Below, one piece after another: positions 1 through 64,000 of a DNA stretch of 64,000 nucleotides (positions are counted from its first letter, which is position 1; each line of letters starts with the position of its first letter). Origin of the DNA: a virus (Duplodnaviria; Caudoviricetes); IMG/VR virus record IMGVR_UViG_3300027983_002389. One strand, written 5' to 3'. Below the pieces are notes generated by a model. It searched no databases and was not told the DNA's origin. It was given only the letters and a program-made list of their open reading frames with translations. The position numbers were made by a program, and so were the translations under genes.

Positions 1-2
1 AT

Positions 3-869
3 TCTTATCACGGCAAGGACGGCGGCGTGCCGTTCCAGTGGCTTGATACGGATGAACGATATAAGGACATGGGAAATATGTCCGACAATGATGAAGGTGT
101 TCGTCTGGAAGGTTTCATTCCTGACAGCCTTCGGGAGATCATGAAGGTTCCTTCTATTCTTGAGCATATTCCTCAATTGAAGGAAATGTCCGAGGCTAAT
201 GATTTCAATCCTGAACGTGTTCGCTATCACACGGCACGGGCGATCATGGCGATGATGACCGCCAATAAATTCATTGTGGCTGATTTTGTTTCAGGCAAAC
301 ACCCGGAATGGACTGGTGCAAAGCAGACCGGCAATGAAATGATCTCGAAGATGATTGAAAGTGGTTTCTTTCCAAAAGAAGCATACGAGCCAATTAAAGA
401 GATTATTGACAACTATATCGGCACACGAGCATTTGCCGAAAAGTTGACCGCATTGCTCACTGCCAATTCGTATTGGTTGCCCGCCGAGATTCGTGAGGGT
501 ATTCCTAAGTTCGCCTCAGAACTCGAAAGTATTTGTATGTCTCCGGTTGTTCCGAAGGAATTCAGGGACGATGACGATGATGACGATGACGATGATGATG
601 AAGCCGATGAAGAGATCGAGCCGAAGCGGGTTCGAGTGTGGAATGGCGATCAGAGCGAGTCTTTAGGTGAAGGTAACTATGTTGGCAACGTGGCAATCTA
701 TGCCATCGAAATGCCAGATGGTTCACTTCGATCTAATACGAACGCTGAGATTGAGCCTGAAGACGTGCCTGAAGGTGGAATCGTTCGTAAGATGGGCAAC
801 AATCCCAAGATCGTGCTGGACAACGGACAAACGGTTTATGGGTGCCAAGTTTGGTGGGAGCCGGTATGA
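3..869 (+). CDS. Hypothetical protein, 5' end probably outside window; poly-Asp tract
   Basis: Frame open from window start; acidic low-complexity linker. Confidence 0.7.
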   Translation, partial: SYHGKDGGVPFQWLDTDERYKDMGNMSDNDEGVRLEGFIPDSLREIMKVPSILEHIPQLKEMSEANDFNPERVRYHTARAIMAMMTANKFIVADFVSGKHPEWTGAKQTGNEMISKMIESGFFPKEAYEPIKEIIDNYIGTRAFAEKLTALLTANSYWLPAEIREGIPKFASELESICMSPVVPKEFRDDDDDDDDDDDEADEEIEPKRVRVWNGDQSESLGEGNYVGNVAIYAIEMPDGSLRSNTNAEIEPEDVPEGGIVRKMGNNPKIVLDNGQTVYGCQVWWEPV

Positions 870-990
870 ATCTGATTCTGCTAATCATTGCCTCAATCTG
901 CATTGGCAATGGGGTCAATGCACTTACGGGTTGGGGCATTTTTATTCTTGGTGTCATCTTCCTGGGTGGCATCAAGATTGAATTCAGAGA

Positions 991-1302
991 TTGAATATGG
1001 AAATAGAAATCAAAGTCAGAAAAAACTGGGATGAAACCGAGCTTGCCAAACGTATTGCTCGAATTGTTTCATACAGCGATGCTTTTTGTCAGAAGAAGGA
1101 AAGTGGCTACAAGTGGTCGCTGAATTACCAAGGCAATGATTGGTGGATGAGTGGCATTGAAGAGGTCGAAGGTCGCCTTGGCTTCGACAGCCATAGACAC
1201 GCCATCGTTAAAGTTTCATACCGTTATGGTCACGGTCATGAAAAGATGATGGAAGCACTCAAGGTCTTTTTGCAATGGGAGGTTGGGGTTCATGAAGATT
1301 GA
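991..1302 (+). CDS. Hypothetical protein
   Basis: ORF in co-oriented run. Confidence 0.6.
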   Translation: MNMEIEIKVRKNWDETELAKRIARIVSYSDAFCQKKESGYKWSLNYQGNDWWMSGIEEVEGRLGFDSHRHAIVKVSYRYGHGHEKMMEALKVFLQWEVGVHED

Positions 1303-1546
1303 ATACATCGTGATGGAAGGTGATCCTCGCAATGGCAAACAACGAGCATTTGATTTTTTGCCTATCGACAATGCCTTCACCACTGAGGAAGCAGCAGAAG
1401 CGGCTATCACTCACTATTTCGCCGACTTTGTCACGGGTCTAGGTCCGGTTTTGTTTGTCTTGAAGGTGTTTAACGGAAAAAACAACTAAAGTTCGGTAAC
1501 TTTCAGCCGATATAACTTTCAACCACTCACTAACAAGAACACTTTC

Positions 1547-2740
1547 ATGGCTAACGATCACGATCAACAAAAACAACTGCTTATTCCCGAAACCATCAAG
1601 GTTGGGTATCAAAAACGAGACGACACATACACTGGCAAATTGGCCTATGTGATCTACACCGATCATAAGGGCGTTTTGAGAAAAGCAACGTCCTGGGAAA
1701 GCTGGCGTGACAAGAAGATCACAGCCAGTGATTACAACAATGAACCAACTGATGGTTTTGTTCTCAATCGTGGCGTTGGTGGCGCTCGTCGGTCATACGG
1801 CTGGAATGCTCGCAATGAGTATATTCGTGTCTACGATCCTCGTGGATTCGAGTTTGAGATTTCCATCGCCAACCTTCTATTCATTCTCCGGGAAGGTGCC
1901 TGTAGTCCCGGCAAGGGTCTTGAAGGACAGTTTGTCTACGCTTGGGATGGCACGGAGCTAGTATTGCTCCCGGTTGCTTCGCAGGATTACCAAAACTGCA
2001 AGCAATTCACTGATCTGCAAAGTCAAGGCGTACATGCAAAAGACCTTGTTGATGGAGCCAGCTACACCACCAAGAAGCAGGATGTTCTCACTTACCTTGG
2101 TAAGTTCGATTATTATTTCGTACTGGAAATGCAGCATCGTTCTGAATGGAATATTGGCAATCTCTCATACACTCTTCAGCCAAGGACCAAAGCTGATACC
2201 AAGGGTCAGATTAAGCTGTATGTCTTTTGGAATGGTAAGGACTTTGTTTACTTAAAGGAACTCAAGTCACTGGCCGTTCGCAATGGCGATGCCATTGCCG
2301 ATGACTATGCTAAGTTGGTTGACAAGTACAATAAGTCGGCCCACGGGTCCAAGGTCGTCAAATTGTTCCTGAAGGATGTTGCCGAGTCTAAAAAGGACAA
2401 AGAGGGATATTATTATCAAGATGATCCTTGGTACATTGAGTCAGAAGACGGTTCTTTCATTGAGTGTCGCACCAACTATGAAAGAAAGTGGAACGCCGCT
2501 ACTGGCAAATACAATGACCACAAGATTTCTGGAGTATCGGCAGTTCATCGTTACTTCATCAATGACGATGGGGTGTTCACTCAAGAGCCTTGCTCTATTG
2601 ATTTACGCCCTGATGCAGTCAAAAAATCTACAACCCCTACACTCGCTCGTCTCTTTGTCGAGACGGAAAATGGTGGCAAGGTCCGTGTGGACAAGCTCGC
2701 TAACAGATACTACAAAAACGCTTTAACAAAGGACATTTAA
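1547..2740 (+). CDS. Conserved large-phage hypothetical protein
   Basis: 397 aa; motifs KVGYQKRDDTYTGKLAYV and RVYDPRGFEFEI recalled from large-phage hypotheticals. Confidence 0.8.
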   Translation: MANDHDQQKQLLIPETIKVGYQKRDDTYTGKLAYVIYTDHKGVLRKATSWESWRDKKITASDYNNEPTDGFVLNRGVGGARRSYGWNARNEYIRVYDPRGFEFEISIANLLFILREGACSPGKGLEGQFVYAWDGTELVLLPVASQDYQNCKQFTDLQSQGVHAKDLVDGASYTTKKQDVLTYLGKFDYYFVLEMQHRSEWNIGNLSYTLQPRTKADTKGQIKLYVFWNGKDFVYLKELKSLAVRNGDAIADDYAKLVDKYNKSAHGSKVVKLFLKDVAESKKDKEGYYYQDDPWYIESEDGSFIECRTNYERKWNAATGKYNDHKISGVSAVHRYFINDDGVFTQEPCSIDLRPDAVKKSTTPTLARLFVETENGGKVRVDKLANRYYKNALTKDI

Positions 2741-2744
2741 TCAA

Positions 2745-3188
2745 ATGGCAGCTACAGACAAAAAGACTCTTGAATTGATTGGGCAGGTCAAGGCAAAGAA
2801 GGCAGCAATCGCCAAGGCTGAAAAACCCAGCTACAAAACCAATATGTCATTCTCGTATATCGAGGGAAACAAAAGTTCTGCCAGCAACTTGAATGTCGAA
2901 TCGGACTTGAAAAGACTGATCTGCATTGCAGCTTTTCTCACCGAACGCAGTGCATCCTACACGTTGGTTGCCACCAAGGTTTTGGGGGTGGATAAGCCGC
3001 CTGAATTCACCTGGGACGGCTACACGGTTGATGATTGGATCGGCGACTTGAAGATGAGGATTACGAAAATCCAAATCGTCGCCGAAAAGAAGAAGCTGGA
3101 ATCGTTGGAAGAACGGCTCAACAAGATTATCAGCCCTGAAAAGCGTGCTGAACTCGAACTTGAGGCTATTGCCAACGAGTTGGGATAA
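2745..3188 (+). CDS. Hypothetical coiled-coil protein
   Basis: SD AAGGA; follows 1547 gene. Confidence 0.75.
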   Translation: MAATDKKTLELIGQVKAKKAAIAKAEKPSYKTNMSFSYIEGNKSSASNLNVESDLKRLICIAAFLTERSASYTLVATKVLGVDKPPEFTWDGYTVDDWIGDLKMRITKIQIVAEKKKLESLEERLNKIISPEKRAELELEAIANELG

Positions 3189-3206
3189 TTTTCCTAATTA
3201 TCACGC

Positions 3207-3212
3207 TAAATA
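3207..3212 (+). promoter_or_regulatory. Late-type promoter TAAATA, 5 nt before leaderless ATG
   Basis: cgcTAAATAatggtATG; same geometry at six other sites. Confidence 0.65.
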
Positions 3213-3217
3213 ATGGT

Positions 3218-4576
3218 ATGAGATTCAGTTTCCGCAAATGGCTTGAAGCCGAAGATAACAACCCACAAATCCAGTGGCGCAGTGATATTCCGACCTACCA
3301 TCAAGGTTTGGTCCGGGCAGATCAGAAGCGTCCTGGATTTGTGCATGTTTATGATCCGAGTCATTATGGTGCCGGAAACAGAAAAGTCTTCCATGACGAA
3401 CATGGCGAAGTCGGATATTCTCTATTGCCCCAGGATTCTCCTTTACAAAACCATGTCAATCCAGGTAAAATAGAAATAGCTGGGGTTTACAACCACGGTG
3501 GAGATCGTACAAAAGGCTGGGGCGTTCATGCCATTAAACACGCTGTTCGACAGGGTGGCAATTACTTGGAAGCCTTTGAAGGGAACGATAGATTCTCTCT
3601 TCCTTTATATTATCATTCCCACTTAGGAGTCGAACCAGTTGGATATTTGCCTTGGGATAATCAATATGCCCCAAAGCGGTGGAATGCAGAAAGAGATAAC
3701 GAGCCTGGAATTGTCCAGATGCAAATCCCACCAGAGGCAATGGCAGATTTAGATGCTTGGTTGAGCGTTAGACATGACAACGATCAAGCTGTTTTTATGG
3801 CCAAGTTGAAAAGACTGAAACAACAAGCGGGTGTTCAGATGGAAGAAAACAAAAAACATAGCGGCGGTCACGATGCCAAGAAGCACAAGGATCATTGCGT
3901 ATCTCCAGAAGAATATAATCGTTTGGTTGCCGGGGTTGACGACTTCTATTTTGGATCAGGAGATGATGATCCTGTTCCTTCTCCCGATGACAAAATTGGT
4001 CGCTTCATTCACATGAAGGCTCACGAGTGGAATGTCAGCATCACTGAAGCGGCTGAACGCTCGATGGCACGTCTTTATGGGCAAATCAACAATAACGACA
4101 AGACAGTGATTATTGTCACGGCGTTTCGTCATGAAAATGACCTGAAGACCAATCGTCAATTGAATGTATCCCTGGGTTCTGACCTTCGTAAGTTGGGATG
4201 GGGATATACACCTGTTATGGGTGGCTTTGTCGAGAAAGGTGAGGGCGGCAAAGACGTTCACGTTCAAGAAGAATCGTTGTTCGTCAATGCAACTGGTGAT
4301 TCGCACCAAGTTGTTAGAACTGTTCACGAGTTGCTGAAGAAATATCAGCAGCAAGCCGCATTGGTCAAGTTGCCAGACGATCCAATTGCTGTATTGTTGT
4401 GGGATGATGGTCACACCACACCAGCCGGTCAATGGCACGCCGATCCTCAGCAGATGGCTCAATACTACACGCAAATGAGAAGCGGACCTCCGGGTCGTCA
4501 ATTCAAGTTCGAGGCAGCAGGCGACGATTCGGTGATGACTCGCATGGCGGTCGAGAACTTCTTCAAAACTCGCTAG
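3218..4576 (+). CDS. Putative head-packaged protein: GNAT-like N-domain plus DUF3293-like C-domain
   Basis: N-terminus MRFSFRKWLEAE; RTKGWG...LPLYY (GNAT motif A/B-like); IVTAFR...N..LN..L...L...GWG...GGF.E...EESLFV. Confidence 0.6.
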   Translation: MRFSFRKWLEAEDNNPQIQWRSDIPTYHQGLVRADQKRPGFVHVYDPSHYGAGNRKVFHDEHGEVGYSLLPQDSPLQNHVNPGKIEIAGVYNHGGDRTKGWGVHAIKHAVRQGGNYLEAFEGNDRFSLPLYYHSHLGVEPVGYLPWDNQYAPKRWNAERDNEPGIVQMQIPPEAMADLDAWLSVRHDNDQAVFMAKLKRLKQQAGVQMEENKKHSGGHDAKKHKDHCVSPEEYNRLVAGVDDFYFGSGDDDPVPSPDDKIGRFIHMKAHEWNVSITEAAERSMARLYGQINNNDKTVIIVTAFRHENDLKTNRQLNVSLGSDLRKLGWGYTPVMGGFVEKGEGGKDVHVQEESLFVNATGDSHQVVRTVHELLKKYQQQAALVKLPDDPIAVLLWDDGHTTPAGQWHADPQQMAQYYTQMRSGPPGRQFKFEAAGDDSVMTRMAVENFFKTR

Positions 4577-4581
4577 TATGC

Positions 4582-4610
4582 TTTACAATGAGTGGATTTT
4601 ACGGTAAAAT
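4582..4610 (+). promoter_or_regulatory. sigma70-like promoter overlapped by a 31-nt palindrome
   Basis: TTTACA-N17-TAAAAT; inverted repeat 4588-4618. Confidence 0.7.
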
Positions 4611-4616
4611 CCACTC

Positions 4617-5276
4617 ATGAAAGGCTACATCCTCCCCAACGAAAATGTCGATTACCTGGACCATCTGTTGCTCGCCAACGGACTTCTTCAGGTTCTTCCG
4701 GCACCTGTTCTTGCAGTCATTCCTCAACTCCATCTGAGTATTTGGGGAAATAAGCGAGGCGTATATTGTTTTCCCACCACTGAACTAATTGAGTGGTTGC
4801 GAGATCAAGTTGCCGGTCGCAGTGCCATCGAAATATGTTCTGGCACAGGTGTTATTGGTCGGGCTTTGGGAATTCCCAGCACTGACTCGTATATCCAAAC
4901 CACGCCGGAAATGATTGCCTATTACGCTCTGTACAATCAGAAACCCATCTTTCCGCCTCAAGACGTGCATAAGTTCGAGGCCATTGAAGCTGTCGATCAC
5001 TTCAAGCCAGCCATTGTTCTTGGTTCTTACATCACGCAGAAATATCTGCCGGGTGATGAAGATGCCCAACCAAAGATTGGTTCTTCTTTTTATGGCGTTG
5101 ACGAATTAGCTCTATTGCCCAAGGTTGAGACTTATATTGCCATTGGCAATAAGACTTCGCACGGCGATAAGCGCATTCGTAAATTCCCTCACACAACCCA
5201 TCAGTTTCCTTGGTTGTTTACCCGTTCGGTAAAGCCAGAGGAAAATGAAATCTCAGTTTGGAGCCGCAATGATTGA
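4617..5276 (+). CDS. Hypothetical protein with SAM-binding-like motif
   Basis: AIEICSGTG resembles methyltransferase motif I. Confidence 0.5.
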   Translation: MKGYILPNENVDYLDHLLLANGLLQVLPAPVLAVIPQLHLSIWGNKRGVYCFPTTELIEWLRDQVAGRSAIEICSGTGVIGRALGIPSTDSYIQTTPEMIAYYALYNQKPIFPPQDVHKFEAIEAVDHFKPAIVLGSYITQKYLPGDEDAQPKIGSSFYGVDELALLPKVETYIAIGNKTSHGDKRIRKFPHTTHQFPWLFTRSVKPEENEISVWSRND

Positions 5277-5592
5277 AGCCTTGAATTATGAACAACTTGA
5301 ATGTCTGAATAGCTGGCCTGCGGTGTGTGGGCATCAGCCAGCTTGCTCAGGCTCTTGAAGAAATCTGGAGAAATCTGGAGGAATCCAGAGTTCCATGATG
5401 AACGAATGCAACTGTTGATGTTGGGTGTATTTTTAGGGAATTGGTTGATCGTTCCATATTTCACCCGCACTAGGGATCGCAGGTTGAATCTGCTCGGTCC
5501 TAGCCGTGAAGATCACACTAAGGGATTTTTCATTGGTTTGATTGCTGCATTTCTTGTTTTTGTTTTCTATTGGCTTTTTGGTTGGGAAAGTT

Positions 5593-5865
5593 ATGAAGCC
5601 ATATTCATTGATGACACCAGAAGAACAACGAGCGGTTTGGTTACGATCCCGATATTCCGGTAGATATTTGGGAATTGCAAACGTCGTTCACAAAAACACC
5701 AATTCAAAGTTTGATTTTTATTGGAAGCAGGGCAACAGAGTTGTAATTTGTTACTTAGGCTGTAATGGCACTTGCTTGTCTGGAGGATACGATCCAGAAA
5801 CTAAAACCCTCATAGGGTTGCCACAAGAATTTGCCGCACCCTTTTTTGAATTGCTTGAAAAATGA
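5593..5865 (+). CDS. Hypothetical protein
   Basis: ATG 5593; ATGA overlap with next gene. Confidence 0.55.
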   Translation: MKPYSLMTPEEQRAVWLRSRYSGRYLGIANVVHKNTNSKFDFYWKQGNRVVICYLGCNGTCLSGGYDPETKTLIGLPQEFAAPFFELLEK

Positions 5866-6473
5866 GAAATGTAGCCTTATTCGATCTCGATGGTTCCCTT
5901 GCTGATTATGTCGGAGCATTGGTTCGTGACATGAATTTATTGGCAAGTCCAGAAGACGAGCCAATCACCGCCGATAACTTGTATTCGCTCGAAAAACAAG
6001 ATCATATTCGCAATCGAATGAGGCTCATTAAGCTGCAACCAAATTGGTGGCTCGATTTACGTCCTATCGAAATAGGTGTATGTGCCCTTGCCTGGGCAAA
6101 AGACATTGGATACGACATTCACGTTCTGACAAAAGGGCCTAAAAAGGCGTCTCTTGCTTGGAAGGAAAAACTCGAATGGTCCCAGCGACATCTTGGGATA
6201 TATTGTGGCGACATTGATGTGCATATCACCAGCGACAAGGGACTTGTTTATGGCAAATTGTTATATGACGATTATCCAGAATACATGGACGCATGGCTCA
6301 AACATCGTCCTCGTGGATTAGGCATTATGCCTGTCACTTCATATAACAAGGATTACACTCATCCCAATGTGGTCAAGTGGGATGGCACAAACCTCGAAGA
6401 ATTAACCACTGCGTTGAAACTAGCCTTTAATCGTCAGTCAGGAGAAGAATTGTGCTTTCCCGCAAAAAACTGA
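5862..6473 (+). CDS. HAD-family 5'(3')-deoxyribonucleotidase (NT5C-like)
   Basis: DLDGSLAD motif I, LT, EK..W, LYDDYP motif IV. Confidence 0.8.
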   Translation: MRNVALFDLDGSLADYVGALVRDMNLLASPEDEPITADNLYSLEKQDHIRNRMRLIKLQPNWWLDLRPIEIGVCALAWAKDIGYDIHVLTKGPKKASLAWKEKLEWSQRHLGIYCGDIDVHITSDKGLVYGKLLYDDYPEYMDAWLKHRPRGLGIMPVTSYNKDYTHPNVVKWDGTNLEELTTALKLAFNRQSGEELCFPAKN

Positions 6474-7273
6474 AAGTAGAACAGCCTCTTAGTCCGTTCG
6501 CCAGCACTGAAAATCACAGCAGCAACGAACCGCTGTTAATTGATCCAGATGCCAGAGTGTCTTCTTTGGAATCGCTCAAAAGTGCTATTGGGGCTTTGAG
6601 TTTTTTACATGAATTGATTACAAAGGGAACGGCGACTATTGGCATTCGACACAATACGCTTGGTATTTGTCGAGCGAAATTGGGACAACTTGATAAGTTT
6701 TTGGGAGCCAAGGACGATCTCAAGCAAGAAGAGGAATTGAAAAAGAATCTTCTTCGTCAAGCCAATCTGGAAAATCATCGACTTCGTGAAGAAATGGGCA
6801 AGGGAGTCACCATTGAATCTATTGGCAGCAAGCTGCATCAGCTTGACCGCTCCATCTACAACTGGTGGCAAAACCTGGGATTTACTTACAGTTCGGCCAA
6901 GTTGCAGCCACATTCTCATGGAGCAACATTTCATGTGGAGTTCTCTGTCGGCGTAGAGCGACACGTTAGCAGTCATTCAGAAAAGCCTGTGACCGATAGG
7001 GCCAGGATGAATGCAAAACGAGAGGCACTAGGCGCTGAACTGGAAATCGTTTACAAAAGCGATGATCCATATGTGGTGGACAATCCCAATAATCGGGCGT
7101 GGCTCACCAATAAATTCAAAGAAAGATTTCCTACCTGCCGCATTTGGAAGTGGGAGTCAATTTCTGCTCGTGGACTTGATGATGTATTCCAGATTCGTCA
7201 TGTAGAAGTGAATATCGACATGACGGATGTTGGCGATGAACCTGAAAAGAATGAAAAATACGACGGATTCTAA
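6452..7273 (+). CDS. Hypothetical protein
   Basis: 273 aa ORF. Confidence 0.7.
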   Translation: MLSRKKLKVEQPLSPFASTENHSSNEPLLIDPDARVSSLESLKSAIGALSFLHELITKGTATIGIRHNTLGICRAKLGQLDKFLGAKDDLKQEEELKKNLLRQANLENHRLREEMGKGVTIESIGSKLHQLDRSIYNWWQNLGFTYSSAKLQPHSHGATFHVEFSVGVERHVSSHSEKPVTDRARMNAKREALGAELEIVYKSDDPYVVDNPNNRAWLTNKFKERFPTCRIWKWESISARGLDDVFQIRHVEVNIDMTDVGDEPEKNEKYDGF

Positions 7274-7350
7274 TTTCGACCCCGAACCTGCACCGCATTT
7301 CAAGAGTCCTATCGGTAGATGGGAACTCTTTTTCTTTCAATGAGGACAAC

Positions 7351-7575
7351 GTGGCAAAAATGCAAAAAGTCCATTGTAATTCTCGCATTGGAAAATGGAC
7401 GGTGCTTCGTGAAGATGGAGCCGTGATGTGTCATGGGTCCAAACAAAATATTGAAGATTTTTTGGATTGGAAGCAGAACGCCGACGCCGAGACGGAACGA
7501 AAGCGAAAAGCAAGAATTCACAGAAGAATGTGCGAACTCTTGAATTGGCTTTACAACAATAAAAAAGGACGGTAA
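7351..7575 (+). CDS. Hypothetical protein
   Basis: SD GAGGA then GTG. Confidence 0.55.
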   Translation: MAKMQKVHCNSRIGKWTVLREDGAVMCHGSKQNIEDFLDWKQNADAETERKRKARIHRRMCELLNWLYNNKKGR

Positions 7576-7578
7576 AAT
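7550..7578 (+). promoter_or_regulatory. sigma70-like promoter
   Basis: TTTACA-N17-TAAAAT with GG before -10. Confidence 0.65.
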
Positions 7579-7603
7579 CTCTCAAGGCAAAAATACTTTA
7601 ACC

Positions 7604-8203
7604 TTGGGAGACGAAGCCGTGCCGAAAAGTCAAAGTGATTACATTCGTGAAGAGTTGGAGCGGGATTTTAATGCACCCGCTGCCGCAATTGTGGCCCGAA
7701 TCTTAAAGAAGGGGCTGCGATGCAACGTACAGAATGTGTACCTGGGACAGCATATTATCAACATTTTGACTTCTCACCCTGAAGGTCTTTCTGACCGTGA
7801 CTTGACTGGTAGAATCCTACTGATTCAAGGGGATTCCATCAAGAAGGCTGGTTATACCAGTCGTGCTACCGATTTCTTGACGGTGGTTTGTGAGAAGTTG
7901 CATGACATGGTAGAGAAGGGTCATATCGCCAAGAATGGCTTGCAATACAAGCTGCACGGCCTTAATGCCGAACTATACACACGCACAGCATTGGAACTGG
8001 CTCTACAGCAAGTTGCCGAGGTTGTTGCCGAGGCGTCTGATCTCGACGTGCTTCGAGAGGCCGTCACTGATTTCGCCAGGGCCAAGGGCATTGCCGACCC
8101 GGAATTGTTCCCCGATACGTTGATTCGTCAGCGTCGAGAGTTCATTCAGGCGCAAACCCAATACTTCACTCTGTTTGAGTCGGGTTCAAATGGAAGCAAG
8201 TGA
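7604..8203 (+). CDS. Hypothetical protein, possible winged-helix DNA binder
   Basis: ORF downstream of promoter; helical segments. Confidence 0.55.
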   Translation: MGDEAVPKSQSDYIREELERDFNAPAAAIVARILKKGLRCNVQNVYLGQHIINILTSHPEGLSDRDLTGRILLIQGDSIKKAGYTSRATDFLTVVCEKLHDMVEKGHIAKNGLQYKLHGLNAELYTRTALELALQQVAEVVAEASDLDVLREAVTDFARAKGIADPELFPDTLIRQRREFIQAQTQYFTLFESGSNGSK

Positions 8204-8219
8204 CTTTTTACAATCCTGG

Positions 8220-8249
8220 TCCTTGACTCGGTAATCCTTGACTCGGTAA
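8220..8249 (+). repeat. 15-bp tandem duplication
   Basis: TCCTTGACTCGGTAA x2. Confidence 0.95.
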
Positions 8250-8387
8250 GTCGTCTTTAGCGGCGGGGTAGTTCACATAGATGATGCTGCGTTTGGTCGC
8301 CCTCTTAAATATATCGAATATGAAAGACCTGTCGTTGATTGGTCTAAAGTTGTTGAAACGTTAAACATTAAAGATAGAGAGCAATTT

Positions 8388-8585
8388 ATGGTAGAAATAG
8401 ATTTTCGCAAAACAGGTGTTGATGTAGCAAAAAATATTATTGGAATGAAAATCGAAGATGCAGAACAATATGCTGAACAAAACGGTTTTGTTTTGTATTC
8501 AATTCTTGCAACATGTCGATTTAAATCAAACAGAATTCAATATGATTTATAGAATGGGTTGATCACATCAGCCATTCATGGATAG
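8388..8585 (+). pseudogene. Small gene with in-frame TAG at 8550
   Basis: MVEIDF...NRIQYDL*NGLITSAIHG*. Confidence 0.5.
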
Positions 8586-8593
8586 GAGAGAAC

Positions 8594-8783
8594 ATGGCCT
8601 TAACACAAAATCAAGTTAACGTCTGACAAAAATATTGTCGATATAGAAGTAGATGAATTTTTAGACGACATGAATAAGACTGGTCAAGATCCAATTAGTC
8701 AAGGAGTTCCATTGGGGGACAATTGCAATGGTTATATTAAACTGACCACAAAAGCACAGGGATATGATTTAGACAAATCGTAA
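8594..8783 (+). pseudogene. Frameshifted or internally deleted small gene
   Basis: SD GGAG plus MALTQNQVN, then another frame reads SDKNIVDIEVDEF...GDNCNGY...GYDLDKS*. Confidence 0.45.
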
Positions 8784-8830
8784 GGAGATATTATGAGTAT
8801 GGATTTTTTATTCCCGATAAATTGTCGAAA

Positions 8831-8862
8831 GGTCGAACCAGGAGAACACTTCACTCTCTAGG
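8831..8862 (+). promoter_or_regulatory. ECF-sigma-like promoter, copy 1
   Basis: GGTCGAACCA-N16-TCTAGG. Confidence 0.75.
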
Positions 8863-8901
8863 TAGGTGGCAAAGATGAGCAACCGAACCGGAGAAAGTGA
8901 T

Positions 8902-11079
8902 ATGTTCCCTAACAAATTTGCGGGTACTTGCAACAATCCTACTTGCAAATGCAAGGTAGAAGCCCATTCTGGTTTCACTCAGAAAATCAACGGTCGTTGG
9001 GCCGTTTGGTGCAAGCAGTGCGTTCCAGTTCGCATTGAAGCTGCGCCCGTTGTCCGTCGTATTCTTACGACTGATGGAAAAATCATTATTCCATATGAGC
9101 CACAGAATCTCGATCTGTTACGTTCGATTCCTGGCGCTCGTTGGGAAAAAGACAACCAGTGGTGGAGTGTCAGCCTTGAAATGGCCGACCGTCGCCGTCT
9201 TTTGGAAGTCGCCGAGAAAATTGGACTGGAAGTTCCTCCGTCACTTCGTGTCATCGAAGTGACCGAAGAGGCTCAAAATGCCACCAATGCCGGTCTATAC
9301 CCATTCCAAGTGGAGGGCGTCAACTTCCTTGCCCACAAGGACAAAGCGTTGCTAGGCGACGAAATGGGCCTTGGCAAGACCGTTCAATCGCTCATGGGCA
9401 TTCCTACTCGTGGTGCCGCTCTCGTCATCTGCCGTGCCGGTTTGAAATATAACTGGTTGGATGAAGTCAACAAGTGGCGTCCTGACTTAAAGCCTGTTGT
9501 TCTTAATGGTCGCAAGAGCTTCCGTTGGCCTTCTTCTGGCGAGGTCGTCATCATCAATAACGATATTCTACCAGCAGAGTTCAATACACCTAAGAAGAAC
9601 AAAGGCGAACAAATGCAAGCCTATTGGGATCGTCTCAAGACGTTCCGCAATGGGTTGAAAGAACGTCATCCTCAAGCTGTCAGTGTCAACCTTATTGTAG
9701 ATGAGGCCCATGACTACAAGAACCGTGATGCGGCTCGTAGTCGTAAGGTGAAGGAGTTCGCAAAACTCGCTCGTAAGTTGACCGGCTTGACTGGTTCACC
9801 TTTGACCAATCGTCCCGAAGATTTGTTTGGCGTATTGGATGTATTGGGTTTGGCAAAAGAAGTGTTCGGAACATGGGAACGATTCCAACTATTGTTCAAT
9901 GCCTACTCAGATCGGGTCTGGACGGGCAGGGGATACATCAACAAGATTGTATGGGGTAAGCCTCAGCCTATTGTTCCTGAACTTCTACGTCGTTCTATGC
10001 TTCGTCGTCGTCGTGCCGATGTATTGCCGGACCTTCCTGCTAAGACCTACACTAATCTGTTGGTCGGGCCGGTCGATCCTACACTTCAGAAGGCATTGGA
10101 CGAATTGTGGGAAGAATGGGGAACCGCTGTTCAAATTGAAGGTGAACTTCCTCCGTTCGAGAAATTCAGTGAAATTCGTGAAAAGCTGGCCCGCAGCCGG
10201 GTCGATGCTATGATCGAATACGTCGAAAACGCTGAGGAACAAGAGGTTCCATTGGTAGTGTTCAGCGCTCACTTGGCTCCGCTCGATGCTCTATTGGGCC
10301 GACCGGGTTGGGCAGTGATTACGGGTGTTACTTCGCCGATTAAACGTCAAGAAATTGTTCGTGCTTTCCAAGCCGGACAATTGAAGGGCGTGGGTGTGAG
10401 CATTAAGGCTGGTGGTGTTGGGATTAACCTGACTCACGCATGGAAGGCATTGTTTGTTGATTTGGACTGGACTCCTGCCGCTAATTGGCAGGCAGAAGAT
10501 CGGATTGCTCGTATTGGGCAATTGTCCAACAAAGTCGAAATCATTCGTATGGTGAGCGACCATCCTCTTGACTTGCATATTCAGAACATGCTGGTTGATA
10601 AAATCGACACGATCATCAAGGCGATTGATTCGTCTGTTCATGGTGAGAAAGTTGAAGTTAAACCCGGAGTGCAGGGCGAGACAGAAGAAGAGTTCCAGGC
10701 TCGCATCAACAAGCTGTTGGAACGTGCTGAAATTGACATTAAGGAACGTAAGGCACGAGCCGAGAGTGATCGCAAATTGGCTGCTAAAGGCAAGGTCAGT
10801 GTCATTCATGGTCGAGAAAAGGCTCGACTGACCAAACCAGTATTGTCTCTTACTGCTGAAAGAACCGAAGCCGTTCGTGATTCTTTTAAATACATGCTTT
10901 CCATTTGTGATGGGGCGCATACTTGGGATAACCTCGGATTCAACAAGCCTGACGCATCAGTGGCACATTGGCTGCTGTCGGCTGGTCTGGAAACAGATCA
11001 GGAGGTTGAAGCAGCATATTACATGCTGACTCGATACCATCGACAGCTTGCTCCGAAGTATCCGGTGCTATTCAAATAG
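8902..11079 (+). CDS. SNF2-family (HARP/SMARCAL1-like) helicase/ATPase with N-terminal Zn-finger
   Basis: GDEMGLGKT Walker A, LIVDEAH, TGSP, GINLT, QAEDRIARIG; SD GGAG before ATG 8902 (ORF open from 8866). Confidence 0.9.
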   Translation: MFPNKFAGTCNNPTCKCKVEAHSGFTQKINGRWAVWCKQCVPVRIEAAPVVRRILTTDGKIIIPYEPQNLDLLRSIPGARWEKDNQWWSVSLEMADRRRLLEVAEKIGLEVPPSLRVIEVTEEAQNATNAGLYPFQVEGVNFLAHKDKALLGDEMGLGKTVQSLMGIPTRGAALVICRAGLKYNWLDEVNKWRPDLKPVVLNGRKSFRWPSSGEVVIINNDILPAEFNTPKKNKGEQMQAYWDRLKTFRNGLKERHPQAVSVNLIVDEAHDYKNRDAARSRKVKEFAKLARKLTGLTGSPLTNRPEDLFGVLDVLGLAKEVFGTWERFQLLFNAYSDRVWTGRGYINKIVWGKPQPIVPELLRRSMLRRRRADVLPDLPAKTYTNLLVGPVDPTLQKALDELWEEWGTAVQIEGELPPFEKFSEIREKLARSRVDAMIEYVENAEEQEVPLVVFSAHLAPLDALLGRPGWAVITGVTSPIKRQEIVRAFQAGQLKGVGVSIKAGGVGINLTHAWKALFVDLDWTPAANWQAEDRIARIGQLSNKVEIIRMVSDHPLDLHIQNMLVDKIDTIIKAIDSSVHGEKVEVKPGVQGETEEEFQARINKLLERAEIDIKERKARAESDRKLAAKGKVSVIHGREKARLTKPVLSLTAERTEAVRDSFKYMLSICDGAHTWDNLGFNKPDASVAHWLLSAGLETDQEVEAAYYMLTRYHRQLAPKYPVLFK

Positions 11080-11084
11080 CCGAA

Positions 11085-11120
11085 ACAATAGGGGATGTAA
11101 AAATCCCCTATTGTCGTTTT
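11085..11120 (+). terminator. Intrinsic terminator
   Basis: ACAATAGGGGAT-6-ATCCCCTATTGT plus T-tract. Confidence 0.8.
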
Positions 11121-11123
11121 ATA

Positions 11124-11155
11124 GGTCGAACCAAATACAGTTTTCACTCTCTTGG
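11124..11155 (+). promoter_or_regulatory. ECF-sigma-like promoter, copy 2
   Basis: GGTCGAACCA-N16-TCTTGG. Confidence 0.7.
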
Positions 11156-11195
11156 TTTTTAGGGAAAGAACCTTCAACCAAAAGAAAGCAAAGAC

Positions 11196-11495
11196 ATGAG
11201 CCATCAACAACTTCAAGTTCAGCCCACACGATTTATCAATGCTGAACCTGGCATTTTACCCTCCTTAGAAGGCCCTGTGCCGATTGTGTTATTGTCCTTC
11301 GGAGCCGAGGAAGGCCCCATTGAAGATCGAGCCATTGGCATCATAGAGGCTCGACAAATGGTTATGGACATTCTGGAATCGTTGGCTACGATGGGTGATC
11401 CGCTTGCTCAGGCCATCGGCAGTCAGTTTTTCTCACATCAAGAATCTTCCGACGATGGAAGCGAGTATGACGATGAATGTTCCGATTGTGAGTAA
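11196..11495 (+). CDS. Hypothetical protein
   Basis: ORF after promoter; acidic tail. Confidence 0.6.
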   Translation: MSHQQLQVQPTRFINAEPGILPSLEGPVPIVLLSFGAEEGPIEDRAIGIIEARQMVMDILESLATMGDPLAQAIGSQFFSHQESSDDGSEYDDECSDCE

Positions 11496-11811
11496 AAGCA
11501 TAGTCCGCATGAACGCCGAGAAAGACCCGAACTATTGCCCGTATTGTATGCGGTGTACTGGTTTGGTTCGTATGGAAAAAATAGATGCCTTTCTTTGGGG
11601 TTGTAATTGTGGGGCAATTGGCGACGAACGGGATGACGTTGAATGTCCTTCTTGCAAAGGGACGAAGATCAATGCTGGGGCATCTTGTCTTTGTTGTGAG
11701 GGAGCGGGAACAATAACCCAATTCAAAGCCGACTCGTTGACTGGAATACGACGAGACTTGAAGCGACGAACGTTCAAGAGAGGCTGGAAGGGCTGGCGAC
11801 TGAATGGTTAA
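11395..11811 (+). CDS. Zn-finger (CxxC repeat) protein; true start probably near 11476
   Basis: CPYCMRC, CNC, CPSCKG, CLCCEG. Confidence 0.6.
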   Translation: MIRLLRPSAVSFSHIKNLPTMEASMTMNVPIVSKSIVRMNAEKDPNYCPYCMRCTGLVRMEKIDAFLWGCNCGAIGDERDDVECPSCKGTKINAGASCLCCEGAGTITQFKADSLTGIRRDLKRRTFKRGWKGWRLNG

Positions 11812-12034
11812 TGAAAAAAACGCAAAAGCCACCAAGATTATGCTCGAACGTATTGTCGAACGCAGTGGGGAGGACCGAGCCAGTGTCTTTTTGGATATTA
11901 TCATTGACACGATATTCCACAAAGGCGATATAAACATCTGGAGCCAACAACAAGCAATTAACCATATTGCTGAGACATACGGCTTGATATCCCCAGCGTT
12001 GACCTATAGAGCAACAGAAGAAGTCCCATTTTGA
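11804..12034 (+). CDS. Hypothetical protein
   Basis: Overlapping ORF in run. Confidence 0.55.
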   Translation: MVNEKNAKATKIMLERIVERSGEDRASVFLDIIIDTIFHKGDINIWSQQQAINHIAETYGLISPALTYRATEEVPF

Positions 12035-12063
12035 TTTACACCACATTATTTGTGTGGTAGAAT
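12035..12063 (+). promoter_or_regulatory. sigma70-like promoter
   Basis: TTTACA-N17-TAGAAT. Confidence 0.7.
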
Positions 12064-12092
12064 CTCTTTGGACGACCGGACAGTGAGGGAAT

Positions 12093-12659
12093 TTGATGAA
12101 TGGCAACGGACCAAATAGTGAGTTGGCGTATTGGATTGCTGTGCGTGGCATTGCGAAGAAAGCAATGTACGCATTTGGGACCGGCCCGCTATACGACTTC
12201 GTTAATGGAACCGTAACTAGAAGCCCCGAATATGGTGAAAAGGTTCGAGTTTATGTGCGAGAACAAGTCGAATACTCAAGTTGGATCGTTTCCAAACAGC
12301 GTACGACTTATGTTCTGAGGTATACACGGCACAATTCCAACAGTGCTGTGCAGTCCATGCAGGAAGATGTTCGTCAAGAATCCGATGATTTGTTAAAAGC
12401 TAATGTTCCTACTTATTATCGACTCCGTTTCGTTTTGGACCCTACTTTGACCCGAATCAGTGGGGTGAGATTTGTAGTGGCACCTGATTTTGATGACAGT
12501 GACAGCGAAGACTATGAATCGCCGATGCGATGGAACCATCCTGATGAAATCGGCGATGCGATGGTCAAATTAGAAGCACAATACAAACAAGCCAAGTTGC
12601 CCTTGCCCACAATTGAATTTGTGGCTTTCAATAAAGAACACCAGGAGATACCGAAATGA
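12093..12659 (+). CDS. Hypothetical protein
   Basis: SD GAGG; ATGA overlap with next gene. Confidence 0.7.
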   Translation: MMNGNGPNSELAYWIAVRGIAKKAMYAFGTGPLYDFVNGTVTRSPEYGEKVRVYVREQVEYSSWIVSKQRTTYVLRYTRHNSNSAVQSMQEDVRQESDDLLKANVPTYYRLRFVLDPTLTRISGVRFVVAPDFDDSDSEDYESPMRWNHPDEIGDAMVKLEAQYKQAKLPLPTIEFVAFNKEHQEIPK

Positions 12660-13540
12660 AAAATCAAATTGATCCGAGTTGGATTTCCTGGGCCGAGCGT
12701 CGAGCCAGTCTTCTCAAGGATGGTGGATACATTATCTTTCCGTCTGACGGAGCGCTTTTTCAACTCAACAAAACCAGTAAGACTCTCAATCTGGTTTGCT
12801 GTGTTCCATCGTGGCTAGGATCTGAAGTCGAAACTACAAACCGACAGGTCTTCGCCAAGATCAATTATCGGTATCAGAAGCCAGATGAAGTGCCTACCAC
12901 TCCTGATGCCATTATCGACAAGATATTCTCCAACTTGCAAAAGTATGCGTCGGATATTCCAACGCTGTTACATGGTATTGGTGTTATCTTTGGATTGAAG
13001 CGTGAAAACCAGTCCGATGACGAGAAGTTGCTGGACTTGATTGCCAAGAAGGGCAAGAAATTACCTATCAATCCTGTGACAATTCGAGGCGTAGGAAACT
13101 TCACTGCTGGTCGTTTATGGATTGGAGTTGATTCTGTGCCGGACACAGCGCATCGCTTCAACCCCGCAGTTCAACGTGGACCACGATGGGAGAAGCCGAT
13201 CACAATCATTTTGTGGCGTGAAGGACAGGGGCTTAATGTCGATGACCCCAATCGCCCAGCCATGATTGTGGACGAGCCAGACTTCATTCAATTTGTGAAT
13301 TCATTGAAGGATTCACTGTCCGCACACGTCAAGTTGTGGGGACAAGCTGATCGAGTGAATGAGCATCAAAAAATGTTCGCTTTATTCGACAAGCATGAAG
13401 AAGATTCTCGTCTTGAAGTTAAGTTGTATAAAACCAACGACGACTATACCGAGAACACCTTGGTTGGCGAGGCTGAACTTAACTCCAATAAATTCTTTGA
13501 GGGTTTGGGGCATCTATTCTCTAATGGAGAATTATTGTGA
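12656..13540 (+). CDS. Hypothetical protein
   Basis: 294 aa; SD AGGAG. Confidence 0.75.
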   Translation: MKNQIDPSWISWAERRASLLKDGGYIIFPSDGALFQLNKTSKTLNLVCCVPSWLGSEVETTNRQVFAKINYRYQKPDEVPTTPDAIIDKIFSNLQKYASDIPTLLHGIGVIFGLKRENQSDDEKLLDLIAKKGKKLPINPVTIRGVGNFTAGRLWIGVDSVPDTAHRFNPAVQRGPRWEKPITIILWREGQGLNVDDPNRPAMIVDEPDFIQFVNSLKDSLSAHVKLWGQADRVNEHQKMFALFDKHEEDSRLEVKLYKTNDDYTENTLVGEAELNSNKFFEGLGHLFSNGELL

Positions 13541-13917
13541 TTGCAGTCACACATTTTCAAATATTTCTGTTTGTTGCTTTGGCAATCTTTCTGATTTTGT
13601 CTTATCTCATTTACATGCTAATTAAATGGGATGAACAACCATTGCCTTCCACATTGAAAAATGAAGAAGGCGATTTGCCATTCTCCACTTTGAAAAAAGT
13701 AAAAGTTGTTGATTTTTTGGTAGATCCTGATTTTAAGTTGTTGTGCATCTTTGTGTCTTCTGACGCAATTAAATACGATCACTTTGTTTTAGGAAGTGTA
13801 ACATTTACCGAAACCAGTCAAAATGACAGCCATATAAAGCTCATTCGCTCAGGAACCGGCTTCAGGGTTTACAATCATCCGACCGTCAAAGAGGGGCAGT
13901 GGTTGCCATGTCGATAA
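13537..13917 (+). CDS. Membrane-anchored hypothetical protein
   Basis: N-terminal hydrophobic helix. Confidence 0.6.
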   Translation: MIAVTHFQIFLFVALAIFLILSYLIYMLIKWDEQPLPSTLKNEEGDLPFSTLKKVKVVDFLVDPDFKLLCIFVSSDAIKYDHFVLGSVTFTETSQNDSHIKLIRSGTGFRVYNHPTVKEGQWLPCR

Positions 13918-14396
13918 GAAAGTTCCAAGTTCGAGATTTGGTGATCACCACGGATGTATTTGGCGCACGCACCTTCGTTTTGGTTTCCATCACCGAAACC
14001 GGCTATCGTGCTGTTGCCATGAAAGACAAAAAAAGGTATAACCTAACCGACGAGCAAATCGCTTGTAGGGTTGGGGTTATATCAGAAGATAGTCCTTTGC
14101 TTGTTGATGAATATGATGCCGAAAAAGGGAAAGATCACTGTCTCCAGCAGGCTCGTGAGTTTCCAGCCGAGGCAGCAAAATGGCGGGCCTTGGCGAACCT
14201 CAAACCCGACAACACGCTCCGTCTTGTTCATCGACGCAAAATTTTTCAAGACGCCGTGTTCATCGCAGTAAATTGCAAAAAGCCTCTGTATCCGATTCGA
14301 GCCAAGATCAAAGGTCTTGCTCACGACTTTAGGCTTGACGCCATGATCCTTGAAGATTGGTTTACAACCAATCAGAATCAGGGTATAATCGACTGA
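13899..14396 (+). CDS. Hypothetical protein
   Basis: ORF in run. Confidence 0.65.
   Translation: MVAMSIRKFQVRDLVITTDVFGARTFVLVSITETGYRAVAMKDKKRYNLTDEQIACRVGVISEDSPLLVDEYDAEKGKDHCLQQAREFPAEAAKWRALANLKPDNTLRLVHRRKIFQDAVFIAVNCKKPLYPIRAKIKGLAHDFRLDAMILEDWFTTNQNQGIID
14361..14389 (+). promoter_or_regulatory. sigma70-like promoter
   Basis: TTTACA-N17-TATAAT. Confidence 0.75.
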
Positions 14397-14416
14397 CAAA
14401 AGGAAAGGGATCACCC

Positions 14417-14788
14417 ATGATTGAATTTGAGGACGGCTCAACGCTCGCCACCGAAGACTGGTTTCGTATCATGTCCGTCATTAAGCAACGGGCAAAAGAA
14501 GGCAAGGTAAAACCCGAAGCGATCAAACAAGGTGGCGTTACCGTGAAGGTTAAGGGTTACGATCCTGTTGCAACTGGCGGCAAGGTTGTGGGTCCAGCGT
14601 ATGCCAACTACATTGAAGCGACACACAACGGATGGAAACTCCGAGTGTGGCGAAAAGAGGAAGAGGGCGTATACGGCTGCAATTACTACCAGGGCGAAGA
14701 CGTTCGCTACTTGGAAGTGCCATTTGGTGACGTTAGAGACGAGAACGGCGTATTCAAATATGCCTCCTCAATTATCGACGATATGTGA
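14417..14788 (+). CDS. Hypothetical protein
   Basis: SD AAGGGA; downstream of promoter. Confidence 0.7.
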   Translation: MIEFEDGSTLATEDWFRIMSVIKQRAKEGKVKPEAIKQGGVTVKVKGYDPVATGGKVVGPAYANYIEATHNGWKLRVWRKEEEGVYGCNYYQGEDVRYLEVPFGDVRDENGVFKYASSIIDDM

Positions 14789-14850
14789 TATGAGCAAAAA
14801 ATTCGATATGACAATCCGAGGTTGACAATTCGGGACTGAGGCTGGTAGCA

Positions 14851-15207
14851 ATGTCTAAGGTAGCAATGTCTAAGGTATATCACGACAAGCGATTTCCAGT
14901 TATTGAATCGCAGGAACGTAATTTCCCTGATGATTTCATGGAAATTGCTGAGTGTGACACCGAAGACCTTGGTGAGATATTTCAACTTACCAATCATAAT
15001 GACAAAGCATGGTGGTTGAACGAGGGCGTGCGAAAAGTCGGTGACGCTCAATTTCGATCTACTTCGGTTGGTGATGTTGTGGTGCTGTCTGAAGGCACTG
15101 CGTATGTTTGTCGCACGTTGGGCTGGTCTGTTATTGGCAAAGTCAATGATGGTCCATTGCCGCTTGTATTCACAACCGGGATGGGAATATTCGATGAAGG
15201 ACAATAA
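14851..15207 (+). CDS. Hypothetical protein with YodL-like RSTSVGDVV motif; start region duplicated (15 bp)
   Basis: GGTAGCAATGTCTAA x2 at 14844-14873. Confidence 0.6.
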   Translation: MSKVAMSKVYHDKRFPVIESQERNFPDDFMEIAECDTEDLGEIFQLTNHNDKAWWLNEGVRKVGDAQFRSTSVGDVVVLSEGTAYVCRTLGWSVIGKVNDGPLPLVFTTGMGIFDEGQ

Positions 15208-15652
15208 TCACAATCACTCTAAGCCATTGCCTAAATGGACCGAGAAGTTGTTCTTCTTGATTCGCAAGCATTGGCAGTACCATGCTCCCTGTGTGCATAT
15301 CAACATTCAGACGTTTTTCGACCACGAGAATAAGGTGTGGCAGGTCAAGGCTGCTCCTGTCTATCAAGAGGTCTATGGCGGCGACGATGATGGCAAGAAG
15401 GTATGGGCCGGATTCGTTTTTGACATTGGTGACTTCAGCCGAGAAACTGGTGTGTGGGTAGAAGAATTCGCAATTTCTTCGTATTGTCAGGAATGCACAG
15501 AACATCCGAAATTGATGGCACGAGGAAAGTTTCAGGGACATCAGTTCTTCTTGCATATTTTCCTGGAACCAGTTGCCGAGACTGAGCCTGTTGAAGTGAT
15601 TGATACTATTCAACAGCAGATTCGGGATATGCCTGAAACGGATGGAGAATGA
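15194..15652 (+). CDS. Hypothetical protein
   Basis: ATG 15194; EVYGGDDDG motif. Confidence 0.65.
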   Translation: MKDNNHNHSKPLPKWTEKLFFLIRKHWQYHAPCVHINIQTFFDHENKVWQVKAAPVYQEVYGGDDDGKKVWAGFVFDIGDFSRETGVWVEEFAISSYCQECTEHPKLMARGKFQGHQFFLHIFLEPVAETEPVEVIDTIQQQIRDMPETDGE

Positions 15653-15857
15653 ATGATGACAGTACAAAATAACGACAATAAATCAATCGACCAACAATTG
15701 CATGATGCGTGCTTGATGACGTTCGGCGGGGTTGGTGCGTGTTCGCCGGAAATTTATCAGGCTGCACTTGAGCGAATTGCTTTTGAAACCGGGCGTGTTT
15801 TTGACGATCAATTTCGTGAAGATGTGCGAAATATCTTGAAAGACATTCCTTGTCCAC

Positions 15858-16238
15858 TTGATTGAGCAAACAATGCAAGAATCTGATTTAGCAGAAATGT
15901 TCGACGAAATGACGACCGATGAATCGGAAGCGTTGTTGCGTGATCGCCTTTGGACGCCAAAGCCTGATTATGTTAAACATTTCTCGCAAACCCTATACAC
16001 CGACGCCGAATTGGTAGATGCCTTCATCGCCACTACGGATAGGTGGTACATAGACAACGCCAATGCTTTGTGTGGTTGGCAAGATGAGATTCGTATTGAA
16101 TTGATTCGTTGTCTCAAAGAAAACTATGAAGCCAATTCGGTTCACCAGTTGATTTATGCTGAAATGAAATTCAGCAAAGAATGGACAGGACCAGAAGGCA
16201 TGTTCCTAGAATACCACCCTGAAAGGATAGCAAGCTGA
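15858..16238 (+). CDS. Hypothetical protein
   Basis: TGATG overlap with next gene. Confidence 0.6.
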   Translation: MIEQTMQESDLAEMFDEMTTDESEALLRDRLWTPKPDYVKHFSQTLYTDAELVDAFIATTDRWYIDNANALCGWQDEIRIELIRCLKENYEANSVHQLIYAEMKFSKEWTGPEGMFLEYHPERIAS

Positions 16239-16717
16239 TGTTGTTGTACGCAAGATTGAAAGAGCGATTGACGCAGGCAATGAAAGCCAGCGACACCAAT
16301 GCCAAGAATGCCGTGCGAGCATTATTGTCGAGGCTACAAACTTCTGGTCAAGAAACCGACGAGGCTGTTATCTCTTCCGTCAAGATGCTCATCAAGCAAA
16401 ACGAGGAAGAGATCGAGACTCGAAATGGTCGAGTGGCGATGCCAGACGGCAGCATCAAAGAAGTCGCCGTCTCTGGTCAGGAGAATGAGATTGCTCGTAT
16501 CATTGCCCAAACTTTGGTCTTCAAGGAGTTTCTGCCGGACTTCCTGAGCGTCGAAAGGATCAAAGAAATTCTGACAATGCCTTTGCATCAGACGCAGATC
16601 AATGCAGCTAAGAATTCTGGTGCTGCAACTGGTGTAGCTATGAAGATTTTGAAGCCGCATGGCGCTGTTGAAGGCGGCACGGTCAAAGATGTTGTTACTG
16701 CCATCTACGGACAATAA
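16238..16717 (+). CDS. GatB/YqeY domain protein
   Basis: LKERLTQAMKASD...AVRALLS...KEFLP.FLS.E.IKE...G..MK. Confidence 0.75.
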   Translation: MLLYARLKERLTQAMKASDTNAKNAVRALLSRLQTSGQETDEAVISSVKMLIKQNEEEIETRNGRVAMPDGSIKEVAVSGQENEIARIIAQTLVFKEFLPDFLSVERIKEILTMPLHQTQINAAKNSGAATGVAMKILKPHGAVEGGTVKDVVTAIYGQ

Positions 16718-16745
16718 CATGAAATATCTTCCCGCTGTTGCAACG

Positions 16746-16793
16746 ATTAAGAAATGTGCCTTCCATTAAGAAATGTGCCTTCCATTGGCACAT
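16746..16793 (+). repeat. Hairpin micro-element copy A, with internal 19-bp tandem duplication
   Basis: ATTAAGAAATGTGCCTTCC x2 then ATTGGCACAT; stem ATGTGCC/GGCACAT. Confidence 0.9.
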
Positions 16794-16809
16794 CCCATGA
16801 GCGATACCC

Positions 16810-17097
16810 ATGAGCGATACCCCTGAAAACGTCAAAGAAGTAGCCCTGTATGCTTGGGTTGGTGAGGATGAATTGGGTTCTGGCGTTGTCGGACTCAAAC
16901 AGGCTTGGACACGGGCGGGAGCCGTACCATTGGTTGCTGTGGACCACGCCAAAATGCTGAACGAAGTTATTCAGCAACAGTTGTAAGCACAAACGAACCA
17001 GTATGGTAAAACCATACGTCTTTGCAAATTCACATTTGTTGAAGAAATCCTTGCACTCGAACCTGAGAGTGTTGCACCCGAACCGGAGAAGAATTGA
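16810..17097 (+). pseudogene. Phage hypothetical gene with in-frame TAA at 16984
   Basis: MSDTPE...LYAWVGEDELGSG...QQQL*AQTNQYGKTIRLCKF...; 13-bp duplication over start. Confidence 0.7.
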
Positions 17098-17783
17098 TGT
17101 TTGGAGCATTAGGCAGCATACGGAAGGAAAATGTCCCACACGGAACCAAAGTGGATACATTGCGCACTCCGGGCATTGCCGAGCGTAGCAACGACGCTTT
17201 TGTTCTTCAGGGAAAAGATACCAGCAAGCTACATTTGATTGTTGATATGTCCCGCATTGGCGCTGGACTATTCAACGTCAAGATGGAATACACCTACTTC
17301 GCTCCGAGGTCGGGTAAAAACTACTTATTTGAATTGGTGTTGATGAAGTGGCCTGATGTACAAACTTTCTTGTGGGCTATCGCTTCATTCCCCATAGAAT
17401 ATCGACCTCAAGCTGAGGCTTTCGCAAAAGAGTGTGGGCTTCGTTTGGCAGATGGCGTTCCCACCATCTTTGATGGCAGTGGCGCACATCAGTTTCCATT
17501 GGAAGGCCCTACGGTCTATACTATGGAGAACATTAGTGGGCATCAAGTGTATGGAAACAGTGGTGAGAAGTTGAAGTTGAAGTTGAAGAAGGAAGAACAT
17601 GCCGCAATTGATGCCATCATTGGTGCCGACCGAGCCAAACTTCATGCTGAAATGAGGGGGCAAGGTTATACTGATGAGCAGATCAAGCGAATCCTGAGTC
17701 ATTGGGAGTCAGGAAATGAAGCATATGAGGAGGCTCCCGCCGCAGCCGGGGATGGGCAGCATCGTCACAAGAGTCTGAAATAA
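17094..17783 (+). CDS. Hypothetical protein
   Basis: 229 aa ORF. Confidence 0.7.
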   Translation: MMFGALGSIRKENVPHGTKVDTLRTPGIAERSNDAFVLQGKDTSKLHLIVDMSRIGAGLFNVKMEYTYFAPRSGKNYLFELVLMKWPDVQTFLWAIASFPIEYRPQAEAFAKECGLRLADGVPTIFDGSGAHQFPLEGPTVYTMENISGHQVYGNSGEKLKLKLKKEEHAAIDAIIGADRAKLHAEMRGQGYTDEQIKRILSHWESGNEAYEEAPAAAGDGQHRHKSLK

Positions 17784-17794
17784 GGAACACAGCT

Positions 17795-18007
17795 ATGTCC
17801 GTCGAGAAGTTTGCCAAAGCCTTTGGTGTTTATCATTGGGACACGTTCGATAATGAAACGATCCTGATTGGTGAATCCGATACGCTCGACGAGGCACGTC
17901 AATTCGTCCAAGAGAAATACAAGGGGCGACTCGGCTCTGATGGAGCAGATCGAGTCGATATTGTGGATCAACAGGGCGATATTGTGGATCACTTCTCAAC
18001 ACGCTGA
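17795..18007 (+). CDS. Hypothetical protein
   Basis: SD AAGGA. Confidence 0.65.
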   Translation: MSVEKFAKAFGVYHWDTFDNETILIGESDTLDEARQFVQEKYKGRLGSDGADRVDIVDQQGDIVDHFSTR

Positions 18008-18019
18008 AGGCGGTGTTAC

Positions 18020-18223
18020 ATGGTTGACGTTCGGGGATATTTTGCATCCAAAGAAAGAGCAACTAAGTTGCCGCAAGTTCAAGTGAACAAAGACGAATTT
18101 GTTCGCCGTCTTATAGAACGAGGCGAGGTTCCAGAGAAGGCTGAACAAATTGCTATGGTTGCCGAGACGTTAGGGAGCCATATCGAAATCAACAACGAAA
18201 TGGTTGGAATCATCAATGTCTGA
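18020..18223 (+). CDS. Hypothetical protein
   Basis: ORF in run. Confidence 0.6.
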   Translation: MVDVRGYFASKERATKLPQVQVNKDEFVRRLIERGEVPEKAEQIAMVAETLGSHIEINNEMVGIINV

Positions 18224-18653
18224 AAAGACTGAGTTTGAAAAAATTGGCGTTCATACTATTCGCCCATTCAAGTCGAATGGGCGATGGGTGTTTAAGCACA
18301 ACAATCAAACATACGATATGGCACCAGCCGGGATTATGGATTCCGTATTGAGTCCATTGGTCATTGGTGCCGACCGACTTATCGCCCTGGGTTGTCAGAT
18401 GAAAGGCATCCCAAATCCTGAAGCTGGTTTTAACTTGCTGTTTTCGGAAGAATATTTTCCAAATGCAGATGTTAAATTCAACTTCGTGGAAGTCAAGCAC
18501 AGTGGTTGGATTTATGCTGTCGAGGAATTGAACCTCAAGGGCTTGATGCCCGGCCAATCGGCTTGGATTTGTCCATACATGACGTTCTATTACTCTCAGC
18601 CGCCCAAGATTTTGTACTTGAAAGTGGAGTCCTGTGATGGAATTCCTGAGTGA
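18216..18653 (+). CDS. Hypothetical protein
   Basis: C-terminal WICP...YY..PP..LY motif. Confidence 0.65.
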   Translation: MSEKTEFEKIGVHTIRPFKSNGRWVFKHNNQTYDMAPAGIMDSVLSPLVIGADRLIALGCQMKGIPNPEAGFNLLFSEEYFPNADVKFNFVEVKHSGWIYAVEELNLKGLMPGQSAWICPYMTFYYSQPPKILYLKVESCDGIPE

Positions 18654-18960
18654 TGGTCAGCATCGGCATGGTGGCGAAAAGATGAATTGTTTCTTCTGCA
18701 CCACGCAGAAGAACAACTGTCAGTTGTTTCGATTGGGAGAAAATCCTTCTCATCCTCCCGAGTATGCAGCACTATATAACCACAGATTTGTCATCTGTCC
18801 TGAATGTCATGCAAGAGGATCGGAATTTCTTGCACAGCATTTATTGCACTGGATAAAGGTACAAGAATTCTTGACCGATCACGGTGTTGGACTCCCGGAA
18901 ATTGAACGACATAAGAAAACCGGGAAGCTGCCTATGTTCAACAAGAGGAAAAAAAGATGA
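18634..18960 (+). CDS. Zn-finger hypothetical protein
   Basis: CFFC...CPEC. Confidence 0.55.
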   Translation: MMEFLSDGQHRHGGEKMNCFFCTTQKNNCQLFRLGENPSHPPEYAALYNHRFVICPECHARGSEFLAQHLLHWIKVQEFLTDHGVGLPEIERHKKTGKLPMFNKRKKR

Positions 18961-19469
18961 AGTGTTTCGTTCACGTTGGGTTCGATCCTAAGCCTCACGA
19001 GGCTGACGACCCCGCTGAAGCAATAAGTTTAGCTGAAAGATATTTGCTTGCAGAAAGCAGGCGAGAGCCTGAAGAGGAACATCTACCTGTCAAATGGAGA
19101 CGGGATGATTTATATCCAGATAACTTCCTGGATTACACGAAAGACGAATTGGTTTCTCATTTGAGTCAGAAGGGTGAGGTAGTGTTGCAACTCGCCGAGT
19201 TTGACTTGGACGGCTTGCCAATTATGGGCGAAATCGTTAACATCTTTACTGCTTCTGAAGAAGAAAAGAACACTCAAGAAGCAGAAGAGGCGTTGGACGT
19301 AGTTTCTCCTGAAGGATCAATCAGATTCAAAAAAGCTGTGGCTTTTGGCCTTGCTCGACCAAAAAATACGCCGACTCTTTTGCCTGGCAGGAAAATAAAA
19401 AGGAACCCTGCGAAAAAGCGAACCATGAAGCCTGACGGAACTGACGGAAAAAAATCAAGCGACGACTAG
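18957..19469 (+). CDS. Hypothetical protein
   Basis: ATGA overlap. Confidence 0.65.
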   Translation: MKCFVHVGFDPKPHEADDPAEAISLAERYLLAESRREPEEEHLPVKWRRDDLYPDNFLDYTKDELVSHLSQKGEVVLQLAEFDLDGLPIMGEIVNIFTASEEEKNTQEAEEALDVVSPEGSIRFKKAVAFGLARPKNTPTLLPGRKIKRNPAKKRTMKPDGTDGKKSSDD

Positions 19470-19549
19470 GTGAGTAATGACTCAAGTGCTGCCTCTTGTC
19501 GCTAGACTTGAGGGAAAGCACAGTAATCCATCCACACAAGGAAAACGTC

Positions 19550-20026
19550 ATGGCTAGTGAAGACTATGAAATCTTCAAAGTCTTGAAGCAAGAACGAATT
19601 CGAGAAGGTGCTGACAGACGAGCATCAAATACTGATGACTTTGGTGCTGCCAGTCAATTGGCTGTCCAAGCTGGAATGACCCTCGTGCGACACTCAGAGG
19701 TTCATTATCAATTGCGAGGCCAAACTGGTTGGATGCTCAATATTTATCCAGGCAATCAAAGGCTATATCACGACCGCAACCGGCCCAAGCCGCCATTCTT
19801 GAAGGTCAAGCCTGACTGGATGCTCACTGATGTTGTTCATGCCGCTATTGCAGCATCGAATAATACAGATTCTTTTGCCGAAGAAATCGAAAAGAAAGTT
19901 GTGACCGACGAACAAATCCAAGTTCGTGCGTATTATTTGTGGCAAGCTGTTGGTTGTCCTTGCGGTGACGGCAGTGAATTCTGGTTTCAAGCACAGAAAG
20001 ATATGCGAGGCCAATTATGGACATAA
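19550..20026 (+). CDS. Protein with C-terminal DUF2934-like domain
   Basis: QIQVRAYYLWQAVGCPCGDGSEFWFQAQK. Confidence 0.7.
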   Translation: MASEDYEIFKVLKQERIREGADRRASNTDDFGAASQLAVQAGMTLVRHSEVHYQLRGQTGWMLNIYPGNQRLYHDRNRPKPPFLKVKPDWMLTDVVHAAIAASNNTDSFAEEIEKKVVTDEQIQVRAYYLWQAVGCPCGDGSEFWFQAQKDMRGQLWT

Positions 20027-20535
20027 TGTGTTTATCTTTGGACACGGATATGTCTGATGATGAAATCAAAGAATCCATACAGAATATGATCCCAATATGC
20101 ACCATAAAATCGCAAGGTTTCTGTTTGAGCATCAATGGATACGATGAAGATCATCGTGAGTTGTGGCAAATTCCAGAAGCTCTTGGATTCATGAGGCGGC
20201 TCTGTGATTTTGGTTTCTTGTCCGTACTCGAAACTTCGACTACTTGCCCTGATTTAATCAACAAGCAATACAAAGTGGACAATTTGCCCGGCTTTGGCGC
20301 ACTTGAAGTTTGGATGTGTGCCACAAATAGATTGGAAAAAGGCAAAAACGATATTGATCGAGAGACGATGAATAAATTTCATGAAGCCCTTGGCGTTTCC
20401 AATCGACGAGCCGAGGAAATAATGAAAGAACCACCGTATCAAACCGGGATACAAAAATTTGCAAGCCGAACGCAAGTACCAGACGCCCCAATTAAACACC
20501 ACGGCTACAATAAGGATCGTGGGAAACCCAGGTGA
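20017..20535 (+). CDS. Hypothetical protein
   Basis: GYDEDHRELWQIPE motif. Confidence 0.65.
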   Translation: MDIMCLSLDTDMSDDEIKESIQNMIPICTIKSQGFCLSINGYDEDHRELWQIPEALGFMRRLCDFGFLSVLETSTTCPDLINKQYKVDNLPGFGALEVWMCATNRLEKGKNDIDRETMNKFHEALGVSNRRAEEIMKEPPYQTGIQKFASRTQVPDAPIKHHGYNKDRGKPR

Positions 20536-20538
20536 TAT

Positions 20539-20922
20539 ATGCAATACCGGACAAGGAATCGACAAGATTGTCATGGTAATGGTGGATCAAAATGGAAATT
20601 CAACACCCCAGAAAAACTGCTGTCCGAGTCGAAAGCAATTAGCATCACAGGCTGTTTATCCCCATTCAGGGATGGACAGCCATGTTGCATTCAGATGCCC
20701 GGCAACCCACATTTTTGGGTTGCAGTTTTTACGACAAAAGATAAACTAGAAGAATCGTGTGCCGACCTTGGCATCACTGATTACACCATCAAACAAGTGA
20801 CAGATGGAAGAGATTTCATTGAGTCGATTGTTGAAGGCGGCGTAAGGATCATGCTTGATCCTTACGCCGTTAGGAGCGAAAATAAAACTCGTTGGACGGA
20901 AATCATACTGGAGCGACCATGA
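20539..20922 (+). CDS. Hypothetical protein
   Basis: ORF in run; start uncertain. Confidence 0.5.
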   Translation: MQYRTRNRQDCHGNGGSKWKFNTPEKLLSESKAISITGCLSPFRDGQPCCIQMPGNPHFWVAVFTTKDKLEESCADLGITDYTIKQVTDGRDFIESIVEGGVRIMLDPYAVRSENKTRWTEIILERP

Positions 20923-21221
20923 ACGAAGCATTCAATTACACCGTGGTCATTCGTGGCCTTGACGGAATCCCTCTCAGGACTACTGCCAAGGGAGCAAAGG
21001 CCCTGATGCAATCTTTCCATGAAGAACCCAACATGGAACAACTGCTGCTTGAGGCAGTAGACAGTGGTACGCCATTCAAGAATAAACTTGTTAGCGTTAC
21101 CGCTCTATTTCCACGTCCAAAAATCAAACAAGCCGTTGTTGTGATGGCTATGGCTGCGTCAGCGTCAGCGTCAGTCGCTCCTAAGAAGGCTGTTCCTAAA
21201 ACCACCAAAAAGAGGAGTTAA
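20919..21221 (+). CDS. Hypothetical protein with basic tail
   Basis: SD GGAG; ATGA overlap. Confidence 0.6.
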   Translation: MNEAFNYTVVIRGLDGIPLRTTAKGAKALMQSFHEEPNMEQLLLEAVDSGTPFKNKLVSVTALFPRPKIKQAVVVMAMAASASASVAPKKAVPKTTKKRS

Positions 21222-21223
21222 AT

Positions 21224-21511
21224 ATGGCAAAAATTACTGTGACATTTGAAGACATTGAAGAAGGCGTAGCTGTAAAGGTTGAATCAGAACCAGCTTTTCC
21301 TGGTCCTGCGGCCAGTCAGGAGGAACAAGATGCCCTCACTGATGCCCAACAAATGGGCTTGCGTATGACTAAAATGCTGACTGAAGTAGTGGCGTCCCAA
21401 CAAGGACTTGAACACGATCACGATCATGACCACGATGAACATTGTCCCCACCATCATCATGCCAGCGAGGTTCCGAGCGACGGGACGCCTGCGGTACAGT
21501 CCAACGAATAA
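21224..21511 (+). CDS. Hypothetical protein with His/Asp-rich tail
   Basis: SD GAGGAG; HDHDHDHDEHCPHHHH. Confidence 0.65.
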   Translation: MAKITVTFEDIEEGVAVKVESEPAFPGPAASQEEQDALTDAQQMGLRMTKMLTEVVASQQGLEHDHDHDHDEHCPHHHHASEVPSDGTPAVQSNE

Positions 21512-21887
21512 TGGCAAAATTATTCGTCGTGATGGCGGCACCACTAAATGGTGGTTGGTAATTGATTGTGATCCCAATATTGGTAGGTATTATCGTGAAC
21601 TATATCGACTGGATAATTACAGCGTGCGGACTATTCAACGTCCCACCTGGGATGCTCATATTTCGGTAATTGCAAACGAAATACCGCCCGATCAAACGAA
21701 TTGGCGAAAATACGAGGGGCGGCGAATTGAATACGAATATATTCATCAGTCGCAAAGCAATGGAACATACGTTTGGTTGCCTGTTTGGTGCAATGAAGCC
21801 CTCGATATGAGGGAAGAATTGGGATTAGCCAGAAACCCGTATCATCCCTTACACTTGACCGTGGGGAACTGCAAAGAGACGACTTGA
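21459..21887 (+). CDS. 2H phosphoesterase-like protein
   Basis: Two Hx(S/T) motifs: DAHISV and PLHLTV. Confidence 0.6.
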   Translation: MPARFRATGRLRYSPTNNGKIIRRDGGTTKWWLVIDCDPNIGRYYRELYRLDNYSVRTIQRPTWDAHISVIANEIPPDQTNWRKYEGRRIEYEYIHQSQSNGTYVWLPVWCNEALDMREELGLARNPYHPLHLTVGNCKETT

Positions 21888-21939
21888 AAAAGGAAGGGGG
21901 CAAGCCTTAGCTCTGTGGTTCGTAAATCTGCGAATCGGC

Positions 21940-21969
21940 TTTACAAGAAGACCAAAACCAAGGTATAAT
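21940..21969 (+). promoter_or_regulatory. sigma70-like promoter
   Basis: TTTACA-N18-TATAAT. Confidence 0.65.
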
Positions 21970-22063
21970 CCCAGGTCGAGTTGCTGCAAGGCGATGTTCC
22001 AGTTGCCCCCAAAGATCAACTTCGTCAAAGCCGCCCCAAAAGCCTAAAAGAAGGGTAAGAAAA

Positions 22064-22507
22064 ATGGAACCAAAATTTGATCGTGTCGGAATTCGTGATT
22101 TCAAAGTAACCAATATTGAGTCACATAAAATTACCGATCTGAACAAGACATTTTGCCCCTCTTGTAGTGCTGGTCCGATGGATGGCGTTTCCGGGGCGAA
22201 TGTTGAGGATGTAAATCCTTACGCTCCTGATGCTCCTACGAAACATTCCGCTGAATCTCGTCGAGTTTTCCCCCAAGATGGGTCGCCGACCATATGTGTC
22301 TATTGTGCTGAACTCTTGGTCTTCAAAAAAGTGGATAAGTTATTCACTTTAGCATACCCGACAGAATCACAATTGACATTGTTCAAATCAGATGCCCAGG
22401 CTTGGCGATTGATTTCTAAAATTCAAGAGGGTCTGAAATCAGACGCTCAGGAAGGGAGACTAAGAGGAGACAAAAGATATGCAAAATCAAAGCCCAAACG
22501 ATTCTGA
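22064..22507 (+). CDS. Zn-finger hypothetical protein
   Basis: CPSC...CVYC. Confidence 0.6.
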   Translation: MEPKFDRVGIRDFKVTNIESHKITDLNKTFCPSCSAGPMDGVSGANVEDVNPYAPDAPTKHSAESRRVFPQDGSPTICVYCAELLVFKKVDKLFTLAYPTESQLTLFKSDAQAWRLISKIQEGLKSDAQEGRLRGDKRYAKSKPKRF

Positions 22508-22868
22508 TCCAATGCCGCTGCCAATGCCGAGGCTTTTTTCCACAAGCACGATCATCACAACTTTGTTTTTGGCAGTATTGGCAACGTGGTGTTTTTCTCG
22601 ATCCAATTGGATTGGCGGAAGCATTGATGTGTTGTTGATAGTTTTGAACATCACAATGTCTCTGATTCACTACAGAGCGATGACTAGGCTTGTGCGACGA
22701 CAGCATGACTTACTTGCCATTCAGAAATTCCTCACGACACCCGTGTTTGTCGAAGATGGAAATTCTATGATCCTTACTTTCACCACGCTTTCTGATCGGC
22801 TCATGGATGAAATGAAAAAGATTGCTGAGGAAGCCAGCCAACCAACAACAAAAGCGAATAAAAAGTGA
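22479..22868 (+). CDS. Two-TM membrane protein
   Basis: Two hydrophobic helices; SD GAGGAG. Confidence 0.6.
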   Translation: MQNQSPNDSDPMPLPMPRLFSTSTIITTLFLAVLATWCFSRSNWIGGSIDVLLIVLNITMSLIHYRAMTRLVRRQHDLLAIQKFLTTPVFVEDGNSMILTFTTLSDRLMDEMKKIAEEASQPTTKANKK

Positions 22869-23467
22869 ACGCAGATGAATTGAACGCTCTCTATCAAGAA
22901 AGCTGTGATCTGATCCTTCCTTACATTCGACTTGAAGAGTCGAATGCGGCAAAACCACGTCCTGACCCACGTCCTGACCCACGTCCTGACCCTACAAAGG
23001 CACTAGAATCACTTAAAAAGGGACTAGAGGGGCTTGAGACGGTCTTAGAGGGCAATGCCTCAAACTGGCCTGCTCGATGGATGCTGGGCAAAGCCAAACA
23101 AGCTCTGGGACTTCACGAAGAAGCCTATACAGCATTCCTTACGGCCCATCGCAATGTATTAACGAATCAAAACGTCATGCGTGAATTGGCGTTGGAATGT
23201 CTCCAAACCAAACGCTTCAAGCAAGCTGTTCATTATTGTCATGTGGCAATGGAATTTGACCCTGACGATTATTCTCTATGGCCCAATATGGCCGTTGCTC
23301 AATTGTTTAACGGCAGCATTGATGAGGCTGAGACTTGGGCCAACAGGTCGCTCGTGAAGATTCCAGGAGATGAACCTGCGTTGAATGTTTTGAAGATCGT
23401 TGCTGAAATCAGGGAAGGTAAGCGTGGCGTCCCTACTGATTTCACACTTATGGAGAACGGAGACTGA
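22865..23467 (+). CDS. TPR-repeat protein with PRPD x3 expansion
   Basis: TPR-like W.LGKA...LG..EEA..AF..A and A.EFDP; 12-bp repeat 22955-22990. Confidence 0.75.
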   Translation: MNADELNALYQESCDLILPYIRLEESNAAKPRPDPRPDPRPDPTKALESLKKGLEGLETVLEGNASNWPARWMLGKAKQALGLHEEAYTAFLTAHRNVLTNQNVMRELALECLQTKRFKQAVHYCHVAMEFDPDDYSLWPNMAVAQLFNGSIDEAETWANRSLVKIPGDEPALNVLKIVAEIREGKRGVPTDFTLMENGD

Positions 23468-23705
23468 AGCATAGACTTTCTTAAACGATTTGCTTGGATA
23501 TTGTTCAAAGATTTGTTGCTGCCTGCGGCACTTGGCACACTTATTTGGCTGTGGATGTTATTCCTACTGCGAAGTCCCTCTCAGTCGTTCTACTACGCTT
23601 TACGCATTGACGGGAAACTTACTCTTTCCGAATTACCAAATTGTATATTTGGTGCGCTGATTGGTTGGAATATAACTGAGGTCGTTAAAATCTGGAGAAA
23701 CAGAC

Positions 23706-24155
23706 GTGAGCGAAAATTGGAAACTCCACGATCTAGTAGTGGTGAAGCAACAACCCAAGATGCAGCCTTTCGTGCAGATCGAGGGATTGATAGCAGTAAT
23801 CACGGAGATTGATGGCGACTACGCCACGATCTGTGAATTGCAACTCTCAGGTAGAGCCGAAGGCGGCAGTGGAGCAGTTGAACTTGCTTGTCTGGAGAAG
23901 CCCACTAAGGTCAGTGGTCCAATGCGAGCAGCTTATGCTGTCTACAAACAAGATGTCATTAAATATTACACCACGACAGGGGAACCCGAAGATACTGAAG
24001 AAGCAAAGAAACGACGAAGACGGGCGCTGAAAATAATTGCTGAAAAATACAGCATTGAACCCAAGTCGCTGCATAAAATACTCAAAGACCTAGATGCAGC
24101 AGAAGTGATTCAATACTATTGGAAGAGAACAAATCACGCACCAAGTTGCTCATGA
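23706..24155 (+). CDS. Hypothetical protein
   Basis: SD GGAG then GTG. Confidence 0.55.
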   Translation: MSENWKLHDLVVVKQQPKMQPFVQIEGLIAVITEIDGDYATICELQLSGRAEGGSGAVELACLEKPTKVSGPMRAAYAVYKQDVIKYYTTTGEPEDTEEAKKRRRRALKIIAEKYSIEPKSLHKILKDLDAAEVIQYYWKRTNHAPSCS

Positions 24156-24278
24156 TTCATGTTTTCATAGTCTTGGCTTTGATTTGTTTTGTTTGGGTAA
24201 TAGTTTTCACGATCATTTTTAACGAGCGTTCCAAACGATCTCAAAAAGAAATTGACGATTACAACTTGAAAATTAAAA

Positions 24279-24899
24279 ATGAAAAACATATTCGATCAAG
24301 TCTGGAGGAATGATCTCGTCGGCCAAGGGTATTATTTCTTGGACGTTGGGATTGTAGACTCGAAGACTCTTCGACAACGCATGTTTGAAGTCAAAGAAAA
24401 ATTGAGCGACTTCATGCCGTTTGGTTTCCGGTCAATGGCTCGATTCGATCAGCAAGAAACCACACGATACCACCAAGATGGTGGTCCTGATCTCAATATT
24501 CTGATGCTTGGATATGAAGCATCCAAGGTCAAGAGTAGACTCTTCATTGCGGATCATGTGTGCGCCGCCAATGACATTAGAGAGATTCCACCAATTAAGG
24601 TGACGCCGCAATACATCATCACCGAAGCTCTGTTTGGCTGGGATGAATTACTGGACTTCTATACCAGCGAATTACCTCAGCCTCAAGAGGGACATTCATA
24701 TATCCTTCTTGTCAATAACTCCAAAGAACTAGGAGTATTACATAAGGCTATTGTCGAGAAAAATCCAGATGAGCGAAGGATCATTAACTCCATCATGCTG
24801 CTAGTGGGCGAAGATGAAGTCAGCAATGAACAACAGCAAGACTTCCTCACTACCGACAAGATCAGCGAGCAATACCATGCTGGGAAACAGGTCCGATGA
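24279..24899 (+). CDS. Possible Fe(II)/2OG-dioxygenase-like protein
   Basis: HxD (YHQDGG) and distal H (GVLHKA). Confidence 0.45.
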   Translation: MKNIFDQVWRNDLVGQGYYFLDVGIVDSKTLRQRMFEVKEKLSDFMPFGFRSMARFDQQETTRYHQDGGPDLNILMLGYEASKVKSRLFIADHVCAANDIREIPPIKVTPQYIITEALFGWDELLDFYTSELPQPQEGHSYILLVNNSKELGVLHKAIVEKNPDERRIINSIMLLVGEDEVSNEQQQDFLTTDKISEQYHAGKQVR

Positions 24900-25017
24900 T
24901 ATTTTTAATGTGTTGTTTGTGTTGTACTCTTTATGTTTTCATTGATCTTTTTTTGCCCTTTTTTCTTGCGAGGAACTTGAATCGGAAGAAGCGAGCAATA
25001 CCATGCTGGGAAACAGG
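24864..25017 (+). repeat. 28-bp direct repeats flanking a 98-bp T-rich segment
   Basis: AGCGAGCAATACCATGCTGGGAAACAGG at 24864-24891 and 24990-25017. Confidence 0.95.
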
Positions 25018-25599
25018 CATAGAGGTTTTCGGGTCATTCGAGAAGACTCAGTATTGATCGCAAGCAACTCAATATCATCCATTGATGTTGAGTCTGCTCT
25101 CCGCAGAGTGTTGAAGTGCATAAATGGCAAATGCTCCCAACGACGTGTTGAGCATCCAGATCAGCACTCAATTCAGTCCACCATTAAAGAGAATGTGGGG
25201 CTTTGTTCCTTTTATGGGGCATTGCCAACCATCAAAGGGCAGACATCACGGCTCGCCATTGCGTGGTGGACCGATGATAATGCAATCAAGCATCTCAGAG
25301 TTTTTGGCGACCGCATTCATTGCACTGAGCAGCATGTTGAAGTGCCTCGTTTGTATTCTCTTGGAGGCGATTCCTACCATGTCATCTACCCTACTAATTA
25401 TCCTAATCATTGTTTGCATTGTCAGCGTCAAATCAAAAAGGGAGAGGGAACGTGGCATAAAAATGAGAAGGAAATTGACATGATGGAGATCGAACCAATA
25501 ATTGCTTATTTCTTGTGCCTTACTTGCCAATACGAAAAAGACACAGGATTCAAGCCCGGATTTAACAGACTGTTAAATAAAACTATCTCCAAATCTTAA
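25003..25599 (+). CDS. Hypothetical protein with C-terminal Zn-finger
   Basis: CLHC...CLTC. Confidence 0.6.
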   Translation: MLGNRHRGFRVIREDSVLIASNSISSIDVESALRRVLKCINGKCSQRRVEHPDQHSIQSTIKENVGLCSFYGALPTIKGQTSRLAIAWWTDDNAIKHLRVFGDRIHCTEQHVEVPRLYSLGGDSYHVIYPTNYPNHCLHCQRQIKKGEGTWHKNEKEIDMMEIEPIIAYFLCLTCQYEKDTGFKPGFNRLLNKTISKS

Positions 25600-26235
25600 A
25601 CCACAGTTGGTTGGACTTTGAAACTCGTTGTATCCTGAATTGTTCAGCCCTACATGCTCGATTAAGCTGGGTGCGGCATAATAGCAATCTAATCCCTGAT
25701 GCAAGAAGAACTCTCCTAATACGGCATCAATGGCAAACCATTCAGTGTCGAGTTTGGGTGCGGTTGAAAATAATTCGACCGACTTGCGCTGCATGAGTAT
25801 GCACTGACACCCCCAAGTGTTCCAGCCTCGATTGATCCTTGCCCAGCCGTGATGTCTTCTAAGCCACGGCCATGTTTCGACATAGGCGTTGGGAGTATAA
25901 GCAGATATAAATCCTATCTGCTTTCTAATAGACGTGCATAATCCCACAATATGTTTCTTGGCATCTGGCGAACATAAGATGTCATCTTCTACAAACATAT
26001 ACCACGGCTCCTTGCTTGTTTTCAGCACCCGTTCCATGTTGATCTTCCATTGTTGGCAATTGCCAATTTGTGTCTTATTGTGAAATATTTCAACATTGTC
26101 ATGTCTCCCTATGATCGCTCCGGGATCAGCGGATATATTGATTTTTTGATCAAAACCACTCGTCCTTAATGACGAAATGGTATTGTCAATAGTCGGCACA
26201 GGCCGAGTTCCGGTGATTACAGTGATCGCTATCAT
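25573..26235 (-). CDS. GT-A fold (GT2-like) glycosyltransferase
   Basis: FVEDDI DxD-type motif; PSLIEHVG; SD GGAGG. Confidence 0.7.
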   Translation of the reverse strand: MIAITVITGTRPVPTIDNTISSLRTSGFDQKINISADPGAIIGRHDNVEIFHNKTQIGNCQQWKINMERVLKTSKEPWYMFVEDDILCSPDAKKHIVGLCTSIRKQIGFISAYTPNAYVETWPWLRRHHGWARINRGWNTWGCQCILMQRKSVELFSTAPKLDTEWFAIDAVLGEFFLHQGLDCYYAAPSLIEHVGLNNSGYNEFQSPTNCGLRFGDSFI

Positions 26236-26251
26236 TTGAGTTCCTCCTGGA

Positions 26252-26257
26252 TATATA
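26252..26257. promoter_or_regulatory. Palindromic TATATA late-type element between divergent genes
   Basis: Lies within 55-bp divergent intergenic region. Confidence 0.45.
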
Positions 26258-26290
26258 AGAGTAGGCTATTGCCTGAAGACAAGGAGGTTT

Positions 26291-26770
26291 ATGCGTCACT
26301 GGATTTTAGCTTTGTTTGTATTTTATATTGCAGGTTGCCTGCCTACGGGACAATCGCAATATGACCCGGTTGATTGGAATTCTCAGGCACAGCCGAACCC
26401 GGAAACACATGAAGTACCGGCTACACTACAAGCCCTATTGAAACTGCACAATGAGCAACGTGAACTTAAAGGGCGTCCCGGTTTTCAACTTGATCCATAT
26501 CTTTGCCAATATGCTCAAAATCACTCAGATTGGATGGCGAAGAAGAATAACCTAAAGCACTCAGACATTGGTGCGTTAATGGGCAAGTATTCAACAGCAG
26601 GCGAGAATATCGCCTGGAATCAAAAAACAGAATCCGAAGTGGTAGATGCGTGGATGCACTCGTCGGGCCACAGAGCGAATATTATGAACCGAGCATACAC
26701 CAAAGTTGGCTTTGGTGTATCGTACAACAGTAAAGGTGAGCCATATTGGTGTACATGCTTTGGTGGCTAA
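26291..26770 (+). CDS. CAP/SCP (YkwD-like) domain lipoprotein
   Basis: IAGC lipobox; LHN..R, GENIA, WMHSSGHRANI, YWC..F. Confidence 0.85.
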   Translation: MRHWILALFVFYIAGCLPTGQSQYDPVDWNSQAQPNPETHEVPATLQALLKLHNEQRELKGRPGFQLDPYLCQYAQNHSDWMAKKNNLKHSDIGALMGKYSTAGENIAWNQKTESEVVDAWMHSSGHRANIMNRAYTKVGFGVSYNSKGEPYWCTCFGG

Positions 26771-26802
26771 TGCGGGGACAGTGATGAAAATCGCTGGCTT
26801 TT

Positions 26803-27405
26803 TTATTTGGTTATTCTGAATGCAACTTGATATTTGCCATGACAGAGAGTTTGAGCTAAACGATTCTGTTCATTTAGGAATTCATTAAATGCTTTGAATT
26901 CATGCTGTTCATAGTCCATGACGTTAATCATTTCATCAAACAAAATTATCGTGCCAGGAATAATTCGGTCCTTCAATGCAGTCAAAACATATTTGGCAGA
27001 AGAATACACATCACAATCAATGTGTATAAAAGAAGCAAAGCCGGGATGATTCAGCAAGAAATCGGGAAGAACTTCATTAAACCAACCAGGGACAATAACG
27101 ATTCCCTTGTCCTGAAAATCAGGCGAATATCCACCAATATTGAAGCTGCCCTCTCCAAGTGTTCCCCACGCTTCTGGCAATCCCTTAAAAGAATCGAACC
27201 CATAAATTGGACTAGAAATAATGCCGCATTTTCTCATGGCACCAATCAGTCGTCGAATGCTATTTCCCTGCCAAACTCCAAATTCCATAAATAAGCCGCC
27301 ACGAACAACTGCGGGCAACAACCTTTGAGCCATTTCATCTACAAGCCCAACATGATCGCCAGCTATTCTTGGACTGGCTTCAATATTTTCTAATGTTATA
27401 TTCAT
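26803..27405 (-). CDS. TylF/MycF-like O-methyltransferase
   Basis: EFGVWQG, GFDSFKGLPE, GWF, HIDCDVY, LFDE. Confidence 0.85.
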   Translation of the reverse strand: MNITLENIEASPRIAGDHVGLVDEMAQRLLPAVVRGGLFMEFGVWQGNSIRRLIGAMRKCGIISSPIYGFDSFKGLPEAWGTLGEGSFNIGGYSPDFQDKGIVIVPGWFNEVLPDFLLNHPGFASFIHIDCDVYSSAKYVLTALKDRIIPGTIILFDEMINVMDYEQHEFKAFNEFLNEQNRLAQTLCHGKYQVAFRITK

Positions 27406-27409
27406 GGTG

Positions 27410-27415
27410 TATATA
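27410..27415. promoter_or_regulatory. Bidirectional late-type promoter TATATA serving two leaderless genes
   Basis: CAT-ggtg-TATATA-cctt-ATG; 4 nt to each start codon. Confidence 0.7.
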
Positions 27416-27419
27416 CCTT

Positions 27420-27860
27420 ATGCAATTATTGAACTTCAAACAGTGGATATGCGAATCTGCCGACTTTCCAGAGTCAACCGATCTCGCATCGTTTATTGAA
27501 CACGCAATTACCGTTTGCATCAGAACTCATCAGGAAATGTTCGCACAGGCACACAGCCAAAAGCAAAAAGACCTTATGAATGAAATAATTGCCCTCTCTG
27601 AGTTGCTTCAACATATTCAAAAGAGTATGGAGGAGCAAATCCCTTTTGAGCCTATCAATACAGATAAATTTCAAGGGCGACCGGCAATATCGTTAACAAA
27701 AAACCAGTTGCAGCACAAATACCCCAAGTTGCCATCTGTTCTTCAGGTTCTTCGTACCATTGGTGGCAATCCAGCTATCGACAAACCTACATCTCAAGCT
27801 CTTTCCGATAGAATCGAATCTCTTTTTCGGGCGTGGAAATCTGCTTTACAGCAAACCTGA
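27420..27860 (+). CDS. Putative head-packaged hypothetical protein
   Basis: N-terminus MQLLNFKQWICES. Confidence 0.65.
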   Translation: MQLLNFKQWICESADFPESTDLASFIEHAITVCIRTHQEMFAQAHSQKQKDLMNEIIALSELLQHIQKSMEEQIPFEPINTDKFQGRPAISLTKNQLQHKYPKLPSVLQVLRTIGGNPAIDKPTSQALSDRIESLFRAWKSALQQT

Positions 27861-27873
27861 AATACGGTAGAAT
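27845..27873 (+). promoter_or_regulatory. sigma70-like promoter
   Basis: TTTACA-N17-TAGAAT. Confidence 0.7.
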
Positions 27874-27894
27874 CTAGTTCAAGGAACCGATCAC

Positions 27895-28272
27895 ATGGGG
27901 TGGAAATGGTGGACCAAAACATATTTTTCGGTGTTTTTTAGCCGAAGGAAGTGGCCCGAGAACATGTGGTTTTCTCCGTTTTTTGCATTCCTTGAAGTAT
28001 TGATGGTCATTGGTTGTTTCGACAGCAAAAGTCGATTCCATCAAAGTCCAATTTTATATGTCGCAATGTTTTCCCTTGCTGTTGCATTTACGACATTGGG
28101 AATGATCCAAGCGTCTTACACCCACAGAATGCAAAACCGTTTTCATGCGGATCTGAGACGCCGTGGTGCGGCCTACATTGAGGCCGAACGTAAAGAGCGA
28201 ATAAATCAGTTGCCTAAACAGGAAGAACCAACGGTCAGTCCTTGGTTTTTAGGTTGCTGGGAAAACATTTGA
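27895..28272 (+). CDS. Membrane hypothetical protein
   Basis: Two hydrophobic segments; SD AAGGA. Confidence 0.6.
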   Translation: MGWKWWTKTYFSVFFSRRKWPENMWFSPFFAFLEVLMVIGCFDSKSRFHQSPILYVAMFSLAVAFTTLGMIQASYTHRMQNRFHADLRRRGAAYIEAERKERINQLPKQEEPTVSPWFLGCWENI

Positions 28273-28285
28273 ACAAGGGTGAATA

Positions 28286-28900
28286 ATGCCAGCGGAATCC
28301 AGTAATACCAAAGGATATGGACTCGTTTTGGTCCCACAACCGCCACTCGTTAGAACCATTTTCTTTGCCGAAGGTGGCAAGCGACAATTAGCGTTTCCGT
28401 ATACGATGTTCGGGCTGTTTTATTTCAGAACTCCCGATTACAAATATCACCTGAAGCGTTTGCATGTCATTTTCGGACAGAAACCCTTCACTGGCACCGA
28501 CCTGACTGAAGAGTTCTTCGGGTTGCCGCTTCGTAATCACGACGGCGCATTTGCCACCTGCTTTTACCAATGGGACACAGAGCAGACTGCCGAGAAGTTT
28601 GCCGAAAAGATCATCGGTCAATACTGGATGAGTCCCTACGCCGAATACAACGATTGGGCGTCATGGTGGACTACTCGGTACGCTGCTCTCAACCCGGATT
28701 TCCTCAAGCGGTGGCAGGAAGCTACCGACAAGAAGGATTACGCCTTCATCATGAACGAGCCGCTGCTAAAAGCAGACCATCACGTCAACCTTGGTAAATT
28801 GCTCGAAGCCAACAAGAGCCACTATGCAGAAGGTGGCATTGAAGTTGTTACGCTCTTTCCCAAACTGGATTTAATCAAGAAAATTGAAGAGGCTGCATAA
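28286..28900 (+). CDS. Hypothetical protein, possible prokaryotic E2 family D-like
   Basis: LAFPY...LPLRN....TC...YW.SP pattern; weak. Confidence 0.4.
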   Translation: MPAESSNTKGYGLVLVPQPPLVRTIFFAEGGKRQLAFPYTMFGLFYFRTPDYKYHLKRLHVIFGQKPFTGTDLTEEFFGLPLRNHDGAFATCFYQWDTEQTAEKFAEKIIGQYWMSPYAEYNDWASWWTTRYAALNPDFLKRWQEATDKKDYAFIMNEPLLKADHHVNLGKLLEANKSHYAEGGIEVVTLFPKLDLIKKIEEAA

Positions 28901-29171
28901 AAAACTTTTTTTCTATGGAGAACGTGTAATGGAACTTAAAACCATCGCAGTCATTTCCAGACATCTTGAAACGTATTGAATCCATAGACGGATTCGGTGT
29001 TGTTCAGATACAGTATCAAACACTTGTCGTTTTCACGACAAGATATGCAATTTCCAAATCCCGAAATGCAAAGAACATTTCTGGAGGCGTTCTTTGGTGG
29101 CAACAAGGATATTCTTGATCTGCCAACCACATTGTCATATGTTGTTCAATTTGCCAAATTTGTGATTTTCG

Positions 29172-29525
29172 ATGTCCAAAATAACTGAATTCAAATTTAC
29201 TGGAAGAACACCAACATCTGGAAGAACACCATCATCAAAGATGGAGAAAGGGAGGGAAAATATGCACGATCTGAGTCATGAATACGATGACGAATGCGAA
29301 TGCTGTCAGCCAGGGTTGATAGACTTGAAGACTGGCAAGCAGATGGAGAAAGACCATCCGGTTATGATCGCCGTGCTTAAAGCATGGAAAGAAAGAACAA
29401 CTTTCGCAGAACGTCGAGCCACCAGCCGAGTGTGGATGGGACAATCAACTAATCCAACTGAAATCAGAATCATGGAGAAGGTTGGCGGCATGATTCAAGA
29501 GGTCATCAAAGAGATCGAAGAATGA
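29172..29525 (+). CDS. Hypothetical protein
   Basis: 18-bp duplication GRTPTS/GRTPSS near start. Confidence 0.6.
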   Translation: MSKITEFKFTGRTPTSGRTPSSKMEKGRENMHDLSHEYDDECECCQPGLIDLKTGKQMEKDHPVMIAVLKAWKERTTFAERRATSRVWMGQSTNPTEIRIMEKVGGMIQEVIKEIEE

Positions 29526-29797
29526 AACCTCAAAAATTCACTCGAACCATTGATGACGACAACGCCCCTGAACGACTTCGGGGATTGGTTATGCTTGCGG
29601 TATTGACTGAAACACGATTGGAGTTTCAAGTTGATTTACCCAATGAACTCACCAATCAAGAAATTGCCTATCTCAGGTGGTTCACTGGTGAAATAGTGGA
29701 CGAGATGAAGACTAAGTTGCCGCCTGATACATTTGGAGAAGCCAGATATGGAAACAAAATTCATAGAAGTGACGAACAACAACCAGAATTGGGGTAA
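29522..29797 (+). CDS. Hypothetical protein
   Basis: ATGA overlap. Confidence 0.55.
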   Translation: MKPQKFTRTIDDDNAPERLRGLVMLAVLTETRLEFQVDLPNELTNQEIAYLRWFTGEIVDEMKTKLPPDTFGEARYGNKIHRSDEQQPELG

Positions 29798-30116
29798 GTT
29801 TTTGTTATTTCGTTTTGACAACGAATGGCAATATGAATCTGCACTCAGTGGTCGTTCATTACTCAATGAAGTTGGTTGGACCGAAGACAACATCTTCTTA
29901 TTGGACCTACAAACTGGTGAGGGCGCTCGATTTAGACCGGGTGGACTCGCCAGTACCGATTTGGATAAACACAAAATATGGTGCTGTCCAATGTACGAGC
30001 CGTTCCTAAACTGGCTCTACAAACAAGACCTAACAGATTTCAGCAAATTGCCTGATTCACTTAATTTGCCTGACGCCGAGTTTCAATACAGAGGATACAG
30101 AAGGGAAGGTAAATGA
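29733..30116 (+). CDS. Hypothetical protein
   Basis: LDLQTGEGA...CPMYEPFL.W motif. Confidence 0.65.
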   Translation: MEKPDMETKFIEVTNNNQNWGKFLLFRFDNEWQYESALSGRSLLNEVGWTEDNIFLLDLQTGEGARFRPGGLASTDLDKHKIWCCPMYEPFLNWLYKQDLTDFSKLPDSLNLPDAEFQYRGYRREGK

Positions 30117-30430
30117 ATCAGCCTAATCTACACCATGAAGGCCCGCTCACTGTTGAACTCGTCAGTGGACTCATGAATAAAGCCAAATTAGCAATGGACG
30201 AAATCATTGCTTTTGAACCTCCTGACGAAGATATTGAATGGGTTATTTGCAAAGGCAATTGGGCCAAGCAACTGCAATATGCAGGCATTCGTTGTGCTGC
30301 CATCCTCACAAAGCTGGAGATGAATATCGAACATCGTCTTAAAGAGGACCATAAGTGCATTGATATTACTTTGTGTATTCTTCGAGACTACGAGGCAGCT
30401 AAGGCAAAGAACTGGACGTTGGCTGAATAA
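30113..30430 (+). CDS. Hypothetical protein
   Basis: ATGA overlap. Confidence 0.6.
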   Translation: MNQPNLHHEGPLTVELVSGLMNKAKLAMDEIIAFEPPDEDIEWVICKGNWAKQLQYAGIRCAAILTKLEMNIEHRLKEDHKCIDITLCILRDYEAAKAKNWTLAE

Positions 30431-30507
30431 CTGGACTACGCTGACGAAATGGAAGATCATGATCCTTCCTATGAGGATGGTCGGCATTTTGAGGAAATCA
30501 AGTAGAT

Positions 30508-30536
30508 TTTACAGTTCTTGCAATGCGTGGTATAAT
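30508..30536 (+). promoter_or_regulatory. sigma70-like promoter
   Basis: TTTACA-N17-TATAAT, 8 nt before ATG. Confidence 0.75.
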
Positions 30537-30544
30537 CAGAAATC

Positions 30545-30931
30545 ATGAGTAAAATTCGACTCGATATTGGACGCCCAACACCTATGCCCGGTCGCTATCG
30601 CCCTGATTATTGGGTGGTGCGACAAGAGGGCAATCTCATTGTTCGCTACAATAACGAGCTTAATCGTTTTGGATGGCCTCGGCTGAAGACCATAGCCGAG
30701 AAAGCCCTCAAGGAATGCGACCTATGGGACTCACATGGTACGCATCGAGCCGAAATTGGCAATTTGGACGGTGTTCTCTATATCGCCTTCCCCATCAAAG
30801 ACCCTGCTGGTAATGTCAATGTCTGTATTGAAACACAGGTTGGATTTGAAACAGGATTGGGGGTCAAACTGTCTGACCTTGCGGAATACGACTTAATCAG
30901 TGACGGACAACACAAACATGGCATCAACTAA
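30545..30931 (+). CDS. Hypothetical protein
   Basis: Directly after promoter. Confidence 0.65.
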   Translation: MSKIRLDIGRPTPMPGRYRPDYWVVRQEGNLIVRYNNELNRFGWPRLKTIAEKALKECDLWDSHGTHRAEIGNLDGVLYIAFPIKDPAGNVNVCIETQVGFETGLGVKLSDLAEYDLISDGQHKHGIN

Positions 30932-31190
30932 AGTCGATAACTTTTGCCCGATATGCAAAAAAGAAATACAGCCAGGATTGACGATCTATATCACCAAGGT
31001 CAACTTGACCGATAATGGTCGCACTGGTTCTGGTGATGGCGGCATACCTTTTGGAGGCATATATAAGCCAACGCCAGAAGGAAAACTCCGCATCAAATAT
31101 CTTGGCAATTCCACACCACGAGTATGCGTTCATCAGGAATGCTATGAATCAAAAATAGAATCCATCCTCTTTGGAAAAAAGAAGAAATGA
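30900..31190 (+). CDS. Zn-finger hypothetical protein
   Basis: CPIC...H..C. Confidence 0.55.
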   Translation: MTDNTNMASTKVDNFCPICKKEIQPGLTIYITKVNLTDNGRTGSGDGGIPFGGIYKPTPEGKLRIKYLGNSTPRVCVHQECYESKIESILFGKKKK

Positions 31191-31618
31191 GACACACAGA
31201 ACTATTATCGCCTGAAGCCCAAGAAGAATTCGGCAATGCACTGGAAAGTGTGTTCAACGGAATTCTCAAAAGATCACACGAAGAACGAGAACAGACTGAG
31301 CCTTGGAAGAATCTTTTCACAGCTTCCGAACAAGGGCTGCGTGGCATCCTCAGCGAAGCCAATAGTCAGATGGTGCGTGTGACTATTGACACTACTGATA
31401 TTATCCAAAAGAAGTTCGGCATTCGGTGTTCTAACAAGTTGCATGGGTTGATTAAAGCCCTGCCATTTGTCATGAACAAATTGGGCGATGCCATTCACGA
31501 CGAACAAGGCTTGTCATGTTGTAGCGATAAAGCACGACAAGTTTACTACGATGAGGTCTTGGCTGAGATCAAACATCTGTTGAAAGAACAGAGAAAAAAC
31601 AAGGAAATTCAACCATGA
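31187..31618 (+). CDS. Hypothetical protein
   Basis: ATGA overlaps on both ends. Confidence 0.65.
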   Translation: MRHTELLSPEAQEEFGNALESVFNGILKRSHEEREQTEPWKNLFTASEQGLRGILSEANSQMVRVTIDTTDIIQKKFGIRCSNKLHGLIKALPFVMNKLGDAIHDEQGLSCCSDKARQVYYDEVLAEIKHLLKEQRKNKEIQP

Positions 31619-32163
31619 AGTACATCGAAGGCGATCTCTTTGACCATGTCCCTACTGAAGACGATGAAGTAGTCATCATAGCCCATGTTTGCAATGACAT
31701 TGGCGCATGGGGTGCTGGTTTCGTCGTGCCTTTGGGTCGCAAATATCCTTCGGCCAGACAGTCATTCATTGATATGACTGAGAGGAACCTTGGCGAAGTG
31801 ATGTTCGTTCCTCAAGCTGACAAGATCGTTGTCGCCAATATGATCGGGCAGGAAGGCACCGGCCCTAAATTCGAGGGCGACAAAATGATTCCTCCTATTC
31901 GATATGAGGCATTGAAGAAGTGCCTACATCACGTTCACGCTATGGCAAAAGGGTTTCAGCAGCAAGGTAAGAAGGTCCGCATCGCTTGTCCCATGTTCGG
32001 TGCTGGTCTTGCTGGTGGTGATTGGGACACGATTTCCCAAATGATATTTTTGATCTGGTCTGAACAAGGGATTGAGACTAACATCTATTATCTCCCTCAA
32101 TTCCTTCCACCGGGGTTCACACCCCCAGGAGCAGATGATGGCAAGCAAGAAGTCGCCACTTGA
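31615..32163 (+). CDS. Macrodomain (Appr-1-p processing / DarG-TARG1-like) ADP-ribosyl hydrolase
   Basis: GDLF, IAHVCND.GAWGAGF, PMFGAGLAGGDW. Confidence 0.9.
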   Translation: MKYIEGDLFDHVPTEDDEVVIIAHVCNDIGAWGAGFVVPLGRKYPSARQSFIDMTERNLGEVMFVPQADKIVVANMIGQEGTGPKFEGDKMIPPIRYEALKKCLHHVHAMAKGFQQQGKKVRIACPMFGAGLAGGDWDTISQMIFLIWSEQGIETNIYYLPQFLPPGFTPPGADDGKQEVAT

Positions 32164-32490
32164 GTTGTCGCCCGAAGAAATGTCTACATATGTCGGCACG
32201 GTAAAAGATGCTGTTCAATTATTTTTGAATGAATCAGGCGTCGGGAGTAAATTCTCCGACCTTGTGGCATTCATGAACACACGATTTCGCACTGCTGATG
32301 AGCAAATGTTCAAAGAATGGACCGAGAAGGAATTCCCAGGTCAGTTCACTTACACTCACACTCACACAGCAACTTACGATGGTGGCGAAGATGTGGTGGA
32401 TTAAACCTTCTGACCTTGGAGAGAAGACCAAAACTGGATATTCAAGAACAAAGTTTGCCACGTCTGTAGTTTCCATAATGGAGTCCACGG

Positions 32491-32889
32491 ATGAATGATA
32501 TGAATGATATTGAAGATGTACTAAGGAATGCCAAAGTGGTATTTGGTCTTGAGAAGCAAGGCCATATCCCAACCATTAGCAGGCTACTCGCCGAAGGAAA
32601 AAAGTGGGATGAGATTGGAGAGGTAATTGGCTGGTGTTCAATTACAGCACGAGAACACTATGAGCAATACCTTCACCGATCAGATGCCATTCAAACAATC
32701 TGGTTTGAAAATGAAGTCTGTCCTCTACTCGCAAGAGCAGTTGAAATGTTGAGGAAATTCGGCAATAAGCCAGAGACTCCAGTTTGGGATCGCAATGATA
32801 TTTCCAGCTTCATTTATCATGCCGAGAAACACCTGTTGTCATCACCAAAAAACATTCATCCTATTTTGAAGTCTCCAGAAGATGTCTAA
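32491..32889 (+). CDS. Hypothetical protein
   Basis: SD GGAG. Confidence 0.6.
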   Translation: MNDMNDIEDVLRNAKVVFGLEKQGHIPTISRLLAEGKKWDEIGEVIGWCSITAREHYEQYLHRSDAIQTIWFENEVCPLLARAVEMLRKFGNKPETPVWDRNDISSFIYHAEKHLLSSPKNIHPILKSPEDV

Positions 32890-33091
32890 TACAAAAGAGC
32901 AAAGATTGGCATTCGCCGTCAGTTGTCTTAAATTGGCTCGAAAAGAGATCAAGGATCATGGACGTGAGTTCATGAAGCCAGACGAAGATGTTTTTGACTC
33001 TGCCCTCCAATACGGTGGCTCCATCAGTCCAAAATTGACGAAGGCCGAAGTCATTGACGCTGACCAACTGAACCATCAACGTCGGGATTGA
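32882..33091 (+). CDS. Hypothetical protein
   Basis: ORF in run. Confidence 0.5.
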   Translation: MSNTKEQRLAFAVSCLKLARKEIKDHGREFMKPDEDVFDSALQYGGSISPKLTKAEVIDADQLNHQRRD

Positions 33092-33154
33092 ATCCTCTCA
33101 TGGACCACTCTACGACGGGATTGAAAAAGATTACTTTAATCCACTGGAGTTGCT

Positions 33155-33460
33155 ATGAGTAATTTAATGTACAAAGGGATTGAATGCGTCTTCAGCGAGA
33201 AAGCCGAGGCAATACTTTCATCTGATGATCTCAAGATTTTTTTGCTAGATTCATTTTTTACCTACGAACCCATTGATTCAATAAGATGGGTTAACGTCAA
33301 AGAAGCAACAGATGACGAGCAATTGCCAATGTATCGCATTAGCAATAATGCCAATCAATCATTGTTATTGTGGCCCACACTAAATGGCAGTGATCTCTTG
33401 CTCGCCGTTGACTCTGTTGAGGACAGACCAGATTTGGGGTGGATTAAAAACAAAAATTGA
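33155..33460 (+). CDS. Hypothetical protein
   Basis: SD GGAG. Confidence 0.6.
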   Translation: MSNLMYKGIECVFSEKAEAILSSDDLKIFLLDSFFTYEPIDSIRWVNVKEATDDEQLPMYRISNNANQSLLLWPTLNGSDLLLAVDSVEDRPDLGWIKNKN

Positions 33461-33502
33461 CTATAATTGCAGTGGTGTTTTAACCCCTTTTAGGAGAAGA
33501 AA

Positions 33503-34258
33503 ATGCAAGAAGAAGTAAAGCCTAATACCACCAAAGAAATGAAATCAAATCTCGGTGGCTCTCCCAACGTCGTATTTAGTTTCGACACCACTGGAAGTAT
33601 GAACCCCTGTATTCAACAGGTGCGACAAAAACTGCGTGATCTCATCGAAATGATGACTGCCGATATTCCCGGCCTCAAGATTGGTCTAATCGCCCACGGC
33701 GATTATTGTGATGGCGACAATGCCATTGCATTCCTCGATCTAACTGATGATCTCGAAAAGATCATGACCTTCATTAACACTACACCCAATACTAGCGGTG
33801 GCGATCCTCCTGAATGCTACGAATACGCTCTCCAGACGGCAAGGAAAATGTCTTGGCCCAAGGAAGGTGGCAGCGTAGTGCTTATTGGTGACGATGAACC
33901 GCACGAAGTAAATCCCAATAATATCAATTGGCGGGATGAACTGCGTCAGATGCTTGAACTCAATGTCAAAGTATTTCCGATGCAGTGTCTATTCAGTAAC
34001 CTTCGTGTCAATGCCAATGAGTTTTGGGAAGAAGTTTCTCAAATCAGCGGAACGCCACTGTTAATGCTTGAATCCTTTGGCGATAGCGCCAATACGCTTG
34101 AAGCTGTATCATATGCTGCATCTGGTGGCGCTGCATATGATACCTACAAAGGCAAATTCGCATCAGAAGTTTCAAGTGGCATGAGAAGTTGCGCAACTAG
34201 CAATCTTGTGGACAATCAGTCCAAGCTGGAAACGTATGCCAATAGTCCGAAAGGGTAA
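33503..34258 (+). CDS. von Willebrand factor A domain protein
   Basis: MIDAS-like FDTTGSM, GDYCD, GGDPPECYE, LIGDDEPH. Confidence 0.85.
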   Translation: MQEEVKPNTTKEMKSNLGGSPNVVFSFDTTGSMNPCIQQVRQKLRDLIEMMTADIPGLKIGLIAHGDYCDGDNAIAFLDLTDDLEKIMTFINTTPNTSGGDPPECYEYALQTARKMSWPKEGGSVVLIGDDEPHEVNPNNINWRDELRQMLELNVKVFPMQCLFSNLRVNANEFWEEVSQISGTPLLMLESFGDSANTLEAVSYAASGGAAYDTYKGKFASEVSSGMRSCATSNLVDNQSKLETYANSPKG

Positions 34259-34263
34259 AGGTC

Positions 34264-34512
34264 GTGAAAGAACAGGTTGAAGAAACGCTCAGAGAGGAAA
34301 ATCCGAACGCATTGTTCCTTGATGGTTTCGATGAAGCCATTATCGGGATTGCCAGACGAGCAAACCTCGCCGTCGTCGCCTACAGTGAATTGACCTGCAT
34401 TGATATTCTCATGCAGTAACAAAAAATGACCGAAGACGAAGCCTGGGATTACTTTGGACACAATATCCAAGGGGCCTGGGTGGGCGAACACACGCCAGTT
34501 CTCATCAGCTAA
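34264..34512 (+). pseudogene. Conserved phage hypothetical gene with in-frame TAA at 34417
   Basis: DGFDEAIIG...CIDILMQ*QKMTEDEAWDYFGHNIQGAWVGEHTP. Confidence 0.75.
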
Positions 34513-34532
34513 CCCAACTTCACTTTAAGCCG

Positions 34533-34560
34533 AAAAGCCACTCACGAGTGGCTTTTTATT
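34533..34560 (+). terminator. Intrinsic terminator
   Basis: AAAAGCCACTC-AC-GAGTGGCTTTT. Confidence 0.85.
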
Positions 34561-34587
34561 TACAGTCATTTATTTTCATGGTAAAAT
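34559..34587 (+). promoter_or_regulatory. sigma70-like promoter
   Basis: TTTACA-N17-TAAAAT. Confidence 0.7.
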
Positions 34588-34594
34588 CCCAATT

Positions 34595-34626
34595 GATCGA
34601 ACCAAAATGACAATTGGCTCTCTAGG
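34595..34626 (+). promoter_or_regulatory. ECF-sigma-like promoter, copy 3
   Basis: GATCGAACCA-N16-TCTAGG. Confidence 0.7.
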
Positions 34627-34631
34627 CGGGT

Positions 34632-34853
34632 GTGAAAGAAATGCAATCACCACCACAATCAGGCGAAATATGGGTGAATATCCATACTAGCAAAAAGGCG
34701 ACCATTCAGTCAATTGAGGAAGCGAGAGGCGGGTTGGTTGTCGTATATGACCAACCTGAATGGAAAAAACAGCGATGCGACATCGTGACATTCAATGTCC
34801 ATTGGAAACGATTCAAATCAGCCAGTAAATGGTTTTTGGGAGCATTGCAATGA
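34632..34853 (+). CDS. Hypothetical protein
   Basis: Directly after tandem promoters. Confidence 0.55.
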   Translation: MKEMQSPPQSGEIWVNIHTSKKATIQSIEEARGGLVVVYDQPEWKKQRCDIVTFNVHWKRFKSASKWFLGALQ

Positions 34854-35116
34854 TAACGATTGTTTTAGATGCCCATCGAATCCCTGATGGAACTGAAGTT
34901 CGCAAGCTGACAGGTCAGAAAGTCTATGTCTTACAGAGACAACTCAAGATTTACATGCCCGGCGAAAGAAAAGATGTCAATTTCGACGGATTCGTGTTTC
35001 TCACGTCGGATCGTTCAATCAATGGCTACCCGGACACAAACAAATTTGCCATAGACCTGCCTGACGAAGACGCTGTTGAATTTGTGGAAAAACTCCTGAC
35101 GCCCATTCCGTATTGA
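34829..35116 (+). CDS. Hypothetical protein
   Basis: Likely ATG at 34850 with ATGA overlap. Confidence 0.6.
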   Translation: MVFGSIAMITIVLDAHRIPDGTEVRKLTGQKVYVLQRQLKIYMPGERKDVNFDGFVFLTSDRSINGYPDTNKFAIDLPDEDAVEFVEKLLTPIPY

Positions 35117-35126
35117 AAGACGCACA

Positions 35127-35570
35127 ATGAAACGCAGCAAACCATTCATCGACGATCATGCAGAAGAACCACCTGAAGTGGATTTGGCACAACTTCGTCA
35201 ACTTACCGAGCAAGCCATTCAACGTGGCAAGTGGAAAGAAGAAAAACGACTGGTTGACATTAAGGTCGAAGACGAACGAAAGGTCAAGCGTGACCAGTTG
35301 TTCGCTGCCGCCGTATTGTCTGATTTTCCTGATAAGTGTGAGAAGGAAGCGGGACGAGGCCGATCTCACGCCATCATCATGGGGCTGAAATACAGTCGAG
35401 ATTATGTCTACCAAGGCAATAATTTCAACTCTATTCATGTTGAGTTGCTTACAGGCCCCGGAGCAATCGTTTGGAACTACCTGCAAGAAGCTGGACTCAA
35501 ACCTTCGATTGAGTATTGGCATGACGGCATGGGCATGGAAAGCGGCTTCAACATTCTCGTTCACTGGTAA
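35127..35570 (+). CDS. Hypothetical protein
   Basis: ORF in run. Confidence 0.65.
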   Translation: MKRSKPFIDDHAEEPPEVDLAQLRQLTEQAIQRGKWKEEKRLVDIKVEDERKVKRDQLFAAAVLSDFPDKCEKEAGRGRSHAIIMGLKYSRDYVYQGNNFNSIHVELLTGPGAIVWNYLQEAGLKPSIEYWHDGMGMESGFNILVHW

Positions 35571-35580
35571 GGACCATCGT

Positions 35581-36108
35581 ATGTGCATGACTCAACGTGT
35601 TGTTTCTGAGAAGCCAGTCTCATTGGTGCCGCAGGATGCTTTCAAAGTATTCTCCCGCACCAAAGATGGGCAGCTTCAGTCTGTCTTCGTGCCGACCTTC
35701 AAAGTGGGATTGATATATCCACCGAATGAGCGAATTCGAGTGGACACTGAGGATGCCACGTTCTTCGCTTTTGAGAACTTCAAAAATGCAATATCCATTG
35801 CACGGCAGGGACGCAAGCGATGGAATATGGTCAATGGTGATTTGATCGTATTGCCTGTCACAATGAACGAAATTGTCGCAACAGGCAAATACTTCGTCCG
35901 CAGCGAAGACGTTCAGTGCTTGGATGGGTTTTACCCGGCTTTAGAGTCCAAGGAAATCATCGTCCACGACACTGAAGAAAACCGCAACGCTTTCTACGAC
36001 GCTGTATTGTCTCAGTGGTTGGGATTACAAAAATACAGCATGTCCAAGATCGAGAAGGAAGCATTTGCCGCTCGCATACCGCATTTGGCTAAGGCCGCAT
36101 TTGGCTAA
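35581..36108 (+). CDS. Hypothetical protein; 16-bp duplication at 3' end
   Basis: SD AAGGA; CCGCATTTGGCTAAGG x2 at 36079-36110. Confidence 0.65.
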   Translation: MCMTQRVVSEKPVSLVPQDAFKVFSRTKDGQLQSVFVPTFKVGLIYPPNERIRVDTEDATFFAFENFKNAISIARQGRKRWNMVNGDLIVLPVTMNEIVATGKYFVRSEDVQCLDGFYPALESKEIIVHDTEENRNAFYDAVLSQWLGLQKYSMSKIEKEAFAARIPHLAKAAFG

Positions 36109-36305
36109 GGCCACAAAGTAATGGACAAAATACAAAAGCTGAAAGAACTCTTGGCCGACATTCGCATTAAACACGGCGTTGATTATGCCATTTTGCACAA
36201 ATATGGCAAAACCCGTGTGATGTGCGACAAGATTTGGGAGCAATCAATAAAGGAACAGGCGGCAATTGTCGATTTGGAGATTTTTGATTGGCATTTCTAC
36301 AACTA

Positions 36306-36337
36306 GGTCGAACCATTCAGGATATTTCCTCTCTAGG
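36306..36337 (+). promoter_or_regulatory. ECF-sigma-like promoter, copy 4
   Basis: GGTCGAACCA-N16-TCTAGG. Confidence 0.75.
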
Positions 36338-36750
36338 TGTTTGTGGCGAACATCCTCAAACATGGAGACAAAATAATGTGTAACACCAGAGGCATTTGTG
36401 ATGAATGTGGCATCGAATGCGATTCTGTCACAGAAGACCAAGGCATCGGCCCTTATGAGTATTGGGGCAGTCGTGGTGTTCACCACGATTATGTTAAAGT
36501 TTCTCCATGTTGCGGCGCTGAAGTTGTAGAAGGTGGCAATACACTGGTTCGCATCAGCGACCATACTGCCCGACGTGACCACAAAAGCGGCGGCATCAGA
36601 AAGGGCGACCACTATCGACTCGTTGTGACTCGTTGCTGGCGTCATCATGGTCCGCACTGGATTAGCACTCGCAAGATCAAGAAGGACGCTCCACCCGTTC
36701 AATTCTTTGGCAAGTTCAAGTTCCTGAAAGGCGTCTCCAATGAGGAATAG
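36337..36750 (+). CDS. Zn-binding hypothetical protein
   Basis: CDECG, GIGPYEYWG, SPCC. Confidence 0.6.
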   Translation: MFVANILKHGDKIMCNTRGICDECGIECDSVTEDQGIGPYEYWGSRGVHHDYVKVSPCCGAEVVEGGNTLVRISDHTARRDHKSGGIRKGDHYRLVVTRCWRHHGPHWISTRKIKKDAPPVQFFGKFKFLKGVSNEE

Positions 36751-36781
36751 GTCGAACCAAAACATAAATTTGATCTCTAGG
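36750..36781 (+). promoter_or_regulatory. ECF-sigma-like promoter, copy 5
   Basis: GGTCGAACCA-N16-TCTAGG. Confidence 0.75.
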
Positions 36782-36825
36782 TCTTTGTAAGAGCAAATGA
36801 CAAAAAGCACAACGAGGGTTGAATA

Positions 36826-37680
36826 ATGGGCATGTTTTCATGGCTTTGTAAAGGTTGCGGACACGAACTAAAAGATGGAGAACACGTTCGCCTCAATAGT
36901 TCTGTTGGCACCTATGACGGATATGGTCGTGCTGGTGGGTTTGAATACAGTGGCAGTTACGAAAATCCCACTGCTTGGCATGTCCGTTGTTACAAAAATG
37001 CAACTACAGAGCAAAAGCGAAATGACGACTCAAGCAGAAACGCCCCAAACCAAGGGTTTGGCATCGCTGCTCTCGAAAACAAAAAAGAATACAATCCAGA
37101 AGCAAAGACGACCTTCTCTCCTGTTCTATTGGTAGATCACTACGACGGTAAGGCAGAGAAAACCACCAGACAAGAATGGTACGTCGTCGATGGCGTCTTG
37201 GTCAACCAGAGTCACTACGAATCGTTGTGTGAAGTTGCCAATGGTGAGGGCGGCATAACTGAATCTATGTTCAACGAACGACCTGATGACTGGTACAATT
37301 CAACCACCAGAGAAGAACAAATCGCTTTTTACGAGCTAATCGAGCAAACAGTCGAAGCCCATATTGGCATGAAGCGACCTCGCACTGATGCCACCATATT
37401 CGACAGCTTTGAGGAAGCAAAGAGAGTCGTCGAATCATTGATTCCATCATTACCCAACCCTGATTGGGGATATGAACTGGCGATCTATGGGATACAAGAA
37501 AAAATTCAGGGATTGTATTACAAATACAACAAAATCCCAGGATTTGACATGGTGGATATTCCCGGTCAGTTTTATCCGCATGGAAAACCCAAGGTTGACT
37601 TCGTTTTCAACGGTCAATTTGAAGAAGAAATAGCATTCATTCATGGTCGTCCAGCCGCCGCAGGCGTCAAGTCATATTGA
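36826..37680 (+). CDS. Hypothetical protein
   Basis: MGMFSWLCKGC...YDGYG...PNQG motifs; SD GAGG. Confidence 0.75.
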   Translation: MGMFSWLCKGCGHELKDGEHVRLNSSVGTYDGYGRAGGFEYSGSYENPTAWHVRCYKNATTEQKRNDDSSRNAPNQGFGIAALENKKEYNPEAKTTFSPVLLVDHYDGKAEKTTRQEWYVVDGVLVNQSHYESLCEVANGEGGITESMFNERPDDWYNSTTREEQIAFYELIEQTVEAHIGMKRPRTDATIFDSFEEAKRVVESLIPSLPNPDWGYELAIYGIQEKIQGLYYKYNKIPGFDMVDIPGQFYPHGKPKVDFVFNGQFEEEIAFIHGRPAAAGVKSY

Positions 37681-37716
37681 ATTGGACAGAACCCGAACCA
37701 ACAAAGGAACCTGAAC

Positions 37717-38130
37717 ATGGGATGCCGATGTGATTACATGGAACCCAATGCACGAGAAGTCGAAAGCAAACGGGTTTGTCAATTACTCAAATATCTCTTT
37801 GCAGCCGCCGAAATTACGGTTTCTGCTTTTGTGTCTGAAAGAATCGAAAACGGGGCAAAGGAATACTACGGCAATACCACCAGTCTGGATGCCGACACAG
37901 AATTGCTCTGCCAGTTGCTTCGGACGCTTCCAGATGACAAGGTGGCGACTGTTGTTTATGATGGTCGTAATCCTGAAGCTCGCAAGCTGGCTGATTGGTG
38001 GGATCATCACCAAACCGCTGACGCCAAACGTGAGGTCGAGGAAGAACATCGTCGCAACAATGAATTTCTTCGGGCGCAAGCCCTCAGTAAATTGACTCCC
38101 ACCGAAATCGAAGCCTTGAGAATTAAATGA
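37717..38130 (+). CDS. Conserved phage hypothetical protein
   Basis: YDGRNPEARKLADWWDHHQ. Confidence 0.7.
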   Translation: MGCRCDYMEPNAREVESKRVCQLLKYLFAAAEITVSAFVSERIENGAKEYYGNTTSLDADTELLCQLLRTLPDDKVATVVYDGRNPEARKLADWWDHHQTADAKREVEEEHRRNNEFLRAQALSKLTPTEIEALRIK

Positions 38131-38396
38131 GCGACAAGATAATCATCCCTTGTGATTTCCGTCATCCTCATGGAACTTATTGTTCTGATGAAGATTTATG
38201 TGAAAAAGGACAAGTATTGATTTACGGAGAAATGGGCGGCAGACCTCCAGAAACAATCACTTGTCCTAAATGTAATGGTCTTGGAAAGATTGAAGTCGCC
38301 AGATCGGAAATTGAAAGTCAGATTTCTGATCTGATTGATGAACGAGATGTAATCAACAGTGAAATCAAACGATTCAGAAGGCATCTGAAAGAATGA
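38127..38396 (+). CDS. Zn-finger hypothetical protein
   Basis: CPKCNGLG; ATGA overlaps. Confidence 0.6.
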   Translation: MSDKIIIPCDFRHPHGTYCSDEDLCEKGQVLIYGEMGGRPPETITCPKCNGLGKIEVARSEIESQISDLIDERDVINSEIKRFRRHLKE

Positions 38397-38770
38397 GACT
38401 CGTCATTGATATAAATGGGATTTTGTGGCAAATTGACAAGTGGGGACACTATGTTGTTTATCATGATTCTGCTCCCGCTGAAGCTGTCGTAATCAAAGCG
38501 GATTTCGACGGCTTTACCGCCTCGTCAGCAGAATATGCAACTGCTTTTGGAATAAGGAACTATAACATGCGTGTGTCAACACAATCAACAACATATGAAC
38601 TCACCGTCACTGAACTCACCAGCCTAATGGCAAAAGAATTGAATGTTGGTGAAGATCGAATCACCCTTCGATTCAAGACCCGTGAAGTCGGCGACGACCG
38701 ATTTGGACCAACCAGCCAAGAAACATATGCTGTAGAAGTTATTGTTTCTGGGCCTCCAACCCAAGGATGA
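38393..38770 (+). CDS. Hypothetical protein
   Basis: ATGA overlaps. Confidence 0.55.
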   Translation: MRLVIDINGILWQIDKWGHYVVYHDSAPAEAVVIKADFDGFTASSAEYATAFGIRNYNMRVSTQSTTYELTVTELTSLMAKELNVGEDRITLRFKTREVGDDRFGPTSQETYAVEVIVSGPPTQG

Positions 38771-39201
38771 ACAGCCTGACTCCACCATGCCCGATATGTG
38801 AACAATGCGTAGATGGCGGAATGACGCTAGTTCGTCATCTCTACGAGAAGCACTTCTACACCCATGAAGAAGCAAACAGCATAGTGGATGACCTATATGC
38901 TACCCTCGTTGACAAAAGGAGAATAGGCGTGCCACCTGCCGCACCAAGAGAATTCACAGTGTTGTACGAAAACCTAACTGGCAATCAGTGCGAAGAACTG
39001 AAGGCACGAGTTAGAGACAAAGAGAAGGAACACACCTGGGGAACCTATGGTCCTAACCGGGATGAAGACCTTCAGAAATACACCATTGATAAACTCTCCA
39101 CTCAACATCTGGAGAATATCCTCATCACCCAGCCACAAATTCCCAATGAACTGGCGGCTGCAATTCTCATGCTACTCAAGAAACGATATGGTGTTTTATG
39201 A
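38767..39201 (+). CDS. Hypothetical protein
   Basis: WGTYG...LSTQHLENIL.TQ. Confidence 0.65.
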   Translation: MNSLTPPCPICEQCVDGGMTLVRHLYEKHFYTHEEANSIVDDLYATLVDKRRIGVPPAAPREFTVLYENLTGNQCEELKARVRDKEKEHTWGTYGPNRDEDLQKYTIDKLSTQHLENILITQPQIPNELAAAILMLLKKRYGVL

Positions 39202-39488
39202 AAGTATATGGCATTTTTCCAACTTCTGTTGATGAGATTCCTGACGAGGAATTTTTCGCCATCCTATATCCAGAAAGCACGACAATTCCGGGCGATGAGC
39301 GATCCAGAACTAATCCTGGTCATGGCTATCCCGAACACACTGTCAGAAATTGGAGTATAGAAGTTCATGCCACAAGAGAAAAGTGGGAAGCTGAGATCGT
39401 TAGGTTGGAAACAAATAAAACAAAATACAAAGCGATTCGTGCCATTCCTGCCAAAATAACCACAACCTTAACAGTGAATGTGAAATGA
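39198..39488 (+). CDS. Hypothetical protein
   Basis: GDERSRTNPGHGYP motif. Confidence 0.65.
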   Translation: MKVYGIFPTSVDEIPDEEFFAILYPESTTIPGDERSRTNPGHGYPEHTVRNWSIEVHATREKWEAEIVRLETNKTKYKAIRAIPAKITTTLTVNVK

Positions 39489-39489
39489 A

Positions 39490-39975
39490 ATGAACATACT
39501 TGAGAAAAGTTTAGCATCAGTTCAAGCCGAGTTTGAACCAATATTTTGGTGTCACACAGATGCAGAAACTATTCTCAAGTTTGCTGAGGAAAGCGCCTGC
39601 GGTCGTCTGAATTTTGAATATGAAATCGAAAACATCAGAGAATTTATATCGAACCAAGCTGCGCTCGCAGCAGTGGTGGCAATAATGCGTATTGACTTTG
39701 AAAACAATGTTGAGCAGGCCATTTCGGAATCGCTTGAGTATAGAATTCCTGACCATAGGCAGATCAATGTCAAAATAACAAGAGACGAGGCTTTGTCTTA
39801 CGTTGGAAATACCCAAATACAAATCCAAAACATGACCAATGGCGCAGGAACTATTGTTGATGTTTTCACAATGCGCCAAACCTTGGATCAAATCTCCGGG
39901 CCTGAATATCTTGATGTAAAGCCATTTGTCGCAAGACGTGTCACTACATCGTTTGATGTAAGAGAAATCCAATGA
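39490..39975 (+). CDS. Hypothetical protein
   Basis: ORF in run. Confidence 0.6.
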   Translation: MNILEKSLASVQAEFEPIFWCHTDAETILKFAEESACGRLNFEYEIENIREFISNQAALAAVVAIMRIDFENNVEQAISESLEYRIPDHRQINVKITRDEALSYVGNTQIQIQNMTNGAGTIVDVFTMRQTLDQISGPEYLDVKPFVARRVTTSFDVREIQ

Positions 39976-40012
39976 GAAAGAACGCATCAGGATTTGCCGC
40001 CCTATTGGTCAT

Positions 40013-40384
40013 TTGGGGATGCTGCACGGTCGGCGCACACACGAAATGGCAACTAGGACTTGCTGCATTTTTTATTGCAGCCGGTGTCATGTTATATGCG
40101 AGAGAAAAATGAAAAAGAAACGCAAAGAGTTCAAGCGTGGCACCGTCGTCGTGTTTGAACCCAAGAACTTCAACCCGGAGTATTGGGACAATCTCTCCGA
40201 GGAAGATCGGCTCGAATACTACAGCGCACTTGGTTATGGTAGTCCTAAACCCAAGTTCTTTGTCTATTTGACTAAGATCAGAAATGCTCCCGGACATTGC
40301 GTTCTTGTGTCGCTCGACGACCAAACTATTGAAACTATGAGACACGATAACGACTTCCGAGAAGTCGCAGAAGAGGAATTCTAA
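40013..40384 (+). CDS. Hypothetical protein; likely start near 40109
   Basis: PGHCV...MRH..DFRE motif. Confidence 0.55.
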   Translation: MGMLHGRRTHEMATRTCCIFYCSRCHVICERKMKKKRKEFKRGTVVVFEPKNFNPEYWDNLSEEDRLEYYSALGYGSPKPKFFVYLTKIRNAPGHCVLVSLDDQTIETMRHDNDFREVAEEEF

Positions 40385-40385
40385 A

Positions 40386-40697
40386 ATGCACGATTTTTGG
40401 CAATTCCACGGTTGGCTTTTCATCTTGACAATGTTCTTCTTTCCAAGACTGACAATGCTATTCGCCACCACCGTTGGCGGTGGATTCTTGTATTGGGTGG
40501 GCTGGTTGATAGTACCACGTTTTACCGTGGCCATCCTTGCCACCATTCTGTTCTACGAACACAATGTCACTCTGCTGATATTCACATGGTTGTGGGCATT
40601 GGGCGGTGAAACCGGAGAAAAGACCGTCATTAGCGGTTCAACAGGCAGCACCAAAACGCAAGACTCCCAGACTCCGAGTCACAAGAGTCGGTCATGA
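40386..40697 (+). CDS. Small membrane protein
   Basis: FFPRLT...WLIVPR; three hydrophobic segments. Confidence 0.65.
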   Translation: MHDFWQFHGWLFILTMFFFPRLTMLFATTVGGGFLYWVGWLIVPRFTVAILATILFYEHNVTLLIFTWLWALGGETGEKTVISGSTGSTKTQDSQTPSHKSRS

Positions 40698-40701
40698 TCG
40701 T

Positions 40702-40730
40702 TTTACAGCGACCTAAAATCAGGGTATAAT
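40702..40730 (+). promoter_or_regulatory. sigma70-like promoter of smpB
   Basis: TTTACA-N17-TATAAT, 8 nt before ATG. Confidence 0.75.
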
Positions 40731-40738
40731 CACTTACT

Positions 40739-41188
40739 ATGAGCAATAATCAGGTCGTATGTCAGAACCGCAAAGCCCGATTCGAGCATGAAGTCCTCGA
40801 TACGCTTGAAGCGGGCATTGTCCTTAAAGGAACCGAGATTAAATCGGTCAGGCAGCACCACGTCTCCCTTGATGGTGCATTCGCCATTGTCACCAATGGT
40901 GAAGTGACTTTGGTAAATTGCAACATCGAACCTTACAAGCAGGGCAATGTTCACAATCACGAACCCAAGCGACAACGCCGCTTGCTTCTGAATAAATCTG
41001 AGATCGCCAAGTTCGCCGAACAAGCCAAGATCAAAGGCTTCACCCTCGTCCCACTCTCAATGTATATAAAGAACGGCAAGGCCAAAGTTGAACTGGCGGT
41101 CTGCCGTGGCAAACAACTTCACGACAAGCGACAGGCCATCAAGGACCGTGATGTTGCACGAGATTCGAGGCAGCAAGATTGCTATTGA
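40739..41188 (+). CDS. smpB: SsrA-binding protein SmpB
   Basis: NRKARFE...EAGIVLKGTEIKSVR...NHEPKRQRRLLL...TLVPL...GKQLHDKR. Confidence 0.95.
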   Translation: MSNNQVVCQNRKARFEHEVLDTLEAGIVLKGTEIKSVRQHHVSLDGAFAIVTNGEVTLVNCNIEPYKQGNVHNHEPKRQRRLLLNKSEIAKFAEQAKIKGFTLVPLSMYIKNGKAKVELAVCRGKQLHDKRQAIKDRDVARDSRQQDCY

Positions 41189-41240
41189 ACGATGAACGAT
41201 GAACGATGAACGAAGAAAGAAGAAAGAAGAAAGAAAAAGA
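41186..41240 (+). repeat. Heptamer microsatellites
   Basis: TGAACGA x4 then AGAAAGA x3. Confidence 0.9.
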
Positions 41241-41241
41241 A

Positions 41242-41992
41242 ATGACATTCATATTCTCACCAGCCCCTCAAGCCGACTTGATTGTTGCTGAGTTGCCATT
41301 TGAAGACACGCTATCTCAGATCACCAACGAAGACAATTACATTGACATTACACTCATTGGGAAACCATATCGAGTAAATGTCGGCGCTTCCCGACTGAGA
41401 ATCATCAAGAAAAGTCCTGTTTGTGCGTGTTGTGGCAACTGGATGCTCCCTAGATCTGGACGCTCAGGCAACCAAAGAGTCAGGGGAACTCCGCTATCAC
41501 ATCAACTTCTACGCCGCCACAGGCGTTAAAGGACAGGATCATCAACATATGATCCTGTTCACCAGGGACCATATCGTTCCTAAATTCAAAGGTGGTGATG
41601 AAACAGAAGAGAATTCACAAACTCTCTGCTTCAATTGCAATACACTCAAAGACTCGACCGAATTAGACCTGGAACACATGAGGAGGGCACTATTCCCGGC
41701 CTATCGTGCATACCAGTCGTCCAAAGCACTCAACCTCGCCAAAGATCGTCTGCACTTGCCCTACGTTCGATTGGAGAAGGCTCGCCGTGCCGTCGAAAAC
41801 ATCACCCAAGCCCTCGCCATAGTCACCGACCACCGGGCTGAAGGAATGAAGGACAGACGAGATAAGAGTGCAGAAAGAGTCGATGAATTGCTCTCTTATA
41901 TCACAGATGTTGAACTTCAGTCTCAGTTGACTGGAGTTGTCCCTGAAAAGGCTCAGTTGACTGGAGTTGTCCCTGAAAAGGCGAATGAATGA
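41242..41992 (+). pseudogene. HNH endonuclease split by a frameshift near 41428-41435
   Basis: Frame 1 ends ...PVCACCG; frame 2 VVAT...TRDHIVPKFKGG....NSQTLCFNCN..K; 30-bp duplication 41922-41981. Confidence 0.75.
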
Positions 41993-42171
41993 AAACATTA
42001 AGTATTGTTCTTTTGTTGTTTCTGGTTGGTTGTGCCAATAATTTGGATCGCAACGACCCATCTGTTGTTGCGACCAACAAGGCAAATCTTTCTAGCGGTG
42101 GAGAAACAGTTGGAACTTTACCTGATGGACGTAAGGTCATCAGGTATTCCATTCACACGGGAACTACATAG
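41989..42171 (+). CDS. Small lipoprotein
   Basis: LVGC lipobox. Confidence 0.5.
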   Translation: MKTLSIVLLLFLVGCANNLDRNDPSVVATNKANLSSGGETVGTLPDGRKVIRYSIHTGTT

Positions 42172-42184
42172 AAAGAACAAGAAA

Positions 42185-42625
42185 ATGCTATTTATTTTTC
42201 TTGATGTCGATGGAGTGTTGAATACCGTAAAATCTTCAAGGATTTTTGGGCGTCAATACATTGATGATTCCCTGGTTCGCATTGTGGTTTCTATCATAAA
42301 AGCCACAGCCGCAAAAATCATTCTTTCTTCTAATTGGAGATTGAATCCATCCGATGTAAATTTAGTCAAAACTGCATTGTCTCGACACGGACTGGATATT
42401 TTTGATTTCACTCCTGTTCTTGAGCCAACTGGTGACGACGAATTTGTTTTTCGGAGCAAAGAGATTCAATCATGGATAGATGCCAATGATTCGATTCATA
42501 GGTTTGCTATTATTGACGATGATCCCAGAGCAAATATTGATGGGTCTTTCTTTCAAACAGATGAGAGAATTGGATTGACCGGGGAGACGGCTTCATTAGT
42601 GATTGCTCACTTAAAAAGCATTTGA
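42185..42625 (+). CDS. HAD-family phosphatase (Swiss-Army-knife RNA-repair type)
   Basis: FLDVDGVLN, LSSNWR, R..EI..W, IIDDD, GLT. Confidence 0.85.
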   Translation: MLFIFLDVDGVLNTVKSSRIFGRQYIDDSLVRIVVSIIKATAAKIILSSNWRLNPSDVNLVKTALSRHGLDIFDFTPVLEPTGDDEFVFRSKEIQSWIDANDSIHRFAIIDDDPRANIDGSFFQTDERIGLTGETASLVIAHLKSI

Positions 42626-42631
42626 GTGGTG

Positions 42632-42637
42632 TAAATA
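42632..42637 (+). promoter_or_regulatory. Late-type promoter TAAATA
   Basis: gTAAATAatcacATG. Confidence 0.65.
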
Positions 42638-42642
42638 ATCAC

Positions 42643-43203
42643 ATGCAAACTTTTTCTGAATGGCTCCTATCCGAAAATAATCTCAACTCCCTTAGTCCCC
42701 AAAAGGAAATTGGCAAAGGTGGTTTTGCTACGGTGTACGCCACACAAAATCCAAATATCGTGATGCGTGTGGAGAGAAAGGTAGATCACAATTCATGTGA
42801 AAAATTCATGAATAGACCCGAAGTTCAGGCGACAGGTGGAGTTGTAAAAATTCTAGGAACAAACAATCAAATTACCTACAAGGAAAGAGTTGACACCAAT
42901 TGGTCCCAATATTTGGCGAATAAATACAAAAAGATTTTGGAGGGTATGTATGACATACCAAAATTGCTTCAAATGATGCCTTATGGGATAGAAACCGCAC
43001 AGAAGCACGGAGAAACCGCCGCTTTTTTACAGTTGGCATTAGAGGCGTTCCGTCAAAAAAATGCAATAATTGGTTTTTTACAGACCTTTCGTGAAGCCGA
43101 AGGTTTAATCAAAGCAATCAACATGGGATTGCCCTTTGATGATCTGCACTCAGATAATTTAGGGATAAACAATCAAGGAAAACTTGTTGTCATTGATTGT
43201 TAA
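42643..43203 (+). CDS. Atypical protein-kinase-fold protein, putative head-packaged
   Basis: MQTFSEWLLSE; IGKGGFATVY; DLHSDNLG; VVID. Confidence 0.7.
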   Translation: MQTFSEWLLSENNLNSLSPQKEIGKGGFATVYATQNPNIVMRVERKVDHNSCEKFMNRPEVQATGGVVKILGTNNQITYKERVDTNWSQYLANKYKKILEGMYDIPKLLQMMPYGIETAQKHGETAAFLQLALEAFRQKNAIIGFLQTFREAEGLIKAINMGLPFDDLHSDNLGINNQGKLVVIDC

Positions 43204-43212
43204 AGAACAAAA

Positions 43213-43485
43213 ATGCGGTCAATTCATGATAGTTGGGAAGTCACCCAGGATAAGCCCAGCCCCTACGAACCTGTCAAATTCGTGCAGGAAAACCTGATTC
43301 CACTGCGGACACCCAAAGAATTCGTCAAATACATCAACAAATACCAACCTCAAGCCGTTCATCGCTACGACGAAAATTACAAAATGCCCGGCAGATATAC
43401 CTCTGCTGAGGTAATCAATGGTGTGGTTTGGGTAATTTTTACACCAGAAAAACTTGGCGATAAGTATTGGGTGAGTCTTGCCTAA
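43213..43485 (+). CDS. Hypothetical protein
   Basis: ORF in run. Confidence 0.55.
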   Translation: MRSIHDSWEVTQDKPSPYEPVKFVQENLIPLRTPKEFVKYINKYQPQAVHRYDENYKMPGRYTSAEVINGVVWVIFTPEKLGDKYWVSLA

Positions 43486-43488
43486 ATA
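43483..43488 (+). promoter_or_regulatory. Late-type promoter TAAATA
   Basis: ccTAAATAgagcATG. Confidence 0.65.
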
Positions 43489-43492
43489 GAGC

Positions 43493-44938
43493 ATGTTGAA
43501 ATTCAAGACATGGCTAGAAACAGAAATAAATGATCCCGCCCAAGCACAGAAAGGCGTCGGATACTATCTGCGACTAGCTGGACTGCAACAAGGTATTGCC
43601 AAGCACCCAGATGCCTACAAGATACTTGAACAGGCTTACAAACAATTACAAGCCCAAGGCAATCCAGAAGCCCATAACGCCTATATCAAGCTGCACGGCT
43701 ACCTCGACAGACAACAGGGCGGCAGACACTTCAACAACTTCTTTACGGACGTTACACAAGGCAAGGAAGCATACGTCCCGCACTCTGAATTTCAGCCAGT
43801 TCTGGATATGTCCCAGCAACAAGATTGGATGAAAGCACGAGAACAATATCACGGCAACTTCGATAAGCACATCAAGACCAGCATCCCGACGTTCGGAGAA
43901 CTACAGGACAAGAAAGGTCATGCTTTATCGACTGCCTTCAAAGACCAAGAACTTGATATGCTCGACATTGGTGGCTCCGAAGGATCGTTCGCCAGAACCA
44001 TCAGCCATATGAGCAATGGTCAAATAAAGACTGAAGTGCTTGATCCTAATGATGCCATGCACGATTTCTATCACAGTAAAGGTCAAACCCCAGGCAGCAC
44101 ATACAACAAAGCTGCATTTATGAAGGGCTGGATCAATGATGACGGCTCCAAAACGCCAGAACTCAATAGCCAAACAACTGATAAGCGATATGATGTCATT
44201 CATGAGTCGATGGCATTTCAGTTCATGAGTAGCCAACGTGATGCTCAAGTCGCCGAAGTCAAAGCCCTACTCAAACCAACTGGTATGTTCTTGACTGAAC
44301 AAAAGTTGAAAAACAACAATTGGGATGCCAACGAGAAGTTCAAAGATGAGAATCATAAGAACCTCTATTACAGCAGTGAAGCATTGAAGCAAAAAGAAAA
44401 AGTCGTTGCGTTCGCCGCTGAAAAGAAGCCACAATTTGCCCAAAATCAAGACGAAGAAGAAGCGGTCGGAATGGTGAATAACATGGTTCACCATGATGAA
44501 TATGAACAAACGCTTGCCAAACACTTCCAAATCGTGTATCAATATTGGGATAGCGGAAACTTCAAGGGCTACGCAGCCAGCAATCAGCCCGACATGGTGA
44601 CGAAGTTCCTGCACGCTCTTGGAAACGTCAGTAGTAAATTCTCAAACGTCCCACTGCCTCGAAGAATAACGGTTGGAGAAACCACAATGCCATCCTTCAG
44701 AGAATGGAAGAAACAACACAGTGTCGAAGATGTGTCCAGCGGAATCCTTCCACACCGAGACAAATTGGAGAAAATGACGGCCCACGAGATCAAAAAGCTG
44801 TACGGCGATAAACTTGTCCATGCTGCCCGCAAACTCGATATGGACCTCACCGACGAGGATGTTGACGAAATCATCGACAAGGCGTCTGGCGTCGAAGAGA
44901 TCGAGCCGCACGACAGCCACTACAATCTGCACACCTAA
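43493..44938 (+). CDS. Class I SAM methyltransferase (CmoA-like features), putative head-packaged
   Basis: MLKFKTWLETE; FDKHIKTSIP; LDIGGSEG; YDVIHESMAFQF; LKPTG. Confidence 0.7.
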   Translation: MLKFKTWLETEINDPAQAQKGVGYYLRLAGLQQGIAKHPDAYKILEQAYKQLQAQGNPEAHNAYIKLHGYLDRQQGGRHFNNFFTDVTQGKEAYVPHSEFQPVLDMSQQQDWMKAREQYHGNFDKHIKTSIPTFGELQDKKGHALSTAFKDQELDMLDIGGSEGSFARTISHMSNGQIKTEVLDPNDAMHDFYHSKGQTPGSTYNKAAFMKGWINDDGSKTPELNSQTTDKRYDVIHESMAFQFMSSQRDAQVAEVKALLKPTGMFLTEQKLKNNNWDANEKFKDENHKNLYYSSEALKQKEKVVAFAAEKKPQFAQNQDEEEAVGMVNNMVHHDEYEQTLAKHFQIVYQYWDSGNFKGYAASNQPDMVTKFLHALGNVSSKFSNVPLPRRITVGETTMPSFREWKKQHSVEDVSSGILPHRDKLEKMTAHEIKKLYGDKLVHAARKLDMDLTDEDVDEIIDKASGVEEIEPHDSHYNLHT

Positions 44939-45010
44939 CGGCTATCCTGATAGCCATTAAGCCCAAAAACGCCCATAACAGGTAGAATCACTCAACAAGA
45001 AAAGGCTACC

Positions 45011-45325
45011 ATGTCTGAAAGAATGACCCGTCAAGAAGTTGTCGCACTGATGCAGTCCAGTCGAGATGAGAAAGAATGGAACGACAACTGTGATGCCGTC
45101 AAGAAACAGGGCGGCTATCCAGGCTTCTGGTTTGAAGCCATCATGCTTTCGGGACTTGCAGACAAGGTTCGCAAAAGCTGGATGTCAACCGCCGTCCGTG
45201 GCAATCTCACTGAATTGATGCCAGAAGTCCAAGGCAGCATCAAAGTCATGGAATTGCTCCCGCCCGACGAACAAGAAATTGCCGAAATCCGTAAACAACA
45301 AGCAGAACGAGCCAACAATGGATAA
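45011..45325 (+). CDS. Hypothetical protein
   Basis: GGTAGAAT -10 box upstream. Confidence 0.6.
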   Translation: MSERMTRQEVVALMQSSRDEKEWNDNCDAVKKQGGYPGFWFEAIMLSGLADKVRKSWMSTAVRGNLTELMPEVQGSIKVMELLPPDEQEIAEIRKQQAERANNG

Positions 45326-45656
45326 GGGAATGGACATTTCGCCCCGTCAACCTTGGACCCATGAGCAAATCCAAGAATTGCTCCCCAAGCTAAAAGCGAA
45401 AATCGCCGAACAAGAAGTTGAAGACCCGAACATTCGCCCACTGCCACCTATGACAGTAGAGGAATGTAAGGAATACTTCTTCCGACTGACCAACGCTGCC
45501 GAAACCAGACCTTTGACCGGCGACGAATGTTGTATATGGGGACAACTATTGTCTGTCTTTCAACAAGCGGTCAGAGCCGAAACCCTTGGCAAAAAAGGTC
45601 GATACTTCTGTCTTAGCGAAGCAGATATTAACCGGATGATGGACAAGGATGAATAG
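45279..45656 (+). CDS. Hypothetical protein
   Basis: ORF in run. Confidence 0.55.
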   Translation: MPKSVNNKQNEPTMDKGMDISPRQPWTHEQIQELLPKLKAKIAEQEVEDPNIRPLPPMTVEECKEYFFRLTNAAETRPLTGDECCIWGQLLSVFQQAVRAETLGKKGRYFCLSEADINRMMDKDE

Positions 45657-45658
45657 TC

Positions 45659-46030
45659 ATGACCCTGAAAGAACGCTGGGCTTTATGCGACCGTATATCC
45701 ATCATCTTGGGCGCTCGAAAGGACCGTGTTTATTCTGCGCTGTCCACCTTTCAAAATGAAAATTTGGTGGAACCTGTTCTGAACAACAATCCTCAAGCAA
45801 TGCAGACTGCGAAAGAAATTCTTGAAAAGTATTCTGTAGTAGATTCTGCTAAAACCATTTCCACGGTTATACAAACAACTACTGTTGTTGTGGAACGACC
45901 GCCACAAAACGAATTTGAAGCCAGAGTCAATGACCATAAAATTATGCTTTGGGCCATCAGAACGATAGGTGATCCAATCCGAGCTTCAGAAGCATTCGAG
46001 GGCGTCATAAAAGCGCTGAACCCACAATGA
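45659..46030 (+). CDS. Hypothetical protein
   Basis: ORF in run. Confidence 0.6.
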   Translation: MTLKERWALCDRISIILGARKDRVYSALSTFQNENLVEPVLNNNPQAMQTAKEILEKYSVVDSAKTISTVIQTTTVVVERPPQNEFEARVNDHKIMLWAIRTIGDPIRASEAFEGVIKALNPQ

Positions 46031-46326
46031 TCTGGACCAAAATTCAATTTCGTCGTGTCATCAATGATGCCAATGTATCTAGTTGGATAAATTGGGTAGA
46101 GGTCGGCACCTTCGCTTCAGAAGAAGATGCAATGAAGGCTTTGACTCAAAAATTCGAGTGTAAATTTTTTGATGTTTCATTCGACCAAATTGGAGTTTAC
46201 CAATCGGTCAATCCAATTGATCGAAATTTTCAATTTCGCTTTTGTCCCGCTCCTGAAAAAATTCAAAGTGAAATCGCCTGGAAAGTTGAACCAAGTCCTT
46301 GGAAAGTAGGACTCAATGAAGCGTAA
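46027..46326 (+). CDS. Hypothetical protein
   Basis: ATGA overlap. Confidence 0.55.
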   Translation: MIWTKIQFRRVINDANVSSWINWVEVGTFASEEDAMKALTQKFECKFFDVSFDQIGVYQSVNPIDRNFQFRFCPAPEKIQSEIAWKVEPSPWKVGLNEA

Positions 46327-46528
46327 AGTCTATTGCCCGTGGTCAGGCTGCGGCAGACCCAATGGCGCTGCTCCACCCTGCCCTGTCAAATGTAAAAACT
46401 GCGGACACGGCACATACGAGAAGCCATACACACTAACAAACTTCGACAAGGTTTGCCCCCTATGCAAACACTGTCTGTCGTGTGGACGAATCAGCAAGAA
46501 AGAACATGACAAAACCAGCCAAAATTAA
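46316..46528 (+). CDS. Small Cys-rich Zn-finger protein
   Basis: Multiple CxxC motifs. Confidence 0.5.
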   Translation: MKRKVYCPWSGCGRPNGAAPPCPVKCKNCGHGTYEKPYTLTNFDKVCPLCKHCLSCGRISKKEHDKTSQN

Positions 46529-47330
46529 GCCCTTTGTCGAGGGACTGAATATCTCCGCACTGCTGTCTCCTGAAACGGAAGAAAAGACAGAAGCAAAGAA
46601 GAAAGTACGTCCAGAATGGCAATATGACTTTGAAAACGAAATCCTTGATGCCCAAGAAGGCTGGATTTACTCGAAAAGAAAAAACAATAGAAAAGGAAAT
46701 AAACTCCGCAAGTTCTACGAACGCCTGTATGGCGGTCGGGGTCGAGACGAAGGCATCACGTTCTGGAAACCAAAGATCAACGATTTGGCGTATTGTGAGG
46801 CCAAGCGATGGATGGCAGTTCAACACCATCACAAACAACATACCAAGATCATAGGTGCGTTCAAAGAAGTAACCGATAATGCACCATTCTGCTGCATTCG
46901 CAATACAGAAGAAGCTCCAGGTTTTGCTTGGATTGTTTTTCACAAGTCTGATAGACATGATCCCGGAGTCTCATGGGAATGGTGGGAACTCAGCTACGAA
47001 AAGAAAAACAAGCAACTAGAACGTCCCGATTGTAAACTCCGACAGGACATTGGTGACGCATGGTTCGCCTACGAAGAACGCTCTCAACAACTTCGAGAAC
47101 GAGCAGCACACTTCCAAAAGCTGTTCATGTTGGCACTCGAAAAGCGTTACCAAGACGAATTCTATCGGACTAACCGATATGGAAGTGTCAAAAGAAAACT
47201 CATCATCAATGGCCGGGAATATCTTATCGGCGCAGTTGATGGACGAACATTTGGCGTCATTGTCTACCCTGAAGAAACAACTGTCGAAATCGTTGAACCT
47301 GGACCAATTCCGAAGAAAGCCAAAGAATGA
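46482..47330 (+). CDS. Hypothetical protein
   Basis: 282 aa; ATGA overlap with channel gene. Confidence 0.7.
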   Translation: MDESARKNMTKPAKIKPFVEGLNISALLSPETEEKTEAKKKVRPEWQYDFENEILDAQEGWIYSKRKNNRKGNKLRKFYERLYGGRGRDEGITFWKPKINDLAYCEAKRWMAVQHHHKQHTKIIGAFKEVTDNAPFCCIRNTEEAPGFAWIVFHKSDRHDPGVSWEWWELSYEKKNKQLERPDCKLRQDIGDAWFAYEERSQQLRERAAHFQKLFMLALEKRYQDEFYRTNRYGSVKRKLIINGREYLIGAVDGRTFGVIVYPEETTVEIVEPGPIPKKAKE

Positions 47331-48079
47331 TCGCAAACTTTCTCAAAAAGGCCGATGGCTACCTGAAGTTCATTGTAATCTTAGGTACATTTATTTATTT
47401 GCTAGAGCTAACAACTGGAGCCAAAAATACAGTGGTTTCAAATCCTTTCTTTTTGTATGCAGAAAGGGTAATAGCAGTCATTTTCACCATCGAATATATC
47501 CTTCGTTGGCTTGACGATGCACATGACGGCTATAATTGGCACTATCCGCACTCACCATTGGGTATTGTTGATTTGATTTCCATATTGCCCTTCTGGTGTG
47601 GATTCTTTGTGCCAGTAAATTGGTTGCATTTCATTAGAACATTTCGAGTCTTCAGGCTTTTGAAATTCTTCCGATATTCTCGCAGCTTACAACTTGTGGC
47701 ACTTGGCTTCTATCGAGCAACACCAGCATTGAAACCATTGGTGTTCTCCCAATTCATTATTGGACTGTTCTGTACAGTAGCGATATTTGAAGTCGAATCA
47801 GAGGCACAACCCGATAAATTCAGCACTCTGTTCGATGCTGCATACTTCACGATGGTTACTGTCGCAACCGTTGGATACGGCGATTTAAGCCCCATCACGC
47901 CATCGGGGCGAATCATCGCCATGTTCACCTTCGTGACCGCACTGGCAGTGTTTGCAGGCATCCTGGGCGTCCTGGGATCGAGCTTCTTCAAAGTCATGGA
48001 AGAAGAGATCGACCCCAATATTGACCCTCTTAATGAATTTCACAAAGAAAAACAACGACAACTCGTTCGTTGGAAATAA
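47327..48079 (+). CDS. Voltage-gated potassium channel (6TM)
   Basis: S4 RTFRVFRLLKFFR; filter TVATVGYGD; FTIEY.LR, DLISILPF. Confidence 0.92.
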   Translation: MIANFLKKADGYLKFIVILGTFIYLLELTTGAKNTVVSNPFFLYAERVIAVIFTIEYILRWLDDAHDGYNWHYPHSPLGIVDLISILPFWCGFFVPVNWLHFIRTFRVFRLLKFFRYSRSLQLVALGFYRATPALKPLVFSQFIIGLFCTVAIFEVESEAQPDKFSTLFDAAYFTMVTVATVGYGDLSPITPSGRIIAMFTFVTALAVFAGILGVLGSSFFKVMEEEIDPNIDPLNEFHKEKQRQLVRWK

Positions 48080-48082
48080 TCA

Positions 48083-48370
48083 ATGAAAATTCACGAAAGA
48101 TATTGGTCGTACTCTGAACAGGTTGCACTGCCAGAAATCACAAAGAATCGCAGATTCCTTTGGTGGACGTGGACTGAAACGTATCGCTTCACAAAAGACA
48201 AATACAACTCCAAAGCCGCCCTCTTGGAAGAGGTCAACAAATTTATCGAAGAAAATGATATTGTTGACATCATTTCATTCAAAAATACTGCCAGGATGAT
48301 AACAATTCTTGATTATGACTATGAATACGAAGAACGACGTGGCGGCATTGAACTTGTTTATAAAAAGTAA
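48083..48370 (+). CDS. Hypothetical protein
   Basis: ORF in run. Confidence 0.55.
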   Translation: MKIHERYWSYSEQVALPEITKNRRFLWWTWTETYRFTKDKYNSKAALLEEVNKFIEENDIVDIISFKNTARMITILDYDYEYEERRGGIELVYKK

Positions 48371-48404
48371 CAACGTCCTTTGGGAAATTCGTAGAACCTT
48401 AGTC

Positions 48405-48410
48405 TAAATA
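48405..48410 (+). promoter_or_regulatory. Late-type promoter TAAATA
   Basis: tcTAAATAaaggcATG. Confidence 0.65.
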
Positions 48411-48415
48411 AAGGC

Positions 48416-50506
48416 ATGAGGTTCTACGAATTCCACCAAATTGTCAAATCAGCAAACCCGCCAGCACTCAAGCTGCAATGGGAATACAATGCTGATACGT
48501 TCCAATCCTGGTTTATGTCGGAAGTTACTAAAGAAATTGCCAAAGATTTGGAATCCTGGAAAGATGAAAATCCAAACGAACTCCCGTTCCAAGGACTCTT
48601 TCCCGCTGAAAATGATGAACCAATCACCCGAAGAGTCATTCCCTTCACCGCCGATCCAGTCGCAGTAAGTATTTTGGATAAAATCCAACATGCTGGACTC
48701 AATATCGACTTCAAAACCGGCACTGTAACCAATGGGCAACGTGCTACTCGATTGGGTAAATTAGTTCTAAACAAGAACTCGCCATTCTCAACAGAAGAAA
48801 AGACTTGGTGGAACCATAGCGGTGAACCAATCCCAGAACTTCAAAGAACTCAAAGCACTCACCAATATGCAATAGTTGTATCACGCAATCCTATTGATAT
48901 TGCCCGCATGTCTGACCATGATGGTTGGACTTCATGTCATGCACCAAGTCGTGAATACTTTCAATGTGCTATATCTGACGCTAAAGGCGGCGGGGCAATA
49001 GCATATGTCGCTAAAAAGGCTGATTTAGCTGGTATCGACTTGCAAGAACCAGAAATATTCTCAGATAAACGACGTGGAGTTAGTGGAGTAAACCCCATCT
49101 CCAGAGTGAGATTGCGTAAATTCGTCCACAAAGAAGATGGATATGATCTCGCAGTCCCAGAAGATCGTACTTATGGTAAAGAATTCCCCGGTCTAACCGA
49201 TAGCGTTAGAGATTGGGCGTTGCAGTCCCAACAAGTTGTCCTCAAAGGACAACGACCTAGCATGGATGAATTCAAACTCATGGGTGGAAGCTATCAAGAT
49301 ACTCAAGGAAGTGATTTATTCAATTACTTCTTCAATGATGATCTCGATTCCGGTGATGCCGAATATGGCGGTGACGGCGATGGACAAGGCATGTTTGCCC
49401 AATACGAGGAAGAAGTCGAAATAATTGAAAAAGAATTCAGAAATTCATTCACCATCTGCTCGTTCTATGCCTCTGTAGAAGAATCCGAGGGTGCGCCCTA
49501 TGTCTCCTACAGCGGCACTGTATACATCAAAATCCCCGAAGAATTGCTTTTGCCATTGCCAAAAGAAACAGATGTATGGGGTCCAAAGTCCAAAGGATGG
49601 CAGATCAGAAAAGAATTGGAAAAATGGGCCAAAGATAACGAAATCTATAACGTCAATGAAGTTGAATACGACGATGAAGGTCTGCGTATCGAAATTCATG
49701 ATGATAGCGGCACGAACCCAGATGATTTCAGAAGTTTCTGTGAAAATACACTCAAAGATATTGATGAAAAGAAAGATGAACTTCAAGCCAGCCTATATCA
49801 CAAGTTGGTAGAAATGGGATTGGCCACAGCAAATAAAGTCTCTCAGATCAACAATGATCTGGACAATGAGAACGCACATGCCTTCCAACACTTTGAATGG
49901 CAAGGTAAAAGCCCTGAAGTCTCAATATCCCTCAAAGAGCCAATGAGCCTGCCAGCACCACCACAAACTAACGCTGGCTTCCAACATGAATATTGGCAAG
50001 ATCAATTCAAACAGTCCGTCATGCAACAAATCAATGCTTGGGCCGATAGAGTTGTCACCATCCAGAAACAACAACCATCACTCTTTCCAGATATGGAGCA
50101 GGATCATAAGCGACCATTTGAACTCCATATTAAACCTGAGATCGAACTCAAACCGAAAGACTCATGGAAAAAGGGAGAACCCGGTCAACCATTGTTCATG
50201 TTTATGAAACTGAACTTCGAGACGTTCTCAAATGACGAGCATGTCGAAGATGCAATCAACTTTGCCAAGTTCCTGGATAAGAACTTCCCCAAATTTGAGA
50301 GCATGATCTATCAGATATACATGAAATGGATCAACAATTGGGGCAAACCACAGCCCTCAGCACAACCAGCCCCAATGCAACACGCCCCAAATCCGGCTCC
50401 GACACAACCAGAACAACCTCCGACAACCAATCCTGCACAACCAATTAGCGATTTGCCAAATGCAGCTAAAGGGGAGGAGAGAGTCACGTCCCGCACACAC
50501 GGATGA
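48416..50506 (+). CDS. Large late hypothetical protein, putative head-packaged
   Basis: MRFYEF...FQSWFMSE; SRNPIDIARMSD..WTSCH; Pro/Gln tail. Confidence 0.75.
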   Translation: MRFYEFHQIVKSANPPALKLQWEYNADTFQSWFMSEVTKEIAKDLESWKDENPNELPFQGLFPAENDEPITRRVIPFTADPVAVSILDKIQHAGLNIDFKTGTVTNGQRATRLGKLVLNKNSPFSTEEKTWWNHSGEPIPELQRTQSTHQYAIVVSRNPIDIARMSDHDGWTSCHAPSREYFQCAISDAKGGGAIAYVAKKADLAGIDLQEPEIFSDKRRGVSGVNPISRVRLRKFVHKEDGYDLAVPEDRTYGKEFPGLTDSVRDWALQSQQVVLKGQRPSMDEFKLMGGSYQDTQGSDLFNYFFNDDLDSGDAEYGGDGDGQGMFAQYEEEVEIIEKEFRNSFTICSFYASVEESEGAPYVSYSGTVYIKIPEELLLPLPKETDVWGPKSKGWQIRKELEKWAKDNEIYNVNEVEYDDEGLRIEIHDDSGTNPDDFRSFCENTLKDIDEKKDELQASLYHKLVEMGLATANKVSQINNDLDNENAHAFQHFEWQGKSPEVSISLKEPMSLPAPPQTNAGFQHEYWQDQFKQSVMQQINAWADRVVTIQKQQPSLFPDMEQDHKRPFELHIKPEIELKPKDSWKKGEPGQPLFMFMKLNFETFSNDEHVEDAINFAKFLDKNFPKFESMIYQIYMKWINNWGKPQPSAQPAPMQHAPNPAPTQPEQPPTTNPAQPISDLPNAAKGEERVTSRTHG

Positions 50507-50598
50507 AATCGTTGATTTAACAAGTTTTACTCCAAATATACAACAGTCTGTTCAAGAGACAAAACCTCAGACAAAATCTCAGACAAAGGAACTTCATC

Positions 50599-51315
50599 AT
50601 GAAAACATTTAAACAATTTTTGCAAGAGATGCCAATGAGCTTAAATTTTGCTGGCAATAATTGGAATGATTTAGAACAAAATGCGAAAGCGGGACAAGCA
50701 ACAGGTCGTTTCGACGCTTCTTCTACAAGAATGTTACATTCTGATAAAGCTAAAGCAAAAATCATAAGAAGATTTGAAGATGTTCCTTATAATTTTAATG
50801 TTTATTTTGTCAATAGTAAGCGAGGTTGTACAAGTGCTAAAATTGATAAATCACAAATGGAATTGTATTATCCGCAAATGGGCATAACTCCAAATGAAGC
50901 TCCGATCATTGATGGAAAAATAAATGTGTTTATTTGTAGTTGGGAAAACGATCCTCCAACAGCCTGGATGATTGCTCATAGATTTGGTCATGCTAATAAC
51001 GAATTAACTCAATCCTTATACAAAATAATGCACCAATATGGAAAAAACATACAAGGAATTAGAAGTGGATATCCAGAGTTTGACATAGTGTCACGATATG
51101 GAACTATGAAATCTGCAACAACTGGAAAACTAGGTGCCAATGACGAACCTCTTTACGAAATTATCGCACAATTTATTATGACTGGAAAAGTTACATTTAA
51201 AACCTCTCCAAATTCAACAATAGACTCACAAATAAAAAATATTGAATCTATTTGTAATATTACAATTGAAAACGTTATGAAAGATGCACGCCAATATGTT
51301 TATTTTTTATTCTAA
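50599..51315 (+). CDS. AT-rich hypothetical protein with capsid-targeting-like N-terminus
   Basis: MKTFKQFLQE; zincin-like AHRFGH. Confidence 0.7.
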   Translation: MKTFKQFLQEMPMSLNFAGNNWNDLEQNAKAGQATGRFDASSTRMLHSDKAKAKIIRRFEDVPYNFNVYFVNSKRGCTSAKIDKSQMELYYPQMGITPNEAPIIDGKINVFICSWENDPPTAWMIAHRFGHANNELTQSLYKIMHQYGKNIQGIRSGYPEFDIVSRYGTMKSATTGKLGANDEPLYEIIAQFIMTGKVTFKTSPNSTIDSQIKNIESICNITIENVMKDARQYVYFLF

Positions 51316-51501
51316 GGAAATAAGTGGCTATAAGAAGATCTAAGACAGAACCAACACCAGTCAAGTTGGAAGAAACGTTTGGAGAGCTTACCGTCCACCA
51401 ACGACTTGAAATATCTTGTCGTATCCACTTGACTCTCGCCAAGACAGCCAGTAAACTCAACCGAGATTCACCAAACCCCGTTTCTATGAAAGGAACAACC
51501 A

Positions 51502-51819
51502 GTGAAGAATCTACTCGTTTTGGGCATCTTCGCCATCGCAGCAATCGCTTTCTCCGCATCTAGCGCAGAGGCACGTTGTTGCAAAGTTCGCTGTTGCAAG
51601 CCTGCGGTTGCTTGCTGTGTCGTCGCTCCTGTTGTAGTCTGTCAGCCTGCCCCCGCCTGTGAGTCGAACTGCTGCCACCGTCCAGTCAGGAACTTGATTC
51701 ACCGAGTCAAGAACCGCCGTTGCTGTGTTGTCGCAACTTGTTGCAACACCACAGGACCACCAGTGGTTGCACCAGCAGAACCCAAGACCGTTGTTATGCC
51801 AGCACCGGCATCCAACTAA
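51502..51819 (+). CDS. Secreted Cys-rich peptide
   Basis: SD AAGGA then GTG; signal peptide ending AEA; repeated CC pairs. Confidence 0.7.
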   Translation: MKNLLVLGIFAIAAIAFSASSAEARCCKVRCCKPAVACCVVAPVVVCQPAPACESNCCHRPVRNLIHRVKNRRCCVVATCCNTTGPPVVAPAEPKTVVMPAPASN

Positions 51820-51839
51820 TCTTGAATTGAAGATGGTTG

Positions 51840-51873
51840 AAAAGCCAGCAAGGTAATACTTGCTGGCTTTTTT
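51840..51873 (+). terminator. Bidirectional intrinsic terminator
   Basis: AAAGCCAGCAAG-6-CTTGCTGGCTTT plus T-tract. Confidence 0.85.
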
Positions 51874-52034
51874 CGTATTGACAAGTAAACCTTTTTCACA
51901 TAACTTGAGACTTGTGCAATACCTCAAACCGAGTAAAGCCGGATGACCGAAGAAAATTTAACTGAGCCGCCACAATAGGCAATATCTCTGCGTCTAATAT
52001 CACAAAACGCACAAACACAAAACAACAAATTTCA

Positions 52035-53390
52035 CTACTTTACGCCCCGATTCACAAGATTGGATACCACCACAGATACACGCTCACTTGTTGCATCAGG
52101 CTCAAAATGCACCGATGTCCCATAATGGTTCCCGCCACCTACCATATAGACAATCTTGACATATGTGCTGTTCGACTTGACCTCAATAACCGGCAATGAT
52201 CCTACCTTGGCACCTAACTTCCTGCCCGGACCCTCACCCGTTACAAAATCCTTCCCAATTGCCGATGACCATCCAGGTGATGAATCAGCCTGCAACAATG
52301 AACGATACGCCGGAATCGTGTCAGCACCACCAGTAACCATTAACTCAAGTAATGCCGCAAACTTTCGTGGCTTGTTCGTGTAAGAACCCTCTGCCGCTGA
52401 CTTCATGTTGTCCAATAAATAAGCACGCTTATCTGCCGCTTCATATAAAGGATTAGTCAACATGTCCCTCATGTTCTTCAATACCTTGCGACTCGCACCC
52501 AATGCACTTAATGCCCTCACAGAACTCAAATGACGAACCTGTACCTGAGTCTCAGTCACCGCCTTCAAACTAAACCCAACGTCCCCACGCATCCCAGGTA
52601 AATACTTCTCGCATCCAATACGTAAATCCGCCGTGTCTGACTTCAAACGAGCCGATTGACCGTCCGTACCTCCAGTAAACTCAATCGAATCCACCACACA
52701 CTGACGAACTAATGCCATCGCCTTGCTGTGTATCAAATTCCCCATGCCAGTCTTGCCAGTCGCATGTTGCTTAATGAACTCCACAACCAATCGACCTAAA
52801 TTCGACCCCACCTTGCTACTAATCACACCACCTAATCGTGCTTGCTCCGTCATCGCCCATGCTAAATCCTTCTGACCAACAACCTTTAACCTGAACGTCG
52901 TTACCAAAAAGGCAAATACCTCAACCTCAAACAATAATCCCATCTCCTTCCCAACCAACTGAGGAATCGAACGTGTCCCAGCATTCATACCCTTCGCAAA
53001 TGTCGTAGTGTCCTTCGCATTCCATCCCATTCCCATTCCATTAGCCGCAACAATAGCAGCTTTCCCCTTCCAACCCTTTTCTGTAACCTCGCCCAATATA
53101 GCCCCAGAATGCACCACAGATGACGCTAATGCCATAGGAGTCTCCACATTAGCCCTGACCGGGGAAACAGCCATAGAAGGCGTCACAGGAGCTACAGACG
53201 CCATAGAACTGATGGATACAGAAACATATCCCTCAGATGGACGAATAGATGAAGAAATACGACCCATAAGCTGCTGAACCCATGCAGCAACCTCAGTCAT
53301 CCCGCCCTCAGAGGCCCCAAGCCATTCCTTGAAATGGTTAAGAAATGTGCCTTCCATTGGCACCGTTGGCACCACCTTGAAACTATTCAT
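52035..53390 (-). CDS. Late protein, possible PD-(D/E)xK-like nuclease; N-terminus interrupted by micro-element
   Basis: GLLFE...TADLRIG...GFSLK; MNSFK[16 aa]EWLGASE. Confidence 0.55.
   Translation of the reverse strand: MNSFKVVPTVPMEGTFLNHFKEWLGASEGGMTEVAAWVQQLMGRISSSIRPSEGYVSVSISSMASVAPVTPSMAVSPVRANVETPMALASSVVHSGAILGEVTEKGWKGKAAIVAANGMGMGWNAKDTTTFAKGMNAGTRSIPQLVGKEMGLLFEVEVFAFLVTTFRLKVVGQKDLAWAMTEQARLGGVISSKVGSNLGRLVVEFIKQHATGKTGMGNLIHSKAMALVRQCVVDSIEFTGGTDGQSARLKSDTADLRIGCEKYLPGMRGDVGFSLKAVTETQVQVRHLSSVRALSALGASRKVLKNMRDMLTNPLYEAADKRAYLLDNMKSAAEGSYTNKPRKFAALLELMVTGGADTIPAYRSLLQADSSPGWSSAIGKDFVTGEGPGRKLGAKVGSLPVIEVKSNSTYVKIVYMVGGGNHYGTSVHFEPDATSERVSVVVSNLVNRGVK
53327..53382 (+). mobile_element. 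40-bp hairpin micro-element (53335-53374) with 8-bp target-site duplication
   Basis: CCTTGAAA-[TGGTTAAGAAATGTGCCTTCCATTGGCACCGTTGGCACCA]-CCTTGAAA; ends TGGT/ACCA. Confidence 0.75.
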
Positions 53391-53393
53391 ACT

Positions 53394-55190
53394 TTATCTT
53401 CCCTTATTGAAAATTCGCTGCTTTGTGGCATTATGCCTCCTTTGCATTTGTGCGTGTTGATCCTGCTTAGCATAATCCTCTCTACTTCTAGGGCCACGGT
53501 CTTCGTTGCCCATATCTCTCGCAACTTGACGACGTGCTTGATCCTGTTTGTCAAAATCAGCATCCGAAACAGCATTCCTGTCAGACATCTGCTTGTCGTT
53601 GTATCCATCATTGTTGCCATTCAGATAATCATTGGGATCAGCAGTATCATTATTTGGATATAACCTACCTTTAGGAAGTGCGCCGCTAGAATCCACTTCC
53701 GGTGACTCCATCCCAGGAACAGGTTCCCCAATGTGTGAACCCCAGAACCTATCACCAGAACCATAGGTCGGCTTGTCCACCCTTGGTTGTGACACATTTT
53801 TACCCCACGCTGGTTGTGTGTCGCCATTCGTGTTCATCACATCATTTTTACCTTGATTTACTTTATTCCAAGGCTCTATATCCTTCATTAACTTATCATT
53901 AGCACGAACCTCCGCAGGAGTCATTTCACGACCATTCATGAACTTTCCAGTAGGAGTAGCTTCAGGAGTAGCTTCAGGAGTAGTATCGGTAGGAACAGGA
54001 CTAGAATTGTCAGGAGTTGTTATCCCCAAATCCGACTGAAGTGATTGCAACTCAGGCTGAGGAATCACCCCAACACTTGCAATACTATCAAATGCAGACT
54101 GCATAGAATTCACACCAGCACCTACACCAGCACCTATCGCCGCTCCTAAAGCAACCATAAATGCCGCCTTGCCTATCGCTAACTTGTTCTCCGATGCAAA
54201 TTTTCCAATAGATGACATTGATGACTTAATCATGTTGCCACCCTTCACCGTCTTGCCCGCTGCCTTGCCAGCCATATTCCCAATAGCACCGCCAACCTTG
54301 TCAGAGACTCCATTGTCCCACCATTGCTTGCCCTGCTTTGCCTTACTCGTTGCGTAATCCTCAGCACCGCCTATCTTCTTGCCTGCCCAATTGCCAGCCT
54401 GTGATACCCTGTCTCCAAACCAACCCTCATGTAAATCACGTTCGTTAGCATAACTCGCAAAACTTAAATTCCATGAATTCTGCATACTAGATGGTGTCCA
54501 AAGTTTAGCATTCGGATTCCTCTTCTGCTGTCCAGGTAACCAAAGATTAGATTGTTGTGCAGCTTGAGGTTGTGCAGCTTGAGGTTGTACAGCTTGAGGT
54601 TGTACAGCTTGAGGTTGTACAGCTTGAGGTTGTGCAGCTTGAGGTTGTGCAGCTTGAGGTTGTGCAGCTTGAGGTTGTGCAGCTTGAGGTTGTGCAGCTT
54701 GAGGTTGTGCAGCTTGAGGTTGTGCAGCCGCCTGCTTTCCATCCCAACCCATCTTGTTAGCTGCCTTGTCAAAGCCAGCACTAGCTGCCTTATTGAGAGG
54801 CTTCCTAACAAAATATAAAAGTGCAGCCATAGGCATCGCAGCAGGTCCACCTACCACCCCAGATGCCATCAATGCAGTTGCTAACATCGGATCAATGCCT
54901 AACTTCTGAGAAAATTGACCAGCAGCCTGACGTGACTTGTTGATAGCCTCCATAGCCTTAGTTGCATATTGAGCATACTGACCGTCGCCAGTTGTGTCAT
55001 TCTTCGATTGATCGTAATTCTTCTTGAATCCCTGACTCATAGAATCAAAGAAACCCTCATCAATCAAATACTCCTCAAACGTCATCATGCGTAAATTTTC
55101 ACGAACACAATTAGGCACCGTCCGAGAACCCTTGCTTTTTGTCCCAATCATCTCGTAACCCTTCCAACAAGGATTTTTACTGTTTTTCAT
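53394..55190 (-). CDS. Low-complexity late protein, probable internal or ejected virion protein
   Basis: PCWKGY...VPNCV motif; MMTFEEYLIDE; QPQA(A/V) x11; Gly/Ala hydrophobic segments. Confidence 0.7.
   Translation of the reverse strand: MKNSKNPCWKGYEMIGTKSKGSRTVPNCVRENLRMMTFEEYLIDEGFFDSMSQGFKKNYDQSKNDTTGDGQYAQYATKAMEAINKSRQAAGQFSQKLGIDPMLATALMASGVVGGPAAMPMAALLYFVRKPLNKAASAGFDKAANKMGWDGKQAAAQPQAAQPQAAQPQAAQPQAAQPQAAQPQAAQPQAVQPQAVQPQAVQPQAAQPQAAQQSNLWLPGQQKRNPNAKLWTPSSMQNSWNLSFASYANERDLHEGWFGDRVSQAGNWAGKKIGGAEDYATSKAKQGKQWWDNGVSDKVGGAIGNMAGKAAGKTVKGGNMIKSSMSSIGKFASENKLAIGKAAFMVALGAAIGAGVGAGVNSMQSAFDSIASVGVIPQPELQSLQSDLGITTPDNSSPVPTDTTPEATPEATPTGKFMNGREMTPAEVRANDKLMKDIEPWNKVNQGKNDVMNTNGDTQPAWGKNVSQPRVDKPTYGSGDRFWGSHIGEPVPGMESPEVDSSGALPKGRLYPNNDTADPNDYLNGNNDGYNDKQMSDRNAVSDADFDKQDQARRQVARDMGNEDRGPRSREDYAKQDQHAQMQRRHNATKQRIFNKGR
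54555..54729 (-). repeat. 15-bp coding tandem repeat x11
   Basis: TTGT(G/A)CAGCTTGAGG units. Confidence 0.95.
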
Positions 55191-55199
55191 ATTGTCTCC

Positions 55200-55271
55200 T
55201 TAAAAATCAAATAAACTACCCTGGTTGGCAGCAATACGACGCTTACGAGCCTTTTTGCCACCCTGAGCCAT
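55200..55271 (-). pseudogene. Orphan diverged copy of the 3' end of the glycosylase-like gene
   Basis: MAQGGKKARKRRIAANQGSLFDF* versus MAQGGKKARKRRASALQPTLFDN*. Confidence 0.75.
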
Positions 55272-55328
55272 ACCACCATGAATCAAAAAAGGGTTCTGCC
55301 GCAATTTCAAAACAAGTAAACCATTGAC

Positions 55329-55357
55329 TTTACAACAGATAAAATGAATGGTATAAC
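55329..55357 (+). promoter_or_regulatory. sigma70-like promoter, antisense to late operon
   Basis: TTTACA-N17-TATAAC. Confidence 0.55.
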
Positions 55358-55586
55358 TCAAATTCATTGATGACATGGAGAACAAGGTTTTCGTTTCAGG
55401 TAATTCTTCCTAACTGTAAAAAAGCGATATCATTGAAGCTAGGGGACAGGTTGTACGTTGACATAAGACTTAATTAAGCCGACCCGTCATCGTTCTTCGT
55501 ACTCGCTCGTATATGAGAGGATGGAAGTTAATCAACTGATATGAGGCTCCCCATTTTTTTGACTTTTCTTGCCGTTTACTGATTCC

Positions 55587-57026
55587 TTAATTGTCAAATA
55601 ATGTAGGCTGTAATGCTGATGCCCGACGCTTACGAGCCTTTTTACCACCCTGAGCCATACGCTGCTGAATGATCGAACGTATATGGTCTGGATCAACTGC
55701 ACCACCAGCACCCAATGCAGGCGATAAGTAATGCAATGCAGTAGGCTGACTGCCCAAATTCTGATCCAATGACCTACCGTCCGGCCCCTTGCGAAATTTA
55801 ACCGCACGAGCAGCTAATTCCCCAGGATCAGTTACCATTGATGCAGGCGTCTGAATCCCGCCACGAGAATATAAGTTGTAGAAATGCTTCAACGCATCGT
55901 CCGGGTCCATCAAAGAATGTGTCGCCGAAGCACCCATCCCCAAACGACCACCAGCCAATGGCACCATCACGCCCCCACGATCCTTTCCAATACCTAATTT
56001 CGGTATCTTAATCCCCTTCATCGAATCATACTCGCCAGCATTCTTGTCCAATGCCCCACCCTGCATGTCGTAATACCCCTTGCCATGATGAGTTACCATC
56101 ACATACATGGTTTCTACGAAATCAACCCATACATCCCATAATTGCTTCGTCCCAATCCCACGAGATGATAATTTGTTCAATGTGTTCACATAGCGCTCCG
56201 CTCCACCCTTCTTGCGACCCCATGACTTCTCGTCAAAATCACCAGCCTTGTCCATGTCCGGGAATACCTTGGTGTATATGTCAATGTTGTGAGTGTCAAT
56301 GCAACCAGCACGACCCCATAACAATTGAGCAATAAATCCAGCCTTGACCGGCTGAACCCCCTTAATCATCGACAAACGCTTAATCAACACCGTGTCGTCC
56401 CCACTACCAGCTATTCCATTCAATTCATGAAATAAATTGTCCTTGTTAGACCATATGTCCGCAATCGTGTCCAACTTGAACCCGCCAATCGTATGAGCCA
56501 AAGCATGATACTTGTCCCCAAAGGAATCCACAGCATGTTCAATCTCCTGCTTCGTCACACGCTCAGGAAATTGATGCTTCAATATCGCCATCAGCATGTA
56601 ATAGTTGTCCCAATGCTTCGCAAATGGTACGTTCGCTGATAATGGACTAAACATCAATACCTGAGCAAAATTGGCAGGCGATACCTTGGCAAATGCCTGA
56701 ATAGCTCCAATGTGTGAGGCATATCCAGATAATGGCGTCACTTCACACGATCCACCCTCGTCATCAATTAACTTGTCTACCTTGGCTTCAGGATCAGGAC
56801 CAGCATCCTCGTCACCAAATAAATTGGGATCACCCTTCTTCTTGGTGAAATCCATCCCAGCTAACTGATGACGATTCACTCGCCCCTCATTTAACCAAAA
56901 TGATACCTCAGTCATCAAAGATGAAAGAATGTATCCCCCAAATGCCTCGTCGTCAGACATCCACTCTCTGAAATTAGTCGTCATATAATTGATCCCCATT
57001 GAATTATTCGTTCTCGTTGCCTTCAC
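55587..57026 (-). CDS. HhH-GPD (Ogg2-like) DNA glycosylase/AP-lyase-like protein; probable start 56984
   Basis: IKGVQPVKAGF...AGCIDTHN matches the HhH Lys/Asp layout; MTTNFREWMSDDE; C-terminal QPTLF. Confidence 0.6.
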   Translation of the reverse strand: MKATRTNNSMGINYMTTNFREWMSDDEAFGGYILSSLMTEVSFWLNEGRVNRHQLAGMDFTKKKGDPNLFGDEDAGPDPEAKVDKLIDDEGGSCEVTPLSGYASHIGAIQAFAKVSPANFAQVLMFSPLSANVPFAKHWDNYYMLMAILKHQFPERVTKQEIEHAVDSFGDKYHALAHTIGGFKLDTIADIWSNKDNLFHELNGIAGSGDDTVLIKRLSMIKGVQPVKAGFIAQLLWGRAGCIDTHNIDIYTKVFPDMDKAGDFDEKSWGRKKGGAERYVNTLNKLSSRGIGTKQLWDVWVDFVETMYVMVTHHGKGYYDMQGGALDKNAGEYDSMKGIKIPKLGIGKDRGGVMVPLAGGRLGMGASATHSLMDPDDALKHFYNLYSRGGIQTPASMVTDPGELAARAVKFRKGPDGRSLDQNLGSQPTALHYLSPALGAGGAVDPDHIRSIIQQRMAQGGKKARKRRASALQPTLFDN

Positions 57027-57390
57027 TATTAGGCAAAATAATGGCGTGCGCTCGACCTACGCCGTCAATGCCAGCAATAAGCTCCCTGTCAAAAGCAGCC
57101 TTCATCTGCGGATAACGAAATGATGCCGCCTTCTCCCTCGCCTTCGCAAAGATGCCAGTCAATTGCTGATGAATCCCTTTCAAATTCTGAGTCGCCTTGA
57201 TAATCTCAGGATCAGCAGGAAGAGATGCAGTTGCCTTGGGTTGACTGTAAACTACAGTTGGATCATTCCTGCCATCAGCAGTTGACCTCGTGCCCTTCGG
57301 AACATATGTCTGTGTCTGATTTGGGTCTAAACCCATTGCCGGTGCCGCTACAGCCTCCAGCCATGCAGTGAATGATCGTATTTTTCCCAT
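57004..57390 (-). CDS. Putative head-packaged hypothetical protein
   Basis: MGKIRSFTAWLEA; TATATA at 57395-57400, 4 nt upstream. Confidence 0.7.
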   Translation of the reverse strand: MGKIRSFTAWLEAVAAPAMGLDPNQTQTYVPKGTRSTADGRNDPTVVYSQPKATASLPADPEIIKATQNLKGIHQQLTGIFAKAREKAASFRYPQMKAAFDRELIAGIDGVGRAHAIILPNSEGNENE

Positions 57391-57432
57391 ACGCTATATA
57401 GAGAAATGACAGTTTAATTGCGGAGAAGTTAT

Positions 57433-57663
57433 TTACTTAGTCTGTTGGAGTACCTGCTGGCCCCTGTGAGCAATGCGATGGTCACAAACTGACGCTGATA
57501 CATAACGCCCTCCTGCCAGGCAGTGGTAGCAGAGGGGGTGTTGATCACGAAGCGAGGCCCAACGCTTCGGGTCCATCTTCCACTTGGTCGTATAATTGGG
57601 GGGGTGACTTCTTCTTGCATACACAGTCAGCAAAGAGGCATATTGAGCAGGCTTTTTTTTCAT
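57433..57663 (-). pseudogene. Truncated HK97 gp74-type HNH endonuclease
   Basis: TAAATA-cagc-ATG; HPLCYHCLAGGR..SASVCDHRIAHRG, then cut by the repeat. Confidence 0.7.
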
Positions 57664-57686
57664 GCTGTATTTACGGTTGACCAACG

Positions 57687-57714
57687 AAAAAACCCCGGTT
57701 GATAAACCGGGGTT
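57687..57714 (-). terminator. Intrinsic terminator
   Basis: AACCCCGGTT/AACCGGGGTT with A-tract on + strand. Confidence 0.75.
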
Positions 57715-57790
57715 AGGATGGGGTGATTGTCTGTACACGTTCAGGATGGGCGGGCGGAGAAGTTATTTACTTAGTCTGTTGGAGTAGCTA

Positions 57791-57817
57791 TGCCAATGGA
57801 AGGCACATTTCTTAACC
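57791..57817 (-). repeat. Hairpin micro-element copy C; partial copy follows at 57823-57841
   Basis: TGCCAATGGAAGGCACATTTCTTAACC. Confidence 0.9.
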
Positions 57818-57878
57818 GTCATTGGTGCCAATGGTATAACCCTCGTACGTTTGCCCGTTGCACAGGGTGAGTGTACCG

Positions 57879-58643
57879 TCAGACAAGTGCCAATGGAAGG
57901 CACATTTCTTTTTCCGGCCAGTCATTGTCATACATTCTTTGCACAGCTATTTCAAACATGTTTTTGTCAATTTCAATTCCAATATAACCTCTATTAAGGT
58001 TCTTTGCCGCCAAACAAGTCGTGCCTGATCCCATCGTGTTGTCCAAAATGCAATCGCCTTCATTGGAATAGGTTTTTACCAAATATTCAAGCAAAGCCAA
58101 AGGCTTTTGTGTGCTGTGAACACCTTTGTTGGAATTATCCCGTGGATAACGCAACAAATTCTTGGGATGGGAGTGAGTATAATTCTTGTATTTAACCGGC
58201 AATTCAAACGATCCAACAGAGTTGATTGTCTCACTGGCACAAGTTGGAAGTTTGTGCCTATAAGGCTTGTCGAGCGGAATCATTTGTGCATTGTATTTAG
58301 CCTTGTCGTAAAATACGCATATCTCTTCAATACATCGCAAAGGTTGATGGGCAGTATTCAAAAAACCCGTACCTTTTTCCTTCTCCCAATACCAGCAATA
58401 TTTGAACATTGCAAAATTGCTCGCAATCAGCTTGGAAGTAAAAGGCTGCGAGGCAAATAACACAATTGGACATCCAGGCTTCGCTAACCGTTTGTATTCC
58501 GACCACAAACGATCCAATGGCAACTCGCAATCCCACTTGGCCTGAGTGATCCCATAGGGTAAGTCGGCCAAAATGCAGTCTATGGACGCAGCCTCAAGCC
58601 CCGCCATCATTTCAAAACAGTCGCCAAATAGAAGTTTTCCCAT
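57879..58643 (-). CDS. DNA N6-adenine/N4-cytosine methyltransferase (beta class)
   Basis: GDC, DLPYG, HSTQKP, LDNTMGSGTT, IGIE. Confidence 0.92.
   Translation of the reverse strand: MGKLLFGDCFEMMAGLEAASIDCILADLPYGITQAKWDCELPLDRLWSEYKRLAKPGCPIVLFASQPFTSKLIASNFAMFKYCWYWEKEKGTGFLNTAHQPLRCIEEICVFYDKAKYNAQMIPLDKPYRHKLPTCASETINSVGSFELPVKYKNYTHSHPKNLLRYPRDNSNKGVHSTQKPLALLEYLVKTYSNEGDCILDNTMGSGTTCLAAKNLNRGYIGIEIDKNMFEIAVQRMYDNDWPEKEMCLPLALV
57887..57910 (-). repeat. Hairpin micro-element copy D, inside methyltransferase 3' end
   Basis: GTGCCAATGGAAGGCACATTTCTT. Confidence 0.9.
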
Positions 58644-58871
58644 CCTCTATCAGAGTGTTGGTGATAAAACTCTCCGTGAAAGAGACTTTGTGACTAACAT
58701 CATGTCGTAAAGTCAGTATCAGCAAGGCTTTACGCAAAACAAGCAGATCAGATGAACCAAGTCGGTTTCGATCGGGATCGGGAACTGTTAAAGAAGCTGT
58801 TGAACGAAACCAAGTCGTTTTCGTTCCCGTTGTGCATTTCACATTTAATTTCACAAACTAATTTAGTTTGC

Positions 58872-58900
58872 TTTACATACCAAAATTTGCGTGGTAGAAT
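58872..58900 (+). promoter_or_regulatory. sigma70-like promoter
   Basis: TTTACA-N17-TAGAAT, 8 nt before ATG 58909. Confidence 0.7.
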
Positions 58901-58936
58901 CTGTCCACATGAGTCATCGCCTAACTTTTTCAGGAT

Positions 58937-61246
58937 TTGATTGTGGTTGTAAAAACACTGCCCAAAACTACCAAAACTACCAAAACTAACAAAACTAACA
59001 AAACTAACAAAACTACCAAAACTGGCGATAGGACTAATGCCAGAAATGCGATTGAAGTAAATCGTCAGGGGGATTCTTTCTGGAAAGATTCAATTATCCA
59101 AGGTGAGTCCCTGTATCACATACACATTGAACAACTTAACACGTTGCTGCAACTTGAGTTGCTGAAGTACAATCTGCCTCTTATTCTGGTTTTGGTGGCA
59201 CGGAAAGAAATAAACAATGCCATCATTCGTCTTAATGAAGGTGGGAATCCCAAAATTATCATCTGGCAAAACCAGATTGAAACAATGGCAGAAGTCATTG
59301 CCAAGCTGGTGCAAGACCCAACCAAATCAATGGTTTTGATTGGCGCAACACAGCTTGGAAAGACAATGACTGTCATTCTCTGCTGGATTGCCGAGGCTGT
59401 ACTTTATGCCACCACAGGTGTGGCTTACAAAGTATTGTTCATTCAGCCCGGTAAAAAATCCCTAAATACCCAAATGACTCGGGATTTGAAGGGATTTAAT
59501 GATCTCTACGATTGGGAATTTTCAGGAGAACACGTCCCGGTAAAACCTGTTCGCTGTCATTCTGATTACCGGGTTAAAGTAGGACATTTACTGCACCTTG
59601 GCGAAGAACACGACTTGCCTGTGTTCGCACGCACCAAAGGCATTAAAAAAGCCCTCGGACAATTGAAACAAGTAATTCAGAAAGCACATGAGGCAAATGT
59701 AAGGGTTTTGCTGATTGTGGACGAATGCCATTGGGGGATGGGCAAAGAAAGCATCATGAAGTCAATCCTTGATTTCGCTAAGGATTTGACCACCAAGGCT
59801 CAAGGCGACATTATGCTCGCCATTAGTGCCACCCCATTCCAACTTTCTTATCTGCATTCTTTACACAAAGTATTCTGCCGAACCTACAAAGATTACATTG
59901 GTTACGCTTTTTGGGGTGGACGCCTGTTGGATGATCGGTGGCCGTTAATTATTCCTACAATCGTCTCGTTTAGTCATGCCAGCGTAGATCAAATCGCTGG
60001 GGAAAATTTTCACTTGGTAGATCGTCGCTATTTTTATAGCAAAAAAAACTTTGATAAGTGGACGAAGAAAGGACAATTCACAAGCCACGAACACTACCAG
60101 GAATTTTGTGAGAATGCCCTGGTCATGTTCGTGAATAACATGCTGGTCAACATCAATCCTCGTAAGGGGCGGGGATTGATGCTTAGGTTTTTCAAGAAAA
60201 TCACCGAAGTCAAATCCTTCCTGATTCGTAAGAAAAACGCCTTTCACAAGAACATTAAACTGGTTCAGTGGAATGGGGAGAATTCTAGCGAGGAATTAGA
60301 AGTCCATTTGAAAAATGAAGGCGTGACCGATGAAGATTTGAAGTTGGTTATGCTCAATGGTAATGGACGCATGGGGAATAGAGTCACCGATGAGTCAGGT
60401 ATTTGTTATGGCTATGATGCCGCACATTCATCCACTCTCACTGCAATCATTCAGGGAGTTGTAGGTCGCCTCACTGGTAAAAAAACCATCATCCCAATGA
60501 TCTTCCTTGCCGATCAACATAAAGAATTGTTGGATCGGTACGTTGAAACCCTGGGGGCCGATGTTGGGCCGAAGCCGCATGAACATATGTCTCAGGCGAA
60601 TTGTCAAGTTCGCCTGTCAGATAGCATCATCCTTTGGGGAAGCAATCCACAAGCCGATAAATTCTATAACCCCTCGACCGGGGTTAAAATGAAAGATATT
60701 GGATTGGATGAGTTGGAGTCGTTCATAACGACCTTTAGTGACTCTCGTTGGAAAAACAAGACCATCCTCAAAGGACCAAAAATGACCGACGACAGCAAGA
60801 TGCTGTTTTGGAAAAAATGGAATGATGCCATTCCGTCAATCGAAAAAAGTATGAAACTCCAGCCCGGTGATCTTGTTCAATTCTCAACAAATGAACTTAA
60901 TGTGAGTCCATTTGTTGATTCTGAAGGATTTTCCTACGACGGAACTGTTGGCTTCCGTAAAGCAGACGCCAAATCGGTCACAAATTCCAATCTTAAAAGT
61001 GATCGGCTTGTCAGCGGCACTAAAAAAGGATATCGCCGACTTCAACCCCAAGTACACCTGCAACCTGTTAAGACCGGCAGAGGTATTAGATGGCACTTTG
61101 TTGCTATCAAACTCCGTCTCGTTTCGGATACGACTTCGTTGACCCTAATTGAATTCTTGCCCAACAAAAAGTCCTTGGTCTATCACCCAATGGGCGATCA
61201 ACCATCTTTCCTCGAAATCCATCATGAAGCCCAGGGAAAGAAATGA
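58937..61246 (+). CDS. SF2 DExH helicase-like protein
   Basis: GATQLGKT, IVDECH, SATP, QGVVGR. Confidence 0.75.
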   Translation: MIVVVKTLPKTTKTTKTNKTNKTNKTTKTGDRTNARNAIEVNRQGDSFWKDSIIQGESLYHIHIEQLNTLLQLELLKYNLPLILVLVARKEINNAIIRLNEGGNPKIIIWQNQIETMAEVIAKLVQDPTKSMVLIGATQLGKTMTVILCWIAEAVLYATTGVAYKVLFIQPGKKSLNTQMTRDLKGFNDLYDWEFSGEHVPVKPVRCHSDYRVKVGHLLHLGEEHDLPVFARTKGIKKALGQLKQVIQKAHEANVRVLLIVDECHWGMGKESIMKSILDFAKDLTTKAQGDIMLAISATPFQLSYLHSLHKVFCRTYKDYIGYAFWGGRLLDDRWPLIIPTIVSFSHASVDQIAGENFHLVDRRYFYSKKNFDKWTKKGQFTSHEHYQEFCENALVMFVNNMLVNINPRKGRGLMLRFFKKITEVKSFLIRKKNAFHKNIKLVQWNGENSSEELEVHLKNEGVTDEDLKLVMLNGNGRMGNRVTDESGICYGYDAAHSSTLTAIIQGVVGRLTGKKTIIPMIFLADQHKELLDRYVETLGADVGPKPHEHMSQANCQVRLSDSIILWGSNPQADKFYNPSTGVKMKDIGLDELESFITTFSDSRWKNKTILKGPKMTDDSKMLFWKKWNDAIPSIEKSMKLQPGDLVQFSTNELNVSPFVDSEGFSYDGTVGFRKADAKSVTNSNLKSDRLVSGTKKGYRRLQPQVHLQPVKTGRGIRWHFVAIKLRLVSDTTSLTLIEFLPNKKSLVYHPMGDQPSFLEIHHEAQGKK
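58963..59023 (+). repeat. 9-bp coding repeat, about 7 units (KTT/KTN)
   Basis: CAAAACTA(C/A). Confidence 0.95.
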
Positions 61247-61247
61247 T

Positions 61248-62192
61248 ATGAATACCAATTGGACAGATGAGACAAATCGCAAATATAAACAAGTTTCACG
61301 GGAATTGGCAACGGAATTCTCCCACCGCTCCTCAGCCCTTTTTATGCCCGCACACTCGGCAGTGTGCGTTAAAACCGCAGAGAAAAATAAGATGGTCCAT
61401 AAAAAGACCACTAAACTCTATCTCGTAGAACGTGATCCGGCAAAGGTAGATGCCTTAAAAATTATTGTCCATGACTGGAAAAAGGAAATTTATACACAGG
61501 AACTCCATACCGTTTCGCTGCCTGAAAAACTCGATTATGCTTGGATCGACCTGACTGGTACACTGAACCAAAAGATTCAGTCCTGGATTCAGTCCTCTTT
61601 GTCTCCTAACTTAAATCTGAATTCCGTCGTCTGTTTCACACAAGGGTATTGTTGGAGAAATAATCCTTGGCTAAAAAATAACCATGAATATGTGCATAAT
61701 AATCATTATGAAACTTATGCCGAGTTTAGACAAAATACCTCTGTCGTGCAAGACCCGCTTCTCGCTTTTCCTGTGTTTTTGCTCTGTTCAGCACTCAGAG
61801 ATTGGAATGTATTGACGCTCGAACCATATCACTATCGAGATACTATTGATATGGTCTTGTTTCGATTCAAATTGTTGTCTCGTAAAATCCCATCCCTGAC
61901 CCCTCTAGGAGAAAAAGAAAACCCAAAACAAACTCTCGTGAAACACAACCATTCATGTCCCCTACATCCTACTCAAGAAACTAAAAAAATGACTCTAGTA
62001 CCGTCCGCTGCCGTTGTGATCGAAGCTATCTTCACCGCCAATTCCCCAGCACATAAGGCGCACGCAACCCGTAAGCTGAATGCTTATGTCGCCCAAAAAA
62101 TCAAAGAAGGTATGAAGGAAACTCAAGTCCGTGCAGCTATCGCCGCACACGTTACTCGACGAAGAAAAAAACTGCTTGAACCCGTAACCTAA
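61248..62192 (+). CDS. Hypothetical protein, possible divergent methyltransferase fold
   Basis: LYLVERD and DYAWIDLTG resemble motifs II/IV; weak. Confidence 0.5.
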   Translation: MNTNWTDETNRKYKQVSRELATEFSHRSSALFMPAHSAVCVKTAEKNKMVHKKTTKLYLVERDPAKVDALKIIVHDWKKEIYTQELHTVSLPEKLDYAWIDLTGTLNQKIQSWIQSSLSPNLNLNSVVCFTQGYCWRNNPWLKNNHEYVHNNHYETYAEFRQNTSVVQDPLLAFPVFLLCSALRDWNVLTLEPYHYRDTIDMVLFRFKLLSRKIPSLTPLGEKENPKQTLVKHNHSCPLHPTQETKKMTLVPSAAVVIEAIFTANSPAHKAHATRKLNAYVAQKIKEGMKETQVRAAIAAHVTRRRKKLLEPVT

Positions 62193-62242
62193 ACACGTTA
62201 CTCGACGAAGAAAAAACTGCTTGAACCCGTAACCTAAACACG
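62147..62242 (+). repeat. 46/45-bp tandem duplication of gene 3' end
   Basis: ACACGTTACTCGACGAAG(A)nCTGCTTGAACCCGTAACCTAA x2. Confidence 0.95.
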
Positions 62243-62273
62243 AAAAACCCAGTCATAAACTACTGGGTTTTTT
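62243..62273 (+). terminator. Intrinsic terminator
   Basis: AAAAACCCAGT-8-ACTGGGTTTTT. Confidence 0.85.
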
Positions 62274-62284
62274 ATTGCTCTCAC

Positions 62285-62420
62285 AGCTACAGCTATCTCC
62301 ACAAGCTACAGCTATCTCCACAAGCTACAGCTATCTCCACAAGCTACAGCTATCTCCACAAGCTACAGCTATCTCCACAAGCTACAGCTATCTCCACAAG
62401 CTATCTCCACAAGCTACAGC
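62285..62420 (+). repeat. 19-bp non-coding tandem array, 6 full units plus partials
   Basis: AGCTACAGCTATCTCCACA. Confidence 0.95.
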
Positions 62421-62586
62421 AAGCGGCAACATAAGCCGCCCACCCACACCCTCGCTTGTGAATAATGCCATGTCTAACGTGTGAACTACCACCACCCTAA
62501 CGTGTGAAGCCCTATAGAGCCGTTGTGTGAAGCCCTCACCACTAGCGCCCCAGGTATTAAAATACGCTATTAACCAAATAACCACG

Positions 62587-62616
62587 AAAAAAGGGAGGCC
62601 ATTTCTTACCTCCCTT
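62587..62616 (-). terminator. Intrinsic terminator
   Basis: AAGGGAGG...CCTCCCTT with A-tract on + strand. Confidence 0.65.
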
Positions 62617-62711
62617 CACCCCAATTACTCAAATTTAGTCCAGCCTGAATTCGCTGGTGGACTGTAATCCCCTAATGAATCAATGATGATTGTCCATCGC
62701 CGCATACCAAA

Positions 62712-63128
62712 TCAAACCATCCATTCTGGCTTGTTCATCATATCTGTATCTGGATTGTTCAGCATATCTTCCCAACGCTCCAACAACCGCTCTCCACTCT
62801 CCTTCTCATTTTTGCACTTCTGAAGCTCACCCACCAATTCAACATATTTAACCAATAAGGCATTCGCAGTATCCAAATCTAACTCTGGATCAGTTAATTG
62901 ATGATTGTACCATCCCCACCGCTCCTCTAAATAACTCAACCGCCTTCTACATCTTTCTACATTATCAGCCAAACTGATTGTTTTCGATTTCACCATGCTC
63001 TCTAAGTCCGGCAACTCCTCCTGACTCTGATCTTCACGCCCCGTTAATATCCCACGCAATACTCCAAATCCCAATGTGTCGGGAATATTACACTCGCTAC
63101 GCAATCGACGCTCGGTTCGACCCATCAA
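62712..63128 (-). CDS. Hypothetical coiled-coil protein
   Basis: Overlap-coupled to upstream gene; terminator downstream. Confidence 0.55.
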   Translation of the reverse strand: MMGRTERRLRSECNIPDTLGFGVLRGILTGREDQSQEELPDLESMVKSKTISLADNVERCRRRLSYLEERWGWYNHQLTDPELDLDTANALLVKYVELVGELQKCKNEKESGERLLERWEDMLNNPDTDMMNKPEWMV

Positions 63129-63511
63129 CCCCTCAACCCCTCATTTCTCATTTGTTTTTCAATCCGGGTGAATCTTTCAAATGCAAATTGATTCTCCGAA
63201 ATATCAGATTTAGGGAATCTCTGGAAATATTCAATATGTTCCTTTAATTCACTCATCGAATATACAACTGAATATAACTGACCACCAGTTGTCCGCTCGA
63301 ACGCACACGCACCCGGACCAATCTCATGTATTCGCAACTCACCGCCAACCTCTAACTTCATACCCTGTATTAGGTAGGCATTCACCTTTGATAAGAAGTA
63401 AACTCCAGGTCGAGATGAATCTGAAATCTTAAAACCAATCAAACCCGAGATGTCAACCACTGATGCAACAAATGTCCGGCATTCCATCCCAAACCCCCTC
63501 AATCTGACCAA
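63125..63511 (-). CDS. Hypothetical protein
   Basis: ORF pair on - strand. Confidence 0.5.
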   Translation of the reverse strand: MVRLRGFGMECRTFVASVVDISGLIGFKISDSSRPGVYFLSKVNAYLIQGMKLEVGGELRIHEIGPGACAFERTTGGQLYSVVYSMSELKEHIEYFQRFPKSDISENQFAFERFTRIEKQMRNEGLRG

Positions 63512-64000
63512 GTATTAACACCCAATCCACATCCTACCAAATCTAGGCAATTTTTCCAGACTAATCCCACACTCCGGTCACAAAAGCTCCAAAAACACCC
63601 TTTTTCCGTGTCGGACGTAAACCAAATGTGTGAAGGCACTTAGGACACGTTGATGGGTTTTGCTTGGAAACGAGCAGGACAAGGGCCTAGTCAGCCTTTC
63701 ATTGCGTCCTTTATTTTCCTGTTATTCCTCCAGGAAAAGGTTCCAGAGGCGTATTTGATGAATATTGGAAAGAATATCTTTTTGTTTGTGAAGGGTATAT
63801 TGAAAAACAAAAAGAAATGTGTGAAGGGAAAAGAATTCAGGGGATCAAGAATATCTCAGGACGCAATAAAAAACAATAAACAAAAACAATAAGGACACAA
63901 GTCAACAATGGTCAACAATGGTCAACAATATTTAGTTCAAATTGAGTTCATTGTTGAACGCTGCCTTATCCTACCTTTTGTTTTTGTTAATTGTCTTTAA

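Follow-up and report, generated by a model that had tools for sequence, protein, structure and literature searches.

Cas12i-type repeat handles probably occur as solitary units in a jumbo-phage genome

The window, which is the whole 64-kb stretch of freshwater jumbo-phage DNA analysed here, contains four exact copies of the 23-mer AAGAAATGTGCCTTCCATTGGCA, located at 16768-16790 (+), 53340-53362 (+), 57791-57813 (-), and 57888-57910 (-). Aside from these, a 19-nt tandem partial copy lies at 16749-16767 and a partial motif CCATTGGCAC at 57825-57834. An exact scan thus reproduced the four core copies and the partial copy described in the earlier note, and the 23-mer gave 0 matches over 100 shuffles. 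Scanning the window with a covariance model revealed no copies beyond those known, and the model counts four copies in the window and three in the syntenic relative G002 (340 kb). The 23 nt are identical across the four window copies, though their contexts are non-homologous. The copy boundaries vary, giving units of 24, 29, 36, and 65 nt, and the flanking duplications are inconsistent among copies (8, 4, 4, or none). Nine of the ten copies with readable context, counted over the window and its relatives, are in the sense of local transcription. Several have a start codon 13-33 nt downstream in gene orientation, and others lie behind a tRNA-operon promoter. The units are referred to as SRU A to SRU D (Table 1).

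Table 1. Features of the window at and around the motif copies.
Feature	Position	Strand	Description
ParB-like gene start remnant	16719-16736	+	18 nt, ATGAAATATCTTCCCGCT; from comparison with L046 and flanks
SRU A	16737-16791	+	Full 36-nt Cas12i-type repeat, GTTGCAACGATT + 24-nt handle; covariance model 46.6 bits
13-nt tandem duplication	16794-16819	+	CCCATGAGCGATA twice; spans start of downstream gene, directly 3′ of SRU A
Host gene of SRU B (P0001)	52035-53390	-	Conserved 451-aa jumbo-phage protein, no assigned function
SRU B	53327-53382	+	40-nt insert + two CCTTGAAA copies; covariance model 48.6 bits
Rho-independent terminator	57687-57714	-	About 75 nt downstream of SRU C
SRU C	57790-57825	-	36-nt repeat unit, variant 5′ part CCAATGACGGTT, last base T; 39.9 bits
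Degenerate repeat R2	57825-57863	-	Ends kept (GTGCAACG...CCATTGGCAC); middle diverged, hairpin lost
Spacer-like segment S1	57864-57886	-	23 nt, between SRU D and R2
DNA methyltransferase gene	57879-58643	-	phrog_67, 5e-65; 3′ end overlaps SRU D
SRU D	57887-57910	-	24-nt handle; codes for the final 10 codons and stop region of the methyltransferase

SRU A is intergenic and runs in the same direction as the flanking genes, with the next ATG 18 nt past its end. It carries an internal 19-nt tandem duplication, and its 5′ part GTTGCAACGA is that of the repeat of a Cas12i array in the relative L035. At the same site, L046 has a whole ParB-like gene and a second gene (about 860 nt), and G002 is empty of the unit, having only 13 nt there. 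SRU A stands in place of this two-gene cassette.

SRU B lies inside a gene. Its 40-nt insert (53335-53374) is flanked by CCTTGAAA at 53327-53334 and 53375-53382, and the insert ends form a 4-bp inverted repeat (TGGT...ACCA) that is seen in this unit only. The unit is antisense to the host gene and in frame, occupying codons 6-21. The insert interrupts the N-terminal motif of the 451-aa protein, MxxFKEWLGxSE, which the duplication then rebuilds. All 21 homologues start with MxxF[KR]EWLGxSE and are devoid of the 16-aa segment, which bears out the 48-nt in-frame insertion that the earlier note had proposed. The insertion is found letter for letter in the Logan assemblies of SRR5208770 and SRR5468154, and is also exact in the 2022 estuary run X4 from an unrelated study. 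Hence, it is neither an adapter nor an assembly artefact, and the 53.3-kb segment is a derived insertion with an 8-nt flanking duplication. Read from 53328, SRU B is a 36-nt repeat-like unit followed by CGTTGGCACCA; the insert together with its left ‘TSD’ forms a 36-nt repeat, the 5′ part of which agrees with GTTGCAACGATT at 8/12 positions. A donor search for the 40-nt insert with the junction CATTGGCACCGTTGGCAC was negative, matching unrelated coding sequence only. A Cas12i staggered cut as origin of the 8-nt duplication was rejected: it would require cleavage of the non-target strand 13-15 nt, and of the target strand 24 nt, past the PAM (PMC8190297), and no TTN lies at the needed distance on either strand. 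So was retro-insertion of a processed crRNA, as the insert begins 6 nt 5′ of A(-23), where processing takes place.

SRU C and SRU D belong to a degenerate mini-array, D-S1-R2-C, at 57790-57910. A CRISPR array has at least three regularly spaced intact repeats with unique spacers; here only this series is found, with R2 degenerate. The terminator closes the transcription unit of the methyltransferase and the mini-array. Both copies are at the edge of a 4.9-kb island missing from G002, and SRU C has 94.6% identity over 37 nt with the SRU of L001. In a soil strain 95-99% identical to the window, 8 nt replace 57791-57942 (joint 57790>57943) and the methyltransferase tail differs. The analysis also reproduced every scar noted earlier, namely the 19- and 13-nt tandem duplications, a direct repeat of 31-33 nt, and a copy overlapping the tail of the methyltransferase gene. 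A protospacer search for S1, the flank ‘guides’, and the spacers of L035, L052, and L054 returned self matches only, with one exception, the known 31-nt direct repeat at 57422-57452, before which there is no TTN.

By its sequence and architecture, the repeated 23-24-mer is shown to be the 3′-terminal mature-crRNA handle of a type V-I (Cas12i) CRISPR repeat. The Cas12i crRNA has a 23-nt repeat handle cut before A(-23), in which A-23, G-22, and A-21 are critical (PMC7567891), while the bases from A(-23) to U(-18) stay single-stranded and the stem is closed by G(-17):C(-1) (PMC8190297). The window motif, AGAAAT + GTGCC-TTCCATT-GGCAC, agrees base for base with the published handle, having six unpaired bases from A-G-A, a 5-bp stem, and a 7-nt loop, with the stem-loop ending at the last base of the repeat. 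The stem pairing is kept in 100% of cells, with a compensatory C:G to U:A change. L035 encodes a Cas12i2 homologue (13386-16568; PDB 6LTP, E=1.4e-204), which adjoins an array of 36-nt repeats GTTGCAACGACTGAGAATAGTGTCTT[T/C]CATTGACAC, and has a single-repeat unit upstream of its cas12i operon. A second Cas12i, with 65% identity, is encoded in L054, where an array of the repeat GTCGAAAGACCAAAGAAATGTGCCTACCATTGGCAC comes after it. Both contigs are syntenic with the window. A spaced array beside cas12i is thus present in the syntenic relatives L035, L052, and L054, and absent in the window itself. Among the repeats, the Cas12i-binding handle is conserved and the 5′ 12 nt are variable. No array with the exact TTCCATT variant was found for this phage, of whose roughly 460-kb genome 64 kb were read.

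The window copies are most likely solitary repeat units (SRUs), a new instance of a known phage feature and not a miniature transposon. Copies A and B are single and away from arrays and cas genes. No Cas12i was found by tblastn in the window or in the 340 kb of G002, and no Cas domains among the 35 window ORFs scanned. The same ORFs have no transposase, HUH, or reverse transcriptase domains, in line with the earlier note. The relatives’ Cas12i cassettes sit at the window equivalents of 48.06 kb and 52.0 kb, distant from the 16.7- and 53.3-kb sites, and the window is without them. The 696-aa ORF at 48416-50506, which occupies the position of L054 cas12i, was dropped as a candidate, since comparison with Cas12i, PDB chains, Pfam, and PHROGs gave no match.

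Presence and absence of copies between relatives is seen in both directions. Site 220348 of G002 has a copy and is empty in the window. The L001 copy stands in place of an ion-channel gene and shares 28 exact nt with the window, and the L001 flanks are 76-80% identical to G002. The metagenome contig L047, whose flanks match G002, has a solitary repeat equal to the L054 array repeat (36/36); its insert is 29 nt plus the 36-nt repeat, which makes one array period, and is flanked by TCTA. The wider search for the 23-mer, suggested earlier, was productive in part, giving copies in relatives and extra copies with other flanks in four metagenomes, and 0 matches in exact scans of the metagenome and prokaryote genome contig collections. 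A relaxed pattern had 0 matches in genome contigs (185,579 prokaryote genomes) and hit 11 loci in metagenome contigs, all solitary with no array. Among the matches, the group of L039, L041, L043, and L049 lies in another structured-RNA setting, where Rfam gave nothing, and may resemble the motif without being related to it. Four more viral 17-mer matches (L002-L005) are partly due to chance, L003 and L004 being in coding DNA. With megablast, neither region had a match among 50,697 phage records. A literature text search for published Cas12i repeat strings was equally negative, and no public RNA runs are listed with the region.

We then compared the window copies with known systems. Conserved hairpins at cassette borders, as found here, are reportedly also present in T4-type phages, where the PeSL motifs, said to have been described by Arbiol et al. 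in 2010, are short hairpins bordering variable gene cassettes. As mobile regulatory cassettes, the PeSLs are proposed to mediate shuffling by recombination; they reportedly carry an early promoter and are not known to have a link to CRISPR. The window units gave no promoter when searched. The viral SRUs and Racrs (Faure et al., 2019; Camara-Wilpert et al., 2023, PMC10651486) are likewise single, mostly intergenic viral repeats away from cas, and the window copies, like them, appear to keep the sequence and hairpin recognised by the cognate Cas protein. Different from the SRUs and Racrs, the type here is V-I, the matching arrays are in sister jumbo phages and not in a known host, each genome has more than one copy, and two of the window copies reach into coding ends, one in antisense orientation. 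A Racr is a small RNA that is expressed, binds the Cas protein, and blocks interference, a role for which the window copies would be candidates. The huge-phage Cas12i loci (Al-Shayeb et al., 2020, PMC7162821; PMC7567891, PMC8190297) have the same repeat architecture, and this phage clade also has cas12i and compact arrays without Cas1/Cas2; in contrast, the window has neither cas12i nor a regular array, only lone or degenerate repeats. The phage crlRNAs (bioRxiv 10.1101/2024.10.29.618823) are likewise a single repeat beside ordinary sequence, a potential short guide, with which the L035 unit may be compared. No partial match was found between the flank ‘guides’ and any promoter.

Taken jointly, the data somewhat favour array-derived SRUs that were copied by recombination and kept as Cas12i-binding RNAs. 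The units would originate from Cas12i arrays, and short homologies would allow them to be copied through DNA recombination or template switching, sometimes taking a whole array period and often with loss of the neighbouring gene cassette; no transposase would be involved in moving them. Signs of such copying are the one-period insert of L047 and SRU B, which together with its left ‘TSD’ is readable as a repeat. The sense copies (A, C, D, and all those seen in relatives) would be transcribed, and a Cas12i would bind or cleave the RNA, which would explain the exact 23 nt amid diverging flanks. If this Cas12i belongs to a rival phage or host, the copies would be Racr-like decoys; alternatively, the phage may have its own Cas12i outside the window, and the copies would be leader or regulatory handles. 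Copy B counts against this reading, since its antisense orientation bars it from serving as a handle in sense RNA; it probably arose as a side product of this copying and is tolerated in a coding leader. Further counter-points are the negative searches for a TTCCATT-variant array and a cas12i gene of this phage, for a donor, and for spacer targets, as well as the exact 8-nt flanking duplication, a feature that staggered-cut integration leaves more typically than recombination does.

The copies might instead be functionless relics of Cas12i-array cassettes whose loss or rearrangement took place at recombination hot spots, a reading that we consider rather unlikely. Most copies lie at indel or cassette boundaries, as at the site A cassette, the L001 ion-channel gene, and the C/D island; the cassettes of the relatives are missing from the window; R2 is visibly decayed; and copy B is antisense inside a gene. 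Such debris would hardly remain identical over 23 nt in four copies, or match over 28 exact nt a phage with only about 78% identical flanks. Moreover, it is exactly the Cas12i-binding handle that is conserved while the 5′ 12 nt vary, transcription sense prevails, and sites A and B are remote from known cassette positions. It is very improbable, though conceivable by analogy with the TnpB/omega-RNA retention of IS200/605 elements, that the handle acts as a self-propagating, crRNA-based homing drive, the flank becoming a Cas12i guide once the handle has landed next to conserved sequence. In mixed infection, rival genomes lacking the insert would be cut by Cas12i and would acquire the handle on being repaired with the insert-bearing genome as template. 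TTN would stand directly before the flank at 2-3 empty sites (G002 220348, CCGTTG/TAAGG; L047 site, GTTC/TCTAGGG). These hints are weak, because the PAM-like TT beside the units comes from the repeat itself and site B does not fit.

The earlier note had proposed a dispersed mobile micro-element with TSDs, either REP/MITE-like and moved by an HUH or DDE enzyme, or a fixed template copied into breaks during repair. The 8-nt duplication at 53.3 kb and the presence/absence pattern stand, but uniform TSDs do not. We regard an ultra-small MITE/REP-like element moved in trans by a phage or host transposase as highly unlikely, even with one clean insertion bounded by inverted ends and further copies with other flanks in the same metagenomes. 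The sequence is the 3′ part of a repeat known in Cas12i arrays, and several copies replace deleted cassettes instead of being plainly inserted. There are neither defined ends nor uniform TSDs, with the 4-bp TIR in one copy and units of 24-65 nt; copies are few (3-5 per 64-340 kb) and missing from the prokaryote genomes searched, and transposition enzymes from the ORFs scanned. The second option, the template, comes close to what the junctions suggest. Just as doubtful is a cis element unrelated to CRISPR, i.e. a phage promoter, terminator, or operator hairpin merely resembling the repeat. The gene-oriented copies before start codons and the terminator-like score of the reverse strand of two copies would suit it, but the same 36-nt unit occurs in spaced arrays beside cas12i of syntenic relatives, a promoter class would have more than three copies in 340 kb, a search for a -35/-10 partner gave none, and the crRNA-sense stem is only 5 bp with no T-tract after it. 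A tRNA anticodon-arm or T-arm mimic, a sigma-54 promoter, and an N4-type hairpin promoter were dropped on sequence inspection.

What looked like the smallest transposon thereby obtains a concrete and testable identity, lone Cas12i handles in a phage with close relatives carrying Cas12i. Strain-level gain and loss, together with the in-frame insertion in a conserved protein, provide rare junction-level data on the spread of solitary repeats, and copy B indicates that a Cas12i handle translated in reverse is tolerated in a protein’s N-terminal leader. If the copies are decoys, they would constitute an RNA anti-CRISPR against a phage-borne type V-I system, that is, a phage-against-phage counter-defence. 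If they serve the phage’s own Cas12i, they would extend Cas12i to action on messenger-RNA leaders.

The window copies of the hairpin element are, judged by sequence, solitary type V-I CRISPR repeat units (SRUs). The earlier note had observed recurrent copies of the 23-mer AAGAAATGTGCCTTCCATTGGCA; four exact copies and a partial one are present, shuffled sequence gave 0 matches in 100 shuffles, and a covariance model revealed no further copies in the 64 kb. Its account of the sequences at three sites was borne out when the sites were read. An array of the window phage itself would be predicted to have the repeat GTTGCAACGATTAAGAAATGTGCCTTCCATTGGCAC. We scanned the 10-kb neighbourhoods of homologues. 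On the 602-kb contig L035, the homologous gene is followed ~0.8 kb downstream by a spaced array with 36-nt repeats of the form GTTGCAACGACTGAGAATAGTGTCTT[T/C]CATTGACAC and spacers of 35-39 nt; farther on, the array decays to truncated repeats of 22-24 nt with spacers of 16-18 nt. The 1061-aa ORF beside this array matches Cas12i2 crystal structures (E=1.4e-204). A second Cas12i, 65% identical, is encoded on contig L054 and is followed by an array with the repeat GTCGAAAGACCAAAGAAATGTGCCTACCATTGGCAC; the repeats of a third, on contig L052, are GTGTC-TTCCATT-GACAC. Cas12i crRNAs retain a 23-nt repeat-derived hairpin handle, their precursor being cleaved between U(-24) and A(-23), counted back from the repeat-spacer junction, and A-23, G-22, and A-21 are critical (PMC7567891). 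In this handle, the bases from A(-23) to U(-18) stay unpaired, and G(-17):C(-1) is the closing pair of the stem (PMC8190297). The window motif, AGAAAT followed by GTGCC-TTCCATT-GGCAC, fits the published handle exactly. Stem pairing holds in 100% of cells across 15 distinct repeats, with a compensatory change from C:G to U:A. Huge phages are known to encode Cas12i and CRISPR loci without Cas1 and Cas2 (PMC7162821).

Repeat copies and associated features in the window and in related contigs
Feature	Position (strand)	Description
Copy A, exact 23-mer	16768 (+)	
Tandem partial copy, 19 nt	16749	overlaps copy A
Copy B, exact 23-mer	53340 (+)	
Copies C and D, exact 23-mer	57791 (-), 57888 (-)	
Copies in contig G002, n = 3	88850, 99037, 220348	intergenic, in gene orientation; 13-29 nt before ATG; one after tRNA
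Split gene behind copy A	16810-17188	58-aa ORF and 61-aa ORF; one longer ORF in relatives
Ion-channel gene	47327-48079	
Segment missing from G002	48058-51408	95-aa, 696-aa, and 238-aa ORFs
Gene of 451-aa protein	52035-53390 (-)	N-terminus MNSFK-VVPTVPMEGTFLNHFK-EWLGASE
40-nt piece	53335-53374	bracketed by two CCTTGAAA copies
Four proteins with similar N-terminal motif	52035-57026 and 48416-50506	MNSFKEWLGASE; MMTFEEYLIDEG at Met35 of called ORF; MTTNFREWMSDDE at Met15; MRFYEFHQ
Island, 4.9 kb	57407-62308	DNA methyltransferase (-); 769-aa ResIII/DEAD helicase-like ORF and 347-aa ORF (+)
Exact 31-nt direct repeats	57422-57452, 57756-57786	bracket terminator and small HNH-like remnant ORF
Tandem 19-nt repeats, CAGCTATCTCCACAAGCTA	62280-62400 and beyond; G002 263515-263600	at divergent intergenic region
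Truncated 22-24-nt repeats	L035:12100-12800 (-); L054:5820-6087 (+)	spacers only 16-18 nt
Type I cas genes	L037:2651-8798	JGI 3300032275; Cas3-like, Cas_GSU0053, Cas_GSU0054
Conserved ~130-nt element	L039, L041, L043, L049 (two copies, 890 and 2931)	GTGCC-TTTCATT-GGCAC, then second hairpin, then terminator

Megablast gave no match between the window and known phages. Contigs of 220-670 kb encode 23 relatives of the 451-aa protein, and the 203-265 kb region of G002, a 340-kb IMG/VR contig, is collinear with the window at ~80% nucleotide identity. Hence, the window belongs to the genome of a huge (jumbo) phage from freshwater. Window DNA is present in public metagenome runs from freshwater, estuary, soil, and glacier sources, and no RNA run carrying the region was found among public runs. 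Both L054 and L035 share synteny with the window, and their Cas12i cassettes lie at the equivalents of window 48.06 kb, after the ion-channel gene, and 52.0 kb. No Cas12i was found by tblastn in the window or in G002, and when 35 ORFs were compared with Pfam and PHROGs, no domain of the Cas, transposase, HUH, or reverse transcriptase kinds was found. The place of the L054 cas12i and array is held in the window by the segment that G002 lacks. The three ORFs of this segment had no family, PDB, or PHROG match, and the 696-aa ORF, located at the cas12i position, proved unrelated to Cas12i by comparison. On contig L037, from another relative, type I cas genes lie ~1 kb from a homologue of the 451-aa protein, and therefore the hot spot takes different CRISPR types in different phages. 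The truncated repeats on L035 and L054 are exactly the mature handle, and normal units (36-nt repeat and 35-39-nt spacer) are present in the same two arrays; the short spacers suggest binding-only guides or unusual array-building. The conserved ~130-nt element has no Rfam match, and its second hairpin shows compensatory changes (GGTGCC..GGCACG vs GGTTCC..GGAACA). The element may encode an unrelated small RNA, or else be a gene for a Cas12i-handle RNA.

We then inspected the individual sites. Copy A, a full 36-nt repeat (GTTGCAACGATT + AAGAAATGTGCCTTCCATTGGCAC), is intergenic and co-directional with its neighbour genes, the next ATG being 18 nt past its end. The split gene behind it may be a frameshifted pseudogene, and a 13-nt duplication creates an extra out-of-frame ATG at 16797. 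Copies D and C, together with a decayed repeat and a spacer-like piece of 23 nt between them, make up a degenerate mini-array that starts within the last codons of the DNA methyltransferase gene and extends to a strong terminator. Copy B is antisense, within a coding leader. The claim that the 53.3-kb segment was inserted holds, as the 16 residues are missing from all 21 aligned homologues, which start with MxxF[KR]EWLGxSE. The inserted allele was recovered in two other Logan assemblies, and unaltered in a 2022 estuary run from an unrelated study (X4, record 10); this recurrence excludes an adapter or assembly artefact, which the earlier note had also considered. The similar motif of the four proteins resembles the T4 capsid-targeting/prohead-protease leader (MKTYQEFIAE), and the four may be packaged internal proteins. 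If so, this would account for the tolerance of a 16-aa insert in the leader.

Relatives of the window differ in repeat content. At site A, G002 has two genes 13 nt apart and contig L046 a two-gene cassette of ~860 nt, while the window keeps the first 18 nt of an L046-type cassette followed by the repeat. On the reverse strand of L046, the cassette has a decayed repeat-like stretch (TTTGAAAATAACAATGTGACCTTCCTTAG) at its end, immediately before the orthologue of window gene 16810; therefore, the site-A unit may be older than the cassette loss in the window lineage. The G002 copy at 220348 distinguishes G002 from the window by 25 nt, with TAAG on both flanks, and a copy of this type was seen again in other metagenome contigs. 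Contig L001 has 28 exact nt in common and matches copy C at 35/37 positions; in the flanks it is 76-80% identical to G002, and it has the repeat in place of an ion-channel gene of G002. The insert of contig L047, flanked by TCTA and directly behind a tRNA-operon promoter, consists of 29 nt and a complete repeat that equals the one in the L054 array; its total of 65 nt is one array period. A soil strain 95-99% identical to the window (X5) lacks 57791-57942, namely copies C and D and all between, having 8 other nt there. The cassette bracketed by the two 31-nt direct repeats is missing from this strain too, with the repeat single and the joint at 57435>57768. The first bases of the 31-nt repeat, AGCTACTCCAACAG, are related to the 19-nt tandem repeats, which may be iterons or regulator sites. 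The island, flanked by divergent gene blocks, is missing from the syntenic G002. Four runs contain contigs with the same ~30 nt in other flanking sequence, and hence there are more copies outside the window.

The element had been read earlier as a micro-transposon. Three features argue against transposition: the flanking repeats are non-uniform (8, 4, 4, or none), units come in different sizes (24, 29, 36, and 65 nt), and several of the events were replacements. A reading as solitary type V-I repeat units has largely taken the place of the micro-transposon. Read from 53328, copy B and its left "duplication" form a 36-nt unit, the first 12 nt of which match the 5' part of the repeat at 8/12 positions. 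Thus, the target CTTGAAAC itself resembles the repeat start. We infer that one (mini-)array period would have been copied into the copy B site by template switching or short-patch recombination at the target homology. As donor of the 53.3-kb insert, an array of 48-nt period containing CGTTGGCACCAC is predicted; a donor search for the 40-nt insert found none. A Cas12i staggered cut as origin of the copy B duplication was rejected, as there is no TTN at a suitable distance, and so was retro-insertion of a processed crRNA, as the insert starts 6 nt before A(-23).

As to function, we favour that the copies would act as RNA that engages Cas12i, because 23 nt, precisely the Cas12i-binding part, are exact across unrelated contexts and genomes with ~20% flank divergence, lineage-specific variants match contemporary Cas12i arrays, and 9/10 copies by our count are co-oriented with local transcription. 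Neutral debris is a serious rival. Protospacer searches found no spacer targets. The putative RNA could be a decoy against the Cas12i of a rival or host, as described for viral SRUs or RNA anti-CRISPRs (Racrs; PMC10651486), or it could serve as handle to a Cas12i of the phage itself, which would be encoded outside the window. SRUs are already known as a kind; those described here have unusually clear insertion and deletion junctions at strain level.
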